The notes beneath the pieces are model-generated. The model made no database searches, had not been told where the DNA came from, and saw only the letters and a list, made by a program, of their open reading frames with translations. Positions 1-64,000 of a stretch of DNA of 64,000 nt are shown here, piece by piece. The DNA comes from Escherichia phage vB_Ec-M-J. Numbering within the stretch: the first letter of the stretch is position 1; the number at the start of each line of letters is the position of its first letter. The DNA lies in sequence record OQ718158.1. The stretch is one strand, 5' to 3'. The position numbers and the translations under genes are program-made.

Positions 1-1
1 A

Positions 2-280
2 GTGTTTGAGATTTCTGCTACGGCCTCTAAAACTGGTACTAAAGGTATCATCTATAATATCTTTATGGATATGGTTTCTCATGGTATTAAAGTACTAAGT
101 GACAGTCTTCACACAGATGATGCAATTAAATTCTGGACCCGATTGATTGGTTCACACCAAGTCTACATTGTGGGTGGTGGTGAAGTATTGGCTAAGGCTA
201 GTCCAGAGAAGGTTCACAAGTACTGGAGTGATGATGAATTTAGTCCTAGTGCTGAATTACAATTACTTCTGGTAAAATAA
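2..280 (+). CDS. 3' end of a gene entering from upstream (92 codons); product unknown
   Basis: Open frame from window edge to TAA at 278-280, followed by terminator. Confidence 0.5.
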   Translation: MFEISATASKTGTKGIIYNIFMDMVSHGIKVLSDSLHTDDAIKFWTRLIGSHQVYIVGGGEVLAKASPEKVHKYWSDDEFSPSAELQLLLVK

Positions 281-286
281 TAATTG

Positions 287-316
287 TCGGGGCATTTAAT
301 GTCCCGATATTTTTTT
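287..316 (+). terminator. Rho-independent terminator
   Basis: 7-bp GC-rich stem (tcggggc/gtcccga) followed by T7 run. Confidence 0.7.
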
Positions 317-379
317 GAGACAAACAAAGCATTGATGATACAATGTTGCATGACAAAGAGACATTAAAAAGGAATTCAA

Positions 380-2344
380 ATGGCTAAGAAAGAAAGTGCT
401 GTTCTTCAGGAACATGATGTACAACGTCTAAACGATTATCAACATGCTCGCTTACGTACTGAGATGTATCTGGGTTCACGTTCTGTTCACGAAAGTCAAG
501 TACTGATCTTTGGTGAGTCTGGATATGAAGTTAAAAACGTTGAGTGGGTTCCTGCAATTCTAACTGCTACTCGTGAAATTATCGATAACAGCTTAGATGA
601 ATTTAAAAAAGCTGGAACAAAAGAGCCAGTACTCAAAGTTGATTTCAATGAAGAAGAGTTATCCTTTGAGATCAGTGATAATGGTCGTGGTATTCCAATT
701 GACTATGTTCCTGAGTATCAGAAAAATCTATGTACAATGGTAATGACTGAAACTAAAACTGGTCGCAACTTTGATGACTCGAAGCGTGATGAAACAATCG
801 GTCAGAATGGATTGGGTGGTTCAGTTGCAATGATTGTAAGTTCTAAAGCTGAACTTGAAATCCATCGCCAAGGTCGCCCGTATAAAACACAAAGTAGCAA
901 TGACGGATATGACGGTTTTTATAAGTTCAATCAGAAGTTCGAAGAAGGAACTATTATGTTTCCTGAACTTCATGTACATGAACCAACTATTCGTAAGGTT
1001 CAAGCAGATAAGACTGGAACAACAATTCGCTTCACTCTGAGTTCTGAGGTATTTCCGAACCGTAAACTACCAACCGAATTGCTATACAGTATTTTGAAAG
1101 AAATGTCTGCTGCTAACCCTACCTATAAGATTTTCCTTAACGGTAAGCGTATTGCAATTAAAGGAACTACTGAAAAAGCACTATTCAACGCATCTAAACT
1201 GATGCAATTGAACGTTAAAGATGAATCATTCAACTTTAACAGTACTTTCTACATTGTTCCTAATGCAGTATCGGGTATGAACACTAACTTCCATATGCAT
1301 GGTTTGGTTAACAATGCCCCAGCATTTGATGGTGGTACACATCTTGATACATTCAAGAAATTCTTCTCATTAGGAGTAGGAACTGCTCTAGAGAAAGAAT
1401 CAAAGAAACGCAAGATGAAACCTAACCGCTCTGATATTGAAGAAGGTCTGTTGATTTATAACGTAACAACGATGAAAGCACCATCATTCAACTCACAGAT
1501 TAAATCAAAACTAACTAACGAAAACGTTATTCGTCCAATTCAACAAGCGATGAATTCTGAATGGTTCGATGAATTAGTCAAGAAGAACAAAGAGTGGATT
1601 GATGAAATTTTTGAACGCTGTGCTGCTCGTACCAACAAGAAAGATGCAGAAGAAGATCGCCGTCTAGCTAAAAAACTACTGAAAGGTAAAGTTGCAAAAC
1701 TACTTGACAGTACTGGCACAGATCGTTCCACCTGCATCCTACTAATTGCTGAGGGTGATTCTGCTATTTCCAACATGGCAAGTGCTCGTGATCCTAAAGT
1801 TCATGGTATTCTACCATTGCGTGGTAAGATTATGAACGTCAGTGGTAATGAGAAAACCAAAGAATTAATGGATTCAATGGCATTGCATGATATAATGGCG
1901 AGTATCAACCTGATTCCTGGTGTAAAAGCGGAAAGAGCAGACCTTAACTATGGTAAGCTTTATATCTGTGCCGATGAAGATGAGGATGGAAAGAACATTG
2001 GTGCTTTAGTATGTAACTTCCTATACAAATTCTGGCCTGAACTATTCCAAGACCCAGAGAATCCATTTGTGTATATATTCAAAACACCATTCATCATTCT
2101 AGAGAAAGGCAAGGAATCCAAGTACTACTATGGTCATGATGTACATGAATACAACCCAGATGATTGGAAAGGTTGGAAAGCAACCCGTGCGAAAGGATTG
2201 GGTACGTTAGAAAAAGCAAACTTCCGTGATGCATTCACTAACAGTGTTGCAGTAGCGATTACTGATGATGGACGTCTTGGTGAAACACTTGATTTGATTT
2301 TCAACAAGAAACGTGCAGATGATCGTAAGAACTGGATGGAATAA
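380..2344 (+). CDS. 39: DNA topoisomerase II large subunit (GyrB/ParE-like ATPase + Toprim), T4 gp39(+gp60)-like, 654 aa
   Basis: GHKL motifs EIIDNSLDE and SDNGRGIP; Toprim LLIAEGDSA...ILPLRGKIMNV and CADEDEDG; SD aaaagga before ATG. Confidence 0.9.
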   Translation: MAKKESAVLQEHDVQRLNDYQHARLRTEMYLGSRSVHESQVLIFGESGYEVKNVEWVPAILTATREIIDNSLDEFKKAGTKEPVLKVDFNEEELSFEISDNGRGIPIDYVPEYQKNLCTMVMTETKTGRNFDDSKRDETIGQNGLGGSVAMIVSSKAELEIHRQGRPYKTQSSNDGYDGFYKFNQKFEEGTIMFPELHVHEPTIRKVQADKTGTTIRFTLSSEVFPNRKLPTELLYSILKEMSAANPTYKIFLNGKRIAIKGTTEKALFNASKLMQLNVKDESFNFNSTFYIVPNAVSGMNTNFHMHGLVNNAPAFDGGTHLDTFKKFFSLGVGTALEKESKKRKMKPNRSDIEEGLLIYNVTTMKAPSFNSQIKSKLTNENVIRPIQQAMNSEWFDELVKKNKEWIDEIFERCAARTNKKDAEEDRRLAKKLLKGKVAKLLDSTGTDRSTCILLIAEGDSAISNMASARDPKVHGILPLRGKIMNVSGNEKTKELMDSMALHDIMASINLIPGVKAERADLNYGKLYICADEDEDGKNIGALVCNFLYKFWPELFQDPENPFVYIFKTPFIILEKGKESKYYYGHDVHEYNPDDWKGWKATRAKGLGTLEKANFRDAFTNSVAVAITDDGRLGETLDLIFNKKRADDRKNWME

Positions 2345-2355
2345 TATAGATTAAT

Positions 2356-2378
2356 GGGGAACATGGTGTTCCCCTTTT
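2356..2378 (+). terminator. Rho-independent terminator
   Basis: ggggaacatggtgttcccc hairpin followed by tttt. Confidence 0.7.
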
Positions 2379-2394
2379 ACAAAGAGACAATGGA

Positions 2395-3807
2395 ATGGCT
2401 AAAAGTAAAAAAACCGAAAATCAAAGCATCGATAACCAAACACTAACTCTACTAGATTATAACAGTTCTGATTATGTGAATACCACATCACTAGAATATT
2501 CAATGTACACACTAGACCGTGCAATCCCTGGGATTGATGGCCTTAAGAGTTCACAGCGTAAAGCAATCTTCACCCTCTCAAAAGTTAGTGGTGAAATCAA
2601 AACTGTATCATGTGCTGGTAAAATGATTAGTGATGGTATCTATCTACACGGTGATACATCTGCATCTGGTACTCTTCAGAACCTAGCATCACCAGTCGTA
2701 AACAACTACCCACTCATTGGTAAACGTGGTGGTTTTGGTACACAAGTAAACAGTACTCCAGCTTCTGCTCGTTATACTTATGTTAAAAAGAATAAAAGTA
2801 CTGAAATGTTAGTACTACGTGACTCTGACATTATTCCAATGAAAGAGAACTATGATGGTACTACAATGGAACCAAGTTTCTTTTTACCTATTATCCCACT
2901 ATCTTTGTTTGGTAACGATAGTATGTCAGTAGGTTATAAGAGTACAATTCTACCACATAAGATTGAAGATGTTATTGATAACTGTATTCGTGCTATTGAT
3001 AAAAAACCATTAAAAGAAATGACTCCATACTATGTTTCATGTGGTGCAAGTGATATAGTAACTAAGCTTGATGAAAACAAATATGAGTTCTATGGTAAAG
3101 CACAAGTAATTGATGCAAGTACTGTTAAAGTAACAGGTCTACCACCTAACTACAGTATTGAGAAATTCATCGAGAAACTCATTAAGATGAGCGATGATGG
3201 TGATATTCGTGATTATGATAATGATAGTACTGATGTTATTGATATTACAATCAAATTACCACGCGGAACATCTGCTAAATGGGTGGAGAAAGATGTAATT
3301 GAATACTTTGGCATTCATAAGAAGATGACACAAATCCTAACTGTTCTAGGTGAGAATGGTAAGGTTAAAGTCTATGATAACACAATGGATTTGATTAAGG
3401 ACTTTGTTGAATTCCGTTTCAAATACTATGTGAAACGCTATGAGAAGAAACTTGATGATTGTGCTGCTGAAGTACGTTATAAGATTCTAATCAAAGAATG
3501 TTTTGATAATGATATGATTGCTAAGGTTAAGGGTTTTGCTAACCGTTCAGAAATGGTTGAGTTTGTTAAATCATTAAACACTGAAATCGAAGCAACCGAT
3601 GAGAATATTCAAAGCATCGTAAACTTCCCATCATATCGTTGGACCCAAGACAATTATCAATCAGTACTAGCTGATATTCAACATAACTTGGATTTAATGG
3701 ATGAATATAACAATCTCCTGTCGAATCATGATTTGATTTGGAACATCTATAAAGATGAGTTGAAAGAACTACGTAAGATTGACTTCACGCCAAAAACTGA
3801 AGATTGA
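2395..3807 (+). CDS. 52: DNA topoisomerase II medium subunit (GyrA-like breakage-reunion), T4 gp52-like, 470 aa
   Basis: N-terminal YSMYTLDRAIPGIDGLKSSQRKAIF resembles the GyrA N-terminal signature; directly downstream of the ATPase/Toprim subunit. Confidence 0.85.
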   Translation: MAKSKKTENQSIDNQTLTLLDYNSSDYVNTTSLEYSMYTLDRAIPGIDGLKSSQRKAIFTLSKVSGEIKTVSCAGKMISDGIYLHGDTSASGTLQNLASPVVNNYPLIGKRGGFGTQVNSTPASARYTYVKKNKSTEMLVLRDSDIIPMKENYDGTTMEPSFFLPIIPLSLFGNDSMSVGYKSTILPHKIEDVIDNCIRAIDKKPLKEMTPYYVSCGASDIVTKLDENKYEFYGKAQVIDASTVKVTGLPPNYSIEKFIEKLIKMSDDGDIRDYDNDSTDVIDITIKLPRGTSAKWVEKDVIEYFGIHKKMTQILTVLGENGKVKVYDNTMDLIKDFVEFRFKYYVKRYEKKLDDCAAEVRYKILIKECFDNDMIAKVKGFANRSEMVEFVKSLNTEIEATDENIQSIVNFPSYRWTQDNYQSVLADIQHNLDLMDEYNNLLSNHDLIWNIYKDELKELRKIDFTPKTED

Positions 3808-3817
3808 TTATAAACAG

Positions 3818-3848
3818 GGAAGACCTTTATGGGTCTTCCTTGTCCTTT
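3818..3848 (+). terminator. probable terminator hairpin
   Basis: ggaagacc / ggtcttcc stem, U-rich tail interrupted. Confidence 0.45.
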
Positions 3849-3849
3849 A

Positions 3850-3857
3850 TATAAATA
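3850..3857 (+). promoter_or_regulatory. T4-type late-promoter-like box TATAAATA
   Basis: Exact TATAAATA about 40 nt upstream of the 798-aa ORF start; no -35 element. Confidence 0.4.
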
Positions 3858-3895
3858 ATCTATAGATAATGGTAGCTTGGCTATGGAGAATTATA

Positions 3896-6292
3896 ATGAC
3901 AACTTTTACCCCTAGATGGGATATAAAAGCCGATGCTCGATATATACAAGAAGGACAAGACATTCTTGTGCGTTTGAGTATCAACAAAGAAACCACAACG
4001 GATGATAGTTATATACTTAATGAAAACGAATACTTAGAGATGATTCTAACTATTCAGGGTTTGGACAGTTCTGATGCAGTATTTCAACCAGAAGATCACT
4101 ACGCAGTGTATGTTGGTAATGATGAATCTAATCTCACACCTATATCATCAGGTATTACTGGTAACAAGTTGATTAATGGTAAGCACAAATGTAAAATTGA
4201 TAAAACTCAATTTGATCTATCGGCAAGCACTAATACCGAAGATGTTTATTTTATTAAATTGCATTGTAAAGATGATGGTACATTTAACAACTCTGAACAG
4301 ATTAACTTCTATCTTCAAGCAGTAAATGTTATGTACTATGGTAACATTTCCCCTAGTGGTGAAATTGGTTCAAATGAAGTAACAATTGAATATGATAGTC
4401 AGGAAGTGTGGGTTACTCCTGGAATCGAAATCGGTGATGATGACAAATTATATTGTATTGGTGATATTGAATACGGTTCCAACAGTACTTTATTTGTACA
4501 GGGATTTGGTCGTCGTCGTCCATTTATTTTAGGAACTGATACATCAACTGACCTATCTCCTAGAGTATTTTATCCAGCGTATCGTCTACTCGATATGACC
4601 CCAGCAGAAGTTCCTGTACGCCACATCACTGATGATTATGCAATCCTACGTCCTATTGATAATATATGGCCTGTATTTGGTATTAATAAAGAAATTAAGG
4701 TTAATATTCAAACTAGCTCTGGAGAGTTACTAGATTCAGGATTGGTTTTCAACCCAAATGGACAATTTCTGCAAACATTCCTATATGACTCTGATGCATG
4801 TGATGCATATTTCAAAGTTGAAATTGTTGATATTTTGAGTACATATAGTTATGACACTGACCGCTTCGCTATAAACCAACGTTTCAAAGCATATCAAATG
4901 TGGGTATGTCCAGACAATGTAGATGGTATATACGCTGATGGTGATAAACCTTTACCTAATCATTTGTATCAGTTGAAAGATAACGTTGTATATCCATATG
5001 TAATCTCTGGTGAATATGATCTAGGTGAAACAAAGCCAGTGTTTAAAAGTTCAGATTGGATTGATTTAGGATATTATGATTCAAGCTTAGGTGAGAATAT
5101 TATAGGTGAAGAGAAGATGTTCCGTGTTCTAGTGAACGCAGAAGAAGGAAACTCAATAGACTTCACAACTGATAGTGATTTAGGTAGTATTCATGTGGGT
5201 GAATATTTCGGTCACAGTACTTATCCACAAATACAAACTACCAGTACTAATCAGGTATCTTATGTATTAGATGGTGGACCTGATGATATTCGCAAATATG
5301 GTTTGGACCTCACCGCAGATGGGTTCTTGGTCGGGACGGCATATGCAAAAAGTTTAGATTTCAGTGCAAATGATGATATAAATTTAGAATTCAACATCAA
5401 AGCATATGACACTGAAGGTGGTGTTGCGTCCAAGTTATTTAAACTTAAAATTGTACGTGGTTTTGGACAAAACTACTTAAGTGCACATATTGTACCTTCT
5501 GTTTATTTTGAACGTGAATGGTTTAAGTGTATTAGTACACCATCATTTACAAATCAAGCTTTCCATCGCCAATCAGATGATAGATACGGGTTACAAAAAG
5601 TACCACGTATTTTATTAAAAGAAAACTTTTTGAGTCAGAACTATACTTACACTACGTTGAGTGATATTAAAAAAGTACTTAGGGAAAATATCATAAACCA
5701 AACTGGTGCAACTATACCTGATGGAAAATTTAGAATGGTAATGGGCAACTATAAAGTAATGTCAGCACTTGACAACCAAGGTAACTTGCAGTATGATATA
5801 TTATACCGTGAAGTTTTACCAGCAGGTTCATTGGTGTCAGTTTCTAAGAATCCAAGAAGTTACACGCAAATTGATAACGGAACACTCGGTGAAATATTTG
5901 GCTTGCGTCAAAATATTTTTGCAGCAATTGGCGAAGACACAACTAACCTTGTGAAAGACCCAACTGATTTACAGAACCGTGGTTTGTATGTAGATGCTAT
6001 ACCTGGAATTTCTGATGAGATGCTAGATACTGTTCCTCGCTTCATGAATCACCCATACGAAGAAGATGGAGTTAAAAAGAAATTCATGCCAATCATTCCA
6101 GTTGCATACTGTGCACCAGGAAAGGGTGAAGCATTCTTTAACACTTTACTTCAGAACAATGAACATGGTAAGATGGTTGGTGTTGAGTTTGAAATCACAG
6201 GAGTTGAATTTGGATTCTTTGCACATGAATTCGAAAACTACGTTCATGATACATTTTTGATTTCATTACAAAACAGCAATTTAGGAGGATGA
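3896..6292 (+). CDS. large hypothetical protein (798 aa), possibly a late/virion protein
   Basis: Long ORF; start moved to ATG 3896 (GGAG 8 nt upstream); late-type box upstream; no catalytic motif recognised. Confidence 0.8.
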   Translation: MTTFTPRWDIKADARYIQEGQDILVRLSINKETTTDDSYILNENEYLEMILTIQGLDSSDAVFQPEDHYAVYVGNDESNLTPISSGITGNKLINGKHKCKIDKTQFDLSASTNTEDVYFIKLHCKDDGTFNNSEQINFYLQAVNVMYYGNISPSGEIGSNEVTIEYDSQEVWVTPGIEIGDDDKLYCIGDIEYGSNSTLFVQGFGRRRPFILGTDTSTDLSPRVFYPAYRLLDMTPAEVPVRHITDDYAILRPIDNIWPVFGINKEIKVNIQTSSGELLDSGLVFNPNGQFLQTFLYDSDACDAYFKVEIVDILSTYSYDTDRFAINQRFKAYQMWVCPDNVDGIYADGDKPLPNHLYQLKDNVVYPYVISGEYDLGETKPVFKSSDWIDLGYYDSSLGENIIGEEKMFRVLVNAEEGNSIDFTTDSDLGSIHVGEYFGHSTYPQIQTTSTNQVSYVLDGGPDDIRKYGLDLTADGFLVGTAYAKSLDFSANDDINLEFNIKAYDTEGGVASKLFKLKIVRGFGQNYLSAHIVPSVYFEREWFKCISTPSFTNQAFHRQSDDRYGLQKVPRILLKENFLSQNYTYTTLSDIKKVLRENIINQTGATIPDGKFRMVMGNYKVMSALDNQGNLQYDILYREVLPAGSLVSVSKNPRSYTQIDNGTLGEIFGLRQNIFAAIGEDTTNLVKDPTDLQNRGLYVDAIPGISDEMLDTVPRFMNHPYEEDGVKKKFMPIIPVAYCAPGKGEAFFNTLLQNNEHGKMVGVEFEITGVEFGFFAHEFENYVHDTFLISLQNSNLGG

Positions 6293-6293
6293 T

Positions 6294-6605
6294 ATGTTCA
6301 ATCCATTTTTTGATCCATCAACCATGACCGAGAAAGAGTTACAATTGAAAATTAACGAACAATCGATGCGTATTACGTCTGCTCGTGCAGCAGGTATGAG
6401 TGATATGATTGTTGGTAACATGCAAACCGTTCTGAATCAGTGCTATGCTGAATTAGAGATTCGTCAGGGACAAAAAGAAAAAACCTCCTATGATGAGCAA
6501 GACCCATGTATATTTGACATGAACTCTTACTTAACGGATAACGAAGAGGATCAGAAGAAGAAAAATGAAAGTACAAGGAAACAGATTTATAAGTCCCAAT
6601 GGTGA
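6294..6605 (+). CDS. hypothetical protein (103 aa)
   Basis: ATG preceded by aggagga; starts 2 nt after upstream stop. Confidence 0.6.
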   Translation: MFNPFFDPSTMTEKELQLKINEQSMRITSARAAGMSDMIVGNMQTVLNQCYAELEIRQGQKEKTSYDEQDPCIFDMNSYLTDNEEDQKKKNESTRKQIYKSQW

Positions 6606-7083
6606 TGTAAAATGTAACCTTAATGCAGTCGTGTATGCAATCAACTGTGGTGCAGATATTCAGTACTTACAGCTACAGGAGATTGACGAACCGGAACGAT
6701 TGAAATTTAACGATAATTGTAAAAAATTTGGTTTAGAACAGCGTATGCTGGATTATACAATAGAACATGATAAAAACCATGAGCTATGGCGTTATGATCC
6801 AGTGTACGATAACATCAACTTGCGTGAGTACTTTTTACAGAAATGTACATCGGATGAAGCCCGTGAACGTGTAATGTATGAGATTGATTTGTTTGAACAT
6901 TACAACATGACTAAGCTTTTAAGATGTATGATCTGGTTAGTTGATTATATGGAAGAGCACAATATTTTTTGGGGTCTTGGGCGTGGTAGTTCAGTGGCTT
7001 CGTATTGTTTGTTCCTGATTGATTTGCATATGGTTGATTCTTTGAAGTATAAACTAGATGTAAATGAATTTTTGAAATGGTAG
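6565..7083 (+). CDS. hypothetical protein (172 aa) with a C-terminal GRGSSVAS...IDL...EFL segment reminiscent of a Pol III alpha (DnaE) motif
   Basis: ORF overlaps upstream gene by 41 nt; motif resemblance is by eye only. Confidence 0.5.
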   Translation: MKVQGNRFISPNGDVKCNLNAVVYAINCGADIQYLQLQEIDEPERLKFNDNCKKFGLEQRMLDYTIEHDKNHELWRYDPVYDNINLREYFLQKCTSDEARERVMYEIDLFEHYNMTKLLRCMIWLVDYMEEHNIFWGLGRGSSVASYCLFLIDLHMVDSLKYKLDVNEFLKW

Positions 7084-7146
7084 AAAAACATGTGATATAA
7101 TGTTGTTTGAGGCGTTATATCACTCACATAGAAAAAGGATTTTTAT

Positions 7147-7491
7147 ATGTCAAAACACACAACTTATCGTGGAACCACCATTGATATGGATATGCTAAAG
7201 TATCAAAACCAGCACCAAGTAGCACTAGGTAATGCAAACCTAAATGCTCGTGGTGATAAGATTGGTTCAGGTGGTACGGTTATTAAAACCCGTGAAGAAC
7301 TAATCCAAGAAAAAGAACGTGAAATGCAAATTCCTGATTTCATTCCTGAACACCAACTTCACAGTGCTGAATATAGTACTGAAGAAGTATGGGATGATGA
7401 AAGCTTTGAAGTTCAACCACAAGAACCAGAAGTTGAAGTATCTGAAGAGAAGAAAGCTCCACGCCGAGCAAAAACTAAAGATCAGGAGTAA
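7147..7491 (+). CDS. hypothetical acidic protein (114 aa)
   Basis: ATG with aaaaagga SD; no motif recognised. Confidence 0.7.
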   Translation: MSKHTTYRGTTIDMDMLKYQNQHQVALGNANLNARGDKIGSGGTVIKTREELIQEKEREMQIPDFIPEHQLHSAEYSTEEVWDDESFEVQPQEPEVEVSEEKKAPRRAKTKDQE

Positions 7492-7494
7492 TTC

Positions 7495-7821
7495 ATGACC
7501 AATAAAGTAATGACAGCTTGTAAAGGTAAAGTTATTGTAACTGAACTAGAACATGGTGAGCGTAAAACCGCAGGTGGTATTGTACTTACAAGTGATGATG
7601 GTAAGATTCGTGGTATTCGTTGTCGTTGGGCTAAAGTATATTCTGTTGGTGAAGACATTACCGATATCAAAGAAGGACAATGGATTCTAATTGACCACGG
7701 TCGTTGGTCGAGAACTATTGAGATTGATGGTATTAAAATGAATCTCGTGGATTATCCAGCAGCAGTAAGTTTGGTATCTGACACTGATCCACGCATCTCT
7801 GCTCAAACATTTGGTCGTTAA
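7495..7821 (+). CDS. 31: GroES-like co-chaperonin (T4 gp31-like), 108 aa
   Basis: KVIVTELEHGERKTAGGIVLT matches GroES mobile-loop region; size and position consistent with gp31; SD caggag. Confidence 0.8.
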   Translation: MTNKVMTACKGKVIVTELEHGERKTAGGIVLTSDDGKIRGIRCRWAKVYSVGEDITDIKEGQWILIDHGRWSRTIEIDGIKMNLVDYPAAVSLVSDTDPRISAQTFGR

Positions 7822-7877
7822 AACATAAATCTAAAGCTCGGATATATTATCTGGGCTTTTTATTTGGATGAAAATAC

Positions 7878-8147
7878 ATGATAACTGATGATGGAAAATA
7901 TAGTTTTTCTGACGTTACGTTAGTTTCTAAAAATGGACGATTTATGTTTGAAGATAGAACTAACACGAAGTACGTATATGAAGTTTCTCATGATATGTTT
8001 AAGTACTTACTTATCGTATCAGCCCAGGCCGAAGCAATGGGTGTGAAGAACAAAGCAAACTCATTTAATTTTTTGTTTAATCAACTTGAAATGACAGAAG
8101 ACTTATTCACTGCATTGTTGTATGATTATGCAGATTGGATTTCATAA
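7878..8147 (+). CDS. hypothetical protein (89 aa)
   Basis: ORF in tight array; no motif. Confidence 0.6.
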   Translation: MITDDGKYSFSDVTLVSKNGRFMFEDRTNTKYVYEVSHDMFKYLLIVSAQAEAMGVKNKANSFNFLFNQLEMTEDLFTALLYDYADWIS

Positions 8148-8173
8148 ACACCTAATATACAAGGAAATAAAAC

Positions 8174-9127
8174 ATGACTACATTATGGACTGAAAAATAC
8201 CGCCCACAAACTATGGAAGATTATGTATCGAAGAACGAAGCCCTACGTCAGAAGATGGAAGAATGGATTCGTACTGGTGATATCCCACATATTGGATTTT
8301 TTGGACCAGCAGGGACAGGTAAAACTTCAGCAATCAAAGTACTACTGAATGGTCTGGAAGCTAACGGACACCTTGACCCTAGTGATGTAACAACACTGAA
8401 TATGTCAGATGAAGGTATCGATGCTGTTCGTGACAAAATTGATGCAGCAGCAAAACTATCATGTTTTGGTCGTTATCGTGTATTTGTTCTGGAAGAAATG
8501 GAACAAATGAACCACAAAGCACAGGGTAGCTTGAAACGTGTCATGGAAGATTACCATGAAAATGCTCGTTTCATTCTTACCAGTAATGAACCACATAAGA
8601 TTCAGAAACCTATTATCTCTCGTGTCCAGGTCATCACCATTGAGAAGCATGATATGGAACAATTCATGTCACGCATCTACAACGTACTATTGGCAGAAGG
8701 AGTAGATCTAAGCACTGATGAAAGTATTGAACAAGTACAAAAATACATCAATGCTTCATATCCTGATTTCCGCAAAACGCTAAACGTATTGCAAAGTTCA
8801 GTAGTCGATGGTAAACTTGTAAAACTTGAAGACAGTATTGAGAACTCTGCTGGGTATCGTACTGCCATTGTTGATGCACTAAAAGCTGGTAACATTCGTC
8901 AAATGCGTGAGCAGATCGTGCAAAACATTCCTGATGATGAGATGGATGCATTCTTCTCTTATCTGTATCGTAATGCAGAAATGTTCAGTACTGATGAAAT
9001 TACTCTAATGAAAATTAAGGTTAAGATTCGTGACGCTGTTGTTAAACAAGCTACCGTGTCTGACCGTGAAATGAATCTCAGTGCATTACTGTGTGAGATT
9101 GACCTAATCTGTTCGGGGAACATGTAA
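8174..9127 (+). CDS. 44: sliding-clamp loader large subunit (AAA+ RFC-like), T4 gp44 homologue, 317 aa
   Basis: EKYRPQTMEDYV N-terminus, Walker A GPAGTGKTS, Walker B FVLEEME, SRVQVITI and YPDFRKTLNVLQ match gp44 signature blocks. Confidence 0.9.
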   Translation: MTTLWTEKYRPQTMEDYVSKNEALRQKMEEWIRTGDIPHIGFFGPAGTGKTSAIKVLLNGLEANGHLDPSDVTTLNMSDEGIDAVRDKIDAAAKLSCFGRYRVFVLEEMEQMNHKAQGSLKRVMEDYHENARFILTSNEPHKIQKPIISRVQVITIEKHDMEQFMSRIYNVLLAEGVDLSTDESIEQVQKYINASYPDFRKTLNVLQSSVVDGKLVKLEDSIENSAGYRTAIVDALKAGNIRQMREQIVQNIPDDEMDAFFSYLYRNAEMFSTDEITLMKIKVKIRDAVVKQATVSDREMNLSALLCEIDLICSGNM

Positions 9128-9753
9128 TGAAAGACCGTTGTATTGTATTCGACTGTGATGAAGTACTACTAGATCACATTGGTTCATTAGGAGAATACGC
9201 AAAACTCCAATATGATATCAACCCAACAACACCATACCCACTCGCATACGATTTATCCGAATGGTTTGGTGTTTCACGAGAAAAAGTTCAAGAGATCATT
9301 ACTGAATTCAATCAACGTTCGTATATGTTTGGATTACTAAAACCTGTAGAAACTAACACTGTAAGTATTATGCATGAACTGCGTGATCGTTTTTACAAGG
9401 AAAAATTCATAGTACTGACTAAGTGTGGTAAGAAAGGTTATAGCGAGGTACTTCGCAATACTAATCTTATGCATGTATTTGGTGAGACATGTTTTGATGA
9501 AATCATCATTGTTGAAATGAATGAATCTAAGCATGAAGCACTAGTAGAATTAAAAGAACGATATGACGTAAAACTGATGATTGATGATTATATCAATAAT
9601 ATTGAAACATCAATGGAATTGGGTATCCCATCAGTTATGATGCGAGCGTCCCACAATCATATGTATAAAAATGGTTATGGGTATGACTATGTTAACAACT
9701 GGGATGAACTACGTTTAAAAATCTATTCAGTACTGTCGAAATATTACCAATAA
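9127..9753 (+). CDS. HAD-superfamily hydrolase, possible 5'(3')-nucleotidase/phosphatase (208 aa)
   Basis: Motif I VFDCDEVLLD (DxDxV), IVLTK, motif IV KLMIDDYINN; ATGA overlap with gp44 stop. Confidence 0.6.
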   Translation: MKDRCIVFDCDEVLLDHIGSLGEYAKLQYDINPTTPYPLAYDLSEWFGVSREKVQEIITEFNQRSYMFGLLKPVETNTVSIMHELRDRFYKEKFIVLTKCGKKGYSEVLRNTNLMHVFGETCFDEIIIVEMNESKHEALVELKERYDVKLMIDDYINNIETSMELGIPSVMMRASHNHMYKNGYGYDYVNNWDELRLKIYSVLSKYYQ

Positions 9754-9768
9754 TATAGTAAAAACAAT

Positions 9769-9791
9769 GGGGATTATTTAATCCCCTTTTA
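9769..9791 (+). terminator. Rho-independent terminator
   Basis: ggggat...atcccc hairpin followed by tttt. Confidence 0.7.
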
Positions 9792-9852
9792 TTGTTTTTT
9801 AAAAGTAGTAAATAGTATTATATGTGCTAGTTTTTTAAGGATAATATAAAAC

Positions 9853-10419
9853 ATGGATGATTTAGATTATACAGATAATGCAGTCCAGCAGTTGTATGAT
9901 AACAGCGGTATGCTAGATATACTTCTGGCTGTTGAAAAATATTTTGATGATAATGATTTGTACGCATATCATGGTATCATCGAAGGTGAACTCGTTGAAG
10001 GTCCGATTGTTAGTAAGTACTGGTGTACTGTGACATTCAAATACTATCGTGAGAATTTCCCTGATCCTACTGCATTCTCAATTCTTGAGAAGCACGGGAC
10101 TAAGGTATATGTGAAAGCAGATTATGAAATTACACCTATTCAAGAACCTAACCGTCAGGCTGATATGAAGAGTGTTGCAACGCAATCTGGTTCTGTTCGT
10201 ATTCCGAAAAATGAACGAATTCCAGTTCTATTGGTTCGTGTACAAATTCCTAGAAACCTAATCAACCCTGAAAGTTTTGATGAATACAAACTAATGGCTT
10301 CCGAGTTCAATAGTAATCCTATGAATGCACAAGAACCATCAGATGAACCAATTACTGGTGAAGATGTTGATTTAGATGTAGAAGTATCTGATGATGTACA
10401 ACAAGGTGGTATGCAATGA
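9853..10419 (+). CDS. hypothetical protein with acidic C-terminus (188 aa)
   Basis: ORF; C-terminal EPSDEPITGEDVDLDVEVSDD. Confidence 0.7.
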   Translation: MDDLDYTDNAVQQLYDNSGMLDILLAVEKYFDDNDLYAYHGIIEGELVEGPIVSKYWCTVTFKYYRENFPDPTAFSILEKHGTKVYVKADYEITPIQEPNRQADMKSVATQSGSVRIPKNERIPVLLVRVQIPRNLINPESFDEYKLMASEFNSNPMNAQEPSDEPITGEDVDLDVEVSDDVQQGGMQ

Positions 10420-11096
10420 AAAAGAAACTAAATGAACAAGGTTTACGTCCACAAGTACTAAAGGATTTGATTCATCCTATTATTAGTGTAGATGAATATA
10501 CTCCTAAGATTGAAGATAGTAATATCGTTGTTATGTTTCAAGTACTAAACAACTTTGATGCTGCATATGACCTGTCATCTTTTATTGAGAAGTCACCAAT
10601 TGATGCAGTTGATACGGAAGCTGCTGAAACACCTAATCTGGATGGTCGTTATCAGGTATTCGTTGAAATGGAACGTGATGCGGAATTTCCAGAAAACCTA
10701 CTTCGTCTTATCAAAACTATTGAAAACATTTGCCCAAATCCTGGCTGGAAGATTCAGCTTTATGGTGTGAATGATCCGATTGATGTTGATTTTGATGAAA
10801 TTCAACAACGTATCGATTTGGGTATTCCTAAATCCATCAGTGAATTTTTAGACTTTGCTGGTGTATCTGTTGTTAAAGAAGGTCACATGCTTGCATTAAA
10901 CACTGCATATGGTAAACTACATTACAGTACTGGTAGTGGCTTTGTGTCAGAAGCATACGTAAAACAGCTTCTATCGAACGATACGCAGGTAGATACATCT
11001 CGTTTAAGTTCGGTACTAGGTGAAAGTTATAGCGTCCTACGAAGCGGCAATCAGTATGTAGTAGGCAAAGATGGGAAGTATTTGGTGTTACGATGA
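10416..11096 (+). CDS. hypothetical protein (226 aa)
   Basis: ATGA-coupled ORF; size similar to a sliding clamp but no convincing similarity seen by eye. Confidence 0.7.
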   Translation: MKKKLNEQGLRPQVLKDLIHPIISVDEYTPKIEDSNIVVMFQVLNNFDAAYDLSSFIEKSPIDAVDTEAAETPNLDGRYQVFVEMERDAEFPENLLRLIKTIENICPNPGWKIQLYGVNDPIDVDFDEIQQRIDLGIPKSISEFLDFAGVSVVKEGHMLALNTAYGKLHYSTGSGFVSEAYVKQLLSNDTQVDTSRLSSVLGESYSVLRSGNQYVVGKDGKYLVLR

Positions 11097-11911
11097 GAAT
11101 TTTAAACATGCTTAAATCTCTCCATGAGACTACCAAACTTCACCAAGACGACAAGTATCATCGTAGTACAACTAAAGATTTGGCATGTAGGATGTATATG
11201 AGACGATTCGAAATTTCTCGAATCGGTAAAGGATGGGACGATATCAAACGTGAAGATATCGACCCTGATGCGGTATTCAAAGCATACATGGCACGAAAAG
11301 TTTTTATCAATGAGAAAACTTTTTATATTGACAGCGATAAAGAACTTGAAGTAAAATTTACGAAAGGCTTGTGGAAGATTTGGTGCTTAGAGACGTTCGG
11401 TGAAGTTTTACCAGAGCCACCAGTACCAGAAACTTACAAAGATCTAAAAGCTATATTTGACAATGAACATATACATACAAATTACTCACTATATGAAACT
11501 GTTTCCGAAGCGGTATTTTATGGAGAGTTGAACGGTCATAACAAGTACTTTGATAGTATGGTGAGTTTTGATTTATTCTGTCATCTCCCTGGTATCTCTA
11601 GTTGGACATGTGACCAGCATCGAGCTAGTAAGGTAGACAAGCGTAAGTTCTCTGCTCAACGCTTTATGCAAGCTGCTATGGGTATGTACAAATTGGATTA
11701 TCTTGGGTGTCCAGAACCATATAAACATTTTTGGAAAGAACGTGCACAAAAGTGCATGAACTATTGTATAATTCGTTTAATGGATTCATACATTTTAAAA
11801 TTCAGAAATGCAACTGTGTATGATATGCCGGAACCACCAAAGAATGAAAAGTACCCACCAGTAAAAACATTTGTGTGGTACAAGGACAAGAGTAACAAAA
11901 GGATGCACTAA
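11093..11911 (+). CDS. hypothetical protein (272 aa)
   Basis: ATGA-coupled ORF; no motif recognised. Confidence 0.7.
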   Translation: MRILNMLKSLHETTKLHQDDKYHRSTTKDLACRMYMRRFEISRIGKGWDDIKREDIDPDAVFKAYMARKVFINEKTFYIDSDKELEVKFTKGLWKIWCLETFGEVLPEPPVPETYKDLKAIFDNEHIHTNYSLYETVSEAVFYGELNGHNKYFDSMVSFDLFCHLPGISSWTCDQHRASKVDKRKFSAQRFMQAAMGMYKLDYLGCPEPYKHFWKERAQKCMNYCIIRLMDSYILKFRNATVYDMPEPPKNEKYPPVKTFVWYKDKSNKRMH

Positions 11912-11927
11912 GGTGCGTCCTTTTTTT
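11901..11927 (+). terminator. Rho-independent terminator
   Basis: gatgcac/gtgcgtc stem overlapping stop codon, then T7. Confidence 0.6.
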
Positions 11928-11941
11928 CTTTAAAAAATGGT

Positions 11942-11970
11942 TTGACAAATACATCGTGTGTATGTAGAAT
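11942..11970 (+). promoter_or_regulatory. sigma70-type promoter (TTGACA-17-TAGAAT)
   Basis: -35 TTGACA 11942-11947, -10 TAGAAT 11965-11970, upstream of gene at 12011. Confidence 0.6.
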
Positions 11971-12010
11971 GTACGTATCGTATCAATTTTAATTAATTAA
12001 GAGGTTAGTA

Positions 12011-13138
12011 ATGAAAGGAAAATATTTTTTCATTGACAACGGAAAAGAAGTTGAAATCAAAGAATTTAACTTCAACTACGTTCTTAACTCACTGTTAAAA
12101 CAGTATGATCGTTCATCGAATCGAAAATATATGTATACCATTGTTGTGGACAGAACATACGATTCATTGGGAAATCCACATTTCGACACCCGTTCACTTT
12201 CACTCGACGAGATCTATTTTGATAATCGCCGTTTGAAGGTAATGGATTTGATGAAAGATAAAATTCATTTCTCAAATGTGAGAATCGTTCCAGATCTCCC
12301 AATTCCTCCGTTAGAGAAGGAGTACCGAGACTGGAAGGAAGGCAAACTTCGTCCAAACATGGCAGCAGTAGCTACTTCACCAGAAGTTCCGGCTCCTATT
12401 GTTCTTAAGAAGAAACCTATCGATCCTGAATGTGATATGGTTGCTGACATTGAACGTTGGATGGAATTCCCAGATACAATTAAAAAAGATTCAGTAAAAG
12501 TACTGGATTGGTATGTTAACCTCCCAGTATGTGCACAAGAAGTTGGTATGAAGATTCAGAAGATCTCTGAGCGACAATTGGATTTGAACGCAGCACTACA
12601 ACAACACAGTGATTATATCCGTTTATTAATGGGTAACCTTACAACAGCACTGGAAAAGTTATTCCCGTTGAAGCCTACCTTTGCACAGAAGTTGTTTGGG
12701 AAAGCAGATATCAAAGTTCAACCATCTGATTTACCAAAAGTAATGAAAGCATTGAATGAGGCCGTGAAGTACGATACTAACAAGTTTAGTGGTATTACGT
12801 CTTTATTCACTGAAATTCGTGAGGAAGTTCGTGAAATCAAAAATGAACTTGAGTATGGTAAGATTGGGTGTGAATATGCAATTCGTCGTTTGGAAGATCC
12901 ATTTGAATATGAACTAACGCTTGAACGTATTATGAAAATGGGTATTTCAACAGCAATGACTGAAACTAGTATTGTTGGTGTTAGTAAGCAGTATCAGATT
13001 GATATGAGCCGAATGATTGATATTCAAACTATCACTATCCCATTGATTATAGGTCGTTTACAAGCTCAAACTGGTAAAGCAGTCGATGAAGATACTGCCA
13101 ATATCATTCGCAACCTAGCGTATGGAAATAAAGAGTAA
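12011..13138 (+). CDS. hypothetical protein (375 aa)
   Basis: ATG with gaggttagta SD downstream of strong promoter. Confidence 0.75.
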   Translation: MKGKYFFIDNGKEVEIKEFNFNYVLNSLLKQYDRSSNRKYMYTIVVDRTYDSLGNPHFDTRSLSLDEIYFDNRRLKVMDLMKDKIHFSNVRIVPDLPIPPLEKEYRDWKEGKLRPNMAAVATSPEVPAPIVLKKKPIDPECDMVADIERWMEFPDTIKKDSVKVLDWYVNLPVCAQEVGMKIQKISERQLDLNAALQQHSDYIRLLMGNLTTALEKLFPLKPTFAQKLFGKADIKVQPSDLPKVMKALNEAVKYDTNKFSGITSLFTEIREEVREIKNELEYGKIGCEYAIRRLEDPFEYELTLERIMKMGISTAMTETSIVGVSKQYQIDMSRMIDIQTITIPLIIGRLQAQTGKAVDEDTANIIRNLAYGNKE

Positions 13139-13145
13139 AAAGTAG

Positions 13146-13174
13146 TTGACAGTACTGAGTGTTGCCTGTAGAAT
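13146..13174 (+). promoter_or_regulatory. sigma70-type promoter (TTGACA-17-TAGAAT)
   Basis: -35 13146-13151, -10 13169-13174; -10 flanked by inverted repeat gtgttgc/gcaacac. Confidence 0.6.
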
Positions 13175-13220
13175 GTTTATCACTGAGCAACACTATCTTA
13201 AATTAACTGAGGAATACACA

Positions 13221-14363
13221 ATGTCCGAGAAAGAAATCAATCCGAAAAAAGCAACAGTTAAACAAGCCAAAGCAACCAAAACTGCCAAACGTACTACCAA
13301 AACAGCAGCACACACAATTGACGCAACTGATATCTTCGAACAACAGTCCAAGTCACTTCCAGTACTGAAAGATACTAAAGGCAACAGTATGGCTTTAACT
13401 GTGCAGAATATTAATACCATCGGAACCACTGCTGGGGCAGGTGTAGGACGTTTGGCTGATGAAATCATGTCAAAAGTTAACGTCACTGATGATAATACCG
13501 AATTCGGTAAGTCTATTACTACTATCTTGACATTGACTCGTGCAGTTGATATTGATAGTCTACAGGATGATAAATCAATCGTAGGCTGGGTCAAAAAACT
13601 TTTTGTTAATGCTAAACAGAAAGTTGGCGATCAGTACAAAAACAGTAAAGAACAAATTGATGAAATCATGAACACTCTTCAGGTTGGTATTAACCGCCAG
13701 CATGGGGAATGTGCATGGCTAGACACTGCTTACAACGAAAACAAAAACTATCTCTTTGAACTGCGTGATACGTTAGTTGAGTTGGAAGAAGTTACCAAAG
13801 CACAAGATGCTGAATTGGTAGCAATGCAAGCGAACCCTGACGTTGATTCTTTTGCAATCCAGGAGCAAAAGATGATTTGTGAAGCTCTTTCTAAACAGGA
13901 AGATAAGATTCGTCGTCTTATCATGATGTGTGAACTGAGCGGTCCTCGCCTGATGAGTATGAAGAAAGTAAACCTCAACACTGTTTCTAAGTTTGAGGAT
14001 TTGAAATCAGTTGTTATTCCAGCATGGAAATCACAATTGGCTGAACAGTTGATTTCCGAACGTCAACGTAAAGACAATGAGTTGGGTAATCTGATTGACA
14101 ATGAAACTAACCGTTTACTCGAAGTAAACTCTAAAATGGTAGCAACTAACATGTTGGATGCTGCTAAGGCAAATAATCGTGGTATCGTGGATATTAAAAC
14201 ATTGCGTAATGTACACAAAACAATGATCGATAGCATCGAAGCAGTACTGATTGAAGAGAAGAAAGGTAAAGAAGAGCGTGAGCGAGCTAAGATTGAAATC
14301 GCAAAACTCTCTCATGAACTTGAAGATACTCTTCGTGAAATTGCTGAAAAAGCTAACAAGTAA
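13221..14363 (+). CDS. hypothetical Lys/Thr-rich N-terminus, coiled-coil-like protein (380 aa)
   Basis: ORF-track start (TTG 13146) lies in the promoter; first ATG with SD gaggaa is 13221. Confidence 0.75.
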   Translation: MSEKEINPKKATVKQAKATKTAKRTTKTAAHTIDATDIFEQQSKSLPVLKDTKGNSMALTVQNINTIGTTAGAGVGRLADEIMSKVNVTDDNTEFGKSITTILTLTRAVDIDSLQDDKSIVGWVKKLFVNAKQKVGDQYKNSKEQIDEIMNTLQVGINRQHGECAWLDTAYNENKNYLFELRDTLVELEEVTKAQDAELVAMQANPDVDSFAIQEQKMICEALSKQEDKIRRLIMMCELSGPRLMSMKKVNLNTVSKFEDLKSVVIPAWKSQLAEQLISERQRKDNELGNLIDNETNRLLEVNSKMVATNMLDAAKANNRGIVDIKTLRNVHKTMIDSIEAVLIEEKKGKEERERAKIEIAKLSHELEDTLREIAEKANK

Positions 14364-14366
14364 TAG

Positions 14367-14395
14367 TTGACACAAGAGTGCGTTTTCAATATAAT
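14367..14395 (+). promoter_or_regulatory. sigma70-type promoter embedded in terminator hairpin
   Basis: -35 TTGACA 14367-14372, -10 TATAAT 14390-14395 inside the loop of hairpin 14375-14416. Confidence 0.55.
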
Positions 14396-14422
14396 GTTCT
14401 TATTGAAACGCACTCTTTTTTT
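14375..14422 (+). terminator. Rho-independent terminator (long stem, T7 tail)
   Basis: agagtgcgttttcaa ... ttgaaacgcactct followed by ttttttt. Confidence 0.6.
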
Positions 14423-14445
14423 AATATACTGATAAGGAACGAAAT

Positions 14446-15135
14446 ATGAAACGTCGTCATGTTAGTGTTGATATTGAATCTCTCGGTACTCCTGAAAACT
14501 CTGGCTATGATATTATTATTCCAAATTATGCAGCAGTAGTTGTTCCAAGTAAACCTGAACATGATATCAGACAATTTGTATATGTTAAGTTACCATACCA
14601 AGCACAAGTCAACGCTGGGCTGAAATCAGATGCAGGTGCAATGGATTTCTGGATGAATACATGTCAGAAGGAATATCCTAATGCATATGCTGAAGTTGCC
14701 AGTACTATGGCACTTGTTGCACCAGAATTGTACGGTCCTAATGGTAAATCCAAACAAATCTTTACTTCTAATGGTATTGTCGATTTCTGGAAAGATATCC
14801 GTTTTGATTGTTATGGTAAAGAGGTTGAGCATTCAATTTGGGGAAATGGCTGCAACTTCGACTGTAGTATTTTACAAGCTAATCACTTAAAACTATTGAA
14901 TGTTGGTGATTTGTGGAAATATGATGCTCCTGAAAACGCACGAACCCTGAAGCGTTTATTGAATGAAGAAGCTCGTACTGAAATGGATGAGATTGTGTCA
15001 GTGCAGTTAGCTAAATTCGTGAAGTATGCAGAAAAATGTGGTATTAATGGTTTGGAATTACATCACCCTCTGTATGATGCAGCACGTGAAGCTATCCAAA
15101 TCTCCTATTGTCTCAATAAACTTAAACTGGACTAA
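14446..15135 (+). CDS. dexA: DEDDh-family 3'-5' exonuclease (DnaQ-like), T4 DexA-like, 229 aa
   Basis: Exo I VSVDIESLGT, Exo II NGCNFDCSIL, Exo III HHPLYDAAREA (H-x4-D). Confidence 0.75.
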   Translation: MKRRHVSVDIESLGTPENSGYDIIIPNYAAVVVPSKPEHDIRQFVYVKLPYQAQVNAGLKSDAGAMDFWMNTCQKEYPNAYAEVASTMALVAPELYGPNGKSKQIFTSNGIVDFWKDIRFDCYGKEVEHSIWGNGCNFDCSILQANHLKLLNVGDLWKYDAPENARTLKRLLNEEARTEMDEIVSVQLAKFVKYAEKCGINGLELHHPLYDAAREAIQISYCLNKLKLD

Positions 15136-15138
15136 TAC

Positions 15139-16233
15139 ATGAATTTTATTATTCTGTTGATTCCTTCACTTATCGTTGTATTTGTTATGAAATACATGTA
15201 TGATAAGCATATCAGTACTAAAGAACTGTTGATTCATATTGGTTGTTGTATAGTTGGTGCTGCTCTTGTGCTTGGTATCTCATATGCAATCAACTACAGC
15301 CAATTGTACGATGTAGAGATTCTAAATGGGCAGGTAACATCCAAATATAATCACAAGGAGTTTTGTACACAATCAAGCTCATGTAAGCATTACACGTGGC
15401 ACGAAAAATGCAGAACTCGTTATGATAGTAAGGGGAAATCCCATCGTGAATGTGAGTCCTATAAGGTATTTGATTATTCATACGAAGTTGACTGGTATGT
15501 AAAAAGTACTGTAGGGAAGTTTGAGATTGAGCGAGTAAACCGTCAGGGTACAATGACCCCTCCACGCTGGCAACAGGTTAACATTGGGGATTATGCTGCC
15601 GCAGAAAGTTCTTATATTAACTATCTGTTCGCTGATAAAAACTCATTGTTCAGTCCTGATGAATTACATGAAATGTATGATGAGAAATATCTTAGTACTT
15701 TACCAGAATACCCAAGTGTGGTAGACTATTATAAAACACACCATGTAATCAACACTACTAATTATAATGTAGATGGTTATGATGAGTATCTGCGTGAAGA
15801 ACTAAAAACTATGGGTGCACGTAAACAAGTCAACATCCAAGTTTTGGTTTATGATTATAAAAACGTAGATTTTGTTGAGGCAACACTCGCTTCGTGGCGT
15901 GGTGGTAAGAAGAATGATGTTATTATGTTCTTTGGAATTGATAATGATGGGAAGATTGTTAAATTTGATAGCACATCATTTGCACAAGGTATGAAGAATG
16001 AAGAACTACATGCTAAGATGCGAATGGATGCATTAAATGAAAAATTAACTCTTGACTTACTGACCAAAGAAGTGCATAATATTGACACAAAGTTTGAAAG
16101 ACTCTCTAACAAAGAGTTCGAGTACTTGTCTGTAAAAATGGAACCACGTAAAGATGTTCTCATCGGTGCTTCTATTTTGTTACTGATTGTATCTATTTTC
16201 ATTGGCCTTTATATGAGGGATAACAAGTTATGA
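15139..16233 (+). CDS. hypothetical membrane protein with N- and C-terminal hydrophobic segments and Cys-rich region (364 aa)
   Basis: Hydrophobic N-term IILLIPSLIVVFV and C-term ILLLIVSIFIGLY; CxxxxxC...C...C cluster. Confidence 0.7.
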   Translation: MNFIILLIPSLIVVFVMKYMYDKHISTKELLIHIGCCIVGAALVLGISYAINYSQLYDVEILNGQVTSKYNHKEFCTQSSSCKHYTWHEKCRTRYDSKGKSHRECESYKVFDYSYEVDWYVKSTVGKFEIERVNRQGTMTPPRWQQVNIGDYAAAESSYINYLFADKNSLFSPDELHEMYDEKYLSTLPEYPSVVDYYKTHHVINTTNYNVDGYDEYLREELKTMGARKQVNIQVLVYDYKNVDFVEATLASWRGGKKNDVIMFFGIDNDGKIVKFDSTSFAQGMKNEELHAKMRMDALNEKLTLDLLTKEVHNIDTKFERLSNKEFEYLSVKMEPRKDVLIGASILLLIVSIFIGLYMRDNKL

Positions 16234-16784
16234 ATGGTAAAATTATTGCATTGATTGGTGTTGTTGTTGTATTCGGTCTTATGGCAATTGGATCAGTTAG
16301 TATGTATGTAGATGCACATGACCGTGCTGTTGAATTTGAAGGTAATATTAAAAAGTACTATGATGCATCAGAAAGCCAACTAAGTAAATACACTCTTGTC
16401 ATTCAAGAAAAAGTACAAGTTTCTGATAAGTATAAGGATGCATTGAAAGAAACCATCGAAACATACTTTAAAGGTCGTGAAGGTGTTGACCAGAAGTTTG
16501 TGATGTCACAGATTCAACAACAGGTTCCAAATCTCGATCCTAAGATTTATCAAGAACTTATGGTAACTATCGAGTCAGGACGTACACAGTTCAACAATCT
16601 TCAGAAAATGAAAATTGACCAGTGTACTGATTATGCTAAGTTCCGTAAAGGTTTCTGGAACTCCAAAATTCTTGATACTAACACATTCCCAAGTGAAAAT
16701 ATTGAACATTTATGTACAGTAGTTTCTGATACACGCACTAAGAAAGCAATGGATACTGGTATCCAAGAAGTAATTAAACTATAA
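16230..16784 (+). CDS. hypothetical membrane-anchored protein (184 aa)
   Basis: N-terminal TM IIALIGVVVVFGLMAIG; ATGA overlap with upstream gene. Confidence 0.7.
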   Translation: MNGKIIALIGVVVVFGLMAIGSVSMYVDAHDRAVEFEGNIKKYYDASESQLSKYTLVIQEKVQVSDKYKDALKETIETYFKGREGVDQKFVMSQIQQQVPNLDPKIYQELMVTIESGRTQFNNLQKMKIDQCTDYAKFRKGFWNSKILDTNTFPSENIEHLCTVVSDTRTKKAMDTGIQEVIKL

Positions 16785-16793
16785 TCTAAATCT

Positions 16794-16819
16794 GGGAGTA
16801 CATTGTACTCCCATTTTCT
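16794..16819 (+). terminator. Rho-independent terminator
   Basis: gggagtac att gtactccc hairpin then attttct. Confidence 0.6.
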
Positions 16820-16831
16820 ATAGGATTTATT

Positions 16832-17419
16832 ATGTTTTTAAAAAATACTTATGAATTAATTAAAATGCTTCAAAATATGAATTTCGGTGGTCTATTCCCG
16901 TATCACTCTGAGGATAAAACTCATCGTTTAGTTTTGAAATTGGATGAAACTGGGCGTATTGCATCACTAAGAACGGCTGTTCCAAATATGGATCAAGTAA
17001 TTATGCCAACAACTCCAAATTCAGGAACTGCTGTTAATACACCACAAACATATAACTCAAACTACCAACACCCACAGATGTATACGATTAGTACTCCATC
17101 TATTACAAGAGTTGCTTGTATTGTTACTATAAAAGTATCAAAAGACTATCGTGATTTAATATCAGTTGAATGGTCAGAACTAACATCAGCATTTGCAAAC
17201 AATGGGCTTGTTGTAACAAATGCTGGTATAGCAGTCAATGCAAAAGAAGGACAACAGATAATGAGTGCGTTGTATCTTAGCAATGGTTATGTTATCATTA
17301 ATGGGAAGTTGTATTGTAACACCGAACCAGAAGCACTCACTGAAGATTTGATTAGTGAAAAAGAATATAGTCTTCTTGAAATTATGAATTTAAAAAAGGT
17401 ATATGAAAACTGTGATTAG
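16832..17419 (+). CDS. hypothetical protein (195 aa)
   Basis: ORF after terminator. Confidence 0.6.
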   Translation: MFLKNTYELIKMLQNMNFGGLFPYHSEDKTHRLVLKLDETGRIASLRTAVPNMDQVIMPTTPNSGTAVNTPQTYNSNYQHPQMYTISTPSITRVACIVTIKVSKDYRDLISVEWSELTSAFANNGLVVTNAGIAVNAKEGQQIMSALYLSNGYVIINGKLYCNTEPEALTEDLISEKEYSLLEIMNLKKVYENCD

Positions 17420-17987
17420 ATTTGATCAAGACGATTTGCCATTTATCCAAGAACTAGAAGAACTAGTTACGGTAACGATGCAAGAAATTAGTTCATGGGA
17501 TATAACAGTTTTTAGGAACGTATATGATAAAATCACAAACTTTAAAACTGTTAATATTGAGGTAAAACACAATAACTTTTACTTAACAAAAGAATTCATT
17601 CTAAAAAGACCAGGAACGATCCAACCGAAACGTAATTTGTCTTTTGCTCAAGTTCTCGGTTCTAAGACAAGGGATGATGATGATTTGAATGAATCAATAT
17701 ATTCGTATATTAAAGAGCGTTCCCCTGATGTTAAGAAGAGATATTACCTTTGTGTTACATTTGATGAACAAGGAAAACTAAATTCGTATTCCATAAATTC
17801 ATCATCACACGTTCCATTACATTCAACGTCAATTGGTGATAAACAATTACTAATCGATTCATCAACCTGGCACAATAGGGAAAGTTTCTCCACTGAAACT
17901 TTTCAGTACTCGGTATCTGAACCAAAGTCTCCATTTGATTTTGTGTTTGTTAATAACATCCTTTTACGTTTTGGTGTAGGAGTCTAA
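17403..17987 (+). CDS. hypothetical protein (194 aa), possible divergent FQxS-family member
   Basis: C-proximal STETFQYSVSEP. Confidence 0.6.
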   Translation: MKTVIRFDQDDLPFIQELEELVTVTMQEISSWDITVFRNVYDKITNFKTVNIEVKHNNFYLTKEFILKRPGTIQPKRNLSFAQVLGSKTRDDDDLNESIYSYIKERSPDVKKRYYLCVTFDEQGKLNSYSINSSSHVPLHSTSIGDKQLLIDSSTWHNRESFSTETFQYSVSEPKSPFDFVFVNNILLRFGVGV

Positions 17988-17989
17988 TT

Positions 17990-18343
17990 ATGCTAATTTA
18001 TTTGAGTGTTCTTGTTATTTCATTACTGGTATCATTAGCAGTACTGAAAGTTGTTGCCATCGGTCGTAGTAAAATGGATAGTACTGAAACCAGTTCTGTG
18101 TTGGACCTAATTATGGATCATCCAAAGATCTGTACTGGTATTGTTGTGTTTGTTCTTCTTATAGGAACATTCATTGTACGTACACATTTATACAATATGT
18201 ATGACTGTAGTGTTCGTTCAATTTCCCAGGGTGTTGAAACCGACTATAGCTGGTACTATGAGAAATGCCGATTCAAAAACCAGCATGGTATTTGGGTTGA
18301 TTTTGATAAACTACGTGGTACACCATCAGGCGAAGAAGAGTAA
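17990..18343 (+). CDS. small membrane protein (117 aa)
   Basis: Two hydrophobic segments near N-terminus. Confidence 0.6.
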   Translation: MLIYLSVLVISLLVSLAVLKVVAIGRSKMDSTETSSVLDLIMDHPKICTGIVVFVLLIGTFIVRTHLYNMYDCSVRSISQGVETDYSWYYEKCRFKNQHGIWVDFDKLRGTPSGEEE

Positions 18344-18345
18344 TT

Positions 18346-18837
18346 ATGTTTGAATTTCCTGAAGAGTCATTTAACTATATTGACCCTACTGATGACGGAT
18401 ACAGACATATTAATATCTATAGTAAAGCTAAGACTAAGTTAGGTAGGGATCTATCTAACTTTTCGTCACATAGTTTTACCTTAGAACTATACGGTTGGTT
18501 CCCATCGGTAGAAACTTTTTATTTTTGGTTTTTAACAGGCCAGAAACATGATGATCTTAGAAAAGTGTCGGGTGCTGCTGCAAAAGCAGCGGCGAACAAG
18601 TATATGCACGACCGTATTGAAATGACACCCGAATGCATTTCTTGTATCCAGGATGCAATATGTGCTAAGATATTTCAAAACCCAGAACTTGCTGAACGAT
18701 TGAGGAAAAGTAAGTTACCCTTCTATCATTACTATGTTTATGGTGGGAAGGTGGTTGATGTATCTGATGAACATGACTGGTTTGTTAAAACATTCGAAGA
18801 TATAAGAATTGTTTTGAAGGAGAACCACAATGAGTAA
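18346..18837 (+). CDS. hypothetical protein (163 aa)
   Basis: ORF in tight array. Confidence 0.65.
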   Translation: MFEFPEESFNYIDPTDDGYRHINIYSKAKTKLGRDLSNFSSHSFTLELYGWFPSVETFYFWFLTGQKHDDLRKVSGAAAKAAANKYMHDRIEMTPECISCIQDAICAKIFQNPELAERLRKSKLPFYHYYVYGGKVVDVSDEHDWFVKTFEDIRIVLKENHNE

Positions 18838-19108
18838 ATGTTGGGTATGTTGTAAGCAATTCGATGAAGATTATATTATTTCTTTGGATGTATTACCACA
18901 ACAATACATGATATCTTCAGGGAAATATAAACTAGATACAGTTCCAACACCTAAGTATATGGGGATTTGTCCATTGTGTAATGGGAATGGTGTATCGAAT
19001 GAAGTTGTTGCATTCACAAATACACAAACTACTGATTGTGTCGCCGAATATATAAGAAAGAATCTGGCTTTTTTCACTAGGAGATTATATGAACGAGAGA
19101 ATCTTTAA
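18830..19108 (+). CDS. small Cys-rich (zinc-ribbon-like) protein (92 aa)
   Basis: CWVCC ... CPLCNGNG cysteine pairs. Confidence 0.6.
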   Translation: MSKCWVCCKQFDEDYIISLDVLPQQYMISSGKYKLDTVPTPKYMGICPLCNGNGVSNEVVAFTNTQTTDCVAEYIRKNLAFFTRRLYERENL

Positions 19109-19325
19109 TTCATATGATATGGAAGATTTACTAATACCATCTGATAACAGTACTGTTAAAATGCAAATGTATTGGTTAGTAAAAGATGGCAAGGTATTCC
19201 AGCACAAAGTTACAAAAGTATGGCAATGTAATAAAAACAAATCTATAGTTGATGCACTCGCAACTGCATTTCCTGGGGTAGAGGTTGTATTTTTACCATT
19301 TGCCTACATTAAGGAAATAAAATGA
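19089..19325 (+). CDS. hypothetical protein (78 aa)
   Basis: ORF; overlaps upstream gene by 20 nt. Confidence 0.55.
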   Translation: MNERIFNSYDMEDLLIPSDNSTVKMQMYWLVKDGKVFQHKVTKVWQCNKNKSIVDALATAFPGVEVVFLPFAYIKEIK

Positions 19326-19489
19326 AAAAAACATGGACAATATTCGTAATACCTACTATAATGTTGTTATTGTCACTTACGGTCCCACAAGGGCATGTTG
19401 TGGCACTGAATGTAGTAGAAATTATTCTTCTTGTAATTCACTGCATTGTATGTTACTATTATGTAAAATCGGATGATAAAAAAATATGA
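19322..19489 (+). CDS. small hydrophobic protein (55 aa), not in ORF track
   Basis: ATGA overlaps at both ends; two hydrophobic stretches. Confidence 0.4.
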   Translation: MKKTWTIFVIPTIMLLLSLTVPQGHVVALNVVEIILLVIHCIVCYYYVKSDDKKI

Positions 19490-19908
19490 AGTACTATCGA
19501 ATTCGAGTTGGTGTAAGCTCTGGTTTTAGTAATTGGGTATATTATGATTTACCTGATAGCTATACAGTAGAAGATGTAATTGACTTATATTATGAAGAAG
19601 AGTCATGGGTATCCAGTACTGAAACGCACAGTGTTGTGTGTGAAGAACTGAGTGCAGAAGATTACAAGCACTGTACCCAAGCAATGAAGTATTACAGTAA
19701 AGATGTGAAGATGTTATCTGAAAACGTTTTTCCTGTAAAAGAATGGGCAATTTTGCTTGCAAATCCTAACAAACCTGTTAGAATAGGTTATCCAAACAAT
19801 CATATGGTTTATCGAATGAATGATAAACGTGAGCTAAGTTATCAGTATGATTACAGTGCTTCTAAGTTTGGAGTTCTAAAACAATTTATGAAGGCTTATC
19901 CAGTATGA
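19486..19908 (+). CDS. hypothetical protein (140 aa)
   Basis: ORF in coupled array. Confidence 0.65.
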   Translation: MKYYRIRVGVSSGFSNWVYYDLPDSYTVEDVIDLYYEEESWVSSTETHSVVCEELSAEDYKHCTQAMKYYSKDVKMLSENVFPVKEWAILLANPNKPVRIGYPNNHMVYRMNDKRELSYQYDYSASKFGVLKQFMKAYPV

Positions 19909-20240
19909 GCAAAGACAGCAAAGAATTTATAGTACGTTGTAGTTGTGGCGATAATACGGAACATTGTGTTCACATTTCACAATTTGACTTGACACAAGAA
20001 CATGGAGATGATAAACTTGGTCAATGTCTGGTGAGTATGCGTTTGAATCCTTTCTTAAAATGGTACAAACGTGTATGGGTTGCATTGAAGTATATTTTCG
20101 GCGTAAACGACTTTCAATACAAAGAAGCAATGATTGATGTTGACATTCTGAAAGAAGTTGTGTTACAATTAGAAGATACCCGCTCTGATGAGGTAAAGAA
20201 AGAAGAAAGAGATAAACGTAGTGATGTGAAGGTTTTATGA
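19905..20240 (+). CDS. hypothetical protein (111 aa)
   Basis: ATGA-coupled. Confidence 0.6.
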   Translation: MSKDSKEFIVRCSCGDNTEHCVHISQFDLTQEHGDDKLGQCLVSMRLNPFLKWYKRVWVALKYIFGVNDFQYKEAMIDVDILKEVVLQLEDTRSDEVKKEERDKRSDVKVL

Positions 20241-20431
20241 GTACTGAACTTTATGAAAAAAAGTACTGTACAAATTGTTCAACCGAGTATACAATACAGG
20301 GTATGTTGATTTGTACAATATGCCAATCAAAACAGTCTGCCACTTTTATCGTTGATGATAGATTTGGTGATTTAAAACAGTTTAAAGCAAACCGTAATCT
20401 TCGTAACTTTAGCAATCTATATAAGGAATAA
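20237..20431 (+). CDS. small zinc-ribbon-like protein (64 aa)
   Basis: CTNCSTEY...CTICQSKQ. Confidence 0.55.
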   Translation: MSTELYEKKYCTNCSTEYTIQGMLICTICQSKQSATFIVDDRFGDLKQFKANRNLRNFSNLYKE

Positions 20432-20434
20432 CAC

Positions 20435-20863
20435 ATGAATATCGAACAAACTATCCGTAACCACTCTTTCTTCGCTGCTGAAACTGGTCGTGTAATCGAG
20501 AGCGTCAAAATTGAAGAACTGATGATTAACGTTAAATATAAAGAACTGAATGATGAGATTAGCAGCACCATTTGTGCACTACGTGCTCCATTCCGTTCTG
20601 AAGCAGCTAAGAAACCTGCCTATGTACTGGCGATTGCATTGGGTTGTGTAGTGAAATTGGTCGTTGATGAAAATCAACTAAATATCAAAGTTGCTCCAAC
20701 CAACGATGAAGAAAACATCGACCTGAACTTTGAAGGTAATCTGGCTGAAGACGTATTCTTCCAACAATCACTGGTTTATGATTTCCGTACCGTAACTCAT
20801 GACCATATCAACTTTGTCAATGAGATGGTTGACATTGTAGCTGAATACGAAGCTTCCCTATAA
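20435..20863 (+). CDS. FQxS-motif family protein (142 aa)
   Basis: C-proximal NLAEDVFFQQSLVYD; SD aaggaa. Confidence 0.7.
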   Translation: MNIEQTIRNHSFFAAETGRVIESVKIEELMINVKYKELNDEISSTICALRAPFRSEAAKKPAYVLAIALGCVVKLVVDENQLNIKVAPTNDEENIDLNFEGNLAEDVFFQQSLVYDFRTVTHDHINFVNEMVDIVAEYEASL

Positions 20864-20875
20864 TTAGATTAACAA

Positions 20876-20899
20876 AAGCCTCCGTAATGGGGGCTTTTT
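20876..20899 (+). terminator. Rho-independent terminator
   Basis: gcctcc gtaat gggggc then ttttt. Confidence 0.6.
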
Positions 20900-20919
20900 C
20901 CAACATAAGGATATGTATA

Positions 20920-21471
20920 ATGATTGACCAAATTAAAATCCTAACTGAACAAATCACTGATTTTCTAGCAGATAAAGATGGATTCAGTACTGAAGTTAAA
21001 ATGCATGGTGTTAGTCTCGATGTAACTGCACCAAATGGCGAAACAACCAATTATGATATGTATGAAATCCTACTTTATACATTGGCTGTTCGTAAACTTG
21101 GTAGTGATATTGAACTAAACATTAACAAAACCGAGAACGGTGACCAAGTGTTTGCAATCAACACTGGTGCACAAATGGACGTAGTAGCTGAAATCAACAA
21201 GATCAACCAATCTTTTGTGGGTTTCAAGCATGATACAATCCAATCTGTGTTCCTGGGTAAACAAACCGGAAACAGCCACTGTCCTTATTGTGTAATGACA
21301 ACCTATAAGAATGGTAACTGGATGCGTCAGGATCTAGTACTTGCTGAAATGCTTTATGCAATCACACACGGCCTAGAACTTGAACTTGATGATAGCGTGT
21401 ACTGTTTCAAGAAAATCCGTAAACTTTCTGGTGATATACAAGCTCAATTAAAAGAATTAAATGATAAATAA
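20920..21471 (+). CDS. hypothetical protein (183 aa)
   Basis: ORF-track ATG 20887 lies inside terminator hairpin; ATG 20920 has SD taagga 9 nt upstream. Confidence 0.65.
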   Translation: MIDQIKILTEQITDFLADKDGFSTEVKMHGVSLDVTAPNGETTNYDMYEILLYTLAVRKLGSDIELNINKTENGDQVFAINTGAQMDVVAEINKINQSFVGFKHDTIQSVFLGKQTGNSHCPYCVMTTYKNGNWMRQDLVLAEMLYAITHGLELELDDSVYCFKKIRKLSGDIQAQLKELNDK

Positions 21472-21582
21472 TTATACCAGTAATGGTTAACATTATCATG
21501 TTACTTTCCTCCCTTACATAATAATGATGCGTTATTATTTTATTGTATTATTCCCCTTTTTGTACAAAATCTTTTTCGTACT

Positions 21583-21605
21583 GCCCCGACCTTCGGGGCA
21601 TTTTT
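21583..21605 (+). terminator. Rho-independent terminator
   Basis: gcccc...ggggc hairpin then ttttt. Confidence 0.65.
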
Positions 21606-21627
21606 CTTGTCTAAATTTTGAGGTTCT

Positions 21628-22023
21628 ATGAATAATACTATTGGTAGTACAATATCTAAACCACTCTCTTATTACCTTGAAAAATTCAGAAGTACAAATG
21701 GTAAAAAATTTAATGGTATATACCAATTCTCACATAAAGAATATATTACAGTTGATTGTTATTCAAATAAACTTATGTACGTAGATGATACTGAATACTG
21801 TATGAAATTGTCATTGGATGTAGAATTAGATAAGTTAACATTTATTGAATATACATCCAAAAGAACATCATTTCTTGGGAAATGTAATCGAAAAGTATAT
21901 AAAAATATTTCAATGTACTTAAATGAAGATTACCACTTCCAACAAACAACGATTGAAGATGTTCTATTCAGTACTGAAGAATTGAAAGAACTATATTATT
22001 GGTATAAGAAATTTACAACTTGA
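21628..22023 (+). CDS. FQxS-motif family protein (131 aa)
   Basis: NEDYHFQQTTIED. Confidence 0.7.
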   Translation: MNNTIGSTISKPLSYYLEKFRSTNGKKFNGIYQFSHKEYITVDCYSNKLMYVDDTEYCMKLSLDVELDKLTFIEYTSKRTSFLGKCNRKVYKNISMYLNEDYHFQQTTIEDVLFSTEELKELYYWYKKFTT

Positions 22024-22078
22024 CATTATCGTGGATTTATCCTACACTGTAAGATAATGATGAATAGAGGATAAATTT

Positions 22079-22489
22079 ATGAGTTTAGATTTACACAATG
22101 AACTAAAATATTATTTCGATTTGGATATATCACATTTGAACCAACACGTCAATTATATGACTAGTACTATTTGGTGGTCTGATGAGTTTGATGAACCAAA
22201 AATCCAACTTTGTGGTGATTTGTCCGTTTTGAGGTTGTATGCCCTTGATTCGGAAATGAATATCAAGATCACATACATACCATACACAAACAAACTTATT
22301 GTAAACACCCTAAACCCAGTTACAGTATTGAAAATTTCTGATTTGGACACGATACAGTCAGATGAATCACTATTCCAACGTTCTTTGATTGATGATATGG
22401 GTGGTATTTTATATGAAGATATTGTACAATTGAAGAAGATGTATAGTGAATTGTTAGAAATTAAAAACACAGTAATTGTGGGGAGTTGA
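22079..22489 (+). CDS. FQxS-motif family protein (136 aa)
   Basis: SDESLFQRSLIDD. Confidence 0.7.
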   Translation: MSLDLHNELKYYFDLDISHLNQHVNYMTSTIWWSDEFDEPKIQLCGDLSVLRLYALDSEMNIKITYIPYTNKLIVNTLNPVTVLKISDLDTIQSDESLFQRSLIDDMGGILYEDIVQLKKMYSELLEIKNTVIVGS

Positions 22490-22490
22490 T

Positions 22491-22895
22491 ATGGTAAGTT
22501 TACTTGATATTGATAATACCAGTCTAGTACTGGCAAAAAAAGGTGTAATTCCCAATTCTACAAAAATTGATTATGCAGTTATTGAAACAAATATTGGAAA
22601 TATCTGGTATGACTCCGAAAGGGATATTGTGATTAGCTGCGTAGACAGTGACCGTGCTGAGTGTTGTAGGGTTGGTCATGACGGGCAATTTATTTTCGAA
22701 TTCCGTTACTGGAAAGATGCTAAATTCCATCATGAGCATGTTTCAATTACAGGTGTGTATTGCACCGAAGAATCGTTCTTCATGGATAGTACTGTTAATG
22801 ATTTTGGTTCAGTTACATTTGAGTACTATAAAAAAGTATACAACGTATCCAGAGAAGTAATGCGAATCATCAGAAATGCTGAGGGCCAAGATTAA
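22491..22895 (+). CDS. FQxS-motif family protein, FM variant (134 aa)
   Basis: TEESFFMDSTVND; ORF-track TTG start replaced by ATG 22491 with SD ggggag. Confidence 0.7.
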   Translation: MVSLLDIDNTSLVLAKKGVIPNSTKIDYAVIETNIGNIWYDSERDIVISCVDSDRAECCRVGHDGQFIFEFRYWKDAKFHHEHVSITGVYCTEESFFMDSTVNDFGSVTFEYYKKVYNVSREVMRIIRNAEGQD

Positions 22896-22896
22896 C

Positions 22897-23271
22897 ATGA
22901 CTACTATATATGACATTCTAGGTGACTTGAATAAAAATATAGATAATGATTTTGTTATTGTTGGAACTACACAAAATATAATCCATCTTCCATTGGGTAC
23001 ACCAGATAGGTTAATTTTTAATATATACGGAAAAACACTGACATACCTACACAATGGTATGGTTATATTGGTACTTGATATTAAAGAAAATACAATACGA
23101 TATGCATATGACTTCAACGATTATTGGTCAAGAACCCATAGTATTGATATTGAGGAAGATGAACTATTTCAATTGTCGTTAATCGAGAAAAATGTAATAG
23201 GAGTTACCGAAATTGGCATTGTTAAAAAAGCATTAGAATATGTAAATAGCAAATTAAATGGTGAGCTATGA
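22897..23271 (+). CDS. FQxS-motif family protein (124 aa)
   Basis: EEDELFQLSLIEKN; start could instead be ATG 22876. Confidence 0.65.
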   Translation: MTTIYDILGDLNKNIDNDFVIVGTTQNIIHLPLGTPDRLIFNIYGKTLTYLHNGMVILVLDIKENTIRYAYDFNDYWSRTHSIDIEEDELFQLSLIEKNVIGVTEIGIVKKALEYVNSKLNGEL

Positions 23272-23723
23272 TGAAAATTGATGAAATAAAAAATCATTTT
23301 GAAATTGCATTGTCTTGTAAATTTGATGGCTCTTATGTTCCTGATCCAGAAGAGATAATTAGAATTTCCACATCGTTTTCGGAAGAGTACAATGTTCTTA
23401 TTGAGAAAACATATGACAGTACTGAACTCGCATTTTACAATAAGAATTCACGAACAACAACATTTATATTATTATATAACACAACATCGGATATAATAGA
23501 AATTATAACATGTAAAACAAGCAAAGATATACATTATGAGACTATCTCAAATGTGAGTTATTGCTCAACTGAAGAAGGATACTTTCAGGAATCTCTTATT
23601 AAAAATTTAACAGTTAGTTATTCTGATTTAAGCACTATAATCAATTGTGTTGAAAAGCTAAATGATTTCGTTCTATCTATGTTTGATATCACAGAGCAAA
23701 ACCCGAAGGTAATCAAATGCTAA
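23268..23723 (+). CDS. FQxS-motif family protein (151 aa)
   Basis: TEEGYFQESLIKN. Confidence 0.7.
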   Translation: MMKIDEIKNHFEIALSCKFDGSYVPDPEEIIRISTSFSEEYNVLIEKTYDSTELAFYNKNSRTTTFILLYNTTSDIIEIITCKTSKDIHYETISNVSYCSTEEGYFQESLIKNLTVSYSDLSTIINCVEKLNDFVLSMFDITEQNPKVIKC

Positions 23724-24172
23724 ATCCAGGACAGTTTTTTCATTTACTTGGTATTACACCTATACCGGATTTAATCAGTGAAGCGAATCAATATCGTGAT
23801 ATAGGAATTGTATCTATGGAATACGATTCACCTGACTTTAAATGTTACGTAACATATGATTTGGTAGCCTATGAGTCAGAAACTGAGATAAAAAAACCAT
23901 CATACATTTTTGTGTTCATATATAATGATTATAGTGGTGATCTACTCAATGATGTTCATATTGACACATTTGAAATATGTGATAATATTATAACAGATGA
24001 TTCATCATGTACATTTGATTTATCAGAAAACAGTACTGAAGAGGCACTTTTTCAGTTGAGTACTGTTAGTGACACTGTACTAACTCTTGATGACATTGAG
24101 AAATTTAAAGAACAGCTTGACGCAGTACGTGAGATGTTCTATAATCATTATCCAGAAATCGAGTTCAATTAA
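23717..24172 (+). CDS. FQxS-motif family protein (151 aa)
   Basis: TEEALFQLSTVSD. Confidence 0.7.
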   Translation: MLNPGQFFHLLGITPIPDLISEANQYRDIGIVSMEYDSPDFKCYVTYDLVAYESETEIKKPSYIFVFIYNDYSGDLLNDVHIDTFEICDNIITDDSSCTFDLSENSTEEALFQLSTVSDTVLTLDDIEKFKEQLDAVREMFYNHYPEIEFN

Positions 24173-24186
24173 CTAAAGGTATCAAA

Positions 24187-24447
24187 ATGACTAAAGTAGT
24201 TCGTAAACGCCACATGATGAACATGGATGAATTTCGCACCTTTGACAAATACCGTACTATGTTTCGTATGCTGTCACAGGGCCGTCCAATCGTCATTGTA
24301 ACGGAGAATTACATGTCACCTGAGATGATGTTCGGTAATTATGAAAAGGTCTTCATGTTGTACGTGAAGCGTGAATTGCTAACGATTAAGACCTTAGCTG
24401 AAGCTACAGATGAAGATATGGATGGTGATAATACATTTACCATGTGA
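24187..24447 (+). CDS. hypothetical protein (86 aa)
   Basis: ORF with SD. Confidence 0.6.
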   Translation: MTKVVRKRHMMNMDEFRTFDKYRTMFRMLSQGRPIVIVTENYMSPEMMFGNYEKVFMLYVKRELLTIKTLAEATDEDMDGDNTFTM

Positions 24448-24455
24448 GGAAATAT

Positions 24456-24533
24456 ATGGCAGAAAAACCAAAAGAACCATTGGACCGTGATGATGATTTT
24501 TACGACGAACGATATGGGGAATCAGATGAGTGA
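24456..24533 (+). CDS. very small acidic ORF (25 aa), not in ORF track
   Basis: ATG with SD tgagga 6 nt upstream; overlaps next start by 8 nt. Confidence 0.3.
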   Translation: MAEKPKEPLDRDDDFYDERYGESDE

Positions 24534-24777
24534 ACATCGTGCAGTACTTAAAAAGATTTTAAATGAACTTGGTGATGAGTTTAATGTTACTGAAGAAGAA
24601 TATCAATGTTGGAAGAAGGATTTTGAACTCCTTGCTGAGTATGATAAAGTCTTCAATATGATTGGTGTCATTAGCCAGTACTTACTTGGTGGTGGTCGAG
24701 CCAGTGCTTCAATTCTTGCATCTGCGATCATCTGTACTTCTCGATGGTGCGATGAAAAAAGTCTGGAAGATTTCTAA
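24526..24777 (+). CDS. hypothetical protein (83 aa)
   Basis: ORF-track GTG 24487 replaced by ATG 24526 (SD gggga). Confidence 0.55.
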   Translation: MSEHRAVLKKILNELGDEFNVTEEEYQCWKKDFELLAEYDKVFNMIGVISQYLLGGGRASASILASAIICTSRWCDEKSLEDF

Positions 24778-24829
24778 ATAAGATGCTATAATGTATTATA
24801 GTACCTTAACAATATAAAAAGGATTTTAT

Positions 24830-25690
24830 ATGAAACCTATCAGAGTACTGTCACTTTTTAATGGAATGAGCGTTGGATATATGGCATTGGCAGATGCAGG
24901 TATTCCAGTTGAAAAATATTACTCATCTGAAATTGACAAGTACGCAATTGCTGAATCTTCCGAGAATTTTCCTGATATTATCCAGTTAGGTGATGTGACT
25001 AAGTGGAAAGAATGGGATATTGAGTGGGATAAGATAGATTTACTCATGGGAGGATTCCCATGTCAAGCCTGGTCTGTTGCTGGTAAGCAAGGTGGCTTGA
25101 ATGATATACGTGGACAGTTATTTTTGGTTATGGTTGACATTTTTGAGCACATCAAAAGTGTAAATCCAAACTTGCAATTTCTGTTCGAGAATGTTAAAAT
25201 GAAGGAAGATTTCAAAGAATACATTAATAGTATTTTAGGAATCACACCAGTACTGATAAATTCCCAGCATTATACGCCTCACTTCAGGCAGAGATACTAC
25301 TGGTGCAGTACTGATAAGCTTTTTATACCACCTGCATTATCAAATGCCCCTAAACTTCAAGATATCATTGAAGATGGTTGGTACACTGACAGAACCGCTT
25401 CGTACTGTATAGATGCTAACTATTTTAAGGGTGGTGATTGTAACCAGTACTTTAATAAATCAAGACGACAGTTGGTGTTTCGTGACCCAACGATTAATCG
25501 TCAATATCTATTGGAGAATGGTAAAAGAAATATTGACTATAGACACTTAAGTGTAGTAGAATGTTGTAAATTACAGGGTATTCCTGTAGATTTCTTTAAA
25601 GTGTCTAGTAAGACACAAGCATACAAAATGCTTGGAAATGGATGGACTATGCCAGTTATATCACACTTACTAAGAGAGATATTCTTTTGA
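24830..25690 (+). CDS. DNA (cytosine-5) methyltransferase, 286 aa, orphan
   Basis: Motif I LFNGMSVG, motif IV GFPCQAWS, motif VI LFENVK, C-terminal KMLGNGWTMPV; no adjacent restriction gene. Confidence 0.85.
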   Translation: MKPIRVLSLFNGMSVGYMALADAGIPVEKYYSSEIDKYAIAESSENFPDIIQLGDVTKWKEWDIEWDKIDLLMGGFPCQAWSVAGKQGGLNDIRGQLFLVMVDIFEHIKSVNPNLQFLFENVKMKEDFKEYINSILGITPVLINSQHYTPHFRQRYYWCSTDKLFIPPALSNAPKLQDIIEDGWYTDRTASYCIDANYFKGGDCNQYFNKSRRQLVFRDPTINRQYLLENGKRNIDYRHLSVVECCKLQGIPVDFFKVSSKTQAYKMLGNGWTMPVISHLLREIFF

Positions 25691-25692
25691 AC

Positions 25693-26172
25693 ATGAAGAA
25701 CTACCCCACCTATACTGAACGTGTAATGAAATTTCAACGTCAGTCATCAAAGGAAGAATTAGAATTTAATTTGTACTATCCTAATATTGGTGATGAGGTA
25801 TTCTATTGTTCTCATACAAAGAATGGAACTTTACTTAAATCTGGTAAAGGTATTATTGTTGATATGATTAGCACTTTCAAAGGTAAACTTAATGTAATGT
25901 ACAAAGTACAAGATTCAAGTACTGAGTGCATTCATGAAGTGATGCATAATATACCTGCATATCCAAAGGATTTTGTTGAGCTAATATCTCGAAGGGAGAA
26001 ACCTATGTTTTATTGTGGTTATGACAAACTAACCAAACAAATTATTCCTAATACTATGGGAAAATTTAAAAGTGATGTTAAAACTGAACTTAATAAGAAA
26101 TTAGGTTCATCATGGGAAACTGAAAACGAATTCATCGAAATTCGTTTGATTGAAGTTACTATACTCGATTAA
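25693..26172 (+). CDS. hypothetical protein (159 aa)
   Basis: First ATG after MTase stop, in frame with ORF-track 25642. Confidence 0.6.
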   Translation: MKNYPTYTERVMKFQRQSSKEELEFNLYYPNIGDEVFYCSHTKNGTLLKSGKGIIVDMISTFKGKLNVMYKVQDSSTECIHEVMHNIPAYPKDFVELISRREKPMFYCGYDKLTKQIIPNTMGKFKSDVKTELNKKLGSSWETENEFIEIRLIEVTILD

Positions 26173-26178
26173 TTACAG

Positions 26179-26201
26179 ATCCACGCTATGCGTGGATTTT
26201 T
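26179..26201 (+). terminator. Rho-independent terminator
   Basis: atccacgc tat gcgtggat then tttt. Confidence 0.7.
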
Positions 26202-26216
26202 CATAGGTGCATATAT

Positions 26217-26729
26217 ATGACAGTTCCTTATGTTAAAATTATTAATAATATCCTTGATTCGTGGGAAGATGTTATTACTGGTAAAAAGAAACCAATGCCA
26301 GTATACGCACTAACCGGAAGACTACAATTCAGAATGTCAAACCAAACTGAAACTTTTAATAATCATGATGTTCACATTACTATAACACCTGTACGTATTG
26401 TAATTAAAAAAAATCAAGATGATGAATTGACATTATCTATTGGTAGTGATAAAATCATTTTAAGTAATTTATCCGAAGAAGAATTCTTTCAACGTAGTAC
26501 TATCATCGATATGAAAGATTTCACATATGAATCATTGGTTGAAGTCAATGCACGTTTCAACGATATTCAGGAACGATTGCGACCAATCCTCCGCAAAGAA
26601 GAAGAAGCATGGAATGAAAGTGTGAGAAAAATGCAAGAAATGTTGAAAGAAAATATTAACAATCTGGGTAAAGCTACAATGGAATTTGGTAAATCTTTTA
26701 AACTGAACTTTTCAAAGGATCGTAAATGA
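26217..26729 (+). CDS. FQxS-motif family protein (170 aa)
   Basis: SEEEFFQRSTIID. Confidence 0.7.
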   Translation: MTVPYVKIINNILDSWEDVITGKKKPMPVYALTGRLQFRMSNQTETFNNHDVHITITPVRIVIKKNQDDELTLSIGSDKIILSNLSEEEFFQRSTIIDMKDFTYESLVEVNARFNDIQERLRPILRKEEEAWNESVRKMQEMLKENINNLGKATMEFGKSFKLNFSKDRK

Positions 26730-27181
26730 AAATTGATAATTTGATTCATGTCTTAGGGACTTTACATAAAATATTATTACATCTTAACGAGATGAATAAA
26801 CTAGGTTATAATGTCCATAATGTATTTGAACCTACATTTAAATATAACTCAATCACTGGAGATGGTAATTACATAATCGAATATACATATGAAACCGATC
26901 CAGACTTCTATCCTCTTACGTTGCGAATTTATCCAACAAGTCCGATAGGCATTCACGATATATCATCAATTTCACTTGATCCAGATGGTGAAACGAGTAT
27001 TGAATACAATAATGATTCAAAACCAGAATTTTACATTGATGATATTAAAAAGTTGTTCAATGATGAATATGTTTTCCAACAAAGTACTGTGCATGATGTT
27101 GGTAGTACTAATGGGCAATTTTGGAATACATGTTATTATCATATGATTGAAATTTGTAAATTACTAAAAGGTGTTGAATAA
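26726..27181 (+). CDS. FQxS-motif family protein (151 aa)
   Basis: NDEYVFQQSTVHD. Confidence 0.7.
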   Translation: MKIDNLIHVLGTLHKILLHLNEMNKLGYNVHNVFEPTFKYNSITGDGNYIIEYTYETDPDFYPLTLRIYPTSPIGIHDISSISLDPDGETSIEYNNDSKPEFYIDDIKKLFNDEYVFQQSTVHDVGSTNGQFWNTCYYHMIEICKLLKGVE

Positions 27182-27564
27182 TGAAATACTGCATTGAAGT
27201 ACATTACACTACAGGTGATACTGAAAATTGTTATGACGTTCTTAATACAATTGATATTCAATGGTCTTCTAAAGAGGAAGCAGTTGCTGCTTTACAGTGC
27301 CTAAAAGAGCATTGGGTGTTTTATATGAAGCAAGATAATTGCTATACAAAAGAACACGAAACCATCGTCGAAAATGCTAAACAAAAAGAGTGGTTTGACC
27401 CAATATCACCAGCATATTCATTCTTGGTTAAAGTTGGTGATGTGACAGTTCCATTACGAACACCGTGGAACGGCTACTTTGAAACTCTTCATAATGCACG
27501 AGTTGTCGCTGTTGATAACCCTGAACAAATCGATTTCGATTCATTGGACTGGAAAAAACTATGA
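27181..27564 (+). CDS. hypothetical protein (127 aa)
   Basis: ATGA-coupled ORF; no family motif. Confidence 0.65.
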   Translation: MKYCIEVHYTTGDTENCYDVLNTIDIQWSSKEEAVAALQCLKEHWVFYMKQDNCYTKEHETIVENAKQKEWFDPISPAYSFLVKVGDVTVPLRTPWNGYFETLHNARVVAVDNPEQIDFDSLDWKKL

Positions 27565-28004
27565 CAGTACTGCACCGATTGAAGAAGGTTAAGCATCCAG
27601 TTGTATATGAGGACTGGAAACGACAGAAGTTGCTGGGTGATTTTTATTACCCAAAATCTAAAGTTCTTGCGAATTCAAGATGTACATATTGCACACATAA
27701 TCATAAAGATACAGTATTTGTTGAAATGGGTTTCCATCCATCAAACACAATGTTCACTACTAACCAAACGTTTTACAAATTTCATATACAAAAAGATTCA
27801 TTTACTGTTATGATTATAAAACATTTAGTTGAAGATCTGGCATTCAGTGAAGAACGAGTACCTTTATCATTAGTGGATATTCCTTATAATAATTTAGAGG
27901 AAATGTACTTCCAACAGTTGACAGTACAAGAAAACTTTGGTATGATAGGACTTCAAGAGTTAGAGATGATTAAGCAAATTCGTGATATCTACTTTAAGGA
28001 GTAA
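27561..28004 (+). CDS. FQxS-motif family protein (147 aa)
   Basis: LEEMYFQQLTVQE. Confidence 0.7.
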   Translation: MTVLHRLKKVKHPVVYEDWKRQKLLGDFYYPKSKVLANSRCTYCTHNHKDTVFVEMGFHPSNTMFTTNQTFYKFHIQKDSFTVMIIKHLVEDLAFSEERVPLSLVDIPYNNLEEMYFQQLTVQENFGMIGLQELEMIKQIRDIYFKE

Positions 28005-28006
28005 CT

Positions 28007-28150
28007 ATGCCAGTACGTAACAGTACTTCACGCTTTACGCTTCAACAGAAAGCAGATCTTTTGAATATGGCAAACAAAGATTCTAATTTTCACTATCTAG
28101 TACTCGGTGGTTCAGTTGAAAAGATTGACCTACGTGAGTGTATGAAATAA
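28007..28150 (+). CDS. small ORF (47 aa), not in ORF track
   Basis: ATG with strong SD aaggag 7 nt upstream. Confidence 0.45.
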   Translation: MPVRNSTSRFTLQQKADLLNMANKDSNFHYLVLGGSVEKIDLRECMK

Positions 28151-28166
28151 CAAAAAGGGGACTAAA

Positions 28167-28337
28167 ATGAGTCTACGTGAATCATGGGAACAATTTAAAG
28201 AAGAGATTGGTTATCGTGGTGTCAAAATCGAACCAATCAATCGCACCGAAAGCATCAAAGCTAGTACTAATGGCACTACCTATGATCGTTATGATGAAAA
28301 GTATGGTTTACATTCTAAACCAAAGGATACTGAGTAA
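28167..28337 (+). CDS. small ORF (56 aa), not in ORF track
   Basis: ATG with SD aagggga. Confidence 0.35.
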   Translation: MSLRESWEQFKEEIGYRGVKIEPINRTESIKASTNGTTYDRYDEKYGLHSKPKDTE

Positions 28338-28480
28338 TGGTGTATACTAATATTTTTACTGGTATTATGCGTAAGTTTGTTAATGGTATTGGATATGTAT
28401 CCAATGACAACGGTAGTACATGGGTAAAAAATAATACGTCAGAATCTTTAGTGAAAAGTCTTCCGTATTATAAAGCTTGA
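28337..28480 (+). CDS. small ORF (47 aa), not in ORF track
   Basis: Start overlaps upstream stop (TAATG). Confidence 0.3.
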   Translation: MVYTNIFTGIMRKFVNGIGYVSNDNGSTWVKNNTSESLVKSLPYYKA

Positions 28481-28505
28481 CACATGAAAATGGAGTATGT
28501 ATAAT
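28477..28505 (+). promoter_or_regulatory. sigma70-type promoter (TTGACA-17-TATAAT)
   Basis: -10 flanked by inverted repeat ggagtat/atactcc. Confidence 0.55.
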
Positions 28506-28537
28506 ACTCCTATATTAATCAAATGAGGATATACGAA

Positions 28538-29110
28538 ATGGCTGGTGTTGATAAAATTTGTGAATTCAGTGGCGATTATGAAGGTTACGAAATGTACAAG
28601 TCCAAGCGTAATCACATTCAAGTTCTGTCAAAGTACCGTAAAGAATTCCGAGGACACAAAGCAACATTGTATGTTTTTGAGAATGGATATTCTGAAGTTT
28701 TCACAAGTGGTGGGTATAGTACAGCTAACATGGCACATATCAACCCAAACCCAACTGAAGATGATTGGAATAGTGGTAACGCTTTTCGTATTTCAATTTT
28801 GAATAAAATGAATCGTTACGACCGTTATTGTACATTCTTTGAAAATATTTCAGAATACAAGCAAGCATTAAAGAAATATAATCAACGCTTACTAATGAAT
28901 TATGATTACATTCTTCATGTTCCTACTGTTCCAGGTCAGGTTAATGGTCTGTATACGAACAGTACACATGATTTAACTGCGGTGAAGCGTCGCCTCAAAC
29001 GTATGTTGGGTTGTGGTAATTTAACAATCAAGGTTATGCGTAATGAATCAATGTATAACTTTTTAAATGTACTACACTACACATTGAAGGATAATAATGG
29101 AAACGATTAA
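28538..29110 (+). CDS. hypothetical protein (190 aa)
   Basis: ATG 28538 with SD gaggat 7 nt upstream. Confidence 0.65.
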   Translation: MAGVDKICEFSGDYEGYEMYKSKRNHIQVLSKYRKEFRGHKATLYVFENGYSEVFTSGGYSTANMAHINPNPTEDDWNSGNAFRISILNKMNRYDRYCTFFENISEYKQALKKYNQRLLMNYDYILHVPTVPGQVNGLYTNSTHDLTAVKRRLKRMLGCGNLTIKVMRNESMYNFLNVLHYTLKDNNGND

Positions 29111-29294
29111 GTTTATGTTTGAGGTGTTTGTTGCATTCATCTTATGTGCTGTATCTATTGCTATTGCTTTAATCCCAGTAATCGTTTACCAAGTTAATGG
29201 TGGTACAGACCCAACAGTTGATCTGTTTCTTCGTTGCGTGGGATTCTGCATATGGTTGGCGATGTTTATGTACTATATGCATCGTGAGGATTGA
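29097..29294 (+). CDS. small membrane protein (65 aa)
   Basis: Two hydrophobic segments. Confidence 0.5.
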   Translation: METIKFMFEVFVAFILCAVSIAIALIPVIVYQVNGGTDPTVDLFLRCVGFCIWLAMFMYYMHRED

Positions 29295-29296
29295 TT

Positions 29297-30127
29297 ATGT
29301 CATTGGAAAAAGTAATTATTTCTGAATTCCGAAAGTACATCATTGATTGTGATAGAGATACCCAGCGTAAGTTCAATGAGTATCTTGACAAATATCCATA
29401 TTTGATGTTTAATCCATTTGAAACTCAATCCGATGTTAATCTTGGATTTTACATTGGGTTTACACAACGAATTCTACAACAATATGAGATGAAACAGCCA
29501 GAGGTTTGGGTAGAAACTGATTCGAATGAGACGAATGTTTTTTATCTGTACTCTTATTATGCGGAAATTGTTAGTTCAATGACGCTAGAAGGGTATCTAT
29601 TCGTCAAAACATCTGATATTGAAAAAATATACATAGAACCTGTATCTTTGGATATGGTTGCCCAGCTTCCAACAGTTCAATATTTGGATGCAAATGAGTT
29701 GACATATTCGGTGTTTGAGTACCTTAACCGAGACGATTTAACTCAAGAAATTGAGAATATGGTTTCAAAATATACCACAACTCTTATATCTAATGGTTCA
29801 CTTAGAATAGAACTGATTTACGACGATACTAGTACTAATGCAGTACGAGGAACTCGAATTGGAAAAGTTACTATACGTGTTGTCCACAATGATGTAGTAC
29901 TTGGTTATATTTCGAAACGTGGTCATGACTTGTGTTTGATTAACACATATGTTATTGAACGAAAAGAATGGAACGATTTAATGCAAAAAATCGTAGACGG
30001 AAGTGGAATTCGTGATATAATGTGTAATGAGGTAGTGACAATGAATCCTGACATTGACTGTGATGTATATTTCCCAGTTCCTGGATTTACTCTACGTAAT
30101 TTTGGTACATTAAAGGGTACAAAATGA
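29297..30127 (+). CDS. hypothetical protein (276 aa)
   Basis: ORF-track start 29291 is TTG; first ATG is 29297. Confidence 0.7.
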   Translation: MSLEKVIISEFRKYIIDCDRDTQRKFNEYLDKYPYLMFNPFETQSDVNLGFYIGFTQRILQQYEMKQPEVWVETDSNETNVFYLYSYYAEIVSSMTLEGYLFVKTSDIEKIYIEPVSLDMVAQLPTVQYLDANELTYSVFEYLNRDDLTQEIENMVSKYTTTLISNGSLRIELIYDDTSTNAVRGTRIGKVTIRVVHNDVVLGYISKRGHDLCLINTYVIERKEWNDLMQKIVDGSGIRDIMCNEVVTMNPDIDCDVYFPVPGFTLRNFGTLKGTK

Positions 30128-30414
30128 AAATTTTAGAAGTCTTACTTGAAAAGGATGCATCTGGTACACTTTATGTTGGTAATGAGTTTAGTCCTGATCC
30201 AATTGATATGATGCAGCGTATTCAAACACTGACCCAATCAATTTCAGTTAAACAACCTTTCCTAAAAGAATTGGAAATTCACTGCGATAAAGATATGGAA
30301 CAACATGATAATGTTATTTCTGATATCAAAAGTCTATTGACAAAGAATGGATATGTGGAATATAATCCTTCTATCGTAATCGTTATCCCTGACTTTATGA
30401 AAGGAACATTGTAA
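30124..30414 (+). CDS. hypothetical protein (96 aa)
   Basis: ATGA-coupled. Confidence 0.65.
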   Translation: MKILEVLLEKDASGTLYVGNEFSPDPIDMMQRIQTLTQSISVKQPFLKELEIHCDKDMEQHDNVISDIKSLLTKNGYVEYNPSIVIVIPDFMKGTL

Positions 30415-30683
30415 TGACTAAAGAAGAAATGAAATCTCGCCTAAGCGAACTTAAGAAAGAACGAAAACTAGTCCGTTTGGACTGGGACATTCTTAACAAA
30501 AAAGATGAGCAATCATATGCTAACTGGAGTTCCGATAAAGTTCGCAATGACCGTTCCAAAGAAGACGCTAAACAGTTTATGGCATTGACCAAACGTTTAT
30601 CTTCACTGAATAGTGAAATTACAGGTCTTCAAAAGGAAATTATTTCAATTCTTCAAGTGGAGATCAACTCACTGTATGAATAA
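30414..30683 (+). CDS. hypothetical coiled-coil protein (89 aa)
   Basis: ORF, charged heptad-like sequence. Confidence 0.6.
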   Translation: MTKEEMKSRLSELKKERKLVRLDWDILNKKDEQSYANWSSDKVRNDRSKEDAKQFMALTKRLSSLNSEITGLQKEIISILQVEINSLYE

Positions 30684-30972
30684 ACATGAAGTGATTCATT
30701 TTGATGGTAAGATTTATGTACCAAACAATGATAGTACTGAATCTTATTATCTAATCAATGCAATTATGTCAGAAACACAAACATGTTGCCGTCAGCGTCC
30801 AGGTGAGTATGAGTTCAGTCAGACCATTGGTTATTATCGTTATACTGAACTTGATAAATTTACAATCGATTCTAAAAAAGTTATTGACGTTCTCACGAAG
30901 AACGGATATAATGAATCCGAATCAAACGAAACAGAGTTACCAGTCGTGAAATTTGTTCTAAAAAATAATTAA
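30676..30972 (+). CDS. hypothetical protein (98 aa)
   Basis: ORF-track GTG 30613 replaced by ATG 30676. Confidence 0.55.
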   Translation: MNKHEVIHFDGKIYVPNNDSTESYYLINAIMSETQTCCRQRPGEYEFSQTIGYYRYTELDKFTIDSKKVIDVLTKNGYNESESNETELPVVKFVLKNN

Positions 30973-31089
30973 TTTTTGGGACAACGCTGAAAAGCATGAT
31001 ATAATGTATATTATCGGCAGATGTAAAAATGCAAACCATTCCTCAATGATGAGGGTTTTTCATAAAAAAGAAATAAAAGGGTATTAAAA

Positions 31090-31299
31090 ATGGCTAAAGA
31101 AACTAACGCACAAGTACTAGATATCACCGACTTCGACCGCACTGTGAACTACATTCAGTTCCAGATTCATCAAGCTGAAGAAGCTCTCGCAGTATTCCAC
31201 GGTACTGGTGCAAGGCCAATCCGTTTTGCTCATCTAATTGCATGGAAGAAAAGTCTACAAGAAGAACTTTCTGAACTGCGTAAAGCAAACCGTAAGTAA
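31090..31299 (+). CDS. hypothetical protein (69 aa)
   Basis: ATG with SD aaaaggg. Confidence 0.6.
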   Translation: MAKETNAQVLDITDFDRTVNYIQFQIHQAEEALAVFHGTGARPIRFAHLIAWKKSLQEELSELRKANRK

Positions 31300-31306
31300 T
31301 TGATTT

Positions 31307-31337
31307 CCCGCCTCATCAATGTTGATGGGGCTTTTTT
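31307..31337 (+). terminator. Rho-independent terminator
   Basis: cccgcctcatcaa tgt tgatggggc then tttttt. Confidence 0.65.
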
Positions 31338-31364
31338 AATAAAATACAAACTGAGGATATATTA

Positions 31365-31871
31365 ATGAGTGTTGAATATTGGTTTTTGTTTATATGTCTT
31401 GGTACACTAGTACTGATTACATTGGGCTTAATCTTCAATACGGTAATCAGTGGTAGTAATTACTTCAAGTCCTTTCAACTTCTAATGTCAGCTATGCAGT
31501 ACAGTGACGAGGCAGAAGAAACCACTACGTTGATTTTGAATAAACTTGAAGCTAACTTACTGGTTGCTAAAATTTCTTCGTGTAATACAAATATTGTATT
31601 TTATGCATCACCCGTGGACATTAATGGGTACGAAATGAGTTACCAACCAGCCGTTGCTGAAATTTTTATTGGTTCTAAGTATTATGCATATGGATATATC
31701 CGAAAGTATTATACTGAAGCAAAAGCCGAGCTAACAAAGAAACGACCGTCAATTAAGACATTAAAGCGTATCATCGCACTAGAAAAGAAACTACGAGGTG
31801 ATGTGACAAAAAATGATTCACCCACTGTAGTAAATACAAAGAAAAAAAATAACGTAGTGGAGTTGGATTAA
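31365..31871 (+). CDS. membrane-anchored protein (168 aa)
   Basis: N-terminal TM WFLFICLGTLVLITLGLIF. Confidence 0.65.
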   Translation: MSVEYWFLFICLGTLVLITLGLIFNTVISGSNYFKSFQLLMSAMQYSDEAEETTTLILNKLEANLLVAKISSCNTNIVFYASPVDINGYEMSYQPAVAEIFIGSKYYAYGYIRKYYTEAKAELTKKRPSIKTLKRIIALEKKLRGDVTKNDSPTVVNTKKKNNVVELD

Positions 31872-32176
31872 TGGACGCAGATAAATCAAACAGTATTCTT
31901 ATTGATGTACAAACGAAGTTATTAGATGTTATGGAAATCATCAAAGATTTACCACAAGGATATCAGTTTAAAGTTCGTGAAATGTTATCTTGTGCAGAAA
32001 CGGTTGTGTCTATGTACAATGATGTGCAGCATGGAATTATCCCTGAAATTCTTCAAGATGGTCTAAATATTAACACAAAGATTCCAGCACAAGAGCCTGA
32101 AGAGGTTGTTCAGCCTGAACCAGAACCTCCTATACGTAAAGTACTGGATCTGTCTGGCATCAAAATTAACATCTAA
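31871..32176 (+). CDS. hypothetical protein (101 aa)
   Basis: ATGA-type coupling. Confidence 0.6.
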   Translation: MDADKSNSILIDVQTKLLDVMEIIKDLPQGYQFKVREMLSCAETVVSMYNDVQHGIIPEILQDGLNINTKIPAQEPEEVVQPEPEPPIRKVLDLSGIKINI

Positions 32177-32198
32177 AATACATTCAATAGGAGAAGTA

Positions 32199-32348
32199 AT
32201 GAGTAATCAAAAAATCGACTTAGTAGTAAAACTTCAAGAGATTCAAGCACTAGCTAAAGAACTTGATGAAAAACGTGCAGCAGCAGTTGATTCACTGTGT
32301 GCAACAATTCTGACTGTTTTTGCAGATTACGAAAAGAAATCTGATTAA
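32199..32348 (+). CDS. small coiled-coil protein (49 aa)
   Basis: ORF-track TTG 32106 overlaps upstream gene; ATG 32199 has SD aggaga. Confidence 0.4.
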   Translation: MSNQKIDLVVKLQEIQALAKELDEKRAAAVDSLCATILTVFADYEKKSD

Positions 32349-32360
32349 ACATTACTTTAT

Positions 32361-32387
32361 ACCCAGTCTAGTACTGGGTATTTTTTT
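32361..32387 (+). terminator. Rho-independent terminator
   Basis: acccagt ctagt actgggt then ttttttt. Confidence 0.7.
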
Positions 32388-32398
32388 AAGGAAATAAA

Positions 32399-32791
32399 AT
32401 GACTGAATCAGAACTACATGAAATGATAGATTTCATTTATGAAATGATACAAGATAAAAATAACATCAATACAATTATTTCTGGTCCAAGACAAATTGGT
32501 AATCAAATGACATATTCTTTATCTTTATGGATAAAACAGAACTACAAAGTTGATTGTTTGTATTTCCGTCCTGATATTGATGCTTATTATTTTGTCAATC
32601 ATGATGCATTAATGAAACCAAATAAGCGTCCAGTTGATGATACCTTTGTGACACACCCATTTTACCTGGCTGATTCCGAAGAAGATGAGTTTCAAAAGAA
32701 CACAACGTTAAGCCCAGGTGAAATTTGCATCCCTTACACACTAAAAGATAAAATGATTTACATCACAGAAGTTATGAAAACATGCTGGTAA
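32399..32791 (+). CDS. FQxS-like family protein (130 aa), divergent
   Basis: SEEDEFQKNTTLS. Confidence 0.65.
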   Translation: MTESELHEMIDFIYEMIQDKNNINTIISGPRQIGNQMTYSLSLWIKQNYKVDCLYFRPDIDAYYFVNHDALMKPNKRPVDDTFVTHPFYLADSEEDEFQKNTTLSPGEICIPYTLKDKMIYITEVMKTCW

Positions 32792-32839
32792 GTGCAATGA
32801 AACTCTGATATAATACAAATAATGATAATAGGAGGATAT

Positions 32840-33058
32840 ATGAAATTTATTAATTTTGATATTTCTAAGGTCAAAGAATTATTTGTAAGAAATGCAGTTT
32901 ATGATATCATGTTACATAACGGTACTGTACAAGAAGATGTTGTATTGTTTTCGTTTGATGGTGAAAATCTCGAAACTATATATAAATTCAGCAACTTAGA
33001 TGGTGACTTTTGGGAAACCAGTGCTGTTAAAATGTATAGAATTAAAAAGGAGCAGTAA
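32840..33058 (+). CDS. hypothetical protein (72 aa)
   Basis: ATG 32840 with SD ggagga. Confidence 0.55.
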   Translation: MKFINFDISKVKELFVRNAVYDIMLHNGTVQEDVVLFSFDGENLETIYKFSNLDGDFWETSAVKMYRIKKEQ

Positions 33059-33059
33059 T

Positions 33060-33548
33060 ATGCCAATTCGTGGTGTACCAGAACCATTAATGGAAGTTAT
33101 TAAGCATGTTCGCATTGGAGATCGAGAAGTTAATCTTCGCCGTAATAACATTTTTTACTTTAAAACTTCAGAAATGAGTTCTGTACAGATTGTCATTGGT
33201 ACATCTATTAAGATTACTCGTGTACTTGATGGTAGTACTGACTTCGTTGAATATAATGTACTTACTAATAAAGTAACGCATATATATAAATGGAGTGGGT
33301 ATAAAACTATTAAGTATGAATTTGACTTAGCTAGAACTGAAGAAGAACGATTTATGCTGAGTACTATCAATCCAGCAAACTATCCTGACCTTGATGCATT
33401 TTTGCTAATTTTAAAATTGTATAATGAAGCAAATCAGAAAGCCAAAGATTATGATAGAATCATGTATGAACGCCGAAAAGAACGTGCACAAAAAAGTTAT
33501 GATCTGTATGATAGCCCATACGTGAAATATAGTAAGGGGTCGAAATGA
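33060..33548 (+). CDS. FQxS-motif family protein, FM variant (162 aa)
   Basis: TEEERFMLSTINP; ATG 33060 with SD aaaaggag. Confidence 0.65.
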   Translation: MPIRGVPEPLMEVIKHVRIGDREVNLRRNNIFYFKTSEMSSVQIVIGTSIKITRVLDGSTDFVEYNVLTNKVTHIYKWSGYKTIKYEFDLARTEEERFMLSTINPANYPDLDAFLLILKLYNEANQKAKDYDRIMYERRKERAQKSYDLYDSPYVKYSKGSK

Positions 33549-33949
33549 ATAAAGAAGTTCAAATTATCATAACTCCACCTATACAAAGTCTGGATGTATC
33601 CATTAGTGATTTTTTGGAAAAATACTATGAATGGTTTAATGAAGATTCAGTAATTTATAACCATTCATTACCTGATGGTTTCGTTGAGCTTATTGAATTA
33701 AATGCCAAATCACTATACTTCTGTGTTGAATACAATGATTATATGACAGATGAAGCATATCGTTTTCGTTGTACATTGTATCCTAACCATTTTTCCATTG
33801 GTTATAAAGACTATCAGTACTGCACCACAAACTATAGTGTAGAGGAAGAATTTCAGTACAATTTACTTTATCCTGATTTGGATTATACGATTGCAGTACT
33901 GTTGACTAAAATCATGGATTTTTATAAAGATAAATATAATGCAGCCTAA
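33545..33949 (+). CDS. FQxS-like family protein (134 aa), divergent
   Basis: VEEEFQYNLLYPD. Confidence 0.65.
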   Translation: MNKEVQIIITPPIQSLDVSISDFLEKYYEWFNEDSVIYNHSLPDGFVELIELNAKSLYFCVEYNDYMTDEAYRFRCTLYPNHFSIGYKDYQYCTTNYSVEEEFQYNLLYPDLDYTIAVLLTKIMDFYKDKYNAA

Positions 33950-34124
33950 GACATTTGATGAGTGGTTTAATCTACACTATAATATAAATGCAGCAGATAT
34001 ATACTATTTTAAGCTTGAATTGTATATATCATTGCGTAACCCAATTGAGTACTATAACAACATTATCAATTGTGATGATTTTGGTACATATTTTAGTATA
34101 GCAGTCATGGACAAAATAAGATGA
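33939..34124 (+). CDS. hypothetical protein (61 aa)
   Basis: ORF overlapping upstream by 11 nt. Confidence 0.5.
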   Translation: MQPKTFDEWFNLHYNINAADIYYFKLELYISLRNPIEYYNNIINCDDFGTYFSIAVMDKIR

Positions 34125-34291
34125 CACACAAAGAATGGTTAGATGAACTAAAATTTAAACATAATCCTTTTGGTTTTGGTATACGCCAAGGTCATTATGA
34201 TGTGTTAAAAGATAAACAACTTTTCAAATCATTTGTACTTGATGAGGATAGTAATCACTGGTACATCTATGAGCTTGCAATTAGGAAATAG
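34121..34291 (+). CDS. small protein of the MTHxEW mini-family (56 aa), not in ORF track
   Basis: N-terminus MTHKEWLDELKF resembles the three tandem genes at 35620-36106; ATGA overlap. Confidence 0.45.
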   Translation: MTHKEWLDELKFKHNPFGFGIRQGHYDVLKDKQLFKSFVLDEDSNHWYIYELAIRK

Positions 34292-34301
34292 AAGATATAG
34301 T

Positions 34302-34651
<350 letters not shown>

Positions 34652-34664
34652 CGAGGAATCCAAA

Positions 34665-34862
34665 GTGACTAAAGCAGAACTTGTAGCATTATTGGAATCA
34701 TATCCCGATGATGCATGTATTGAAGTTGTTCATAGTGCGAGACATTTTGACATTGAAGATGTAGTACGTTATAATGATAAAGGTGTACTCATCATGGAAC
34801 TATGTATTGGTGAAATGAAAACTGTACCCGAATCAGAAAAACGTAAAAATAGTAAACCGTAA
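34665..34862 (+). CDS. hypothetical protein (65 aa), GTG start
   Basis: GTG preceded by SD acgaggaa. Confidence 0.5.
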   Translation: MTKAELVALLESYPDDACIEVVHSARHFDIEDVVRYNDKGVLIMELCIGEMKTVPESEKRKNSKP

Positions 34863-34872
34863 GGAAAATAAA

Positions 34873-35091
34873 ATGGAATCTACTCTATTAGAAGTTATTA
34901 ACTCATTAAACGCTGGCGACAATGTTCAAGTACTCCTACAGGGATACCGTGTAAAAGGTTCAGTAGTTTTAGTTAATGACACCACTGTTGTTGTAACTGA
35001 AACTAACCCGTTTGACAGTAATGAACTTGCTAATATCCATATTGATATTAAAAGTATTATTGGTGTTGGTGTAACTAAACCACAAGAATAA
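34873..35091 (+). CDS. hypothetical protein (72 aa)
   Basis: ATG with SD aaggaaaa. Confidence 0.55.
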   Translation: MESTLLEVINSLNAGDNVQVLLQGYRVKGSVVLVNDTTVVVTETNPFDSNELANIHIDIKSIIGVGVTKPQE

Positions 35092-35112
35092 CAATTGTTA
35101 TTGGGGATTACT

Positions 35113-35379
35113 ATGCATTTTGAAAAATTCAATACAAATCGTAACACACGCATTGACGTTCTTTATGAAACACAAGACTCAATAAGCATTCGTACACGTA
35201 GTGGTGATGTATATCATGACTGTACTATTGGTTGGGAACAGGGAAGAACACGTAGTGCAGAATTCGATAACTATCGCTTCTACCAAGGGGACACCACAAT
35301 CTGGCCTGAAGACGTAGAAGATATTGCGTTTGAAGATGAACATAAAGATGAATTTATAAAATTTAATCCCGAATCATAA
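35113..35379 (+). CDS. hypothetical protein (88 aa)
   Basis: ORF-track TTG 35095; first ATG 35113. Confidence 0.55.
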   Translation: MHFEKFNTNRNTRIDVLYETQDSISIRTRSGDVYHDCTIGWEQGRTRSAEFDNYRFYQGDTTIWPEDVEDIAFEDEHKDEFIKFNPES

Positions 35380-35396
35380 ATATTGGAACAGACTAT

Positions 35397-35512
<116 letters not shown>

Positions 35513-35516
35513 AAAT

Positions 35517-35602
<86 letters not shown>

Positions 35603-35619
35603 CAATTAAAGGTTAAACC

Positions 35620-35780
<161 letters not shown>

Positions 35781-35784
<4 letters not shown>

Positions 35785-35941
35785 CACATGAAGAATGGAT
35801 GAATGACATTAATTTTAGATATTCGGGTATCGGTAAATGGCTAAAGTATCATTGGGAATTCATTTCAGAGCCACATCTGTATGATAAACTTATCAACGAT
35901 CCAGCATATGAAATGTACTTAATTGAACTACTGGTACGAAT

Positions 35942-35945
<4 letters not shown>
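35781..35945 (+). CDS. small protein, MTHEEW mini-family copy 2 (54 aa)
   Basis: MTHEEWMNDINFRYSGIGKW...; near-identical 5' 50 nt to copy 1. Confidence 0.5.
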
Positions 35946-36113
<168 letters not shown>

Positions 36114-36114
36114 G

Positions 36115-36536
<422 letters not shown>

Positions 36537-36540
<4 letters not shown>

Positions 36541-36565
36541 CTAAATAGTTCAGTACTGATATAAT
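36537..36565 (+). promoter_or_regulatory. sigma70-type promoter, repeated cassette copy 2
   Basis: Identical 22-nt ttgactaaatagttcagtactg then aTATAAT; -35 overlaps stop codon. Confidence 0.6.
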
Positions 36566-36571
36566 GAATTC

Positions 36572-36912
36572 CACAATCAGACGTATATGGTGTAAGTTAC
36601 GTCGATGTAATCCAGAACAAGATCTCTGGTACTCTAGGAAGTGGTGAATGTTAACCTAGACGGGTTTGATAATTGGACGATAGGCAATTATTACTTGACT
36701 AGCAGGTTTAAACTAGAGGTGACAGTCCTTTACCAAACTGGAAAACCGGATGGACTTTTATTTAAAAGGGTAAGGCGTGGAAATATGTTTACAGTAGTTG
36801 CTTTTAGTAGCCTGTACGCCCCACGTCAAGGTAGCCGAAAGGCAAGTTAAAACGGGTGGTTATAAAGCTGAATTAACAGCGGCGTTTAAAAGCGTCACCA
36901 TCCATTTTTTTT
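36572..36912 (+). ncRNA. candidate structured non-coding RNA (~340 nt), unknown class
   Basis: No well-initiated ORF; locally elevated GC; several hairpins; bounded by promoter copy 2 and T8 run at 36905-36912. Confidence 0.3.
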
Positions 36913-36928
36913 AATTAAAGTTGGTGAT

Positions 36929-37568
<640 letters not shown>

Positions 37569-37572
37569 CAAA

Positions 37573-37730
<158 letters not shown>

Positions 37731-37755
37731 CAAAAAAAAACAATGAGAGGTATAA

Positions 37756-38253
<498 letters not shown>

Positions 38254-38254
38254 T

Positions 38255-38286
<32 letters not shown>

Positions 38287-38330
38287 GATTCCCGATTCAG
38301 TAGTTTTAAAGCAGACCCGTATGTGCCTAT

Positions 38331-38422
<92 letters not shown>

Positions 38423-38441
38423 AGAGGTACTTCGAGTATGC

Positions 38442-38493
<52 letters not shown>

Positions 38494-38582
38494 TCAGTAC
38501 TACTTTTTAATTGACATATCATTGGATGAGGTGTAATATGGTTCAAGAAGAAAACTGGGGTTTTTAACACAAAGAGGCCAAT

Positions 38583-38629
<47 letters not shown>

Positions 38630-38654
38630 TGCTGCACCTATGCCTACTCTTGGC

Positions 38655-38725
<71 letters not shown>

Positions 38726-38726
38726 A

Positions 38727-38766
<40 letters not shown>

Positions 38767-38894
38767 TCAGGTCGATTAGTTAAAAGAGTATAACACGGAC
38801 CTTGTAAGTCTGAATAATCAGTGCAATTCTGATATTGACCTCAAAAATGATATTTTTCTTACATATAAATACTCCATAATATATGGAGAACTAT

Positions 38895-39290
38895 ATGAAA
38901 GAAAAACGTTATTGTACATGTTGTAAAATTGAATTGGTTCGAAAGGGCCAAACAAAATATTGTAGTGTTGCATGTCAACAAGAGCTACAATATCAACAGA
39001 AAGTTGATAAATGGCTTAACGGTGAACATCCTGGATATAAAGGTATTACCATACAGTTATGTCCATTTGTGAGAAGATATCTACATGAAACACGCGGAAC
39101 TGCATGTGAAGAATGTGGATGGGATAAACGTCATCCAATAGATGGTGCAGTACTGACAGAAGTTGAGCACATTGATGGTGATGCTACAAATAATGACCTA
39201 CCAAATTTAAAAATCCTTTGCCCTAATTGTCATTCGATGACACCAACATTCAGAGCAAGGAACAAGAACTCCGCAAGGAATCGTAAATAA
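38895..39290 (+). CDS. HNH homing-type endonuclease (131 aa)
   Basis: N-terminal Cys-rich zinc ribbon; HNH core EVEHIDGDATNNDLPNLKILCPNCH; ATG 38895 with SD ggag. Confidence 0.8.
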   Translation: MKEKRYCTCCKIELVRKGQTKYCSVACQQELQYQQKVDKWLNGEHPGYKGITIQLCPFVRRYLHETRGTACEECGWDKRHPIDGAVLTEVEHIDGDATNNDLPNLKILCPNCHSMTPTFRARNKNSARNRK

Positions 39291-39306
39291 TTTTTTAAGG
39301 TACAAT

Positions 39307-39726
39307 ATGACATACAACATTGTTAAAATGGTGAACTACGTATTAAAAAACAACGCATGGTCACTGCATGATGTACAATTAGAAGATATTGGTGAAGTTA
39401 GAGTTTTTTGCTATGATGACGATTTGAACGAAACCACAGATTTGAGTAAATGTTTTAATATTTTTCTTGGTTATGAAATCGATAATCATTTTTATTCATT
39501 TGATGTGTATGTTGAACGAGTTAAAATCAGAATTTCTAATGTAAATAGTGATTATTTTGACACTATTATGATTGAATTGAATTTTGACGATATTGATACT
39601 GAAGAAAAATTCTTTCAGTACTGTCTCGTAAACGATCTAAATGGATTGACATTTGAGGACATTAAAGCTATACTTATAGTTCAAAGATTAATTCCAGAAG
39701 AGGTTATAAATCCCTTTAATGACTAG
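39307..39726 (+). CDS. FQxS-motif family protein (139 aa)
   Basis: TEEKFFQYCLVND. Confidence 0.7.
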   Translation: MTYNIVKMVNYVLKNNAWSLHDVQLEDIGEVRVFCYDDDLNETTDLSKCFNIFLGYEIDNHFYSFDVYVERVKIRISNVNSDYFDTIMIELNFDDIDTEEKFFQYCLVNDLNGLTFEDIKAILIVQRLIPEEVINPFND

Positions 39727-40078
39727 TTTAATAACTCGTATAATGCAAGATGTTCGTAAGAATCTTCATACTGGTAATTTTGATGATCCTAACATAAAAA
39801 TATTATGTTATGATGTATTCACACTGGTACACCCATCTGAATCTAATAATATATACATAGCATATACTTCTCCTAATATTTTGTATCAATTTGACTTATA
39901 TAGTACAATGGCTAAGATAACATTAGATGTTTCTAAGGAGCCATTTTTTATAGCAGTACGTGATTTTGAGTACACAGAAGAGTCATTATTCCAGTACTCA
40001 ATGATAAATGACATTGGTGACTTGACATTAGAAGAGATAAATGTTATAGTTGGTATGTGTCGTTTGATTAATCCATAA
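39719..40078 (+). CDS. FQxS-motif family protein (119 aa)
   Basis: TEESLFQYSMIND. Confidence 0.7.
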   Translation: MTSLITRIMQDVRKNLHTGNFDDPNIKILCYDVFTLVHPSESNNIYIAYTSPNILYQFDLYSTMAKITLDVSKEPFFIAVRDFEYTEESLFQYSMINDIGDLTLEEINVIVGMCRLINP

Positions 40079-40091
40079 CTCGGAGCTTAAT

Positions 40092-40283
40092 ATGTTTTTG
40101 AATTTGTTATGCTTATTTGGTCGTACATTGGTTCTTGCTATTATTCATACACCTGGTATTCGTAATTATGTTTCTTATGAATTTAAGAAAAATTACCACA
40201 ACAATACTGAAGTTCGTGCAACTAAGATGTGCAAAGACTTCAATGGAGATGTTCCACCATTCAAGAAGTACGAGGATGAATAA
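40092..40283 (+). CDS. small hydrophobic protein (63 aa)
   Basis: ATG with SD cggagc; N-terminal hydrophobic segment. Confidence 0.45.
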   Translation: MFLNLLCLFGRTLVLAIIHTPGIRNYVSYEFKKNYHNNTEVRATKMCKDFNGDVPPFKKYEDE

Positions 40284-40567
40284 TGGAATTTATTGTTGCA
40301 CCTGATGAACTAAAAACATTCACGTTCCGAGACAATAACAATTATCCTTATACAAATCATTCATTGAATTCATTGCATGTTATTTCAATCATTGCATCTG
40401 AATACAGAGACAATCCATGTATTGATTTTAAAACCACTGATGGTGAATATACATGGGTAGTTCCGAACGATAAATACAGTTATCAGGGTGCAGTAGAGAT
40501 CCGCGACTCGATTCTAAAGCAAATCGAAGATGGACATACTCATCCTAAACTAAACATTCAGTACTGA
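40283..40567 (+). CDS. hypothetical protein (94 aa)
   Basis: Start overlaps upstream stop. Confidence 0.6.
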   Translation: MEFIVAPDELKTFTFRDNNNYPYTNHSLNSLHVISIIASEYRDNPCIDFKTTDGEYTWVVPNDKYSYQGAVEIRDSILKQIEDGHTHPKLNIQY

Positions 40568-40758
40568 AATCGTTTAACCGGATAGCTTCTAGTCGGTACT
40601 GAATTCCTCCTTTTGTCTAGAAGCTATCACTCTTTTAAAGTATAATGATATCACCCTCATGGTTCATTATATTCGTTACCCTCTAACAGTATCTTTTTAT
40701 TCCTCTTTGATACTGTATTTTAGAAGTTGACATTTTTACTTCTACTGTGTTATACTTA

Positions 40759-40789
40759 AGGCTGATTCATTATGAATCGGCCTTTTTTC
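40759..40789 (+). terminator. Rho-independent terminator / leader hairpin
   Basis: aggctgattcat t atgaatcggcct then tttttt; a TTGACA-18-TATACT promoter-like pair (40727-40756) sits immediately upstream. Confidence 0.55.
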
Positions 40790-40806
40790 TTGTGGGGATT
40801 AATGTA

Positions 40807-41223
40807 ATGAATAAAGAAGTTATTAGTTTAATGGATGAGTATATCAACCAAACATATCGTTTTATATTTTTTAATGCATTTGAGTCCAGGACAACGTATC
40901 ATTCTGGTGAATATGAGATAATAACTGGATCATTTCTTAACGGATACATGGAGTTTTTAGAACAAAGCGATAATGTTTTCATTTCCATATCTGAAAAACA
41001 TGGTGATGATTATGTTATTGATGTATGGCCTAATAAAGTAGAGATTGACACTACAAAGAAAATTGTAATTGATGTGGACGAATCATTGTATGATTTAACT
41101 GAAGATATGTATATGCAACTAAATTTCGTATACGATCTAACTAACATAAGTTATTCTAATCTAAGTAAATTATTTTATATTTGTGGTGTACTACATAAAA
41201 ACGTACAACAAAATAAAGGATAA
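40807..41223 (+). CDS. FQxS-like family protein, divergent (138 aa)
   Basis: TEDMYMQLNFVYD; ORF-track GTG 40747 runs through the terminator hairpin; first ATG is 40807. Confidence 0.6.
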   Translation: MNKEVISLMDEYINQTYRFIFFNAFESRTTYHSGEYEIITGSFLNGYMEFLEQSDNVFISISEKHGDDYVIDVWPNKVEIDTTKKIVIDVDESLYDLTEDMYMQLNFVYDLTNISYSNLSKLFYICGVLHKNVQQNKG

Positions 41224-41295
41224 ACATTTAAATGTTGACAATTGACAACATAAATGGTATCTTTGAAATTGCCAGAAACCTACGAGGAATATGAT

Positions 41296-41703
41296 ATGGT
41301 CAAAATTTTAAGTGACAATGCGGTTGATATTGTCATTGATGTACTTGAAAACAGTAATACATTTGAGAAGAAACACAGTACTGTATACTTCGGTAAAGAT
41401 TGTTGGCTGAACTATACATCTGATAGTTCATTTATAATTCGTGTTGAGAAGGGTGATATTGGATTAACGATACATGCTTCCTATACTAAAACAATCACTG
41501 TTATTGCCAACAAGCCAAGTACTTCTGATTTCTGGGATAGAATTGATGATTGTGACCATTTCATGTCAACATTCTATAAAACAGAAGAAGAACATTTCAT
41601 GGATAGTACTGTCAAAGAATTAGCTATTCCATTTAAACTTATGAAAGCAGCAAGAGATTTTATTTTAAAATACAAAAAAATAGGAGTTGATGATGCAATT
41701 TAA
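41296..41703 (+). CDS. FQxS-motif family protein, FM variant (135 aa)
   Basis: TEEEHFMDSTVKE; ATG 41296 with SD cgaggaa (alternative ATG 41254). Confidence 0.65.
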   Translation: MVKILSDNAVDIVIDVLENSNTFEKKHSTVYFGKDCWLNYTSDSSFIIRVEKGDIGLTIHASYTKTITVIANKPSTSDFWDRIDDCDHFMSTFYKTEEEHFMDSTVKELAIPFKLMKAARDFILKYKKIGVDDAI

Positions 41704-42139
41704 TGGTAAGGTTTCTAAAGTAGGTTTAGTTTTTGAAAATTGTGAGTTCATTGAGATTGATGTAAAGAATGTTTTATGGATGCATATTGCTGACGTGAAA
41801 ACTCTTTGTAGTCGTTTTTCCAACGGTCTAACTATTAGTACTGGTATTGGTGAGTTCGGTATTGCATTGCGTAGTGATACTCCATCGGATTTCATGGATA
41901 ACTCTACACTGTTAGACCGTTTAAAAATGCGTGATGTTACACACGTTTATCTTTATGATACTAATGGTGTTGAACAGCGTTATGTAGTTGAATGGGCTAA
42001 TTATAACCTTAGTGATCAATATTCAGTAAACCAGCGTGTTCAACTCACCCCTGGTGGTAATATTGTGTTTGTTAGTTCAACTGGTAAATTAATCAGTGTA
42101 GATGATGAAAGTATTGATCTATTCACTTCATATAACTAA
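41687..42139 (+). CDS. hypothetical protein (150 aa)
   Basis: ATG with SD taggag; overlaps upstream gene by 17 nt. Confidence 0.6.
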   Translation: MMMQFNGKVSKVGLVFENCEFIEIDVKNVLWMHIADVKTLCSRFSNGLTISTGIGEFGIALRSDTPSDFMDNSTLLDRLKMRDVTHVYLYDTNGVEQRYVVEWANYNLSDQYSVNQRVQLTPGGNIVFVSSTGKLISVDDESIDLFTSYN

Positions 42140-42150
42140 TACGAGATAAT

Positions 42151-42570
42151 ATGAAAACAATCAAAACACATTTCAAAGATACATGGACAGAAGTAAGTAC
42201 TGGTAATATTCAAGATATTTTATACAGTACTGAAACTATTCATGTATATGATGAAGAGACAGCAGCCGAGCAGTTAAAGGTATTGCATCGTAGTGTAGGT
42301 GAACACACCGAGTACGGTGTCAAACATACTCGTGAATTGGTAAGTACTGATCATATTGACACCCGCACTGTAAATCTATCAAAAGAAGAAATGTTTGATT
42401 TTATTCTAAACAATACTTTAGCAATTCAACCAGATGGTTCACTATACAGTAAAACAGATGGTACACAAGTTCGTAAAAAGTACAATGTGACCATCAATGA
42501 TACGGTGATGTCTGGATATGATTTAGTTGATGCAATCAACGAGTACGTTTCTATGCAGAGGTTGAAATGA
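42151..42570 (+). CDS. hypothetical protein (139 aa)
   Basis: ORF in array. Confidence 0.65.
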   Translation: MKTIKTHFKDTWTEVSTGNIQDILYSTETIHVYDEETAAEQLKVLHRSVGEHTEYGVKHTRELVSTDHIDTRTVNLSKEEMFDFILNNTLAIQPDGSLYSKTDGTQVRKKYNVTINDTVMSGYDLVDAINEYVSMQRLK

Positions 42571-42932
42571 TTAATCTGATATATTTTACAATTATTTGTT
42601 GCATTACTATTGTACTTTGTCGTCTAATTCATGTATACTCATATCATAAAGCGTTGAGAATCGAACAAGAGATTTACAACGAAAACCGTGAGCCAGAGCC
42701 AGAGAAGCTACCCCGCTCACCATATGCATTGAAGCGTGAGATGCATTCGGAGAGTAAGAAGTGGGGTTATGCAATAACCAAGCATGGTTATATCTACACT
42801 GCTGCAAATGGCTATTTTCAAATTCACCATGATCTTTCAGTTGCGATTGGAATTTTATGGGAAATGGAGGATATAGGTGGTTATGAGCGTACTAAATTCC
42901 CAAACTTACAAAATGATCCAGGAACTTCATGA
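42567..42932 (+). CDS. membrane-anchored protein (121 aa)
   Basis: N-terminal hydrophobic segment; ATGA coupling. Confidence 0.6.
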   Translation: MINLIYFTIICCITIVLCRLIHVYSYHKALRIEQEIYNENREPEPEKLPRSPYALKREMHSESKKWGYAITKHGYIYTAANGYFQIHHDLSVAIGILWEMEDIGGYERTKFPNLQNDPGTS

Positions 42933-43086
42933 AGAACATGATATAATTGTAGATGTAGAAAAGAAGGAAGTTGTTATGAAGAAGCAAGCATACCGCATCT
43001 TAGACAACTTCTATCTTAAGGCATTTATAATGAAGTTCTGTGCAGACGAGCACTTAACAGGACGTGTTATACGCAAGGAGTCGTAG
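42877..43086 (+). CDS. hypothetical protein (about 69 aa), start uncertain
   Basis: GTG 42877 or ATG 42883 after SD ggagg; overlaps upstream gene by about 50 nt. Confidence 0.4.
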   Translation: MVMSVLNSQTYKMIQELHEEHDIIVDVEKKEVVMKKQAYRILDNFYLKAFIMKFCADEHLTGRVIRKES

Positions 43087-43428
43087 ATGGACATGAGTTC
43101 AACAATTCAGTACTTGAGCGAGAATTTTGTCAAAATCATTTCACGTGGTGGTATGATTGTGCATCCTGAAACTGAAGATATGTATATCATTCGTTTTGAT
43201 GCAAATTCTTATGATCAAGTACTTGTTGTTTCGAAATTAGTAGGTTATAATGAAGTCGTTCAGTTCTGCTGTACCGAGTTCGGTATCTATATTAAAGATG
43301 CAGAAACCAATGAGATTTCACATTATTTTTATCACACACTGATGGGTACTAAAGATTTTGGATTGAAATTCAATGATTTAGTACAATGTCACTATATGTT
43401 TAAAACATACCCAGCATCTGGGAAATAA
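43087..43428 (+). CDS. hypothetical protein (113 aa)
   Basis: ORF in array. Confidence 0.6.
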   Translation: MDMSSTIQYLSENFVKIISRGGMIVHPETEDMYIIRFDANSYDQVLVVSKLVGYNEVVQFCCTEFGIYIKDAETNEISHYFYHTLMGTKDFGLKFNDLVQCHYMFKTYPASGK

Positions 43429-43439
43429 GGAGTAACAAT

Positions 43440-44255
43440 ATGAGCAACATTTTCTTCAAAACCATTTCCTTCAAAAAAGAATCTTACTCTTACGCTTATG
43501 TAGATGGTAAAGTACTCAATATCGTTCTAGATGGTGTTGATGTGCCTGTTCAATTTACCAGTCATCAAGAAGCGATTGAGGGTGCTCAAGAGCTTAACAG
43601 CTTACTAAATGGTATTGAGAAGAAACCTGAAGTTAAATCTGACCTTGATTTATTGGTTGACAAAATTAAAAGTGGTGAACTATTATCAATTCTAGACCAG
43701 TGTAATGAAAAATTACGTGGTGTTGTTGGTGATGTACGTACTACAGTTCAAGATCGTCTACTTGAGCAAGCATTCAAAGAAGTTACTAAGAAAACTGAAG
43801 AACGTGTTGAAGGTATGATTAAAAACATTGATGACGTTCTCACTCATATGTTCACCAAGCCATACGAATCAAGTACTGATTCTGAAGAGAAACAAGAAGA
43901 ACCAGTAGAACGCACCAAGCCATCTATTGTTACTAAAGTTAAACATAGTTTTGGTTCACTGGATGATGTATTTGGCTTTACAAATGTACGTGTTAGTACT
44001 GATGAAAAACCAGAAGTTGATGAAATGCTAATTGGTGACATGACAACTGGACAACTCAAAAAAGAGATTGATACCTTTGTTAATGAACTAATTAGTTCTG
44101 AACGTGCTGAAAATATGTTTAGCAGTATTTCAGCAAACTTCGGTAAAGAAGCAACTGAGCAAGCAGTACAGGCATTCAAAGATTTGATTTACACTGTTGC
44201 AATTGCTAATCCAGAACAAACACTGGAAGAAGTTCTACGTAAAAACTTCAAATAA
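43440..44255 (+). CDS. hypothetical acidic protein (271 aa)
   Basis: ATG with SD aaggag. Confidence 0.7.
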   Translation: MSNIFFKTISFKKESYSYAYVDGKVLNIVLDGVDVPVQFTSHQEAIEGAQELNSLLNGIEKKPEVKSDLDLLVDKIKSGELLSILDQCNEKLRGVVGDVRTTVQDRLLEQAFKEVTKKTEERVEGMIKNIDDVLTHMFTKPYESSTDSEEKQEEPVERTKPSIVTKVKHSFGSLDDVFGFTNVRVSTDEKPEVDEMLIGDMTTGQLKKEIDTFVNELISSERAENMFSSISANFGKEATEQAVQAFKDLIYTVAIANPEQTLEEVLRKNFK

Positions 44256-44269
44256 GATATAGATAAAAG

Positions 44270-44296
44270 AAAAGCCACTACAATGTAGTGGCTTTT
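44270..44296. terminator. bidirectional Rho-independent terminator
   Basis: aaaagccactacaatgtagtggctttt: A-run before and T-run after the hairpin, between convergent genes. Confidence 0.75.
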
Positions 44297-44299
44297 TTG

Positions 44300-45457
44300 T
44301 TATGCGTTATAACCAACAATGACTACAGTACAGCCAAATGGTTCAACAACTTTTAATACAACATTATCATCTGCATCGAGTTCAACTTCACTTAGAACAA
44401 CATGATTGTCTTCAGCATATACTTGAACTTGTGGGAGGATTTTACCATGTTCACTGACAGGAATGGACAGTGTGTACATAGAATCACCATCAACTACCCA
44501 ATCACTATCGGTATACGTGTTGTGATATGGAGTGGTGTGTAAGGTTTTACCAATAATACTCAATGAGATTGGAGCGTCATCAGTTTGGTACACAGTAATA
44601 TTACCGCTAGGATCTACAATGAGGTCTACTCCAATTTGGAATAAATCACCACTGTATGCTTGTAGAGCAAGATACTCACCACGCTCATGCACAGTAGCTG
44701 GTACAGTTGCCATGTACATACCATCGGACGTGTACTCAAACTGAGATAGAAGTACTGAAGTAACGAAGTCAATATCTTCGCCGCTTTCTAGTATATCAAA
44801 TTCAATAGTTTTGGTATTATATATGTCAGAAGTGAGTATGATGGTTCCTTTACCGGATTGAGTAATTGGATCAACTGGAATACTAAAAACATCATCAATT
44901 ATTTCAGTTGTGAAGTACTCGGTTCCGTCAGGAAGTATAACGGTAATACGCATTCCAGTTGTATCAATGGCTGAACCTGCGTTGAATAGGCGACCACCTA
45001 CCAAATCATCACCTACGAACGTTGGGAACATAAGGATGTTGTCTATATCTCTATCTATAATCCCGCATTCAGGGGTGTACATATTATATAGTGTTTGTGA
45101 ACTACCTAGAATTGTTTTGTGCAAAAGAAACTTATAAACAAACCCAGTAGGATCTGATTCAAGTTTAGCATCTGAGTATCCTCTTACGAAAAAAGAGTTC
45201 TTTCTTATTTCACTTAGGATTTGGTCATTAGTTTTGTTGTAGTTTAATTGATATCCTTGTATATCCTTTGTTGTAATTTGTACTTTACGATAAATTACAT
45301 TACTTACAGGATCAAGTAAATCATATAATCTATGGCTTCTCTGACGATAGATTCGAACATTTTTGAGTTTAGTCCCATCGTTGAGAATTGCACCATCGAC
45401 TACATATCCACATTCACCGAACTTATATCGTCCAGCAGCAGCAATCGATCTTGACAT
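44300..45457 (-). CDS. hypothetical protein (385 aa), only clear minus-strand gene
   Basis: Long ORF; SD ggaggg 5 nt upstream of ATG on minus strand; late-box-like AATAAATA upstream; function not recognisable. Confidence 0.8.
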   Translation of the reverse strand: MSRSIAAAGRYKFGECGYVVDGAILNDGTKLKNVRIYRQRSHRLYDLLDPVSNVIYRKVQITTKDIQGYQLNYNKTNDQILSEIRKNSFFVRGYSDAKLESDPTGFVYKFLLHKTILGSSQTLYNMYTPECGIIDRDIDNILMFPTFVGDDLVGGRLFNAGSAIDTTGMRITVILPDGTEYFTTEIIDDVFSIPVDPITQSGKGTIILTSDIYNTKTIEFDILESGEDIDFVTSVLLSQFEYTSDGMYMATVPATVHERGEYLALQAYSGDLFQIGVDLIVDPSGNITVYQTDDAPISLSIIGKTLHTTPYHNTYTDSDWVVDGDSMYTLSIPVSEHGKILPQVQVYAEDNHVVLSEVELDADDNVVLKVVEPFGCTVVIVGYNA

Positions 45458-45517
45458 TCATCCCTCCATTGGTATAATTATTATAACGTATTTATTCTAG
45501 ATAGGTAAAAAAGCACC

Positions 45518-45546
45518 TTGACTGAGTTGTGTTTTTGACGTATACT
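45518..45546 (+). promoter_or_regulatory. sigma70-type promoter (TTGACT-17-TATACT)
   Basis: Upstream of gene at 45574, divergent from the minus-strand gene. Confidence 0.45.
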
Positions 45547-45573
45547 TAAATGGAATATCAATAAGGGGATTTT

Positions 45574-46158
45574 ATGAGTGTTGTAGAAAAACGTTTAGTA
45601 CTGAAAAATGGTAAAATGACTGTTAAGCTATACAAAGATGAAGCTGATTCTTTTATGGCTAAAGCAATTGAGAAATCCGAACGATATAAAATTCTTGCAC
45701 CTGCAAGTAAATCGCCGTATGGGTTTAATCACGCTCACAGTCATTTTGTTGGTATGGTATGTGAACATGCTTCATTTGTACTTTTTAATGAAATTGAAAA
45801 CTATTCAGGTATTGCACTTAACATCGATCCAGCGTTCCAAAGTGATGGACGTGATGGGGAATGTGATATCAAAGTAAACAACTTAAGAATTGAAGTGAAA
45901 GGTATCAAGTACAAATCGTGGACCGACTTTGGACCATGTGTTAGTACTCGACAGTTAAAAAATATACAGAAAAAAGCTGACGTTATTCTGTGGGTATTGT
46001 ATAATGAGAAAAAGCAAGAATTCACATTTGAGGGATTCAACTATGTAAAAGACATTAGTTCGATTCCAGTTGTGCTAACAGGTGTACCAGGGCGACCAAT
46101 GATTGAAAATCACCCAGTACTGAGTATTATTAAACCACTTCAGGAGTTACCATTATGA
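45574..46158 (+). CDS. hypothetical protein (194 aa)
   Basis: ATG with SD aagggga. Confidence 0.7.
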   Translation: MSVVEKRLVLKNGKMTVKLYKDEADSFMAKAIEKSERYKILAPASKSPYGFNHAHSHFVGMVCEHASFVLFNEIENYSGIALNIDPAFQSDGRDGECDIKVNNLRIEVKGIKYKSWTDFGPCVSTRQLKNIQKKADVILWVLYNEKKQEFTFEGFNYVKDISSIPVVLTGVPGRPMIENHPVLSIIKPLQELPL

Positions 46159-46382
46159 TTACTGCCACTGTATATCAAGATATTAATGAAGAATTTAATT
46201 CTAAAATTGCATTTTTATCCTTTCCCGTATTGCCAGCTATTGGTGCTACGTTGAATCTTACAATCTGTGGCTTTGAAAAATACTATGAAGTACTAGATAT
46301 TGAGTACTGTGCAGATGTTTATTCATGCAACAGTGAGATTGCTATTCCTGTGCAAATCGACATTATTGTAAAAGAGGTTTGA
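46155..46382 (+). CDS. hypothetical protein (75 aa)
   Basis: ATGA-coupled. Confidence 0.55.
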   Translation: MITATVYQDINEEFNSKIAFLSFPVLPAIGATLNLTICGFEKYYEVLDIEYCADVYSCNSEIAIPVQIDIIVKEV

Positions 46383-46843
46383 TTATGTTTAAACACTTTC
46401 TAGTAATCACTGCTGTTGTATTCAGTACTTCCTGCTTTGTTGCACCAGTACATGCGGAAGACCAGCGTCAAACAATCAAGACGATTGGAACAGGGAAAGC
46501 CCAACCAAAACGTACTGCTGAAGAATACATGCCTGAGATGCGTGAACGTTACCGCCAGCAATACCGTGAAAAACATGCTAATGATAAGCCTATCAAAAAG
46601 CATAAATGGAATGTAGTCAAATCGCCATCGTTTTGTGCTGGGTATGCTAAGGTTAAGGATGAACAGCACAACAAACAGTACTATAAAGATATGTACACAT
46701 TCTATGATTCGAGGATCTCGGATGATGACATGATGGCTGCTAAGGTTGATAAAGAAGAATTTCTTCAGGGTTATGACATGACCGATGATGACAAGATCAT
46801 GGAATGTGTTGAAGTATATGAAAAATACAGAGGTTTTGAATGA
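46379..46843 (+). CDS. secreted/periplasmic protein with signal peptide (154 aa)
   Basis: N-terminus MIMFKHFLVITAVVFSTSCFVAPVHA looks like a cleavable signal peptide. Confidence 0.65.
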   Translation: MIMFKHFLVITAVVFSTSCFVAPVHAEDQRQTIKTIGTGKAQPKRTAEEYMPEMRERYRQQYREKHANDKPIKKHKWNVVKSPSFCAGYAKVKDEQHNKQYYKDMYTFYDSRISDDDMMAAKVDKEEFLQGYDMTDDDKIMECVEVYEKYRGFE

Positions 46844-47283
46844 CACTTTTGCTGATTCTAGGTTTATTAGTGTCATATTTCATTTTTCTTAACATCTTCT
46901 CTGATGCATCACATTTTGCATATGCTTCAGCTATTGCAAAACACGAAGGGATAAAGAAGTATATTCCTGCATTGTTATTCTCATATATGTACCATCCAAG
47001 GTACTTTACACTAGGTGTGTTTGACAAGTATGTATACGACGAAAAAGCACTCAATGAAATTGAATACTTTGTAAGAACTCATGCTAATAACAATCCAAAA
47101 TCATTAATTAACTTTACTGATAATCGCAAACGTGTTAGTATTAGAAGTGACTTGTATCCTACCAGTCACTTTCATCTAGGCGATTGTAGTGTGTACAGGG
47201 TTAGATACGAAAACTTACTGTTACCACCATCACATATAAGATACATAGAAAAATACTTGTTGAAATGTGTTGACTCCAAATAG
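46840..47283 (+). CDS. membrane-anchored protein (147 aa)
   Basis: N-terminal TM LLLILGLLVSYFIFL. Confidence 0.6.
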   Translation: MTLLLILGLLVSYFIFLNIFSDASHFAYASAIAKHEGIKKYIPALLFSYMYHPRYFTLGVFDKYVYDEKALNEIEYFVRTHANNNPKSLINFTDNRKRVSIRSDLYPTSHFHLGDCSVYRVRYENLLLPPSHIRYIEKYLLKCVDSK

Positions 47284-47336
47284 TAAATGGCAGTATAATA
47301 GCTTCGTACCGCAATAACTGACAAGAGGATTTAACG

Positions 47337-47795
47337 ATGGACGTATTAGCTACTCAATTCAAACGCAACGCAGAAGAACGTGAAGGTTACCTAAGTATCA
47401 GTGAAGTGGTTGAAGATGGATTCAAGCAGTACATTTTCAACAGTGCAATTAAACTGAAGCCAACAAAAGATTCACCGGACCGCAGCTTCACCAAGTGGAT
47501 TGCATTCTGGGAAGAGTCACCAATTGCAATCGAAATGACTGTCATCACTACAGTACTGGAAACTGGTTACATCAAAGCAATTGTAGTTGATAAGAAAGTT
47601 CGTACTCTTGATGAAATCGGGACATACCCAGCACGTAACTCTAAAGTATTTGGGTGTTTAGTTGATGGTAAGTTTATGATTGAAAAAGATGCTAAGAACT
47701 ATGTAATTGATAAACTACAAACCAGTGCTACTAAACAGGAAGTCGTAGACCAGAACGCAGTGGATGCTATTAAAAAGGCATGGGGTCTGAAATAA
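47337..47795 (+). CDS. hypothetical protein (152 aa)
   Basis: ATG with SD agagga. Confidence 0.65.
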   Translation: MDVLATQFKRNAEEREGYLSISEVVEDGFKQYIFNSAIKLKPTKDSPDRSFTKWIAFWEESPIAIEMTVITTVLETGYIKAIVVDKKVRTLDEIGTYPARNSKVFGCLVDGKFMIEKDAKNYVIDKLQTSATKQEVVDQNAVDAIKKAWGLK

Positions 47796-48217
47796 TGTTC
47801 ACACTTAGCAATGCAAAGTATCTATTTCTTATTGCTATTATTGGTTGGGTGATGGCTCCAGTGCTTAATGCACTGGGGTTTCCAGACGGACATAAACTTG
47901 TAAATGTTTCAGGTGTAATCCAGGGCATTTCATGGTATTCATTGATTATATTTTCTATATGTATTCATACATTTGCACGTGATCACCGCCGTCTGCTTTT
48001 TGTTAAAGTATTCGGTACTAAGAGATATAGTTTTGTGTTTACATTTATTTTAATACCATGTATTATCTATGCTTTTGTATTTGATTACTATACTTATCTG
48101 TGGGTGTGTGGTTCTATGTTTGTTATGTTGGAATATACAAGAACTGTTCAAAACTCATATGCTGATGAGTATTATGATCTTGAAGTTAAACGAAAATTAA
48201 CGGAGCTAAACAAATGA
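47780..48217 (+). CDS. polytopic membrane protein (145 aa)
   Basis: At least three hydrophobic segments. Confidence 0.6.
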   Translation: MGSEIMFTLSNAKYLFLIAIIGWVMAPVLNALGFPDGHKLVNVSGVIQGISWYSLIIFSICIHTFARDHRRLLFVKVFGTKRYSFVFTFILIPCIIYAFVFDYYTYLWVCGSMFVMLEYTRTVQNSYADEYYDLEVKRKLTELNK

Positions 48218-48639
48218 GGGGATACAATAAGATTTGTATTTTTGTATTTTTAGTTTGTGCAATCAATACATTTGGATATTACTGTACTGAAAACAACATT
48301 TCATATGGTTTAAATCCTTTGTGGTTTACAATTGCCAATGTAGCACAAATTGGTATTGCTGTTATGTCTGCACTTATGTTCTGTCCAATTGTCACTATGG
48401 ATACTGATCATGAAAGGCTTGGATTTATCCGTGATACTGGAGACGAACCTTACAGTAGATTGATTGTGTTGTATCCATTTATTGTTATTTTAGGTACTAA
48501 CATCCAACTTGGGTCTTTATCTAATAGTGTTACTTCAGCAGCCATTACAGTCTTTGCATTCACATTTTTTATGGTACACAAATCAGTACTCAAATGGCAC
48601 ATCACCAAAATGGCAGAGAAAGGTACGGAAAACAGTTGA
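48214..48639 (+). CDS. polytopic membrane protein (141 aa)
   Basis: Several hydrophobic segments; ATGA coupling. Confidence 0.6.
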   Translation: MRGYNKICIFVFLVCAINTFGYYCTENNISYGLNPLWFTIANVAQIGIAVMSALMFCPIVTMDTDHERLGFIRDTGDEPYSRLIVLYPFIVILGTNIQLGSLSNSVTSAAITVFAFTFFMVHKSVLKWHITKMAEKGTENS

Positions 48640-48698
48640 CGTGAGTTATTGAGAGATATATAATTATTACATCAAAACTGGGAAATGGTAAGGAACTT

Positions 48699-48950
48699 AT
48701 GAACATCGATAAGGTCAAAGAACTTAGTGAAGCACTAATTAAGAACGAAGAAGCTTGTGAAGAACTTCGCAGTACTATCAAAGTTGAGTACGCACGTCTT
48801 CAAGCTATGCTTCAGGAATCCGAATGGGTTGTAACTAAATCTATCGAAGCAATCTATAAGGATATCGAATCCCTTTTCAACAAGAAAAGTAAGATTGAAT
48901 CTGATTCATATAACAAACGTAAAGAGTTATCTACTGCACTTGGTATCTAA
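48699..48950 (+). CDS. hypothetical protein (83 aa)
   Basis: ORF with SD. Confidence 0.55.
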   Translation: MNIDKVKELSEALIKNEEACEELRSTIKVEYARLQAMLQESEWVVTKSIEAIYKDIESLFNKKSKIESDSYNKRKELSTALGI

Positions 48951-48956
48951 AAGTAT

Positions 48957-48985
48957 TTGACTTAACCAATAACATGGAGTACAAT
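48957..48985 (+). promoter_or_regulatory. sigma70-type promoter (TTGACT-17-TACAAT)
   Basis: Upstream of gene at 49025. Confidence 0.5.
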
Positions 48986-49024
48986 GTGCTCCTAATTTAA
49001 TTATCAGCTAAAAAGGAAAACATT

Positions 49025-49285
49025 ATGAAATCTATTCTCGTTGCAGTTAACCTGGTTGCTTCCCCATCTTTTAACTTCAAACAAGTTGTTGCTGATAATC
49101 TGAAGAAGATCTGTCCAAACGCTGAATTGACTTTCTGTGTGTTTGATTCAGAAAAAGTAACTAAAGTTGATCTAAACTATCTTTTGAACGAAGTACAAAG
49201 TATTTCTGGTGAAAGTAGTTTGGAAGTACTGAATACGGTTGCTGATGACTATGATGATACACTGGTAATTTCGGAGAAATTCTAA
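49025..49285 (+). CDS. hypothetical protein (86 aa)
   Basis: ATG with SD aaaagga. Confidence 0.6.
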   Translation: MKSILVAVNLVASPSFNFKQVVADNLKKICPNAELTFCVFDSEKVTKVDLNYLLNEVQSISGESSLEVLNTVADDYDDTLVISEKF

Positions 49286-49290
49286 ATCCA

Positions 49291-49710
49291 ATGCTTAGAT
49301 TTATACATTACTTAATCAGTAAGTTCTTTGGTTATTATACTATTGAAGGTAAAGCTACGCTTGCACATAAAATCTTTGTAGCATTATGTGTGGGTGATTA
49401 TGACGTATTGAATAAGCACTGTAAATCTAAAGCATGTATTGACATAATGGCACTTCGTATCTATGAGTGTCAGTTCAATAGATATAATTTTTACCAGTAC
49501 AGATATGATAAAGATGATTTTGATAGCATTAAAATGCTAAAGAATTTATGTAATAATAAAAAGAATATGCATATATCTGAATTTGTTGCATTGTATTTTT
49601 ATTTAAAAAGTTCATTATACATGAATACACTACAACGCTTCGATACTAGAATTAATGTATTCAACGATAAAGAATTTTATATCTATGATAAATTTTTAGA
49701 TAAGGTTTAA
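49291..49710 (+). CDS. hypothetical protein (139 aa)
   Basis: ORF in array. Confidence 0.6.
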   Translation: MLRFIHYLISKFFGYYTIEGKATLAHKIFVALCVGDYDVLNKHCKSKACIDIMALRIYECQFNRYNFYQYRYDKDDFDSIKMLKNLCNNKKNMHISEFVALYFYLKSSLYMNTLQRFDTRINVFNDKEFYIYDKFLDKV

Positions 49711-49711
49711 T

Positions 49712-50209
49712 ATGACAACTGTTTATATTGATAAACGCTTGGGAGTATTACTTACTGATTCAAAAGTGACATCAACTGAGCAACGTTCATTTTTGAACCT
49801 ATTCCCGTTGAAGCCAAAACTTAGTTATGGTGTAGTTTCACAAAAAACATTGTATGTACACGACCGACTGTTTAGTGCTTGCGGTGAGGTTAGTGAAATT
49901 AACAAAGTACTGAGATACTTGATTTCACAAGAGACTGTGATACCAGACCGCAAGGCGAGTTGTCACTGTGTTCTTGTGTCAAAAGATTACATCATTCACT
50001 TAATCGTTAATAAGGGTAAGTTTACCAAGAAGATTGATTATCTCCATAATGATTATACATTCTTTATGGGTAGTGGTGGTGAATACATGCTTGATGCAGC
50101 AGTACATGAAGAGTATAATACTCTTCTTGATAAGGTATTTGATACCTTCATGGATGTTCATAACCATGATATCTATACCGATGATAATATTAATGTATAC
50201 CGTTTTTGA
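49712..50209 (+). CDS. hypothetical protein (165 aa)
   Basis: ORF in array. Confidence 0.65.
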   Translation: MTTVYIDKRLGVLLTDSKVTSTEQRSFLNLFPLKPKLSYGVVSQKTLYVHDRLFSACGEVSEINKVLRYLISQETVIPDRKASCHCVLVSKDYIIHLIVNKGKFTKKIDYLHNDYTFFMGSGGEYMLDAAVHEEYNTLLDKVFDTFMDVHNHDIYTDDNINVYRF

Positions 50210-50231
50210 TTTCATTCATTAGGAGAAGTAA

Positions 50232-51200
50232 GTGAAAAAGCTTGATTTAAATGCAATTTCTGAAGAAGTACTGGATGAGTGTTTTGCTAGTGAAGAAGTC
50301 AACGTATTAGAGGCTCTTGATTCCGTAGAAGAAGAAGAAGAACATGACGGTCACAAGTTTGAGAAACCAAAAACAGGTATCAGCTTAACTCGCCCTAAAG
50401 GGATAACGAATGAAATGCTCATCCAAGCAGTGCGTGATGGCATAGACGTTAAAAAGAACATTGACCTTTTGGTTCGCTACAACTATCCAATGGTAGTAAG
50501 TGTTGCACGTAAGTGTACATGTTTTATCCCATTTGAAGATAAGATTTCTTATGGTGTTGAAGGTTTAATGCGAGCAATTCATACGTTCGACACTACCAAA
50601 AATGTTAAGTTCATTACATATGCAACAACAACTGTGTACATGACAATCTATAACGAAAGTGCAGATGCTAATTATCTAGTGCATTTCCCACGTTATATGA
50701 GTGTTAATAACATTTATGTGAAACGTTGTGTTGAAGAGTATCAAAGGAAACATGGTAAATACCCAACTCCTGAGATGGTGTCAAAAGAGACTGGTATTGA
50801 GATTCAACACGTTAAGAATTGTCTAACTTACAATAACACTTATGTAGCATTGAATATGAAAATGAGTAATGATTCAGAAAGTACATTATCTGACATTGTT
50901 ACTTCAGTTGAACCTGATTACAACTTAGGTGTAGAAACTGTCAGTACCCCACTGGTACAAAGTATTGCAGAAATGATGAGTAACCTATCTACCAAAGACC
51001 GTGAATTGATTGAACGTGTACATGGTATTGGTTCTTATTCTGAACCAGAAACGCTACGAGAAATCATTGAGAGTGGTTTTGAAGATGAGAAGGGTAAGGT
51101 CATGACTGCTCGTTCTTCATTGCACCGTAAGTACTCTGAAGCAATGGAACGACTGCGTAAGATGGTTAAGACAAAAGGTTATGAGTTCGAAGATTTTTAA
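50232..51200 (+). CDS. sigma-70 family RNA polymerase sigma factor (322 aa), GTG start
   Basis: Region 2 ISYGVEGLMRAIHTFDTTKNVKFITYATTTVYMTIYNE, linker KYPTPEMVSKETG, region 4 HTH at C-terminus; GTG after SD aggaga. Confidence 0.85.
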   Translation: MKKLDLNAISEEVLDECFASEEVNVLEALDSVEEEEEHDGHKFEKPKTGISLTRPKGITNEMLIQAVRDGIDVKKNIDLLVRYNYPMVVSVARKCTCFIPFEDKISYGVEGLMRAIHTFDTTKNVKFITYATTTVYMTIYNESADANYLVHFPRYMSVNNIYVKRCVEEYQRKHGKYPTPEMVSKETGIEIQHVKNCLTYNNTYVALNMKMSNDSESTLSDIVTSVEPDYNLGVETVSTPLVQSIAEMMSNLSTKDRELIERVHGIGSYSEPETLREIIESGFEDEKGKVMTARSSLHRKYSEAMERLRKMVKTKGYEFEDF

Positions 51201-51206
51201 GATTAA

Positions 51207-51234
51207 AGGGTTGACTTCGGTCAGCCCTTTTTTT
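51207..51234 (+). terminator. Rho-independent terminator with UUCG loop
   Basis: agggttgac ttcg gtcagccct then ttttttt. Confidence 0.75.
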
Positions 51235-51239
51235 ATGGG

Positions 51240-51770
51240 ACAAATTTATTAATGGTGATACAATGATCTATGTACAATCACAATGACAGTACTGGTACTG
51301 ACAATCTTCCCCTACTTCACTTGAAAATGTAAAGGATAGATGAGCTTTTCATTGTAGCGAACAGCAAAAGAAACCCGTTAGATGTGGGCATAGTTTGAAC
51401 CCCTCACGGCAATGCGGCTGTATAAAGAACCACGTTAGGATAGCTGGTGGTTCCTCGATAGACATATAAGGATAACACCTTACGAATTATCTAAGGGAGA
51501 GTTATCGAATTTTGTACAGGAAAGTTGCGTCCAAAATTTGAGTACTCACATTAAGTATTTGATTGCATAGATACTTAATGAAGATACACTATGTTTAAAA
51601 GTGTAGACCGTCATATGAAACTGAAGTAGAGAGAAACAGGATGACCCGCTTTCGCACTCGTTATGAGTAATCTTCAATGCAATAGCTCTGATACCATTAG
51701 CGTCAAATTTCCCTCCGTGCGGGGGGGAAGAAAAATCCCTTCCTCAAATCCCGTCAATATTAAAAGTCCT
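51240..51770 (+). other. ~530-nt ORF-free region, candidate structured RNA or regulatory region
   Basis: No ORF of 60 aa or more in the six-frame track on either strand, and none found by eye in the + strand reading; nested inverted repeats; locally GC-richer. Confidence 0.3.
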
Positions 51771-51798
51771 TGACAGTTATGATTCATTCGCGTAGAAT
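51770..51798 (+). promoter_or_regulatory. sigma70-type promoter (TTGACA-17-TAGAAT)
   Basis: Upstream of gene at 51863. Confidence 0.55.
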
Positions 51799-51862
51799 AC
51801 GTAGTATTAGAAGCGAACAGACATCTCGAAGAGATGGATGATTAACCACTAAGGAATATCTA

Positions 51863-52072
51863 ATGAATTCAGTAATCTTTTTAATTATTGCTCTTTCACC
51901 ACAATCTGGTGTACAAATCACCCCAATGAATTCAATGAATCAATGCATTGCAGTACGTGACAGTACGTATGAACAAGTAAACAGCGTTTCACTTAGAACA
52001 GTTGGTGAAGAATTAATGTGGTGTTACAATAGTAATACTAAAGAAAAACTAATTGTTGGACAAACAGAATGA
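51863..52072 (+). CDS. small protein with N-terminal hydrophobic segment (69 aa)
   Basis: ATG with SD aaggaa. Confidence 0.5.
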   Translation: MNSVIFLIIALSPQSGVQITPMNSMNQCIAVRDSTYEQVNSVSLRTVGEELMWCYNSNTKEKLIVGQTE

Positions 52073-52296
52073 GTTATGGTGTTCGTTTTGAGATTCGTTC
52101 TATTGTTATCAATGACGAGAAACAAGCATCGTTGGATGACGATATACGAGAACTATATCTATCATGTATCCGTGCAAAATCTGAAGCAGATGCATTATCA
52201 CAAATGATTGGTTTTAATTTCTTTCATGGATACTATTTGGTACGAGTTATCGAAGTTAAAAAAGTCACTTTTGAGTGTCTTGCTGGAGAAATATAA
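52069..52296 (+). CDS. hypothetical protein (75 aa)
   Basis: ATGA-coupled. Confidence 0.5.
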   Translation: MSYGVRFEIRSIVINDEKQASLDDDIRELYLSCIRAKSEADALSQMIGFNFFHGYYLVRVIEVKKVTFECLAGEI

Positions 52297-52297
52297 A

Positions 52298-53092
52298 ATG
52301 AGCACTATAGATGAATTGATTCGCCGGAATTCAAAATACTACGAACCATCAGAAATTGTCGGCAACATTACTAAATCTGAGTTCGGACCAAATACTCGAA
52401 AACTCATTCATGTAATGTCACGTGATGGCTTTAAATGTGATTGTTGTGGTGAATCCAATGTGGTATTCACTTTACATAAGCACAGTACTAAAGACCGTTA
52501 TAAATTCAGACCTTATGTACTTAAAGGGAAACGCCTTGTACGCATGACGTTAGACCATAATGTACTAGACTGTCTTCAGGGCGGTAATGATAAAGAGAAC
52601 ATGACTGCATTGTGTGAGGATTGTAACGCATTACGCCAGCATAAGTTTGCTGAGTACAGTGAGTTTAAGTACTGGTATCATAACGCAGATCGTTCCATCG
52701 AGCCTGACGTTAACTACTGCTTCATTGAGTACATTAAGAATGCAAAAGATACATACATTCTAAAATCAATGTCACCTATTACAGTGTTCCCTGAGAATCT
52801 ATTCAGTACTATGCAGCGTGATTTTAAACGTGGTATCATTAATGCATTCAAACACTTAGACAAAGGTATCAAGCACTTTGAGGTGCAATGCTTAAATGAA
52901 GGAATGAATCGTTTAGTACAAATTTACATGAAATCATTTATAGGTGTTGACACCGCACGTCTACCAGTATATAATTACTTTATTGAAAGCGAAGAAGGTG
53001 AATCACTTCGTGATTATGGTGAAAGATTTAATAATAAAGTTTTCACTGCAATCGCAAACGAGATTCATTACTATAAACCATATGTAATTTAA
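52298..53092 (+). CDS. HNH-motif nuclease-like protein (264 aa)
   Basis: CDCCGES ... MTLDHNVLDCLQGGNDKENMTALCEDCNALRQ; ATG 52298 with SD ggagaa (ORF-track TTG 52208). Confidence 0.65.
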   Translation: MSTIDELIRRNSKYYEPSEIVGNITKSEFGPNTRKLIHVMSRDGFKCDCCGESNVVFTLHKHSTKDRYKFRPYVLKGKRLVRMTLDHNVLDCLQGGNDKENMTALCEDCNALRQHKFAEYSEFKYWYHNADRSIEPDVNYCFIEYIKNAKDTYILKSMSPITVFPENLFSTMQRDFKRGIINAFKHLDKGIKHFEVQCLNEGMNRLVQIYMKSFIGVDTARLPVYNYFIESEEGESLRDYGERFNNKVFTAIANEIHYYKPYVI

Positions 53093-53106
53093 TTAGAGGA
53101 TATATC

Positions 53107-53289
53107 ATGCAAATCATCATTCTTATCGTAGGTATCATTCTTGGTGTATATGGTCACTCCTGGATGAACGAGAAGTTCCCTAATACCCGTCCTGAGTATT
53201 GCAGTACTAATGTATTCCAGAATAGTGATAAACCAAAGGATAGTATTGGTAAGAAACTGGACAAAGTACTTGACGTAATCAACGAATAA
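53107..53289 (+). CDS. small membrane protein (60 aa)
   Basis: N-terminal TM; SD agagga. Confidence 0.45.
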   Translation: MQIIILIVGIILGVYGHSWMNEKFPNTRPEYCSTNVFQNSDKPKDSIGKKLDKVLDVINE

Positions 53290-53298
53290 GGGTAAAGT

Positions 53299-53499
53299 AT
53301 GTTTAAATCAAATACAAATGTTGGTAAGAAGGTTCAATTACTTGAGGATGTATCCACTATGAGTGGAACCTTCACTAAAGGTCACATCATGACTATTATT
53401 GCCGAAACATCCCGTGGGTGGGATTTGGAAGATGCTGATGGTAATCGCATCCTTGAGGCTGGATTCTATGGTCATCGTGAATATAAAATCATTGATTAA
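53299..53499 (+). CDS. hypothetical protein (66 aa)
   Basis: ORF with SD. Confidence 0.5.
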   Translation: MFKSNTNVGKKVQLLEDVSTMSGTFTKGHIMTIIAETSRGWDLEDADGNRILEAGFYGHREYKIID

Positions 53500-53595
53500 G
53501 GATGCAACATGACTTTAGAGATTGTCTTTGGTATTGTTAGCTTAGTCGTCTGTGTGGGTTGGTTTGGGTATCTGATGATTTTTGGTGATTAATAC

Positions 53596-53623
53596 TTGAC
53601 ATAAGATATCAGTACTGTATAAT
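53596..53623 (+). promoter_or_regulatory. sigma70-type promoter (TTGACA-16-TATAAT)
   Basis: cagtactgTATAATgtttatatcaaa block shared with the promoter at 53944. Confidence 0.6.
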
Positions 53624-53668
53624 GTTTATATCAAACGACACCCACTTTAACAAATAATAGGAAATATT

Positions 53669-53947
53669 ATGTCTTTTACCAAAGAAGAACGTGACCTTAT
53701 TAAAAAAGCAATCTGGTTTTATGCTAATGAAGGGGAGTGCGATGAAGAAAAAGCACGTGAACTGTGTAATATCCTTGAGCAGAAACAAGAACTGAAAGTT
53801 TATCGTATCCGTGTTTTGGATGACGGGGATCGTATTGTCCTAGCTGAAACAAAAGAAGAAGCAGAACAAATCTTCACTGATAAAAACGAAAATCCACATT
53901 GGATGGAAGAAGTCTGTGAAGTAAAAAAAGGTACTTATATCGATTGA
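53669..53947 (+). CDS. hypothetical protein (92 aa)
   Basis: ATG with SD aataggaaa. Confidence 0.6.
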   Translation: MSFTKEERDLIKKAIWFYANEGECDEEKARELCNILEQKQELKVYRIRVLDDGDRIVLAETKEEAEQIFTDKNENPHWMEEVCEVKKGTYID

Positions 53948-53972
53948 CTGTACTGAATAATAGCAGTATAAT
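53944..53972 (+). promoter_or_regulatory. sigma70-type promoter (TTGACT-17-TATAAT)
   Basis: -35 overlaps stop codon of upstream gene. Confidence 0.6.
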
Positions 53973-54065
53973 GTTTATATCAAAGGGAATGCAGTGAAAG
54001 GAAAGACAGCATAATCGTACTCGTCACTGCGTTTCCACCCTTTTAAATTAAATGAGGAATTAACT

Positions 54066-54374
54066 ATGTTTCAAACTAACACTCAAGGTTTTGTAATCAT
54101 CGATTTGAATCAAAACAGCGGTTATTGGATGAAACCTACTGACGCATGTATGCAGTTTGATTTTTTAGGTTACAGGATTAGTGTAAGTACTGGTGCTTCT
54201 GTACTGCGTGGTGGTTGTATCGTTGAACATCTGGTAACTGATCCAGAAGGTCGTGAGTATGAAATCGCAGGTTCAGTACAAGATGCCATTATGTTTGTAT
54301 GTCAGCGTGAAATGAATAGTTCGAATTCAAATGCACTGACTCATGCTCTTTCTCAAGAAGTGGAGGTTCGTTAA
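54066..54374 (+). CDS. hypothetical protein (102 aa)
   Basis: ATG with SD gaggaa. Confidence 0.6.
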   Translation: MFQTNTQGFVIIDLNQNSGYWMKPTDACMQFDFLGYRISVSTGASVLRGGCIVEHLVTDPEGREYEIAGSVQDAIMFVCQREMNSSNSNALTHALSQEVEVR

Positions 54375-54625
54375 TGAAATATATCGTAGCAGTACTCGTT
54401 GCATTTTTACTCACTGCATGTGACGCTTCAACCAAAGAACGCACAAGTGATTTTATTCTCCCTATTGAATTACAAGAAGCAGGATGTAAGATTTATCGTA
54501 TGCAAAAGGATGGTGCTGGCGTAACCTTGTATACAGTTTATTGCCCTAATGCAAATACCAGTACTGGATACAGCAGCGGTAAAACACGAATCAATACTTC
54601 AGTGATTAATGGAGTACAACAATGA
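54374..54625 (+). CDS. putative lipoprotein (83 aa)
   Basis: Signal peptide ending in lipobox-like LLTAC. Confidence 0.6.
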   Translation: MKYIVAVLVAFLLTACDASTKERTSDFILPIELQEAGCKIYRMQKDGAGVTLYTVYCPNANTSTGYSSGKTRINTSVINGVQQ

Positions 54626-54990
54626 GCCTTGATACAACCCGTGCAACAGATTTATTAACTCGTATGAATAATGAAGAATTTCTTGCTGAAATAAAGTACA
54701 AGCTTGAAAAACTGGCACGAAGTGCTGAAGTAATTGAAGTTGAAGGTCACTTACCAATGGACCAATTCCATACGTTCAACGAAGATATGGTTTATTATCC
54801 AAATGAAATTTGGATTGAGTGGGAGTCATGGACTAACAAAACTCTACGCATTGAAGGTTATTGTGTGAATTATGAATCTGAACCTGGTGATGTTACAAAA
54901 ACTCTCTCCATTTGGTGTACAAAAACACATGAACTCGTTGAGGTGAATTTGAATTATATGAAAGGTTTCCGTTGGGGTGATGTTCAATGA
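54622..54990 (+). CDS. hypothetical protein (122 aa)
   Basis: ATGA-coupled. Confidence 0.6.
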   Translation: MSLDTTRATDLLTRMNNEEFLAEIKYKLEKLARSAEVIEVEGHLPMDQFHTFNEDMVYYPNEIWIEWESWTNKTLRIEGYCVNYESEPGDVTKTLSIWCTKTHELVEVNLNYMKGFRWGDVQ

Positions 54991-55262
54991 TTAAAAAACT
55001 ATTGACAGTTGTCTTTGTATTCTGTACAATGTTTCTTACAGCATGTAATGATGACGGCAGGTTTAGTGCAAAAGACTTAGTTCGTCAGGATTGTACATTC
55101 ACAGGTAAGTCTTTTATTAACGAGTATGAAATATGTACACAATCAGGTCGTATCTGTGGTGGTTGGGAAAAACGTCAGGAGCGATTGTATGTATATGAAT
55201 GCCCTGGTCATCTCAACAAAGTACTAAGCACACACAAACTTGTTTATGATAAGGTTGAATAA
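54987..55262 (+). CDS. putative lipoprotein (91 aa)
   Basis: Signal peptide ending in lipobox-like FLTAC. Confidence 0.6.
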   Translation: MIKKLLTVVFVFCTMFLTACNDDGRFSAKDLVRQDCTFTGKSFINEYEICTQSGRICGGWEKRQERLYVYECPGHLNKVLSTHKLVYDKVE

Positions 55263-55477
55263 TGACTACCAATGAAATGATGCAGGTTATTTGGGATAAA
55301 GGTTGCGATCTTAAAATCACCAGTACTGATGTTCGTGTATTCAAAACTGAATATATGGAGTACTTGGACCTTGATACTTATAATAATATTGTATCAATTG
55401 AACACAAAGGTGCAGTACTGGAAACAATTGACGTAGTACTGAAGAAAGCTACCGACCTATTAGGAGCGGCAGTGTGA
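55262..55477 (+). CDS. hypothetical protein (71 aa)
   Basis: Coupled ORF. Confidence 0.55.
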   Translation: MTTNEMMQVIWDKGCDLKITSTDVRVFKTEYMEYLDLDTYNNIVSIEHKGAVLETIDVVLKKATDLLGAAV

Positions 55478-55620
55478 ATAACAAAGAGTGGGAAGAGTAC
55501 CGTAAGAAGTGCAGGGAGTTTGATAAAGAACTAACTGGTACAGTGAATGCAGTAATGTGGGTATCTGTAATTATTGCAGTTCTTGCGTTGGGTGCTATTA
55601 TTATTAATAAATTATTCTAA
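55474..55620 (+). CDS. small membrane protein (48 aa), GTG start, not in ORF track
   Basis: GTG 7 nt after SD aggag; C-terminal TM WVSVIIAVLALGAIII. Confidence 0.4.
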   Translation: MNNKEWEEYRKKCREFDKELTGTVNAVMWVSVIIAVLALGAIIINKLF

Positions 55621-55630
55621 GGCGAATATC

Positions 55631-55831
55631 ATGTTTACTTTATATCTCGCAGTAGTTCTCACCAATGGTGAAATCACTCGTACTATTGGTGAAGGTGTAT
55701 ATAAAACACCAGACCAGTGCTACTCTGCTACTCATTGGCCTCGCGATAGTGGGGATGAAACTCGCACTGAATTCAAATGCATGAAAGTAAAAGGTGATTT
55801 TGTTAACCTTAAGGTTATCGAGGCGAAATAA
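55631..55831 (+). CDS. small secreted/membrane protein (66 aa)
   Basis: ORF-track TTG 55574 overlaps upstream small ORF; ATG 55631; N-terminal hydrophobic segment. Confidence 0.5.
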   Translation: MFTLYLAVVLTNGEITRTIGEGVYKTPDQCYSATHWPRDSGDETRTEFKCMKVKGDFVNLKVIEAK

Positions 55832-56346
55832 TGGATATTAATGAGTTGTTGATCTTATTGTTTAATCGTGGAAATGATGTAAGACGTTCTGAATATCAAG
55901 ACAAAATTCACATTGAAACTGATAAATGTTATGGTAAAACAACTCATGAGATTTTGAAGCCAAATGGCAAACGATATGCCGATGTATGTTTTCATGAACG
56001 AAGTGATGGTAGTGAAATAATCAGTACTGAAATTGTGTTTTATGATAGATCCTCGGAAGGTTCGTATGAAATAGAACTTATATATTGTCCTGGTTCAGAA
56101 ACACACAATAAACGTCAGATATTATATGATGTTTATTCACCTCCAGGTGTAGCTGAATATTTTGTTATTGATTACAGTACTGAAGAAAGTGTGTTTCAAC
56201 AGAGCTTGATTCATAACTTCCAGTTGAATGATCCAAATGTACCAAAGTTGTTCAAACTACTCGATACTATCGATGTTGATTTTGAATTTGTTATGTGCAT
56301 TAGAACTTCCTTGATCGATGAATTTATGGAACTACTTAATATATGA
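55831..56346 (+). CDS. FQxS-motif family protein (171 aa)
   Basis: TEESVFQQSLIHN. Confidence 0.7.
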   Translation: MDINELLILLFNRGNDVRRSEYQDKIHIETDKCYGKTTHEILKPNGKRYADVCFHERSDGSEIISTEIVFYDRSSEGSYEIELIYCPGSETHNKRQILYDVYSPPGVAEYFVIDYSTEESVFQQSLIHNFQLNDPNVPKLFKLLDTIDVDFEFVMCIRTSLIDEFMELLNI

Positions 56347-56564
56347 ATCGTTACTACATTGTGTATGAGCATGTATCTGAGTTTAATAATGTACGTGGTT
56401 ATAAGAAAGAAGTACAGAAGATTGATGTATTTGTTCGTGCATTAAGTCCAACACATGCACTATTTAAATTGTTTGATGAAGTAACTAAGTACAACACACC
56501 AAAAACACAACGCTATATTGAAACAGTACATAGTGTAATACTCACTGAATATGATGGAGAATGA
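56343..56564 (+). CDS. hypothetical protein (73 aa)
   Basis: ATGA-coupled. Confidence 0.55.
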   Translation: MNRYYIVYEHVSEFNNVRGYKKEVQKIDVFVRALSPTHALFKLFDEVTKYNTPKTQRYIETVHSVILTEYDGE

Positions 56565-56567
56565 CAA

Positions 56568-56786
56568 ATGAATTTATATCTAGTTGAAGGGTCAGTACAA
56601 GTATCCAAGCAAGACGGAGAAGGGTATCGTTTTTCACATGTAGAATATTTTAAGTACGTAGTAAAGGCCGATGGTCAGTACGACGCAGAAATTCAGGTTG
56701 AAGAATCATTCCGTAAGAAGAATGATATTGGTAAATTTGAATACCAAGACTTACAATTCACTGTATGGCCTAGCATTAATGACTAA
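56568..56786 (+). CDS. hypothetical protein (72 aa)
   Basis: ORF with SD. Confidence 0.55.
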   Translation: MNLYLVEGSVQVSKQDGEGYRFSHVEYFKYVVKADGQYDAEIQVEESFRKKNDIGKFEYQDLQFTVWPSIND

Positions 56787-56991
56787 GATGTGGTGGTGTC
56801 ATGGTGTCTACAATGTCTATGAATATGGTAGATTCAAAATGAGCAGCACCTATGCCAGACGTGTTAATGCGAAAAACCAAGTTGATGCTGCTTGTGAGAT
56901 TGTAGAGTGGTATGCAGAGTTCAATGCAATTGATTTTATGTACGAAATAGTTACAATAAATGTTGTACAAATTGACACGTCTTTGATATAA
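56779..56991 (+). CDS. hypothetical protein (70 aa)
   Basis: ORF-track ATG 56671 lies deep inside upstream gene; ATG 56779 overlaps upstream stop by 8 nt. Confidence 0.45.
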   Translation: MTKMWWCHGVYNVYEYGRFKMSSTYARRVNAKNQVDAACEIVEWYAEFNAIDFMYEIVTINVVQIDTSLI

Positions 56992-57025
56992 TAACTGTAT
57001 CAAAACAACCGCAACTGAGGATACT

Positions 57026-57688
57026 ATGTTAGTTAATCTTAATTTCATCACTTCTCCTGATTGGGCATTGCGTGGTGTTTCTTTGAACTTTAAAGAAACT
57101 AATTTCGACTACATTGGTGATTGTACTTTAGTTAATGCTAAATTTGATCCTCATCATCCTTTTTGGGCTGAAATTCATGATCCTAATGTAAACAATAGTA
57201 CATCTGTTATGACTATTGTACAGACGAAACATACAGGTATCCTCGCAGGTTACAGACCAGGACATGCGATTGAACACTTCACTGATTATGATGTAGTAGA
57301 TGAGTATCCAATGATCCATGAAGATGGAAGTTTATACACGTCAGAAGACTTCCGTGCTATCTTTAATAGTACTGATGACATTCTACCAAGTGGTCGTCCA
57401 CGTCCTGAGTCTTATCTTATGCACTCGTCTTATGGTGTAGCAGATACGCTTGAACAGATTTTGACGAAGTACAAGAACCTTATTGAAGGTCCAGAAGAAA
57501 TTGTCATGTGCTATCATCCAGTACTGAAGTCTGACCAACCAGAGAGTGGTGGGTGGCGTTGGCATAAGAATGGTGAGTACATCGGTACTAAGCGTAGTAA
57601 AGAACGCTTTGAGTACTTGTATGATGAGCCAGATGTTGAGGTTGTTTTATGTTATAATTTTCTTAAGGTGAAAAAGAAATGTATCTAG
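57026..57688 (+). CDS. hypothetical protein (220 aa)
   Basis: ATG with SD gaggat. Confidence 0.7.
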   Translation: MLVNLNFITSPDWALRGVSLNFKETNFDYIGDCTLVNAKFDPHHPFWAEIHDPNVNNSTSVMTIVQTKHTGILAGYRPGHAIEHFTDYDVVDEYPMIHEDGSLYTSEDFRAIFNSTDDILPSGRPRPESYLMHSSYGVADTLEQILTKYKNLIEGPEEIVMCYHPVLKSDQPESGGWRWHKNGEYIGTKRSKERFEYLYDEPDVEVVLCYNFLKVKKKCI

Positions 57689-57921
57689 TATTGAGTTTTG
57701 TAGTTGCATTATTGTTTATGTTCTACCCTACACTAGTAGCAGTAGCCACTAAACGAAAGCTGGTGGATATCACTACTGTATTCTTGCTAAACGTGGCACT
57801 CGTTCTAGTGTCTATTATAATTCCCGTGAGCTTTACGGTTATTGATATGGCATCTGTATTACTATTCGTCTTCAGTTATCTTATGCTTATTGAAGAAAAA
57901 CCTGTTGACAAACGTTTGTAG
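57679..57921 (+). CDS. small two-TM membrane protein (80 aa)
   Basis: Two hydrophobic segments. Confidence 0.55.
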   Translation: MYLVLSFVVALLFMFYPTLVAVATKRKLVDITTVFLLNVALVLVSIIIPVSFTVIDMASVLLFVFSYLMLIEEKPVDKRL

Positions 57922-57932
57922 TACTGTATAAT
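57905..57932 (+). promoter_or_regulatory. sigma70-type promoter (TTGACA-16-TATAAT)
   Basis: -35 overlaps the last codons of the upstream gene; gtagtactgTATAAT block. Confidence 0.6.
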
Positions 57933-57979
57933 GGTTCTTGTAGTCTGAAACTTAACACTTAAACTTGAGGATATAAAAC

Positions 57980-58306
57980 ATGTTATCAGTTCTAATTTCA
58001 ATTCCTGCTCTAATTCTGTTATGGGTTATGGTTTTCGAATTCTTCATTAAAGACGAAACCGAGCGTGATGAGTTTCGTGAGTTGTTTATGTTAGACTCAC
58101 CCATTGTACGAATCTTCTTCGTTGTAGTACTTATTTCAGTACTGTCATGGTTAGTAAATTTTGTATTACCAATTGGACCATTTGTTTCAATTATGAATTT
58201 AGTTGAGAACATTGTTGGTATTGTGTGGTTTACTAATGCATTGTTTGCTGGTAAAGTTTCCATTTGGTTTGATATCTTGAAAGATAAACTAACTAGTAAG
58301 AAGTAA
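57980..58306 (+). CDS. membrane protein (108 aa)
   Basis: Multiple hydrophobic segments; SD gaggat. Confidence 0.6.
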   Translation: MLSVLISIPALILLWVMVFEFFIKDETERDEFRELFMLDSPIVRIFFVVVLISVLSWLVNFVLPIGPFVSIMNLVENIVGIVWFTNALFAGKVSIWFDILKDKLTSKK

Positions 58307-58384
58307 CGTTCAAAAAGTCTCTAATAGTATTAAATACTTCTGTACAAATAATATGTGCAGAAGTATTGCTCGTTAGAGGTTATA

Positions 58385-58750
58385 ATGAAAAAATATATAA
58401 GAATGATAATGGTGTTTGTAGTATTCATGCTTTATTCAAGGTTCAGTACAGCCGTACCTGCTTACCTTGATTGTATGGGAAACGATGGAACATGGCATGT
58501 ACTTTCTAATGACCCACAAAATGGAAACAATATTGTCGTAGATAATGAGGTTTACCGTTTCAGGGCCGAGAGTTTGATTGGGAATAAAAAGGTATCGACA
58601 TATAAATCAGATGCTGGTATAATAGCAAATGTAATATTGATAGTGGACCCCAAGACAAAGGATGGGGATATTTACATAGTCATTTATCAAGATTCGTCGA
58701 ACAAACGCGATCAGGATATTGATAAATTGAATATTCATTGTGAACTGTAA
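58385..58750 (+). CDS. secreted protein with signal peptide (121 aa)
   Basis: ORF-track GTG 58355; ATG 58385 with SD agagg; signal peptide-like N-terminus. Confidence 0.6.
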   Translation: MKKYIRMIMVFVVFMLYSRFSTAVPAYLDCMGNDGTWHVLSNDPQNGNNIVVDNEVYRFRAESLIGNKKVSTYKSDAGIIANVILIVDPKTKDGDIYIVIYQDSSNKRDQDIDKLNIHCEL

Positions 58751-58760
58751 GGTATAACAA

Positions 58761-59144
58761 ATGATAAACGATGTAATGCTTTATGTATTAATTACTCCGA
58801 TTCTTATTAACTCAGTAATAACTATTTCAATGGCATTATTTGGTATAGTAGCAATTGTTTATGCGGTTAGTACTGGAAAGTATACTTTAATTAGTAAGGT
58901 TGATTCATGGTTCGCATCTGATAGTGTACCATATTCAGCTAGTATGATTACGATTGGTATTCTAATCGTTGCATTTACACTGCACTGTATTGGTTTTATT
59001 AATACAAGTATTTTTTCAGTTTTTATTGGTCTATCATTATATCCATCACTTTGGTACTTGATTTATGTAATCGATGTTTGGTATAATAACTACAAGCAGT
59101 ACAAAGTGAAGAAATCCATTTTATCCAAAGGAAACAAATCATGA
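58761..59144 (+). CDS. polytopic membrane protein (127 aa)
   Basis: Four hydrophobic segments. Confidence 0.6.
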   Translation: MINDVMLYVLITPILINSVITISMALFGIVAIVYAVSTGKYTLISKVDSWFASDSVPYSASMITIGILIVAFTLHCIGFINTSIFSVFIGLSLYPSLWYLIYVIDVWYNNYKQYKVKKSILSKGNKS

Positions 59145-59491
59145 AAGTAATTTTGTTTTTTGTTTGTATGATTATATGTGGTATGTCTTATGCAGAACCA
59201 TTACCTGGACTAGTCTGTACTGAAGGTGATATTAAACACATTTACCAAGGTGATAGCGATGACCATACTATCGTTTATATCGATGGTGAAGTGTATAATT
59301 TTGTTAAAGAACATACTGTAGGTGACATTAGTTTTACGCAGTACTCGAATGATACTGATCCCAATATGCTTGCATTTCTTCAAGTTGATGTATATGAAGA
59401 AAGTAATGGTGAACAGTATGTTAAACTTGTGATGATGCGTAAGGCAGCAAAACAGGCAACATTCGGTGGCTTGTGTAAATATGAGGACTAA
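59141..59491 (+). CDS. secreted protein with signal peptide (116 aa)
   Basis: N-terminus MKVILFFVCMIICGMSYA. Confidence 0.6.
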   Translation: MKVILFFVCMIICGMSYAEPLPGLVCTEGDIKHIYQGDSDDHTIVYIDGEVYNFVKEHTVGDISFTQYSNDTDPNMLAFLQVDVYEESNGEQYVKLVMMRKAAKQATFGGLCKYED

Positions 59492-59495
59492 ACAT

Positions 59496-59687
59496 ATGTT
59501 GATTTATCAATGTGATAACATTCGTGTTATGCAGCATCCCTACTTACAAATCTTTGATGTGCAGCAGTATATGGAAGGTGATGACCCAAGAACCTATGGT
59601 CGTAAGTATGATTACTTCACTGTAAAGCAGTGTCATAACATCAAAGAAGTACGACAATTAGTTCAAGAACTTCAAAATAAAGGTTGA
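59496..59687 (+). CDS. hypothetical protein (63 aa)
   Basis: ORF-track GTG 59466 overlaps upstream gene; ATG 59496 with SD gagga. Confidence 0.5.
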   Translation: MLIYQCDNIRVMQHPYLQIFDVQQYMEGDDPRTYGRKYDYFTVKQCHNIKEVRQLVQELQNKG

Positions 59688-59706
59688 CTTCGGTCAACCT
59701 TTTTTG
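59681..59706 (+). terminator. Rho-independent terminator with UUCG loop, doubling as -35 of a promoter
   Basis: aggttgac ttcg gtcaacct then tttttt; TTGACT in the stem is 18 nt upstream of TATAAT at 59708-59713. Confidence 0.7.
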
Positions 59707-59742
59707 TTATAATTACTTCATCAACTACTGGGGATTTTAATT

Positions 59743-60183
59743 ATGTACGTATATCGTTTTGAACTTAAATTCAGTTATATTGAACCTAACTTAGATCCAG
59801 CAAAAACAGTAGGGCCGTTCGCACGGTACTCTTCACGATACAGTACTAAAAATGGATTTGACCGTTTGTGCATGACCACGCCTTCGCAATTCCAACCAGA
59901 ACCAACTGAAGATGGAATCTATTCAATCAAACGTGGCTGGGCATTTGGCTGTCAGAGTTTGAATGATTTGTTTAAGTTCTTTACTATGGACTTGGGTAAA
60001 TTACATCGTGCAGGGTTTGCTGTATCAGTATATGAAGTTCCTGATAATCATGTTGACATTGGTCGTAGTCAGGTTCAGTACTATTGTGGTAGTGCCAATC
60101 TGGTTCGTATTATGTCAGTGAGAGAAGCAAAGGATGAGTACCGCCAAAGTAAAAGAGTAATACATGAGGCTGTATATGGATAA
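59743..60183 (+). CDS. hypothetical protein (146 aa)
   Basis: ATG with SD ggggat. Confidence 0.65.
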   Translation: MYVYRFELKFSYIEPNLDPAKTVGPFARYSSRYSTKNGFDRLCMTTPSQFQPEPTEDGIYSIKRGWAFGCQSLNDLFKFFTMDLGKLHRAGFAVSVYEVPDNHVDIGRSQVQYYCGSANLVRIMSVREAKDEYRQSKRVIHEAVYG

Positions 60184-60520
60184 GACTCAAATAGAATTAA
60201 AAAAATTTGTATCGTTTTATCTACCCAATGACCCACGTTGTACACAATATGATGTTGCATATTACAATGCATTGACTACACAGTTAATGAAGAAATTCAA
60301 ACAGTGTTTGACTGTATTCAATGATGATGGTAGACGTAGATATAGAATCATTCCAATGAATGATGAAAACGATAACTACTTTGACTTTGATGTTGTTTTT
60401 CGAGCATATAATGATGATAGAATAAAATTAAATTATGAGCAAATAATGCTTGACCTCAGTGTTATCTGTGTTATAATTACTCACATAGCCGAACTTGATG
60501 GTTTAAAAGAATGGTATTAA
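60176..60520 (+). CDS. hypothetical protein (114 aa)
   Basis: ATG 60176 with SD gagg (ORF-track ATG 60164 lacks SD). Confidence 0.55.
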   Translation: MDKTQIELKKFVSFYLPNDPRCTQYDVAYYNALTTQLMKKFKQCLTVFNDDGRRRYRIIPMNDENDNYFDFDVVFRAYNDDRIKLNYEQIMLDLSVICVIITHIAELDGLKEWY

Positions 60521-60534
60521 CTTAGAGGATAATC

Positions 60535-60801
60535 ATGAAGCTTAAATTACAATACAATGGTTTTACTTTGCGTAACGACACTGAGTTTGTCAATCGTTCA
60601 CCAGGTGCTGAGTTGTTTTTGCGAGAGATGAACATTCCTTTCGTCATCACTACTGTTGGTGACCGTGAAGTGCTACAATACGCAGAGCATCCAGTTATTG
60701 ATGTTCCGTGGTATTCTGAGCATATGTATATGGATATGGCCCGTCGCTACGACTGTAAGTTCGTAGTTGAAGGTGATAAAATTACAGTCCAATTCAAATA
60801 A
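60535..60801 (+). CDS. hypothetical protein (88 aa)
   Basis: ATG with SD agaggat. Confidence 0.6.
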   Translation: MKLKLQYNGFTLRNDTEFVNRSPGAELFLREMNIPFVITTVGDREVLQYAEHPVIDVPWYSEHMYMDMARRYDCKFVVEGDKITVQFK

Positions 60802-60812
60802 GGTAACTTAAA

Positions 60813-61106
60813 ATGATCAGTACTTCAGTAAATGCAAGCATCGTGGCAGACGTAGAAATGGTTAAAGAATGTACAGACGAAACCCTTCGCAACATGTACA
60901 TCAATGATTTGATTTCAGAGTACGGAAGTCGTGGTGTTCATGAGTTTGTTCGCCTAAGCGGTGAATTGATGAAGAATCGCATTCGTATGAAGCTTAATGT
61001 GCATCCAAAAGCATGGGCGTTTACAATGAAGTACGCTGAAGATATTGTTGAGTTGCGTCGCAATGATGTGTATAATCGTTTACACAATGGTACATTAAAG
61101 GACTAA
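60813..61106 (+). CDS. hypothetical protein (97 aa)
   Basis: ATG with SD aaggtaa. Confidence 0.6.
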   Translation: MISTSVNASIVADVEMVKECTDETLRNMYINDLISEYGSRGVHEFVRLSGELMKNRIRMKLNVHPKAWAFTMKYAEDIVELRRNDVYNRLHNGTLKD

Positions 61107-61156
61107 ATTATAGGAATCCGTAAAAGGATTCCTGTTCTTGTTTATAAGGTAATAAA

Positions 61157-61381
61157 ATGAAATATCTAGTACTAGTACTGCTATTCTTGAGTACTGTTGT
61201 ATGTGCTAAACCAAAGTATCATGTAGTGTGTATCAACGAGATGGAAGGATATACTGAAACATATAAGAACCATATTGTTGAAGTTGCAGCCCAAGGTTCC
61301 TATGGGACCATCATCTTCCTTAAGAACAATGTGATTGTTCAGTACAAAAAAGATTCAAATTGTAAAGTGACTAAAAAATGA
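61157..61381 (+). CDS. secreted protein with signal peptide (74 aa)
   Basis: N-terminus MKYLVLVLLFLSTVVCA. Confidence 0.55.
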   Translation: MKYLVLVLLFLSTVVCAKPKYHVVCINEMEGYTETYKNHIVEVAAQGSYGTIIFLKNNVIVQYKKDSNCKVTKK

Positions 61382-61451
61382 TCTAGATCAATTTTTCAGA
61401 TATTCTCTGTAAATAATAGCAGTACAGAACATTATTTTACGGAGGTGTAAT

Positions 61452-61688
61452 ATGGAAACTATAATCATCATATGTGCGTTGTTTGCATTTTTGGTAATGT
61501 GGTCACCAACATTCATTGCATATAAAATGAAAAATAAAAATGCAGAAGCAATTATGTACGTAAACTTATGTTGCATACTAACTTATGGAATACTTTTATT
61601 CTTTACTGAATTTACATTAATCCCAGTAGTAGTTTGTTCATCAATGTTTATTTGGTTGTTTCTGCTTTATGAATCTATTAAAAAATAA
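61452..61688 (+). CDS. small membrane protein (78 aa)
   Basis: Three hydrophobic segments; SD ggaggtg. Confidence 0.55.
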   Translation: METIIIICALFAFLVMWSPTFIAYKMKNKNAEAIMYVNLCCILTYGILLFFTEFTLIPVVVCSSMFIWLFLLYESIKK

Positions 61689-61742
61689 AAGATATAGGGT
61701 TGGTAATATGCCATCCCTTTTACTTTATGTGGGGTTTAATTA

Positions 61743-62315
61743 ATGAATAGAAAAGGTAAGTTCAAAGTATCAAAGAAGAACAAAAGTTCTAGATTTAGAC
61801 CTATAACTTTAACTTTTAAGGCTAAAGAAGAATTAACTGCACTTAGTAAAAAGATAATTTCATCTAAGATTAAAGTATCATACGTAAATTCGGTAAAATT
61901 TCAGAAGGTTAAACCACAAGACAAACTCATTTCACTTATATTTAAACGTAATGATTTTGAGATATTAGTAGATGATTATAGAGCCTATAATGCTGGATTC
62001 ATTCATGTCACTTGTAATACCGAACTAACTGAGTTGGAACATTTGACATGTATCATAAGTGTAGATAACGGTGTGGTGAAGTACAATTTTTTACATTTTA
62101 CCAATATCAATAATGGAATGGGTGTACAATCCAGACCTATAGTACCTACATGTGATGTGACTAATTTAGCAAAGCTCAATGAAGAAGAATATTTTCAAGA
62201 AAGCATTGTAACTGAGCATTTAGATGCTATAATAGCAACTTACAAAGAATGCATATGGGTTTTGAATGCGATAAAGCCCAAATTGTGTTTAATGAATGTC
62301 GTTCGTGATTTATAA
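61743..62315 (+). CDS. FQxS-motif family protein (190 aa)
   Basis: NEEEYFQESIVTE. Confidence 0.65.
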   Translation: MNRKGKFKVSKKNKSSRFRPITLTFKAKEELTALSKKIISSKIKVSYVNSVKFQKVKPQDKLISLIFKRNDFEILVDDYRAYNAGFIHVTCNTELTELEHLTCIISVDNGVVKYNFLHFTNINNGMGVQSRPIVPTCDVTNLAKLNEEEYFQESIVTEHLDAIIATYKECIWVLNAIKPKLCLMNVVRDL

Positions 62316-62328
62316 CTGGAGATGTAGT

Positions 62329-62772
62329 ATGGGTTGGATTAACGTTAATAGCATTGAACTAAATGAGCAAGACATATTTGCCTTTGTTAATTTGGTAGAG
62401 AACATTGCTATTAAAGGTCGTCTGTTTAGTTCATCGGACGGTAAAAAATGGATCTCTCTTATGAACGACAATGGCGAGATTTATGACGTTATGCAACTAC
62501 CTCATTGGGCTTATAAGAATACATCTGATGATGTGATGGCTGCTGTTATGCGTGAGTTTGAGAAGCTGCCAGGTGGTGATATTAAGAACATCGTATTCAA
62601 TGCAGAACGCATGAACTACACACCAGAGCAGCTTCAACAGTTGGCAATTGCTGCCTATCAAGCTGCCATTAAGAAACCTGAATGTGTGATATTAAAGTAC
62701 ACACCGAACTTGAAGTTAACACTAGAAGATATGGATTCCTTTATCTTCAGTTCAGAACTTAAACAGTACTGA
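62329..62772 (+). CDS. hypothetical protein (147 aa)
   Basis: ATG 62329 with SD ggag (ORF-track ATG 62296 overlaps upstream gene). Confidence 0.55.
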   Translation: MGWINVNSIELNEQDIFAFVNLVENIAIKGRLFSSSDGKKWISLMNDNGEIYDVMQLPHWAYKNTSDDVMAAVMREFEKLPGGDIKNIVFNAERMNYTPEQLQQLAIAAYQAAIKKPECVILKYTPNLKLTLEDMDSFIFSSELKQY

Positions 62773-62883
62773 TTTGACTTTGGAACAACCATTTCATATG
62801 TGATATAATCTTAAGTGTCTGTTGAAATAAACAGCACATGAAGTATAAATATTAAAGTAATTTATCTCTTTAAGGAGTATGAA

Positions 62884-63267
62884 ATGGTTGATAAATGGAA
62901 TAAGAAAGATCCATCGCATGATGTGGATATTTCTGGAATTGATAATGCACATAAGCATAAGTATCTTGATTCACTAGGTCTACTAAAGCCTGACCAAAGT
63001 CTTGCACATGATCGTCCTTCACGCGAAAAAGCTTTCAGTTTAGAATCACTAGGCCATGAATTGAATCGTGTATTTGAAGATCATCCAATTTATGTACGTG
63101 ATATCATTGAGAAACTTAAAGTGACTCCTAAAGAGCACTTCAAGGCAACAGTACACGCAGCATTCCGTGCACTACATGAAGCACTAAAGAAAACTCATAA
63201 CCTTCGTAAGATTCATGATGATATCGTGAACTCTATTGAAGGCGAAAAACATAAGTTTAAAAAATAA
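62884..63267 (+). CDS. hypothetical basic protein (127 aa)
   Basis: ATG with SD aaggag. Confidence 0.65.
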   Translation: MVDKWNKKDPSHDVDISGIDNAHKHKYLDSLGLLKPDQSLAHDRPSREKAFSLESLGHELNRVFEDHPIYVRDIIEKLKVTPKEHFKATVHAAFRALHEALKKTHNLRKIHDDIVNSIEGEKHKFKK

Positions 63268-63273
63268 TTAAAA

Positions 63274-63297
63274 GGGGTTGACTTCAGTCAGCCCTTT
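63274..63297 (+). terminator. terminator-like hairpin, TTGACT in stem and TATAAT 19 nt downstream
   Basis: ggggttgac ttca gtcagccc then tttg; weak U-tail. Confidence 0.45.
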
Positions 63298-63354
63298 GTC
63301 GTATAATATTTTCATCAAGTGATACAAAATACAAACAACGTGAGGTATTAAATT

Positions 63355-63468
63355 ATGCAAGGTACTAAATTCATCATCGCTGCCCTAATCGCTGCTGTTG
63401 TAGTGGGTACAGTATGTTATTCAATTGACACCTATATCAATACACCTAGTGTTGAACAAACCAAATAA
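63355..63468 (+). CDS. small membrane protein (37 aa), not in ORF track
   Basis: ATG with SD gtgagg; hydrophobic core FIIAALIAAVVVGTV. Confidence 0.4.
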   Translation: MQGTKFIIAALIAAVVVGTVCYSIDTYINTPSVEQTK

Positions 63469-63476
63469 GGGATATC

Positions 63477-63740
63477 ATGGCTGAAACATTATCACTATAT
63501 GCGTTAGTACTGTTATTTGTCGGATTTCTTCCCGCACTCATTACAGCCATTCGTGTTGTTAAACATGAAGCTGCATTGATTGTATGTAGTATTGGGTCGA
63601 ACATTCTATTGTATTTCTTTTTGACAAACACTATTGTACTGTTCGCTTTCTTTATCATGATTCTGTGGGTACTTGTAATTCTCGGATTCTTCATTTGGTC
63701 ATTGGTTGATCCTAAGAAAAAAACAGGAGAAGTGAAATGA
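63477..63740 (+). CDS. polytopic small membrane protein (87 aa)
   Basis: Three hydrophobic segments. Confidence 0.6.
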   Translation: MAETLSLYALVLLFVGFLPALITAIRVVKHEAALIVCSIGSNILLYFFLTNTIVLFAFFIMILWVLVILGFFIWSLVDPKKKTGEVK

Positions 63741-64000
63741 AATTAATTATTGTAATGATGATGTTTTTGGCTTTCCCAGTACTGGCTACTCCTAATCTGG
63801 ACTGCACACTGTTGCGTTCAGATGGTGACACACTTGAAATCAACACATATGAACTCTTTGGTCCAAGTGTAGTGGAGAATGAAACCACCTACAATTTCAA
63901 AGCTATTGACTTTGAAGGTAATGTTCCAGTACTAACTACAATGACTATTGACAAAACTACTTTACTCGGACGAATCACCACACAACGCGGAGAAAGTAAA
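63737..64000 (+). CDS. 5' part of a secreted protein gene running off the window end
   Basis: ATGA overlap with upstream stop; signal-peptide-like N-terminus; no stop before window end. Confidence 0.5.
   Translation, partial: MKLIIVMMMFLAFPVLATPNLDCTLLRSDGDTLEINTYELFGPSVVENETTYNFKAIDFEGNVPVLTTMTIDKTTLLGRITTQRGESK

Follow-up and report, generated by a model that had tools for sequence, protein, structure and literature searches.

AGTACT, a palindrome over-represented in a clade of jumbo phages, as a candidate recognition word on phage DNA

Chi, KOPS and DNA-uptake sequences are oriented, over-represented words for DNA-processing machines; they are asymmetric and strand-biased, and Chi, KOPS and lagging-strand signals show divergent polarity around a replication origin. 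The Dam/GATC methylation state is read at P1 pac, IS10 and oriC/SeqA, and promoters under methylation control usually have the site within the -10 or -35 hexamer. TF1 of phage SPO1, made in abundance from a phage gene, binds double-stranded DNA and tells phage from host DNA via hydroxymethyluracil. It binds throughout the genome, favours sites at early promoters in the terminal redundancy and acts as an inhibitor of early transcription.

In cyanobacteria, the Highly Iterated Palindrome HIP1 (GCGATCGC) is 15- to 300-fold over-represented, with a reported periodicity of 10–90 kb (PMC5861425; PMC4390886). The present analysis concerns another palindrome, AGTACT, in a 64,000-base stretch of Escherichia phage vB_Ec-M-J (OQ718158.1), hereafter the window. 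No prior report of AGTACT enrichment was found in the literature.

Density of AGTACT in the window, the genome and the clade

AGTACT is dispersed over the window (1–64000, no strand), where its sites were listed and their enrichment computed. There are 171 copies, versus 18.6 ± 4.1 expected and a maximum of 30 in 100 dinucleotide-preserving shuffles of the 64,000 bases. The mononucleotide expectation is 21.5, and under an order-1 Markov model (171 versus 18.1) the word ranks first in over-representation among the 4096 hexamers. A sequence-only reading had placed AGTACT far above its base-composition expectation; the excess, 171 versus about 19, is stronger than it claimed, and the seven copies it counted in the first 3.3 kb become 12 on recounting. 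Sites lie 375 bp apart on average, with a widest gap of 1,575 bp. An order-4 Markov model expects 138 copies, but this expectation is circular because its pentamers are mostly AGTACT sites themselves (sites account for 171 of the window's 261 AGTAC pentamers and for 171 of its 250 GTACT pentamers).

The word occurs in all three reading frames (68/31/59 sites), as had been noted from the letters, with 13 more sites in non-coding or boundary positions. When synonymous codons were shuffled within each gene and proteins kept fixed, the 158 intragenic sites compared with 39.8 ± 5.5 expected (ratio 3.9, z 19.5), each frame being about 4-fold up; when whole codons were shuffled, the expectation was 22.5 ± 4.5 (ratio 7.0). 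The signal thus stays under the codon-aware null proposed with the original observation, and non-coding DNA of the window is about 7-fold enriched. AGT, ACT and GTA are frequent codons, AGT making up 31% of Ser codons. Under the codon-aware null, half-sites reach 1.35x and 0.94x and other palindromes stay near 1x, versus 3.9x for AGTACT; strong enrichment of the full palindrome only fits a symmetric reader of double-stranded DNA. The coding strand has a mild excess of AGTACA (1.55-fold, z 3.6). The suspected flanking-base preference is real and symmetric: C stands at -1 in 75 of the 171 sites and G at +1 in 92, the full CAGTACTG occurs 43 times, and G at -1 is disfavoured (4–9% versus 19% background). 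Eight of the nine one-mismatch neighbour classes lie at 1.0–2.2x and the lowest at 0.74x, none clearly depleted; AGTATT/AATACT, the deamination product, is at 1.13x.

Genome-wide figures were obtained from the complete genome of fEgEco12, an E. coli jumbo phage (Asteriusvirus/RaK2-like) 99% identical to the window. It contains 1,115 AGTACT sites versus 117 expected (9.5-fold), an enrichment that is genome-wide, as first proposed, and uneven. Regional densities are 6.6, 2.6 and 1.0 per kb, a 6-fold range within one genome, and the same pattern is kept in G17; this conservation of region-specific density speaks against a uniform mutational drive. Avoidance of palindromic restriction sites, usual in phages as the sequence-only reading remarked, is true here too: 25 palindromic hexamers are at zero copies genome-wide, with up to 54 expected, and AGTACT is the sole strong exception. 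The phage carries 2.98 sites per kb versus 0.06 per kb in the host (3 in a 50-kb E. coli sample), a contrast of about 50-fold.

AGTACT ranks first in 20 of 20 loci whose topoisomerase is at least 69% identical, from Escherichia, Klebsiella and Erwinia phages and uncultured contigs. Relatives with a topoisomerase identity near 40%, whose GC is 46–53%, lack the signal or show it weakly, and AGTACT is not first-ranked in distant jumbo relatives, T4, T5, λ or E. coli. The observed/expected ratio is 1.4x in T4, 0.7x in T5 and 1.0x in lambda, and coliphage muut has 0 copies versus 12 expected.

Between genera, four-fold sites are near saturation (0.42–0.46 identical versus 0.37 by chance). Ser-Thr is encoded as AGT-ACT in 21/39, 21/42, 19/42, 34/40 and 17/28 cases in five genomes, with 4.6–7.4 expected, a share of 45–85% per genome versus 13–18%. 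Of 123 aligned site positions, 79 carry the word in a single genome only, and sites are retained at 1.5–2.5 times the rate of frame-matched hexamers; since positions turn over, a density is actively maintained. These results show that selection keeps AGTACT at about 2.6 sites per kb across the genome body, whatever the reading frame and with non-coding DNA included. The sequence-only reading had proposed DNA-level selection for a site of binding, nicking, modification or packaging. It is supported by the codon-aware excess, by AGT-ACT usage that persists despite near-saturated synonymous sites, by conservation of the word across genera while its positions turn over, and by the promoter positions described below. 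A polarised short-branch test gave gains of 3/70 versus a 2% background (p 0.16) and losses of 0.49 versus 0.50. In the genome body, no short-range clustering of sites was seen, and helical phasing of neighbouring sites is marginal (power 24.8 at period 10.5, variance 4.9, p ~0.07 after correction for the periods tested).

A minority of sites have conserved positions. Examples are found in the topoisomerase II medium-subunit gene (2395–3807, + strand), where sites 2811, 3118 and 3226 lie at orthologous positions in EJP2 and the first two also in an Erwinia phage (by offset from annotated gene starts).

Early promoters and other features

The direct terminal repeats, about 20 kb each, consist of dense small-gene arrays behind sigma70-type promoters, and AGTACT density there is 6.6–7.8 per kb (7.8 in the Muenster repeat). 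The word is found in 56 of 64 of these early σ70 promoters versus 10 of 74 genome-body promoters. One or two copies occur per terminal-repeat promoter, at fixed positions and with recurrent 20/22-bp pairs: site A overlaps the upstream edge of the -35 and site B abuts the -10, 20–22 bp from A to B. RaK2 has the same AGTAC/TTGACA-N9-cAGTACTg-TATAAT design with variable spacer bases, and the early-promoter architecture is conserved in Klebsiella phages.

Within the window, 6 of 29 sigma70-like promoters carry the word, which bears out its reported presence in promoter spacers. On the + strand, the sigma70-like promoter TTGAC[AGTACT]G-N-TAGAAT (13146–13174) has site 13151 overlapping its -35 and lies 27 nt upstream of a TelA-like gene. 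In another, TTGACT-AAATAGTTC-[AGTACT]-G-TATAAT (36116–36143, +), site 36131 abuts the -10; this is copy 1 of a triplicated promoter, with copy 2 at 36537–36565 (+; site 36552). TTGACA-N9-[AGTACT]G-TATAAT is found at 53596–53623 (+; site 53611) and at 57905–57932 (+; site 57920). The two-site promoter [AGTACT]TGACT-N9-[AGTACT]GATAAAAT (37292–37325, +) has the architecture of the terminal-repeat promoters, with site A (37292) overlapping the first T of the -35 and site B (37312) in the spacer, 20 bp apart. Because promoter copies are partly paralogous duplicates, their fixed positions could in part reflect descent and not selection. AGTACTG may also strengthen promoters in its own right; the offset-2 class places its TG where an extended -10 TG would be.

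The two-site promoter is directly upstream of a phage tRNA-Ser(GCU) gene (37332–37421, +). This tRNA decodes AGT/AGC and may accommodate the heavy AGT usage imposed by AGTACT. Three copies of the extended site GTATTCAGTACTGAAT (38255–38505, no strand) occupy a non-coding stretch between tRNA genes, at 38255–38270, 38375–38390 and, in degenerate form, 38490–38505. They are 120 and 115 bp apart and include the 14-bp palindromes previously pointed out at 38257 and 38377. A C5-cytosine DNA methyltransferase gene (24830–25690, +; PF00145) has a Dnmt3-like short target-recognition region. Its product is an unlikely AGTACT modifier: a 50%-identical homologue occurs in muut, which has 0 AGTACT, and the enzyme is probably CpG-specific. 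RaK2 DNA is reported to be CpG-methylated from bisulfite data (PMC3622015).

A predicted reader and the alternatives

The best explanation, to which we give a probability of roughly 0.4, is that AGTACT acts in cis as a recognition word specific to this clade: a predicted symmetric (dimeric) reader would bind it on double-stranded DNA, act at early promoters and mark phage DNA. The reader would be phage-encoded or brought in by the virion. On sites A and B it would overlap RNA polymerase contacts, and these sites could serve as operators switching early transcription, most simply turning it off; the same reader would also decorate the entire phage chromosome. Given a site density about 50-fold above that of the host DNA sample, it could tell phage from host DNA without base modification, a discrimination that could serve organisation, protection or temporal control. 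Ten enzymes gave in silico-predicted digestion patterns on fEgEco12 DNA (PMC13070987), and we interpret this as DNA that is not globally hypermodified. The proposal suggests that such jumbo phages may tag their own unmodified DNA by a sequence word, and specific binding of a TTCAGTACTGAA duplex, over AGTACA or GAGTACTC, would be expected. A repressor alone does not explain the need for about 800 intragenic sites, and a purely symmetric reader does not predict the strand-specific AGTACA block (46:0) of Asteriusvirus discussed below. No recognisable DNA-binding domain (Pfam) was found in the annotated "transcriptional regulators" or the larger terminal-repeat proteins, and the reader was not found among them.

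AGTACT could instead be the target of a phage orphan methyltransferase, either the small Dam-family N6-adenine enzyme g162 or an unrecognised one. This is unlikely, and it is compatible with a reader. Putative methylation would shield some 1,100 ScaI-type sites from host restriction, and the methylated, hemimethylated or unmethylated state could be read to set the timing of early promoters once DNA has replicated, or to tell apart strands or self DNA. With 25 palindromic hexamers purged, the phage seems exposed to type II restriction, and tolerance of 1,115 AGTACT sites calls for site-specific protection. The absence of AGTACT from muut is consistent with restriction pressure in E. coli, although one phage is thin evidence. 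Two methyltransferases are conserved in the clade, g162 (PF05869) and the C5 enzyme, and HIP1 offers a parallel, with two associated orphan methyltransferases in cyanobacteria (PMC4390886). The C5 enzyme, however, is probably specific for CpG, as judged from the RaK2 bisulfite data, its Dnmt3-like region and its muut homologue beside total AGTACT avoidance, and protection alone would let the site relax to about 1-fold, not rise to 9.5-fold. Nor does the flanking position of the sites match known methylation-controlled promoters, which usually hold theirs within the -10/-35.

It is quite unlikely that the functional unit is an asymmetric (C)AGTAC that a translocating or template-reading machine would recognise on one strand. 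It might be a Chi-like signal for a phage helicase-nuclease, a site for a primase or nickase, or a nick for clamp loading. In that case AGTACT would be the most economical placement of (C)AGTAC on both strands, for forks or ends arriving from either side. The mild coding-strand enrichment of AGTACA in the window is in keeping with such a signal, as is an 8.6-kb block of fEgEco12 (29,021–37,647) that lacks AGTACT and has all of its 46 AGTACA copies on the + strand and none on the - strand; they fall in all frames (17/14/11), and the codon-aware null is exceeded (40 versus 16.5 ± 3.2). In the neighbouring 5.8-kb block the polarity is reversed (9 TGTACT versus 2 AGTACA), and G17 keeps the layout (43:0 and 11:1) around a 2.4-kb AGTACT-rich island, a divergence like that of Chi, KOPS or lagging-strand signals around a replication origin. 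However, half-sites are barely enriched in the window and genome body, and outside the 8.6-kb block they are near strand balance (584 versus 454 genome-wide). The AGTACA block is missing from Klebsiella phage Muenster and therefore cannot explain a clade-wide phenomenon, and the 9–11 TGTACT of the neighbouring block may be inherited, as that block is a tandem paralogue array. An oriented signal does not predict fixed promoter positions, and wrong-orientation Chi or primase sites, normally not deleterious, are excluded here.

A host-factor site, by which the phage would exploit an Enterobacterales-conserved DNA-binding protein that reads AGTACT, for example by titration or activation, is very unlikely. 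The named hosts of enriched genomes are all Enterobacterales (Escherichia, Klebsiella, Erwinia), the uncultured contigs being without host assignment; the non-enriched distant relatives have 46–53% GC, and early promoters must fire ahead of any phage gene expression. The nucleoid-occlusion factor SlmA is a candidate because its consensus GTGAGTACTCAC has the same core (PMC3020112). Against this, the 1,115 sites include 0 copies of GTGAGTACTCAC and just 6 of GAGTACTC, the phage flanks disfavour G at -1 most of all, contrary to the SlmA consensus, host-repressor sites over the phage's own earliest promoters would be counter-productive, and the sampled host chromosome is nearly without sites.

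That the excess has no function, arising from base, dinucleotide, codon or codon-pair usage or from neutral mutation or repair bias (conversion of the very-short-patch type), is hardly credible: the order-4 expectation, the frequent codons and the short-branch test, without significant gain excess or loss deficit, speak for it, but it is already contradicted by the codon-aware excess, equal in three frames and about 7-fold in non-coding DNA, by the lack of depletion of AGTATT/AATACT, which such conversion would deplete, by the conserved 6-fold regional difference, by survival of the signal through saturated synonymous divergence and by promoter sites that stay fixed while spacer bases vary.

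Comparison with known systems

Restriction-site avoidance is seen both in the 25 palindromic hexamers at zero and in muut, which avoids AGTACT completely. Theory, however, would have such a word depleted or at best neutral, as AGTACT is in T4, T5 and lambda, and here AGTACT is 9.5-fold up. With Chi, KOPS and DNA-uptake sequences AGTACT shares dense short words, selection on density rather than position and a possible "self" mark for a machine, and the AGTACA block of Asteriusvirus has the strand polarity typical of such signals; unlike them, AGTACT is palindromic, and in the window the enrichment does not extend to its half-sites. The functional model proposed for AGTACT is comparable in role to SPO1 TF1, for which a modified base discriminates, whereas here the sequence word alone would do so. 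No TF1/HU-like reader was found in this phage. Its DNA appears unmodified at ten tested restriction sites, in our reading of PMC13070987. The SlmA-binding sequence has a central AGTACT and is likewise a palindrome, read by a dimeric host protein (PMC3020112), but its defining outer bases are absent or disfavoured in the phage.

HIP1 and AGTACT are both short palindromes, many-fold over-represented, dispersed in coding and non-coding DNA and common to related genomes. Both are held by selection rather than biased repair, a reader has been identified for neither, and orphan methyltransferases occur in the same genomes in both systems. AGTACT differs in being a hexamer of another sequence carried by a virus, not a cell, and in coexisting with extreme avoidance of other palindromes. 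Its positions mostly turn over, whereas HIP1 sites are reported to be positionally conserved, and it is fixed in early promoters, whereas no gene-regulatory role has been found for HIP1.

The AGTACT excess and its extent

Over its first 20 kb the window is ~99% identical to the Escherichia jumbo phages fEgEco12, EC.P1, WPEC5 and Ecwhy_1, and ~82% identical to the PBECO4/121Q group. The fEgEco12-type phages are Asteriusvirus, "RaK2-like" myoviruses with genomes of 350–385 kb. For genome-wide counts, the complete fEgEco12 genome was pieced together from eight sequence pieces; the equivalent of the window lies at roughly 255–319 kb. We called 135 ORFs in the window, 128 of them on the + strand and together covering 90% of it, which is consistent with the deposited fEgEco12 annotation.

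AGTACT is found 171 times in the window, compared with 18.6 ± 4.1 copies (maximum 30) in dinucleotide-preserving shuffles, and no other of the 4096 hexamers deviates as far from expectation. Seven copies had been reported for the first 3.3 kb from the sequence alone; the actual count there is 12. In the whole fEgEco12 genome, 1,115 copies stand against 117 expected (9.5-fold, rank 1), and the enrichment claimed in the sequence-only reading is therefore real. A large surplus remains under mono-, di- and trinucleotide models alike, which rejects an origin in composition or Markov structure. The order-4 Markov expectation of 138 for the window is circular, since the AGTAC and GTACT pentamers behind it are for the most part AGTACT sites themselves. 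Extension of the motif beyond the hexamer is weak and symmetric in the window, with C at -1 in 75 and G at +1 in 92 of the 171 sites, and 43 copies of CAGTACTG. Genome-wide in fEgEco12, G at -1 is strongly disfavoured (4–9%, vs 19% background). Spacing in the window is slightly more regular than random (gap CV 0.80), with 5 gaps longer than 1 kb where ~11 are expected. Sites in the fEgEco12 genome body show marginal helical phasing at 10.5 bp, and no clustering was found among them.

Other palindromes are scarce in the same DNA. Zero copies are found for 28 palindromic hexamers in the window and for 25 in the whole 375-kb fEgEco12 genome, including CCATGG (54 expected), TGGCCA (50), GCATGC (48), CTGCAG (46) and GGTACC (39); CAGCTG is present twice, GACGTC four times, and TGATCA 58 times vs 176 expected. 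A restriction-avoided palindrome has a count well below expectation, and AGTACT lies 9.5-fold above it.

The enrichment follows a clade. AGTACT is the top-ranked hexamer around the topoisomerase gene in 20 of 20 loci in which the topoisomerase is at least 69% identical, at 5.6–10.8-fold enrichment and 1.4–3.2 sites per kb. These loci, 41–378 kb and mostly 345–378 kb long, come from Escherichia, Klebsiella and Erwinia phages and from uncultured contigs. No enrichment was found in four jumbo contigs with ~40% topoisomerase identity or in T4 (1.4-fold), T5 (0.7-fold) and lambda (1.0-fold), and the coliphage muut has no copy where 12 are expected. Rhizobium phage RHph_N34 (41.9 kb, 49% GC, topoisomerase 40% identical) has a weak AGTACT excess of 2.4-fold (14 vs 5.8). 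The top palindrome of this phage is CGTACG (24 vs 6.8), in which the GTAC core is kept and the outer bases differ, and this excess may represent a sister system. A 50-kb sample of E. coli K-12 contains 3 AGTACT sites, roughly one per 17 kb; in the phage the word is about 50-fold denser than in this host sample.

Maintenance by selection at the DNA level

Synonymous codons were shuffled gene by gene, with proteins and per-gene codon usage held fixed. The sequence-only reading had named such a codon-aware null model as the test that could refute it, and the excess survives: 158 intragenic sites are observed in the window vs 39.8 ± 5.5 expected, while 22.5 ± 4.5 are expected when whole codons are shuffled. 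The claim that the word occupies coding and non-coding DNA alike was also confirmed, with 68, 31 and 59 sites in the three frames (18.4, 7.4 and 14.7 expected, ~4-fold in each) and 13 in non-coding DNA. In a repeat of the codon-aware run, the full palindrome alone stands out (3.9-fold, z 19.5); half-sites in the window reach 1.35- and 0.94-fold, and the five control palindromes range from 0.55 to 1.33. The synonymous and whole-codon shuffles exclude codon usage, codon pairs and translation as the cause, and the equal enrichment of every frame and of non-coding DNA also argues against an origin at the codon level.

The over-representation of CCWGG in E. coli is driven by very-short-patch repair. 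Conversion of this type was considered as a source of AGTACT and rejected. Among the nine one-mismatch neighbour classes of AGTACT in the window, no clear depletion was found: eight are at 1.0–2.2 times expectation, including the deamination neighbour AGTATT/AATACT at 1.13, and the lowest, AGGACT/AGTCCT, is at 0.74. This is evidence against a repair process that turns one neighbour into AGTACT.

Persistence of the word was examined in protein-guided codon alignments of ~15 kb from the window, phage G17, Klebsiella phage RCIP0023, EJP2 and one Erwinia phage. Between genera, four-fold degenerate sites are 0.42–0.46 identical vs 0.37 by chance, close to saturation. At this divergence Ser-Thr is still written AGT-ACT in 21/39, 21/42, 19/42, 34/40 and 17/28 cases in the five genomes (45–85%), where codon usage predicts only 4.6–7.4 per genome, and Val-Leu is written GTA-CTN at 1.6–2.8 times expectation. 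Saturation was used for the argument because presence or absence of sites alone cannot separate turnover from the decay of a denser ancestor; polarised rates of gain and loss for the window and G17, the two closest lineages, have low power and are confounded by convergent gains. Of 123 aligned positions with a site in at least one genome, 79 have it in a single genome and 1 in all five, and AGTACT is still retained at 1.5–2.5 times the rate of frame-matched hexamers, so that its density is maintained while individual positions are weakly constrained. AGTACT is thus a clade-specific palindromic word under active selection at the DNA level, spread genome-wide.

Terminal repeats and early promoters

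The direct terminal repeats of fEgEco12 are 20,993 bp long (PMC13070987). AGTACT is concentrated in them, at 6.6 sites per kb compared with 2.6 in the genome body and 1.0 in the 16.7-kb region just inside the left repeat, and it occupies operator-like positions of early promoters. The repeats consist of crowded small genes, each preceded by a sigma70-type promoter (64 matches on the + strand and 4 on the - strand). Of the 64 on the + strand, 56 carry AGTACT, vs 10 of 74 promoters in the body. Two positions are fixed. One site overlaps the -35 element at its upstream edge or lies directly against it (AGTAC-TTGCAA or AGTACT-A-TTGACA), and the other abuts the -10 element (C-AGTACT-G-TATAAT, or one base more); their starts are 20 or 22 bp apart, at about -39 to -34 and -19 to -14. 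The Klebsiella jumbo phage RaK2 has the same layout (AGTAC-TTGACA-N9-cAGTACTg-TATAAT) with freely varying spacer bases, and in one 11-kb RaK2 locus, where its density is 6.5 sites per kb, the word is present in 12 of 16 promoters. In Klebsiella phage Muenster, the PhageTerm-defined terminal repeat contains 7.8 sites per kb. In the terminal-repeat class the word has the placement of an operator or promoter element, fixed relative to -35 and -10 across genera. The first 1,688 nucleotides of fEgEco12 hold no annotated gene and 17 AGTACT sites (~10 per kb), several of them as TTCAGTACTGAA, with tandem units at 1546/1559 and 1599/1612; this AGTACT-rich stretch could be an end-proximal binding array.

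In the window, TTGACN-N15-19-TANAAT matches 29 times on the + strand and never on the - strand, co-oriented with the genes. Six of the 29 promoters bear AGTACT: a two-site promoter at 37292–37325 (+ strand), arranged as in the repeats, and single-site promoters at 13146, 36116, 36537, 53596 and 57905 (all + strand). The near-identical promoter TTGACTAAATAGTTCAGTACTG(A)TA(T/A)AAT is present three times within 1.2 kb, at 36116, 36537 and 37297, which indicates promoter duplication in this tRNA and small-ORF region. The tRNA cluster itself (35423–38842) encodes Ser(UGA), Ser(GCU), Met, Asn and Thr(UGU), with a weak sixth tRNA-like match at 35517–35595 (Rfam, 32.6 bits). AGTACT lies directly upstream of each Ser tRNA, at 35417 and 37312, and tRNA-Ser(GCU) reads AGT, the Ser codon of AGT-ACT. 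The 14-bp palindromes singled out in the sequence-only reading belong to three copies of GTATTCAGTACTGAAT between the tRNA genes. That AGTACT is simply a promoter element was rejected, given that only 6 of 29 promoters in the window and 10 of 74 in the body carry it; ~90% of window sites being intragenic also argues against this reading.

Possible functions and known systems

We consider it possible, with a probability of about 40%, that AGTACT is read by a symmetric double-stranded DNA-binding protein that controls early promoters and marks phage DNA. Such a putative reader can be likened to SPO1 TF1, which relies on hydroxymethyluracil to pick out phage DNA. A more tentative extension is that these jumbo phages carry a sequence "barcode" in place of a base modification, by which their DNA could be recognised as self. 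Its dedicated reader would bind AGTACT ~1,100 times per genome, compared with about one site per 17 kb in the sampled host DNA. Through this contrast the reader might shut off the early promoters of the terminal repeats and steer protection, compaction, replication or recombination, or packaging to phage DNA only. Pfam assigned a DNA-binding domain neither to the annotated "regulators" nor to the larger terminal-repeat proteins, the one exception being an H-NS-like domain in Muenster gp011. The early terminal-repeat gene for this protein (5709–6209) encodes the N-terminal oligomerisation domain of H-NS (PF22470, E 1.3e-5), and its product may mimic or antagonise H-NS; a search of the fEgEco12 repeat revealed no counterpart.

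Rather less probable, and compatible with such a reader, is that AGTACT is a methylation mark. In its favour, ~1,100 ScaI-type sites need protection in a genome that otherwise depends on site avoidance. Published digestion patterns of fEgEco12 DNA agreed with in silico prediction for ten enzymes, ScaI not among them (PMC13070987). Phages of the clade encode two methyltransferases, a C5-cytosine and a Dam-family enzyme. The compact C5 enzyme in the window (PF00145) has orthologues across the clade, and among proteins of solved structure it is closest in sequence to Dnmt3 catalytic domains. Its specificity is probably CpG. It was rejected as the cause of AGTACT because a 50%-identical homologue coexists with zero AGTACT in muut, the enzyme is Dnmt3-like, and RaK2 DNA is reported, as data not shown, to be CpG-methylated (PMC3622015). 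The other enzyme, g162, is a small, clade-wide N6-adenine methyltransferase (PF05869). A 174-aa Dam-family adenine methyltransferase of fEgEco12 (11064–11588 of genome piece L028) carries a wrong annotation, "type I R-M methyltransferase subunit", and the annotated "SAM hydrolase" g271 (16992–17336 of piece L029) has no Pfam support.

Slightly less probable again is an oriented signal, motivated by two strand-specific blocks in fEgEco12. In block 2 (29,021–37,647; 8.6 kb) AGTACT is missing, and all 46 copies of AGTACA lie on the + strand. These sites have the flank preferences of AGTACT, are distributed 17/14/11 by frame, and exceed the codon-aware null (40 vs 16.5 ± 3.2). Block 1 (20,862–26,616; 5.8 kb) has the reverse polarity (TGTACT 9 vs AGTACA 2); it is a tandem array of paralogues ~35% identical to one another, and inheritance may therefore contribute to its TGTACT. 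A 2.4-kb AGTACT-rich island separates the blocks, and the divergent polarity around it resembles that of signals flanking replication origins. The layout is kept in G17 at ~85% identity (43:0 in block 2, 11:1 in block 1) and is absent from Muenster. Recent foreign DNA and a paralogue founder effect were both rejected as sources of the AGTACT "desert", given the conservation in G17, paralogues that are just ~35% identical, and a block 2 full of AGTACA. The block 2 counts show that a one-sided form of the word is selectable strand-specifically, which keeps an oriented signal in contention. It fits the window poorly, however, where the palindrome alone is enriched and Chi-like polarity is lacking (half-sites 1.35 and 0.94), and half-sites outside the low-density region of fEgEco12 are nearly strand-balanced. 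Strand bias of this kind is confined to the 8.6-kb Asteriusvirus-specific block (46:0). Under the barcode proposal, the AGTACA blocks beside the island would mark a locus of fixed polarity, for example a replication origin. At 145–160 kb in fEgEco12, non-palindromic AGTAC[ACG] is also skewed toward the + strand (41 vs 6), inside tail-fibre genes on the - strand; this skew is tentatively attributed to Gly-Thr (GGT-ACT) codon pairs in the proteins and not to an orientation signal.

Recognition by a host factor is improbable. The 12-bp SlmA consensus, GTGAGTACTCAC, shares the AGTACT core, with G at -1 and C at +1 (PMC3020112). SlmA was rejected because the fEgEco12 genome holds 0 copies of GTGAGTACTCAC and its defining flanks are disfavoured in the phage, GAGTACTC accounting for 6 of 1,115 sites. 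That the word has no function at all is the least credible explanation, to which we give very little weight.

Phage genomics views short palindromes as liabilities to be purged, and this clade runs counter to that view for one word: in phages of 350–380 kb, 25 palindromes have been purged and one driven to ~1,100 copies. AGTACT bends codon choice (up to 85% of Ser-Thr pairs) and is wired into the first promoters, implying a putative sequence-reading factor at the heart of the infection programme in the RaK2/121Q/PBECO4 group, members of which are under development for therapy. If unmodified, these genomes would be cut by ScaI about every 340 bp, and AGTACT density offers a one-line diagnostic of clade membership in metagenomes. 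The literature searched contained no paper that ties these phages to AGTACT or CAGTACTG; where the RaK2 paper mentions "SCAI", it means a culture medium (PMC3622015).

The closest known phenomenon is HIP1 of cyanobacteria, which is 15- to 300-fold over-represented and under selection, and whose function was unknown after 20 years of work according to a 2018 study (PMC5861425, PMC4390886). Like HIP-type words, AGTACT has a many-fold excess over composition- and codon-aware nulls and is spread over coding DNA in all frames and non-coding DNA; the likeness extends to maintenance by selection and not by biased repair, as seen in its persistence at near-saturated divergence, its neighbour classes, its retention and its regional density. 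Unlike HIP1, AGTACT is viral, is a different and shorter word, has mostly non-conserved positions, and has a clear link to early promoters. The AGTACT phages offer an experimentally tractable counterpart to HIP1, a small system with a clear temporal programme. Should the barcode proposal prove true, AGTACT would become the first selected palindrome of the highly iterated kind to which a function can be assigned, and the first known from a virus.

Follow-up and report, generated by a model that had tools for sequence, protein, structure and literature searches.

Introduction

Members of a protein family that occurs in the RaK2-like jumbo phages have been recovered from purified phage particles by mass spectrometry. 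The 90.3-kDa protein gp158c of phage phAPEC6 was identified by 9 unique peptides, with 17.1% coverage, in CsCl-purified virions (PMC7247149 Table 1), and RaK2 gp160 was identified in purified virions by 6 peptides, with 8.1% coverage (PMC3622015 Table S3). The homologous protein GAP32_321 is MS-positive in the comparison table of the CBB paper (PMC5259590 S5); the CBB homologue itself was not detected in CBB virions (PMC5259590). Since the phAPEC6 virion list also holds such plainly non-structural proteins as the topoisomerase II small subunit, a RecA-like protein, SSB and thymidylate synthase (PMC7247149 Table 1), detection by mass spectrometry alone is no proof of a structural role. With regard to the transcription of late genes in these phages, the CBB paper predicted an ATAAATA late motif for both CBB and GAP32; it reported homologues of neither gp33 nor gp45 in CBB, and thus the mechanism of activation may differ from that of phage T4.

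We analyzed a gene of this family in a 64-kb stretch of phage DNA (the whole of the stretch, 64,000 nucleotides, is called the window below, and all coordinates refer to it). A preliminary description of the locus had pointed to a late-promoter-like box in front of this gene and had suggested that its product might be a late-expressed virion or host-interaction protein. We consider it quite probable that the gene encodes a minor virion-associated protein that is transcribed late from its own T4-type promoter, and that this protein consists of an array of Ig-like domains and a 2H module that has lost its histidines.

Results

The gene, its relatives and its neighbours

The DNA of the window is 99.4% identical to that of phages EC.P1 and fEgEco12 in nucleotide comparison, and by this similarity its source is an Asteriusvirus-like jumbo coliphage of the 121Q/RaK2 group. 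The gene is the largest ORF in the window, as had been said of it before. Its longest frame extends from 3869 to 6292 on the + strand (807 aa), and from the ATG at 3896 it encodes a protein of 798 aa (CDS 3896..6292). The latter start is preceded at a distance of 6 nt by a Shine-Dalgarno sequence, GGAGA (3885..3889, + strand, read from the sequence), the corresponding start is annotated in fEgEco12, 121Q, RaK2 and CBB, and residues M1, F4, P6 and W8 are kept in 51 homologues. We decided against the ATG at 3869 as the start codon, since no Shine-Dalgarno sequence precedes it and about 5 nt would separate it from the predicted 5' end of the transcript; both the annotated relatives and the N-terminal conservation favour 3896.

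The 798-aa protein is 99.9% identical to g420 of fEgEco12, which is annotated as a "virion structural protein", and it matches phrog_13911 with E = 0, residues 1–797 aligning with positions 1–788 of the 789 in the profile. Full-length homologues were found by tblastn in 71 phage records, at 45–99.9% identity. The orthologues phAPEC6 gp158c and 121Q gp54 (80% identity each), RaK2 gp160 (ORF160; 55%), GAP32_321 (46.5%) and CBB_326 (45%) show no difference of substance from it, whereas the Eneladusvirus versions (Serratia phage BF and the Erwinia pEa_SNUABM phages) contain about 215 additional residues in an in-frame stretch. As to a possible intein or intron in the 1009-aa Eneladusvirus variant, the reading frame runs through the segment and Pfam recognizes nothing in it. 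A PHROGs search with distant relatives returned the same family and nothing else. The fEgEco12 genome paper holds no promoter or proteome data, a literature search for Asteriusvirus and for RaK2-like phages with this gene yielded neither RNA-seq nor primer-extension results, and the Alcyoneusvirus adsorption-complex paper does not mention the protein. On the basis of these sequence matches and of the mass spectrometry on homologues, the CDS is that of a virion-associated protein, and the earlier proposal of a virion protein agrees with the detection of its homologues in phAPEC6, RaK2 and GAP32 particles. The protein is, in this sense, an already catalogued virion protein of the RaK2-like jumbo phages, ordinary and known.

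The immediate neighbours of the gene are replication genes. Orthologues share the order of two topoisomerase II genes, the 798-aa gene, a small ORF, a DnaE fragment and a GroES-like gene, and the linkage of the gene to those for both topoisomerase II subunits, the DnaE fragment and the clamp loader (8174..9127 in the window) extends from Asteriusvirus to a Vibrio jumbo phage whose protein is only 23% identical and to metagenomic phages. Among the distant members of the family, one adjoins a baseplate gene like T4 gp9/gp10, and another precedes the gene of a 2826-aa giant protein. The small ORF downstream (6294..6605, + strand, 103 aa, phrog_15348) is kept in 121Q, RaK2, CBB, BF and phAPEC6. 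An AGGAGG is followed by the TGA stop codon of the 798-aa CDS (6290–6292), a single nucleotide and the ATG at 6294, an arrangement by which the two genes are judged to be translationally coupled. They are probably co-transcribed as well, and a terminator scan past the 798-aa gene found its first terminator at 7833–7859 and none earlier.

A predicted late promoter box behind a terminator

An exact match to the T4-type late promoter -10 element, TATAAATA, lies at 3850..3857 on the + strand and ends 38 nt before the ATG at 3896, which agrees well with the exact box reported in the preliminary description about 40 nt upstream of the Shine-Dalgarno sequence and start codon. By analogy with T4, transcription is predicted to start at about 3863–3866. 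The earlier statement that the box has no -35 element also stood up: a sigma-70 scan of the + strand from 3400 to 4100 gave no promoter-like site at 9/12 or more matches, and none of the hexamers 16–18 nt 5' of the octamer (tttatg, ttatgg and tatggg) agrees with TTGACA at 4 or more of its 6 positions. 121Q has the octamer too, and CBB, Serratia phage BF and RaK2 retain an ATAAATA or TAAATA core. Immediately upstream there is an intrinsic terminator hairpin (3814..3843, + strand), found by the terminator scan as a 13-bp stem with 6 GC pairs. Its RNA folds with -21.7 kcal/mol (z = -4.8), and 0 of 200 shuffled sequences were as stable; RaK2, CBB and Serratia phage BF have a hairpin and T-run of different sequence at the same spot. 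The topoisomerase II operon upstream ends at this terminator, which insulates the 798-aa gene.

The octamer occurs at 3 sites in the window against 9.7 ± 3.0 expected; it is thus under-represented, and the count alone gives no enrichment. All three sites are on the coding strand, in intergenic spacers immediately 5' of ORFs, although only about 9% of the window is non-coding. Judged by placement rather than by count, the match at 3850–3857 is not due to chance. One of the other two exact boxes precedes a virion-protein gene (62884..63267) and the other an HNH endonuclease gene, and an ATAAATA also precedes a virion gene on the minus strand (44300..45457). These virion-protein genes with late-type boxes form islands within the window. 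The preliminary description had placed the 798-aa gene in an otherwise early-type region. This holds for the adjacent genes, which are of the replication type, but the region also has scattered virion genes with late boxes and is therefore not uniquely "early".

The association of the motif with genes was tested genome-wide in a relative, on 150 kb of phAPEC6 with its annotated starts. Eight of the 11 TATAAATA sites there lie 16–56 nt 5' of annotated starts on the correct strand, and the octamer stands 5' of 7 genes in the sense orientation and of 0 in the antisense orientation; the shorter ATAAATA has 38 sites and is found 8–80 nt 5' of 25 genes in sense versus 5 in antisense. The octamer is located 16–56 nt 5' of gp158c, the major head gene gp225c, the scaffold gene gp226c, gp238 and others, and the genes targeted by the late motif in this phage include those for major head, scaffold, protease, the portal operon and the baseplate wedge in addition to gp158c. 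A candidate for the cognate sigma factor is phAPEC6 gp237c, with matches to phrog_234 ("late sigma transcription factor") at 8.4e-18 and, in a tblastn search, to cyanophage gp55. A counterpart of this gp55-family protein, at 95.7% identity, is found in EC.P1, which is the closest relative of the window; there is no gp55-family sigma factor gene inside the 64-kb window.

The resemblance to T4 late promoters lies in the exact consensus octamer at -10, the lack of a -35 element, the leader of about 30–45 nt before the start codon, the position in front of head, scaffold, baseplate and other virion genes, and the gp55-family sigma factor encoded by the group. There are also differences: many late genes of this group have the shorter ATAAATA or TAAATA core, and the sigma factor of the group, at 279 aa, is longer and matches gp55-type proteins over its C-terminal half only. 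The link between motif and virion genes, the published CBB and GAP32 motif and the gp55-family sigma factor of the relatives all favour the T4-type reading made previously, and the box of the 798-aa gene appears to be of the late-promoter class already predicted for this phage group. From these sequence features we infer that the 798-aa gene is expressed late.

Domain architecture

Pfam recognizes no family in the 798-aa protein at E ≤ 0.01, and a PDB sequence search gave no match and no homologue among solved structures; nor is any of the phAPEC6 cryo-EM maps assigned to this protein. The earlier remark that it has "no recognisable enzymatic motif" is therefore correct at the level of sequence, but the fold search revealed an enzyme-like 2H fold that lacks the catalytic histidines. 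Structure prediction and fold search, which the preliminary description had suggested as a check, thus gave an Ig-like array and a 2H fold without HxT/S motifs; the full AF2 model has a pTM of 0.50, and the arrangement of domains in it is not reliable.

The N-terminal part (residues 1–519, 3896..5452, + strand) is almost all beta-strand in the structure model, probably a series of sandwiches of the Ig-like, cohesin-like or Calx-beta-like kind. The sandwich nearest the C-terminal module (about residues 405–519) aligns with He_PIG Ig domains of distant relatives; He_PIG Ig domains occur in the wider family, and some relatives are fused to CBM_5_12. Foldseek against viral models (BFVD) returned only the protein's own family and generic Ig-rich proteins, and was uninformative for function. 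A comparison can be made with T4 Hoc, which binds the capsid through its C-terminal domain. From the structure model, the 798-aa protein would resemble Hoc in having several Ig-like domains in a row with a separate domain at the C-terminal end, and both are non-abundant, the 798-aa protein being probably an accessory virion protein. The latter is twice the size, and no match to Hoc was found by sequence (PDB) or by fold search. By this analogy, the variable Ig-like part may face outwards from the particle in the way of Hoc-like decoration or adhesion proteins.

The C-terminal module (residues 520–798, 5453..6289, + strand) has the two-lobed 2H-phosphoesterase fold (LigT/CPDase/Usb1-like) according to the structure model and fold search, and these approximately 280 residues are the part common to the entire wider family. 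A conserved H-x-S/T is absent from residues 520–798 among 51 close homologues, and among 33 distant domains no column of this domain has histidine at 30% or more. The strands expected to bear the HxT/S motifs appear, from secondary-structure mapping, to read LLKEN and PVAY. Residue K575 is not conserved in distant members, and G, P, Y and A make up most of the residues of the domain that are conserved family-wide. Nothing significant came from searching the PDB with a profile made from the domain alignment; the domain profile found 26 metagenomic "hypothetical proteins" in a large protein set, none of them named, and a literature search for 2H-fold virion proteins gave nothing specific. In comparison with the 2H superfamily (LigT, plant CPDase, Usb1, the AKAP18 central domain and phage Acb1) the domain is missing both HxT/S motifs, is about 100 residues larger through insertions, has no sequence-profile similarity, and is joined to the C-terminal side of Ig-like domains within a virion protein. 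The module is probably non-catalytic, and we infer that it serves in attachment or oligomerisation; in one version of this idea, it would represent an unrecognised class of virion-attachment module common to many large myoviruses.

Discussion

In the mechanism we propose, transcription from the upstream topoisomerase II genes would be stopped at the terminator at 3814–3843, and the 798-aa gene would then be transcribed late from its own TATAAATA promoter, read by host RNA polymerase carrying the phage gp55-family sigma factor; the transcript would probably run on through the coupled 103-aa ORF towards the GroES-like gene. The box might instead be an extended sigma-70 -10 element (TATAAT-like) that directs early or middle expression together with the neighbouring replication genes, since TATAAA agrees with TATAAT at 5 of 6 positions, the neighbours are of the replication type, and another exact box, at 62844, has TTGAAA 16 nt upstream of it (read from the sequence). 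We regard this as very unlikely, as the box at the 798-aa gene has no -35-like hexamer at 16–18 nt, no TG extension and no site in the scan, and the octamer is depleted genome-wide and confined to positions 5' of virion genes, which is unlike a generic -10 element. The gene's location could also mean that its product is non-structural and serves the replication/topoisomerase module, being found in virion preparations because it contaminates them or because it is associated with DNA and passively packaged. The synteny with replication genes, conserved even in the 23%-identical Vibrio phage, would fit such a role, as would the neighbouring topoisomerase II small subunit, SSB and RecA-like protein in the phAPEC6 virion list and the absence of the protein from the CBB virion detections. 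Independent detection in three phages (6–9 peptides), a terminator-insulated promoter with the late consensus common to head and baseplate genes, an Ig-like/He_PIG architecture with CBM_5_12 fusions that is typical of surface-exposed proteins, and distant members beside a gp9/gp10-like baseplate gene or before the 2826-aa giant protein all speak for a virion protein instead, and a non-structural role seems to us unlikely.

Within the reading of a virion protein, the fold of the C-terminal domain allows for an active 2H phosphoesterase carried in the particle and acting at or just after infection, for example an enzyme that degrades cyclic-oligonucleotide immune signals as Acb1 does, or an RNA 2',3'-cyclic phosphodiesterase. 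Both of the HxT/S motifs that define such enzymes are absent, however, with no conserved pair of His and Ser/Thr at +2 among the 51 close homologues and no His column of 30% among the 33 distant domains, and there is no match to a Pfam 2H family and none to the PDB by sequence or profile, so that activity of this kind is highly improbable. It is also quite unlikely, in our estimation, that the histidine-less domain still binds nucleotide or cyclic-phosphate ligands, in which case the particle would carry a binder (a sponge or sensor) at infection.

A minor, late virion-associated protein with a non-catalytic C-terminal module mainly confirms the existing annotation, and the only new detail is the conserved C-terminal end, modelled as a phosphoesterase fold minus its catalytic residues. 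No domain description had been given for this protein family before. Late genes in these 350-kb genomes are small islands scattered inside replication or early-type regions, each insulated by a terminator and provided with its own promoter, and the presence of TATAAATA or ATAAATA offers a means of predicting their virion genes, with two more examples in the window. The core of the family, an enzyme fold minus its catalytic residues, is an example of the re-use of a fold in the virus particle.

The late-promoter-like box and its gene

Over its first 12 kb the window shares 99.4% identity with Escherichia phages EC.P1 and fEgEco12 and 82% with 121Q and PBECO4, all jumbo myoviruses of 350–385 kb that belong to Asteriusvirus and its close kin. 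The gene of interest (798 codons, ATG at 3896, end at 6292, + strand) is the biggest ORF within the 64-kb window. It is flanked on its 5' side by the topoisomerase II large and medium subunit genes, the latter ending at 3807 (+), and on its 3' side by a conserved 103-aa ORF (6294..6605, +), a 172-aa DnaE fragment, a GroES-like gene and a clamp loader. The spacer after the topoisomerase gene holds a 13-bp hairpin at 3814–3843 (-21.7 kcal/mol, z = -4.8; by RNA folding, 0 of 200 shuffled sequences fold equally well), an exact match to the T4-type late-promoter octamer TATAAATA at 3850–3857 (+), and, 27 nt beyond this box, the Shine-Dalgarno sequence GGAGA at 3885–3889 (+). Our scan reported no sigma-70-like -35/-10 pair in this spacer, so the arrangement given in the preliminary description, an exact TATAAATA without a -35 element upstream of the Shine-Dalgarno sequence and ATG of the window's largest ORF, is confirmed as written. 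A start at 3869, which gives the longest frame (807 aa), was rejected; the starts chosen in the annotations of fEgEco12, 121Q, RaK2, CBB and phAPEC6 correspond to 3896, and conservation of M1, F4, P6 and W8 across 51 homologues also favours it.

The stop codon (6290–6292) directly follows an AGGAGG and lies 1 nt ahead of the ATG of the 103-aa ORF, a spacing which indicates that the two genes are translationally coupled. No further terminator-like site occurs on the + strand until 7833–7859, 3' of the GroES-like gene, so a late transcript from this promoter may run on through the small ORF and the DnaE fragment and cover the co-chaperonin gene too; earlier expression of the distal genes could come from a strong sigma-70-like site that the promoter scan found at 7072–7101. 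The DnaE fragment (6565–7083, +) is a stand-alone piece of DNA polymerase III alpha that matches positions 15–95 of 260 of Pfam DNA_pol3_alpha, overlaps the 103-aa ORF by 41 nt, and is conserved in all relatives, a Vibrio phage and one metagenomic phage included, as a small gene of its own. In RaK2 the genes for the two topoisomerase II subunits are separated by an inserted homing endonuclease gene (ORF158, 796–2505 of the RaK2 locus), which neither the window nor 121Q nor CBB has.

Box placement and virion genes

The octamer TATAAATA is about three-fold under-represented in the window, with 3 sites observed versus 9.7 +/- 3.0 expected in 64 kb. All three are on the coding strand in intergenic spacers directly 5' of ORFs, and the non-coding strand has no copies. 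With a non-coding share of about 9%, taken from crude gene calls, random placement of all three sites between genes would have a probability of roughly 7e-4 by simple arithmetic (0.09 cubed). This depletion and strand bias are consistent with selection against stray late promoters. The second site (62844–62851, +) is followed after 32 nt by a 127-aa ORF (62884..63267, +) that matches phrog_16530 'virion structural protein' (7.7e-55); because TTGAAA is present 16 nt upstream of the box, it could double as a sigma-70 promoter. The third (38864–38871, +) precedes an HNH endonuclease ORF (38895–39290), possibly a late-controlled homing endonuclease. The 7-mer core ATAAATA shows a similar bias, with 10 copies on the + strand and 1 on the - strand. 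That single minus-strand copy (45489–45495) precedes by 31 nt the window's one large minus-strand gene, 44300..45457. The copy is conserved in phAPEC6, and the gene product shares 76% identity with phAPEC6 gp077, which mass spectrometry (10 peptides) places in the virion.

Both an annotation and a virion proteome exist for phAPEC6, and we therefore examined 150 kb of its genome (record positions 50,001–200,000). Eight of the 11 exact TATAAATA sites precede an annotated start by 16–56 nt in the right orientation, ahead of gp158c (the orthologue of the 798-aa protein), gp225c (major head protein), gp226c (scaffold), gp238 (virion), gp232, gp234 (EndoVII), gp242 and gp214c. ATAAATA, with 38 sites on both strands, occurs 8–80 nt upstream of 25 genes in the sense orientation versus 5 in antisense, the upstream windows scored being roughly 5% of strand positions by simple arithmetic. 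Its targets include the protease gp227c, the gp231c/portal operon, the baseplate wedge gp244, the 382-kDa gp245, gp253, gp210, gp205c, gp192c and gp167c; every one of them appears in the virion proteome of phAPEC6, and each is the first gene after the box, the portal gene excepted.

The spacer is preserved in relatives as well. The 121Q box is identical, CBB has CATAAATA, Serratia phage BF AATAAATA and RaK2 AGTAAATA, and each variant is preceded by a hairpin of differing sequence and a T-run. For CBB and GAP32, the CBB paper (PMC5259590) had already predicted an ATAAATA late promoter ahead of structural genes, 35 sites in all, and it also noted a gp55-like sigma factor. In phAPEC6, gp237c is an annotated late sigma factor (phrog_234 'late sigma transcription factor', 8.4e-18) with a 95.7% identical copy in EC.P1, and cyanophage gp55 is matched by tblastn. 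By placement, conservation and the link to virion genes, the box before our gene is thus one of a genuine class of strand-specific, promoter-like elements that goes with virion genes, which supports its initial description as a T4 late-promoter-like box.

The surrounding region had been called otherwise early-type, and this holds only in part: it is not uniformly early, since five further virion-gene loci are in the window. These are the end of a 121Q gp51 orthologue (2..280), the overlapping orthologues of the MS-positive phAPEC6 gp150c and gp149c (9853..10419 and 10416..11096, +), and genes at 43440..44255, 44300..45457 (-) and 62884..63267 (+). The 9853–11096 island repeats the architecture of our locus, with a terminator hairpin at 9769–9786 and AGTAAATA at 9807–9814, 38 nt from the ATG. 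The authors of the phAPEC6 study likewise describe virion genes scattered along the genome (PMC7247149, Figure 2 legend).

Homologues in purified virions

Peptides of homologues have been found in particles of three phages. In the ESI-MS/MS proteome of purified phAPEC6 particles (PMC7247149), gp158c, 80% identical to our protein, is listed at 90.30 kDa with 9 unique peptides and 17.1% coverage (PMC7247149 Table 1); RaK2 gp160, 55% identical, is listed at 87.7 kDa with 6 peptides and 8.1% coverage (PMC3622015 Table S3); and a three-phage table has the row CBB_326/GAP32_321/RaK2 ORF160 as MS-positive in GAP32 and RaK2 and blank in CBB (PMC5259590). These data support the proposal of a virion protein, and the peptide counts suggest a minor component. 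Also in the phAPEC6 list are the small subunit of topoisomerase II, whose gene adjoins ours on the 5' side, and SSB, a RecA-like protein and thymidylate synthase (PMC7247149), so that MS detection by itself is no proof of a structural role. The topoisomerase subunit (gp159c, orthologue of 2395–3807; 2 peptides, 8.1% coverage) entered the list either as a contaminant or as a packaged enzyme.

A 2H-like fold that lacks its histidines

No family was found for the protein in a Pfam search, and no match in a PDB sequence search. An AlphaFold2 model built with 51 homologues has a mean pLDDT of 88.1 and a pTM of 0.50, which means that the domains are confident but their mutual arrangement is uncertain. 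A separate model of the C-terminal module (residues 520–798; pLDDT 76.9, pTM 0.79) was compared with the PDB by Foldseek, and the best 30 matches are all 2H phosphoesterase superfamily enzymes, with 1jh6 at the top (E 2e-5, target-normalised TM-score 0.67); the fold assignment thus draws on two models and two methods.

Two His-x-Thr/Ser motifs define the 2H enzymes, whereas this module has the fold without the chemistry. The strands at the motif positions read LLKEN (573–577) and PVAY (735–738), as inferred by secondary-structure mapping onto LigT. No column among the 51 homologues has a conserved His with Ser/Thr at +2 within residues 520–798, and no His column reaches 30% in an alignment of 33 distant domain copies. 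The residues conserved family-wide (R558, D561, G565, A624, D626, G629, Y633, Y637, P714, Y738, P741 and G742) read as a structural core and not as an active site. With neither motif conserved in the two alignments and the conserved residues core-like, we do not class the protein as a 2H enzyme. The earlier remark that no enzymatic motif is recognisable stands at sequence level, and the fold search proposed as a check gave an enzyme-like fold that lacks the catalytic motifs.

A constant C-terminus in a variable family

Searching 1.8 billion representative proteins with a profile returned 79 relatives. Distant ones share only about residues 390–780 and carry He_PIG Ig domains and, in one case, CBM_5_12; by domain HMM the 520–798 module is C-terminal in about 65 of the 79. 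The N-terminal part is variable and Ig-rich and the C-terminal module constant. In a Vibrio jumbo phage with a 23% identical homologue the gene order is the same (topoisomerase II B, A, homologue, DnaE fragment, Cpn10). In the uncultured phage Ga0480417_0006201 (440–4900 of its locus) the family is split into adjacent genes for a 1149-aa Ig-rich protein (He_PIG/Big_3_5/YHYH domains) and a C-domain protein of 335 aa, with the DnaE fragment and Cpn10 still coming next; this split supports a two-module view of our protein. Elsewhere among metagenomic phages, a C-domain protein adjoins a T4 gp9/gp10-like baseplate gene and an S8 peptidase, and a 1001-aa member lies directly 5' of a 2826-aa giant protein. 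The Eneladusvirus orthologues (BF_0324, 4001–7030 of the Serratia phage BF locus, and those of the Erwinia pEa_SNUABM phages) are 1009 aa long, with an in-frame extra segment of ~215 aa, near residue 244 of the 798-aa protein, that has no Pfam match and is probably an extra beta-sandwich domain.

The reading first proposed for this gene, a virion or host-interaction protein behind a T4-type late promoter, is supported, late timing being a prediction from sequence. The protein is already known: a 99.9% identical entry carries the label 'virion structural protein', three published virion proteomes include orthologues, and promoters of this class were described earlier for these phages. The family pattern would fit an accessory protein displayed on the particle surface, its C-terminus serving to anchor it there or to make it oligomerise. 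The textbook parallel is T4 Hoc, in architecture alone, since the searches found no homology between the two. What is new is the quantitative link between box and virion genes in Asteriusvirus and the first fold-level description of the family, whose core would, on the models, be a histidine-less C-terminal module of 2H fold.

Follow-up and report, generated by a model that had tools for sequence, protein, structure and literature searches.

In phage T4 gene 62 follows gene 44, in the order 45-44-62. In the Escherichia phage vB_Ec-M-J (sequence record OQ718158.1, of which a stretch of 64,000 nucleotides was analysed, here called the window) a gp44-like clamp-loader gene is followed by a gene for a HAD-family protein, which raises the question where the partners of the gp44-like protein are encoded. 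The initial annotation of this locus left two alternatives: either gp62 and gp45 are highly diverged here, or the replication module is organised differently. It was correct on the T4 order, and its four open reading frames (8174-9127, 9127-9753, 9853-10419 and 10416-11096) were all recovered; the T4 gene order that it took as its expectation is not applicable to Rak2-like jumbo phages. The phage is a known Asteriusvirus, a jumbo coliphage of the 121Q/Ecwhy_1 type, and its flagged stretch falls into two transcription units that are unrelated to each other. DNA identity to Asteriusvirus members ranges from 81 to 99.5%, and the window is 99.5% identical over 4 kb to the jumbo coliphages Ecwhy_1, fEgEco12 and WPEC3 of the 121Q group. 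We put the probability of the following reading as a whole at roughly 0.8: two separate units, a HAD protein of the NT5C type in the first, virion proteins encoded in the second, a clamp gene next to the polymerase gene, and no detectable gp62.

All features of the two units lie on the plus strand, and their promoters and terminators were called from motifs. The first unit (7878-9753) is flanked by terminator hairpins and comprises an 89-aa ORF, the gp44-like ATPase gene and the HAD gene. Its 5' boundary is set by an intrinsic-terminator-like hairpin at 7833-7859 (a 12-bp stem followed by a T-run, found in a consensus scan), which by its motif closes the upstream GroES-like unit. The 89-aa conserved ORF (7878-8147) belongs to phrog_16539 (E = 4.5e-45), which has no function assigned; its counterparts are 121Q gp59, CBB gp331 and K64-1 gp207, its position is kept in relatives, and it shows no similarity to the gp62 family. 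The unit ends at a second intrinsic-terminator-like hairpin (9769-9796, GGGGATTATTTAATCCCC plus a T-run, from a motif scan), and an equivalent hairpin sits at the same place in 121Q. A scan for sigma-70-type promoters returned 16 sites against 19 expected from shuffles; as this is no enrichment, the scan was not used to define a promoter for the first unit.

The second gene of this unit (8174-9127) encodes a 317-aa AAA+ clamp-loader ATPase resembling gp44 and the RFC small subunit (phrog_168, E = 1.6e-78), with the motifs WTEKYRP, GPAGTGKT (Walker A) and SRV (arginine finger). T4 gp44 has a homologue here as well, matching the loader in phmmer searches at E = 6e-22 with one match per genome, and the whole annotation of 121Q contains one loader gene only. 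The protein matches the NCBIfam model of the archaeal replication factor C small subunit (NF001679) over its full length (E = 2.7e-47) and shares the RFC box motifs, but it scores 161 bits against 303, under the equivalog cut-off, and in contrast to archaeal RFC no large-subunit counterpart was identified in the phage.

The ATPase gene had been described as coupled by ATGA to the HAD gene. The actual junction is TAATG, in which the stop codon (9125-9127) and the start codon (9127-9129) overlap by one nucleotide. The HAD motifs reported for the downstream ORF (9127-9753, 208 aa) are real: motif I is FDCDEV at residues 8-13 (DxDx[T/V]), motif II contains T98 in IVLTKCG (family consensus VxTxCG), K135 is the lysine of motif III and D154-D155 in MIDDY form the acidic pair of motif IV. 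In an alignment of 105 family sequences D9, D11, K135 and D154 are invariant. The ORF matches phrog_420 at E = 1.8e-38, and a profile of the family matched the PDB entries 1mh9, 4l6a and 3bwv at E = 1.6e-8 to 1e-7, the best being 1mh9 (human mdN; E = 1.6e-8), aligned full length from residues 6-192 to 7-192. Pfam NT5C was the commonest Pfam match in the family, found in 67 of the 105 members at E ≤ 0.01 (best 2.2e-10). The assignment to a substrate class rests on this family-level profile, because the ORF taken alone scores 20.8 bits against NT5C (PF06941; E = 3.8e-4), under the gathering cut-off of 24.8 bits, and a single-sequence search of the PDB with its protein gave no match. With human mdN (1mh9) and cdN (2i7d) the phage protein shares its length (about 200 aa), HAD motifs I-IV and a collinear full-length profile alignment; it differs in its low sequence identity and in invariant residues of its own family (R110, N113 and N177). 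As judged from sequence, the ORF encodes a Mg2+-dependent HAD phosphatase with predicted activity of the 5'(3')-deoxyribonucleotidase (NT5C) type.

Sequence predicts substrate specificity poorly among HAD enzymes, and the protein could be a phosphatase for another substrate, such as phosphoglycolate, phosphoserine or a polynucleotide 3'-phosphate. Database records indeed call the homologue phosphoglycolate phosphatase (121Q, Ecwhy_1) or phosphoserine phosphatase (Turkey3), and the ORF weakly matches the polynucleotide kinase family phrog_415 (E = 0.0018). However, further records name it 5'-nucleotidase, a polynucleotide kinase is encoded separately in the phage (121Q gp443), and 5'(3')-deoxyribonucleotidases account for all of the best full-length profile matches (E = 1.6e-8 to 1e-4), whereas phosphoglycolate and phosphoserine phosphatases reach just E = 0.03-0.2 in partial alignments. 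Together with the frequency of NT5C matches in the family this makes another substrate unlikely. The names of this gene conflict between databases; the evidence best supports "5'(3')-deoxyribonucleotidase-like HAD phosphatase". While its motifs and family assignment are read directly from the alignments, we infer its catalytic mechanism and role from those of characterised HAD enzymes. In this scheme the nucleophile Asp9 would attack a (deoxy)nucleoside monophosphate at its phosphate, giving an aspartyl-phosphate intermediate; Asp11 would serve as the general acid/base, the phosphate would be kept in place by Thr98 and Lys135, and Mg2+ would sit at Asp154/155. The deoxyribonucleotidase-like enzyme probably shapes the pool of dNMPs while phage DNA is being synthesised.

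The second unit (9853-11911) begins after a T4-like late-promoter motif and encodes two virion-associated proteins, of 188 aa (9853-10419) and 226 aa (10416-11096), and a 272-aa protein (11093-11911). The ATGA overlaps of this locus lie within this late-type cluster, at 10416 and 11093. The 272-aa ORF matches phrog_15954 (E = 3.9e-153), a family with no assigned function, and has no match in Pfam or NCBIfam. A further intrinsic-terminator-like hairpin (11897-11924, from the motif scan) ends the unit. The promoter-like element (9808-9823), GTAAATA with an A/T-rich stretch after it, is located 39 nt before the start codon of the 188-aa ORF and is kept upstream of its homologues in 121Q and CBB; late promoters of CBB are reported to follow the consensus ATAAATA plus an A/T-rich stretch. 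The exact T4 late promoter TATAAATA has zero occurrences between 6000 and 16500; the relaxed CBB-type motif was taken as the relevant late motif. Four virion-gene units of the window are supported by mass spectrometry (MS), and each of them has [A/G]TAAATA at a distance of 32-39 nt upstream, with a chance expectation of about 0.005 per site. The motif suggests putative late-type expression of the second unit.

The 188-aa and 226-aa ORFs join the PHROG families phrog_12928 and phrog_13138 over their full length (E = 1.1e-86 and 2.3e-115, respectively). Virion MS of relatives has detected their homologues: in phAPEC6 gp150c (5 peptides, 34.8%) and gp149c (4 peptides, 29.2%), which were assigned to these two ORFs via gene order and mass, not sequence, in CBB the protein CBB_334 (7 peptides, 40%), and in PA5oct the protein 0295, which is flagged ESI-MS/MS. 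Homologues of the HAD protein and the loader are absent from the phAPEC6 virion list. Such detection is no proof of a structural role, because the virion lists of Rak2-like phages also hold SSB and topoisomerase. For the 188-aa protein, high-confidence models predict helices at the N-terminus, a core of beta-sheet and an acidic C-terminal tail that is disordered, and for the 226-aa protein two alpha/beta domains. Neither model was similar to a clamp or clamp-loader fold: the repeated beta-alpha-beta-beta-beta domains of a clamp were not found in the 226-aa protein, and a gp62-type fold, mainly helical like solved or predicted clamp-loader small subunits, was not seen either.

It could still be argued that the two proteins are extremely diverged orthologues of gp62 and gp45, so that the T4 module would be intact apart from a HAD insert. 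Their lengths are near those of T4 gp62 (187 aa) and gp45 (228 aa), their closeness to the gp44-like gene is retained in PA5oct and Atu_ph07, and SSB, as mentioned, is also found in virions. When the families of both ORFs were compared by hhalign with the single T4 gp62 and gp45 sequences the probabilities were below 1%, a result that is uninformative because the same approach also misses the published clamp family. Against this stand the predicted folds, the virion association of the homologues and the position of both genes in a separate late-type unit behind a terminator, and we regard such an origin as extremely unlikely. The products of the 188-aa and 226-aa ORFs are carried inside the virion or attached to it and are not replication accessory proteins. 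The initial annotation had seen no recognisable similarity of either to gp62 or gp45, with which profile and fold comparisons agree, and the adjacent ORF remains a HAD protein.

A gp45-type clamp is reported to be encoded elsewhere in the genome, beside the gp43-like polymerase gene. The clamp family comprises 121Q gp613 and fEgEco12 Gp359 and is encoded beyond the window, some 50 kb upstream. Its identification leans on a published HHpred value: in Table S2 of fEgEco12 (2026 supplement) Gp359 matches RB69 gp45 (1B77_B) with a probability of 100 and E = 1e-31. In addition, gp613/Gp359 is annotated as clamp in three independent annotations, and the synteny of polymerase, small ORF and clamp is kept as far as Phosso. 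Our own hhalign comparison of the gp613 and gp45 families gave a weak match (probability 8.9%, P = 0.004, 176 collinear columns); when gp45 and gp62 profiles were widened from IMG/VR loci, this was the only comparison to gain, and it rose to that weak level. Nothing was found at E ≤ 10 when the profile of the putative clamp was compared with PDB sequences, neither this protein nor its remote homologue in Phosso had a match in PHROG, Pfam or NCBIfam, and ten ORFs of clamp size in the replication module of 121Q, all of them unassigned, had no match in Pfam. Of the two original alternatives, a different organisation of the replication module is thus supported, in view of the clamp reported beside the polymerase some 50 kb upstream, while high divergence finds no support for the 188-aa and 226-aa ORFs. 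The repeated claim that Rak2-like phages are without a gp45 homologue is no longer current, as a clamp is reported beside the polymerase.

Sequence comparison detects no subunit of the gp62 type in the genome. A jackhmmer profile of 48 gp62 members had no match at E ≤ 1 in any ORF of 121Q, the window or the relatives, and hhalign gave probabilities below 1% against gp62 for the HAD family, the 188-aa and 226-aa ORF families and three small flanking ORF families, in a comparison whose control shows limited sensitivity. The fEgEco12 annotation contains no gp62 homologue either, and missing gp45 and gp62 homologues were noted in the literature in 2013 and 2017. The HAD protein or the 89-aa protein might be a non-homologous replacement of gp62 that binds the gp44-like ATPase and completes the loader pentamer or regulates it, given that gp62 is found nowhere in the genome. 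Both share with the ATPase a single operon flanked by two terminators, the start codon of the HAD gene overlaps the stop codon of the loader gene, and the adjacency of loader and HAD is kept to PA5oct (E = 2e-16) and Atu_ph07 (E = 3e-15). This adjacency is weak evidence, as these phages are broadly collinear in their gene order, and in PA5oct and Atu_ph07 another ORF splits the two genes. Moreover, the HAD protein has lost none of its catalytic residues and is one of a large family (584 clusters) of stand-alone enzymes of about 200 aa, which favours an enzymatic role over a scaffolding one; replacement of gp62 is very improbable. There is likewise only a slim chance that the gp44-like ATPase loads the gp45-like clamp without gp62 through a putative, as yet unrecognised partner from its own three-gene operon. 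The candidates for such a partner are the 89-aa protein (7878-8147) and the HAD protein. If true, gp62-free loading with a partner from the same operon would be a new clamp-loader architecture in Rak2-like jumbo phages. The clade-wide lack of a gp62-type subunit poses the small question how a lone gp44-like ATPase loads the clamp, and also bears on how T4-type late transcription is activated in Rak2-like phages.

Compared with its relatives the locus is ordinary in gene content and mostly annotated already. Orthologous genes are found in the same order in the Rak2-like jumbo phages 121Q (gp59-gp64), Ecwhy_1 (94-100), fEgEco12 (Gp424-429), CBB (gp331-336), K64-1 (gp207-212) and phAPEC6 (gp149c-153c). 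The records of relatives already name the products as clamp loader, phosphoglycolate phosphatase or 5'-nucleotidase, and structural protein; in fEgEco12 Gp426-428 are given as hypothetical only, and otherwise there is no material difference from the relatives. With the genes deposited and named in many records, they have little discovery value, and the departure from the T4 layout is largely documented, having been noted since 2013. In T4, four gp44 subunits and one gp62 subunit act with a gp45 trimer and genes 45, 44 and 62 are adjacent, whereas in this phage the slot after gene 44 holds a HAD enzyme, gp62 is not detectable and some 50 kb lie between the loader gene and the gene of the reported clamp; instead of the T4 arrangement, the phage simply has scattered replication genes. 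Shared with T4 are the gp45-like clamp reported for the same phage species and, in this phage type, a gp55-like late sigma factor together with TATAAATA-like motifs.

The open reading frames of this region are present as described in the initial annotation. The ORF at 8174-9127 (317 aa) encodes an AAA+ ATPase of the gp44/RFC type, gp44 being the clamp-loader ATPase of T4 (phrog_168, E = 1.6e-78; archaeal RFC small subunit, E = 2.7e-47 over the full length; T4 gp44, E = 6e-22). Its stop codon TAA (9125-9127) overlaps by 1 nt with the ATG (9127-9129) of the HAD-family ORF (9127-9753, 208 aa), giving a TAATG junction (ACATGTAATGAAA) and not the ATGA coupling claimed for it; ATGA overlaps occur twice, at 10416 and 11093. 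In T4 the order 45, 44, 62 was confirmed, and the observation that a HAD gene lies where gene 62 (loader small subunit) would be expected is correct except for the junction type. Over the 4 kb that surround the finding, identity is 99.5% to Escherichia phages WPEC3, EC.P1, Ecwhy_1 and fEgEco12, and about 81% to 121Q and PBECO4. All of them belong to Asteriusvirus, whose members are "Rak2-like" jumbo myoviruses with about 350 kb of DNA. The 121Q annotation of the region reads clamp loader, T4 gp44-like (121Q gp60), phosphoglycolate phosphatase (121Q gp61), structural proteins (121Q gp62 and gp63) and hypothetical protein (121Q gp64).

Searched alone, the 208-aa protein matched Pfam NT5C with E = 3.8e-4 and 20.8 bits, under the 24.8-bit threshold, and a single-sequence PDB search gave no match. 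An exhaustive phmmer search yielded a family of 584 representative clusters, mostly of about 200 aa. In a 105-member alignment D9, D11, R110, K135 and D154 are invariant, VxTxCG is present in the consensus, and the conserved residues correspond to HAD motifs I to IV; 67 of the 105 members match NT5C. The family profile aligned over its whole length to the human mitochondrial 5'(3')-deoxyribonucleotidase (1mh9; E = 1.6e-8, 6-192 against 7-192), and likewise to the cytosolic enzyme and to 3bwv, a putative deoxyribonucleotidase from bacteria, compared to E-values of only 0.03-0.2 for phosphoglycolate and phosphoserine phosphatases. The conserved motifs and these alignments uphold the HAD assignment, and 5'(3')-deoxyribonucleotidase-like HAD phosphatase is the best-supported name for the predicted product. 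HAD superfamily enzymes act via an aspartyl-phosphate intermediate with Mg2+. By analogy, the phage protein would use the same chemistry, and family similarity suggests a substrate of the deoxyribonucleotide type.

In K64-1 and CBB, too, a HAD homologue follows closely on the gp44-like gene, and one lies downstream of that gene in PA5oct (0293, E = 2e-16) and Atu_ph07 (gp310, E = 3e-15). In PA5oct and Atu_ph07 the two genes are separated by an additional small ORF (104-120 aa) which the window phage does not have (PA5oct 0292, locus L005, 2978-3340; Atu_ph07 gp311, locus L006, 1660-1974; mutual homology E = 1e-5). PA5oct 0292 is flagged as MS-detected in virions, and profile comparison showed no gp62 similarity for either ORF. 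The pair formed by the next two ORFs, ORF 9853 (9853-10419, 188 aa) and ORF 10416 (10416-11096, 226 aa), is likewise conserved near the loader and HAD genes in PA5oct and Atu_ph07. The conserved pairing of loader and HAD genes could reflect functional coupling or merely the collinear core of the clade. Since the active site is intact and the family is a large one of stand-alone enzymes, we favour a predicted enzyme whose gene is expressed together with replication genes; that the protein is a structural clamp-loader subunit is unlikely.

ORFs 9853 and 10416 are limited in distribution to Rak2-like and related jumbo phages. No similarity to gp62 or gp45 (the T4 sliding clamp) had been recognised in them, and profile comparisons with both T4 proteins were also negative, a result of little weight because the same method missed the published clamp relationship in a control. 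The suggestion that they are highly diverged gp62 and gp45 is not supported: the PHROGs they match carry the label "virion structural protein" (E = 1e-86 and 2e-115) and homologues were found in virions. The ORF 9853 homologue CBB_334 was detected in purified CBB virions (7 peptides, 40% coverage), and its PA5oct counterpart 0295 carries an ESI-MS/MS flag. The phAPEC6 virion proteome contains gp150c (21.33 kDa, 5 peptides) and gp149c (25.61 kDa, 4 peptides), masses which fit fEgEco12 Gp427 and Gp428 (21.4 and 25.4 kDa), and its next entries are gp158c (90.3 kDa) and gp159c (topoisomerase). The gene count from gp150c to gp159c fits the window order exactly: ORF 9853, HAD, loader, 89-aa ORF, GroES-like, 114-aa ORF, Pol III alpha fragment, 103-aa ORF, 807-aa ORF, topoisomerase. 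The HAD and loader homologues are not in the phAPEC6 list. Because SSB, PhoH and topoisomerase also appear in virion MS lists of these phages, "virion-associated" is a safer label for ORFs 9853 and 10416 than "structural". The similarity of the Pol III alpha fragment (6565-7083, 172 aa) to bacterial DNA polymerase III alpha is confined to the N-terminal NTPase region (Pfam E = 5.8e-9), in line with the split "minimal Pol III alpha" reported from group 2.2 jumbo phages.

Terminator-like hairpins at 7833-7859, 9769-9786 and 11897-11924, found in a motif scan, delimit two units, one with the 89-aa ORF (7878-8147), loader and HAD genes and the other with ORFs 9853, 10416 and 11093 (11093-11911, 272 aa), coupled by ATGA. 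Immediately 3' of the 9769 hairpin lies TAGTAAATAGTATTATAT, which is kept in 121Q; the CBB version, upstream of the homologous gene, is TAGTAAATAAGATTATAT. Ahead of structural genes, the CBB authors described a putative late promoter, ATAAATA plus an A/T-rich stretch, and likened it to T4 TATAAATA. The T4-late-promoter-like motif [A/G]TAAATA occurs 21 times in the window on both strands, and in all four MS-supported virion-gene units of the window it is positioned 32-39 nt upstream of the start codon (3851-3858, annotated start 3896; 9808-9814, start 9853; 45495-45489, minus strand, start 45457; 62845-62851, start 62884). A single placement of this kind has a chance of about 0.005, a rough figure for a pattern noticed post hoc. 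This motif evidence suggests that ORF 9853 and the genes after it belong to a late-type unit of their own, apart from the loader/HAD operon. The 11897 terminator is followed directly by a near-consensus sigma-70-type promoter motif (11942-11970; TTGACA, 17 nt, TAGAAT; 11 of 12 matches), upstream of ORF 12011. Further downstream, the ORF at 13146-14363 is TelA-like (toxic anion resistance; Pfam E = 1.8e-37); it is listed with a TTG start at 13146 and annotated with a later start in relatives. The ORF at 14446-15135 gave matches to the Rv2179c-like 3'-5' exoribonuclease domain (Pfam E = 7e-9) and to a PHROG exonuclease (E = 9e-33), and its name "metallopeptidase" in the Ecwhy_1 and 121Q GenBank notes is probably a misannotation.

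The RaK2 (2013) and CBB (2017) papers reported a gp44 homologue and the absence of gp45 and gp62 homologues, and the phAPEC6 and fEgEco12 papers list "a clamp loader" alone. The complete 121Q RefSeq annotation includes one loader gene and no clamp or processivity factor; its gp610 is a gp43-like polymerase and its gp591 a gp55-like late sigma factor. T4 gp44 matched exactly one ORF per genome; direct searches with T4 gp45 and gp62 found nothing. Just downstream of the 121Q polymerase lies the 243-aa ORF gp613 (locus L014, 44995-45726). Its homologues found by tblastn are labelled "sliding clamp protein" in fEgEco12 (Gp359; locus L015, 6001-6732) and "DNA polymerase sliding clamp" in Turkey5, and in Phosso, a distant Sinorhizobium phage, the label is "DNA polymerase III sliding clamp beta"; most records, RefSeq 121Q included, call the family hypothetical. 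For Gp359, the fEgEco12 Supplementary Table S2 (2026) gives an HHpred match to 1B77_B (RB69 gp45) with E = 1e-31 and probability 100. The order polymerase, one or two small ORFs, clamp candidate is kept in 121Q, fEgEco12, Turkey5 and Phosso. The candidate gene occupies 212,969-213,700 in fEgEco12, where the loader lies at 263,209, and window position x corresponds to fEgEco12 x + 255,035, which places the putative clamp about 50 kb upstream, outside the window. Two GroES/Cpn10-like genes are present in the genome: window 7495-7821, two genes upstream of the loader, and 121Q gp615 (locus L014, 45999-46298), at the same distance downstream of the putative clamp. The putative clamp had no match in Pfam, PHROG, NCBIfam or PDB sequences, and hhalign of its family against a 97-member gp45 profile built from IMG/VR loci gave 176 collinear columns (P = 0.004, probability 8.9%). 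As hhalign on these shallow alignments (Neff 2-3, no secondary structure) missed a relationship that HHpred gives at E = 1e-31, negative profile-profile results here are not evidence of absence.

A 48-member gp62 profile found nothing among the ORFs of 121Q, the window and relatives, three small-ORF families flanking loader or clamp showed no gp62 similarity, and the fEgEco12 table applies "clamp" to Gp359 and Gp425 only; in these sequence comparisons, no gp62-type subunit was recognised in these phages. The other alternative raised in the initial annotation, a replication module organised differently from that of T4, was right: the clamp is reported beside the polymerase, about 50 kb from the loader, at odds with earlier statements that gp45 is missing from Rak2-like phages. 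All of the sequence in the finding is public and annotated, and its departure from T4 has been published.
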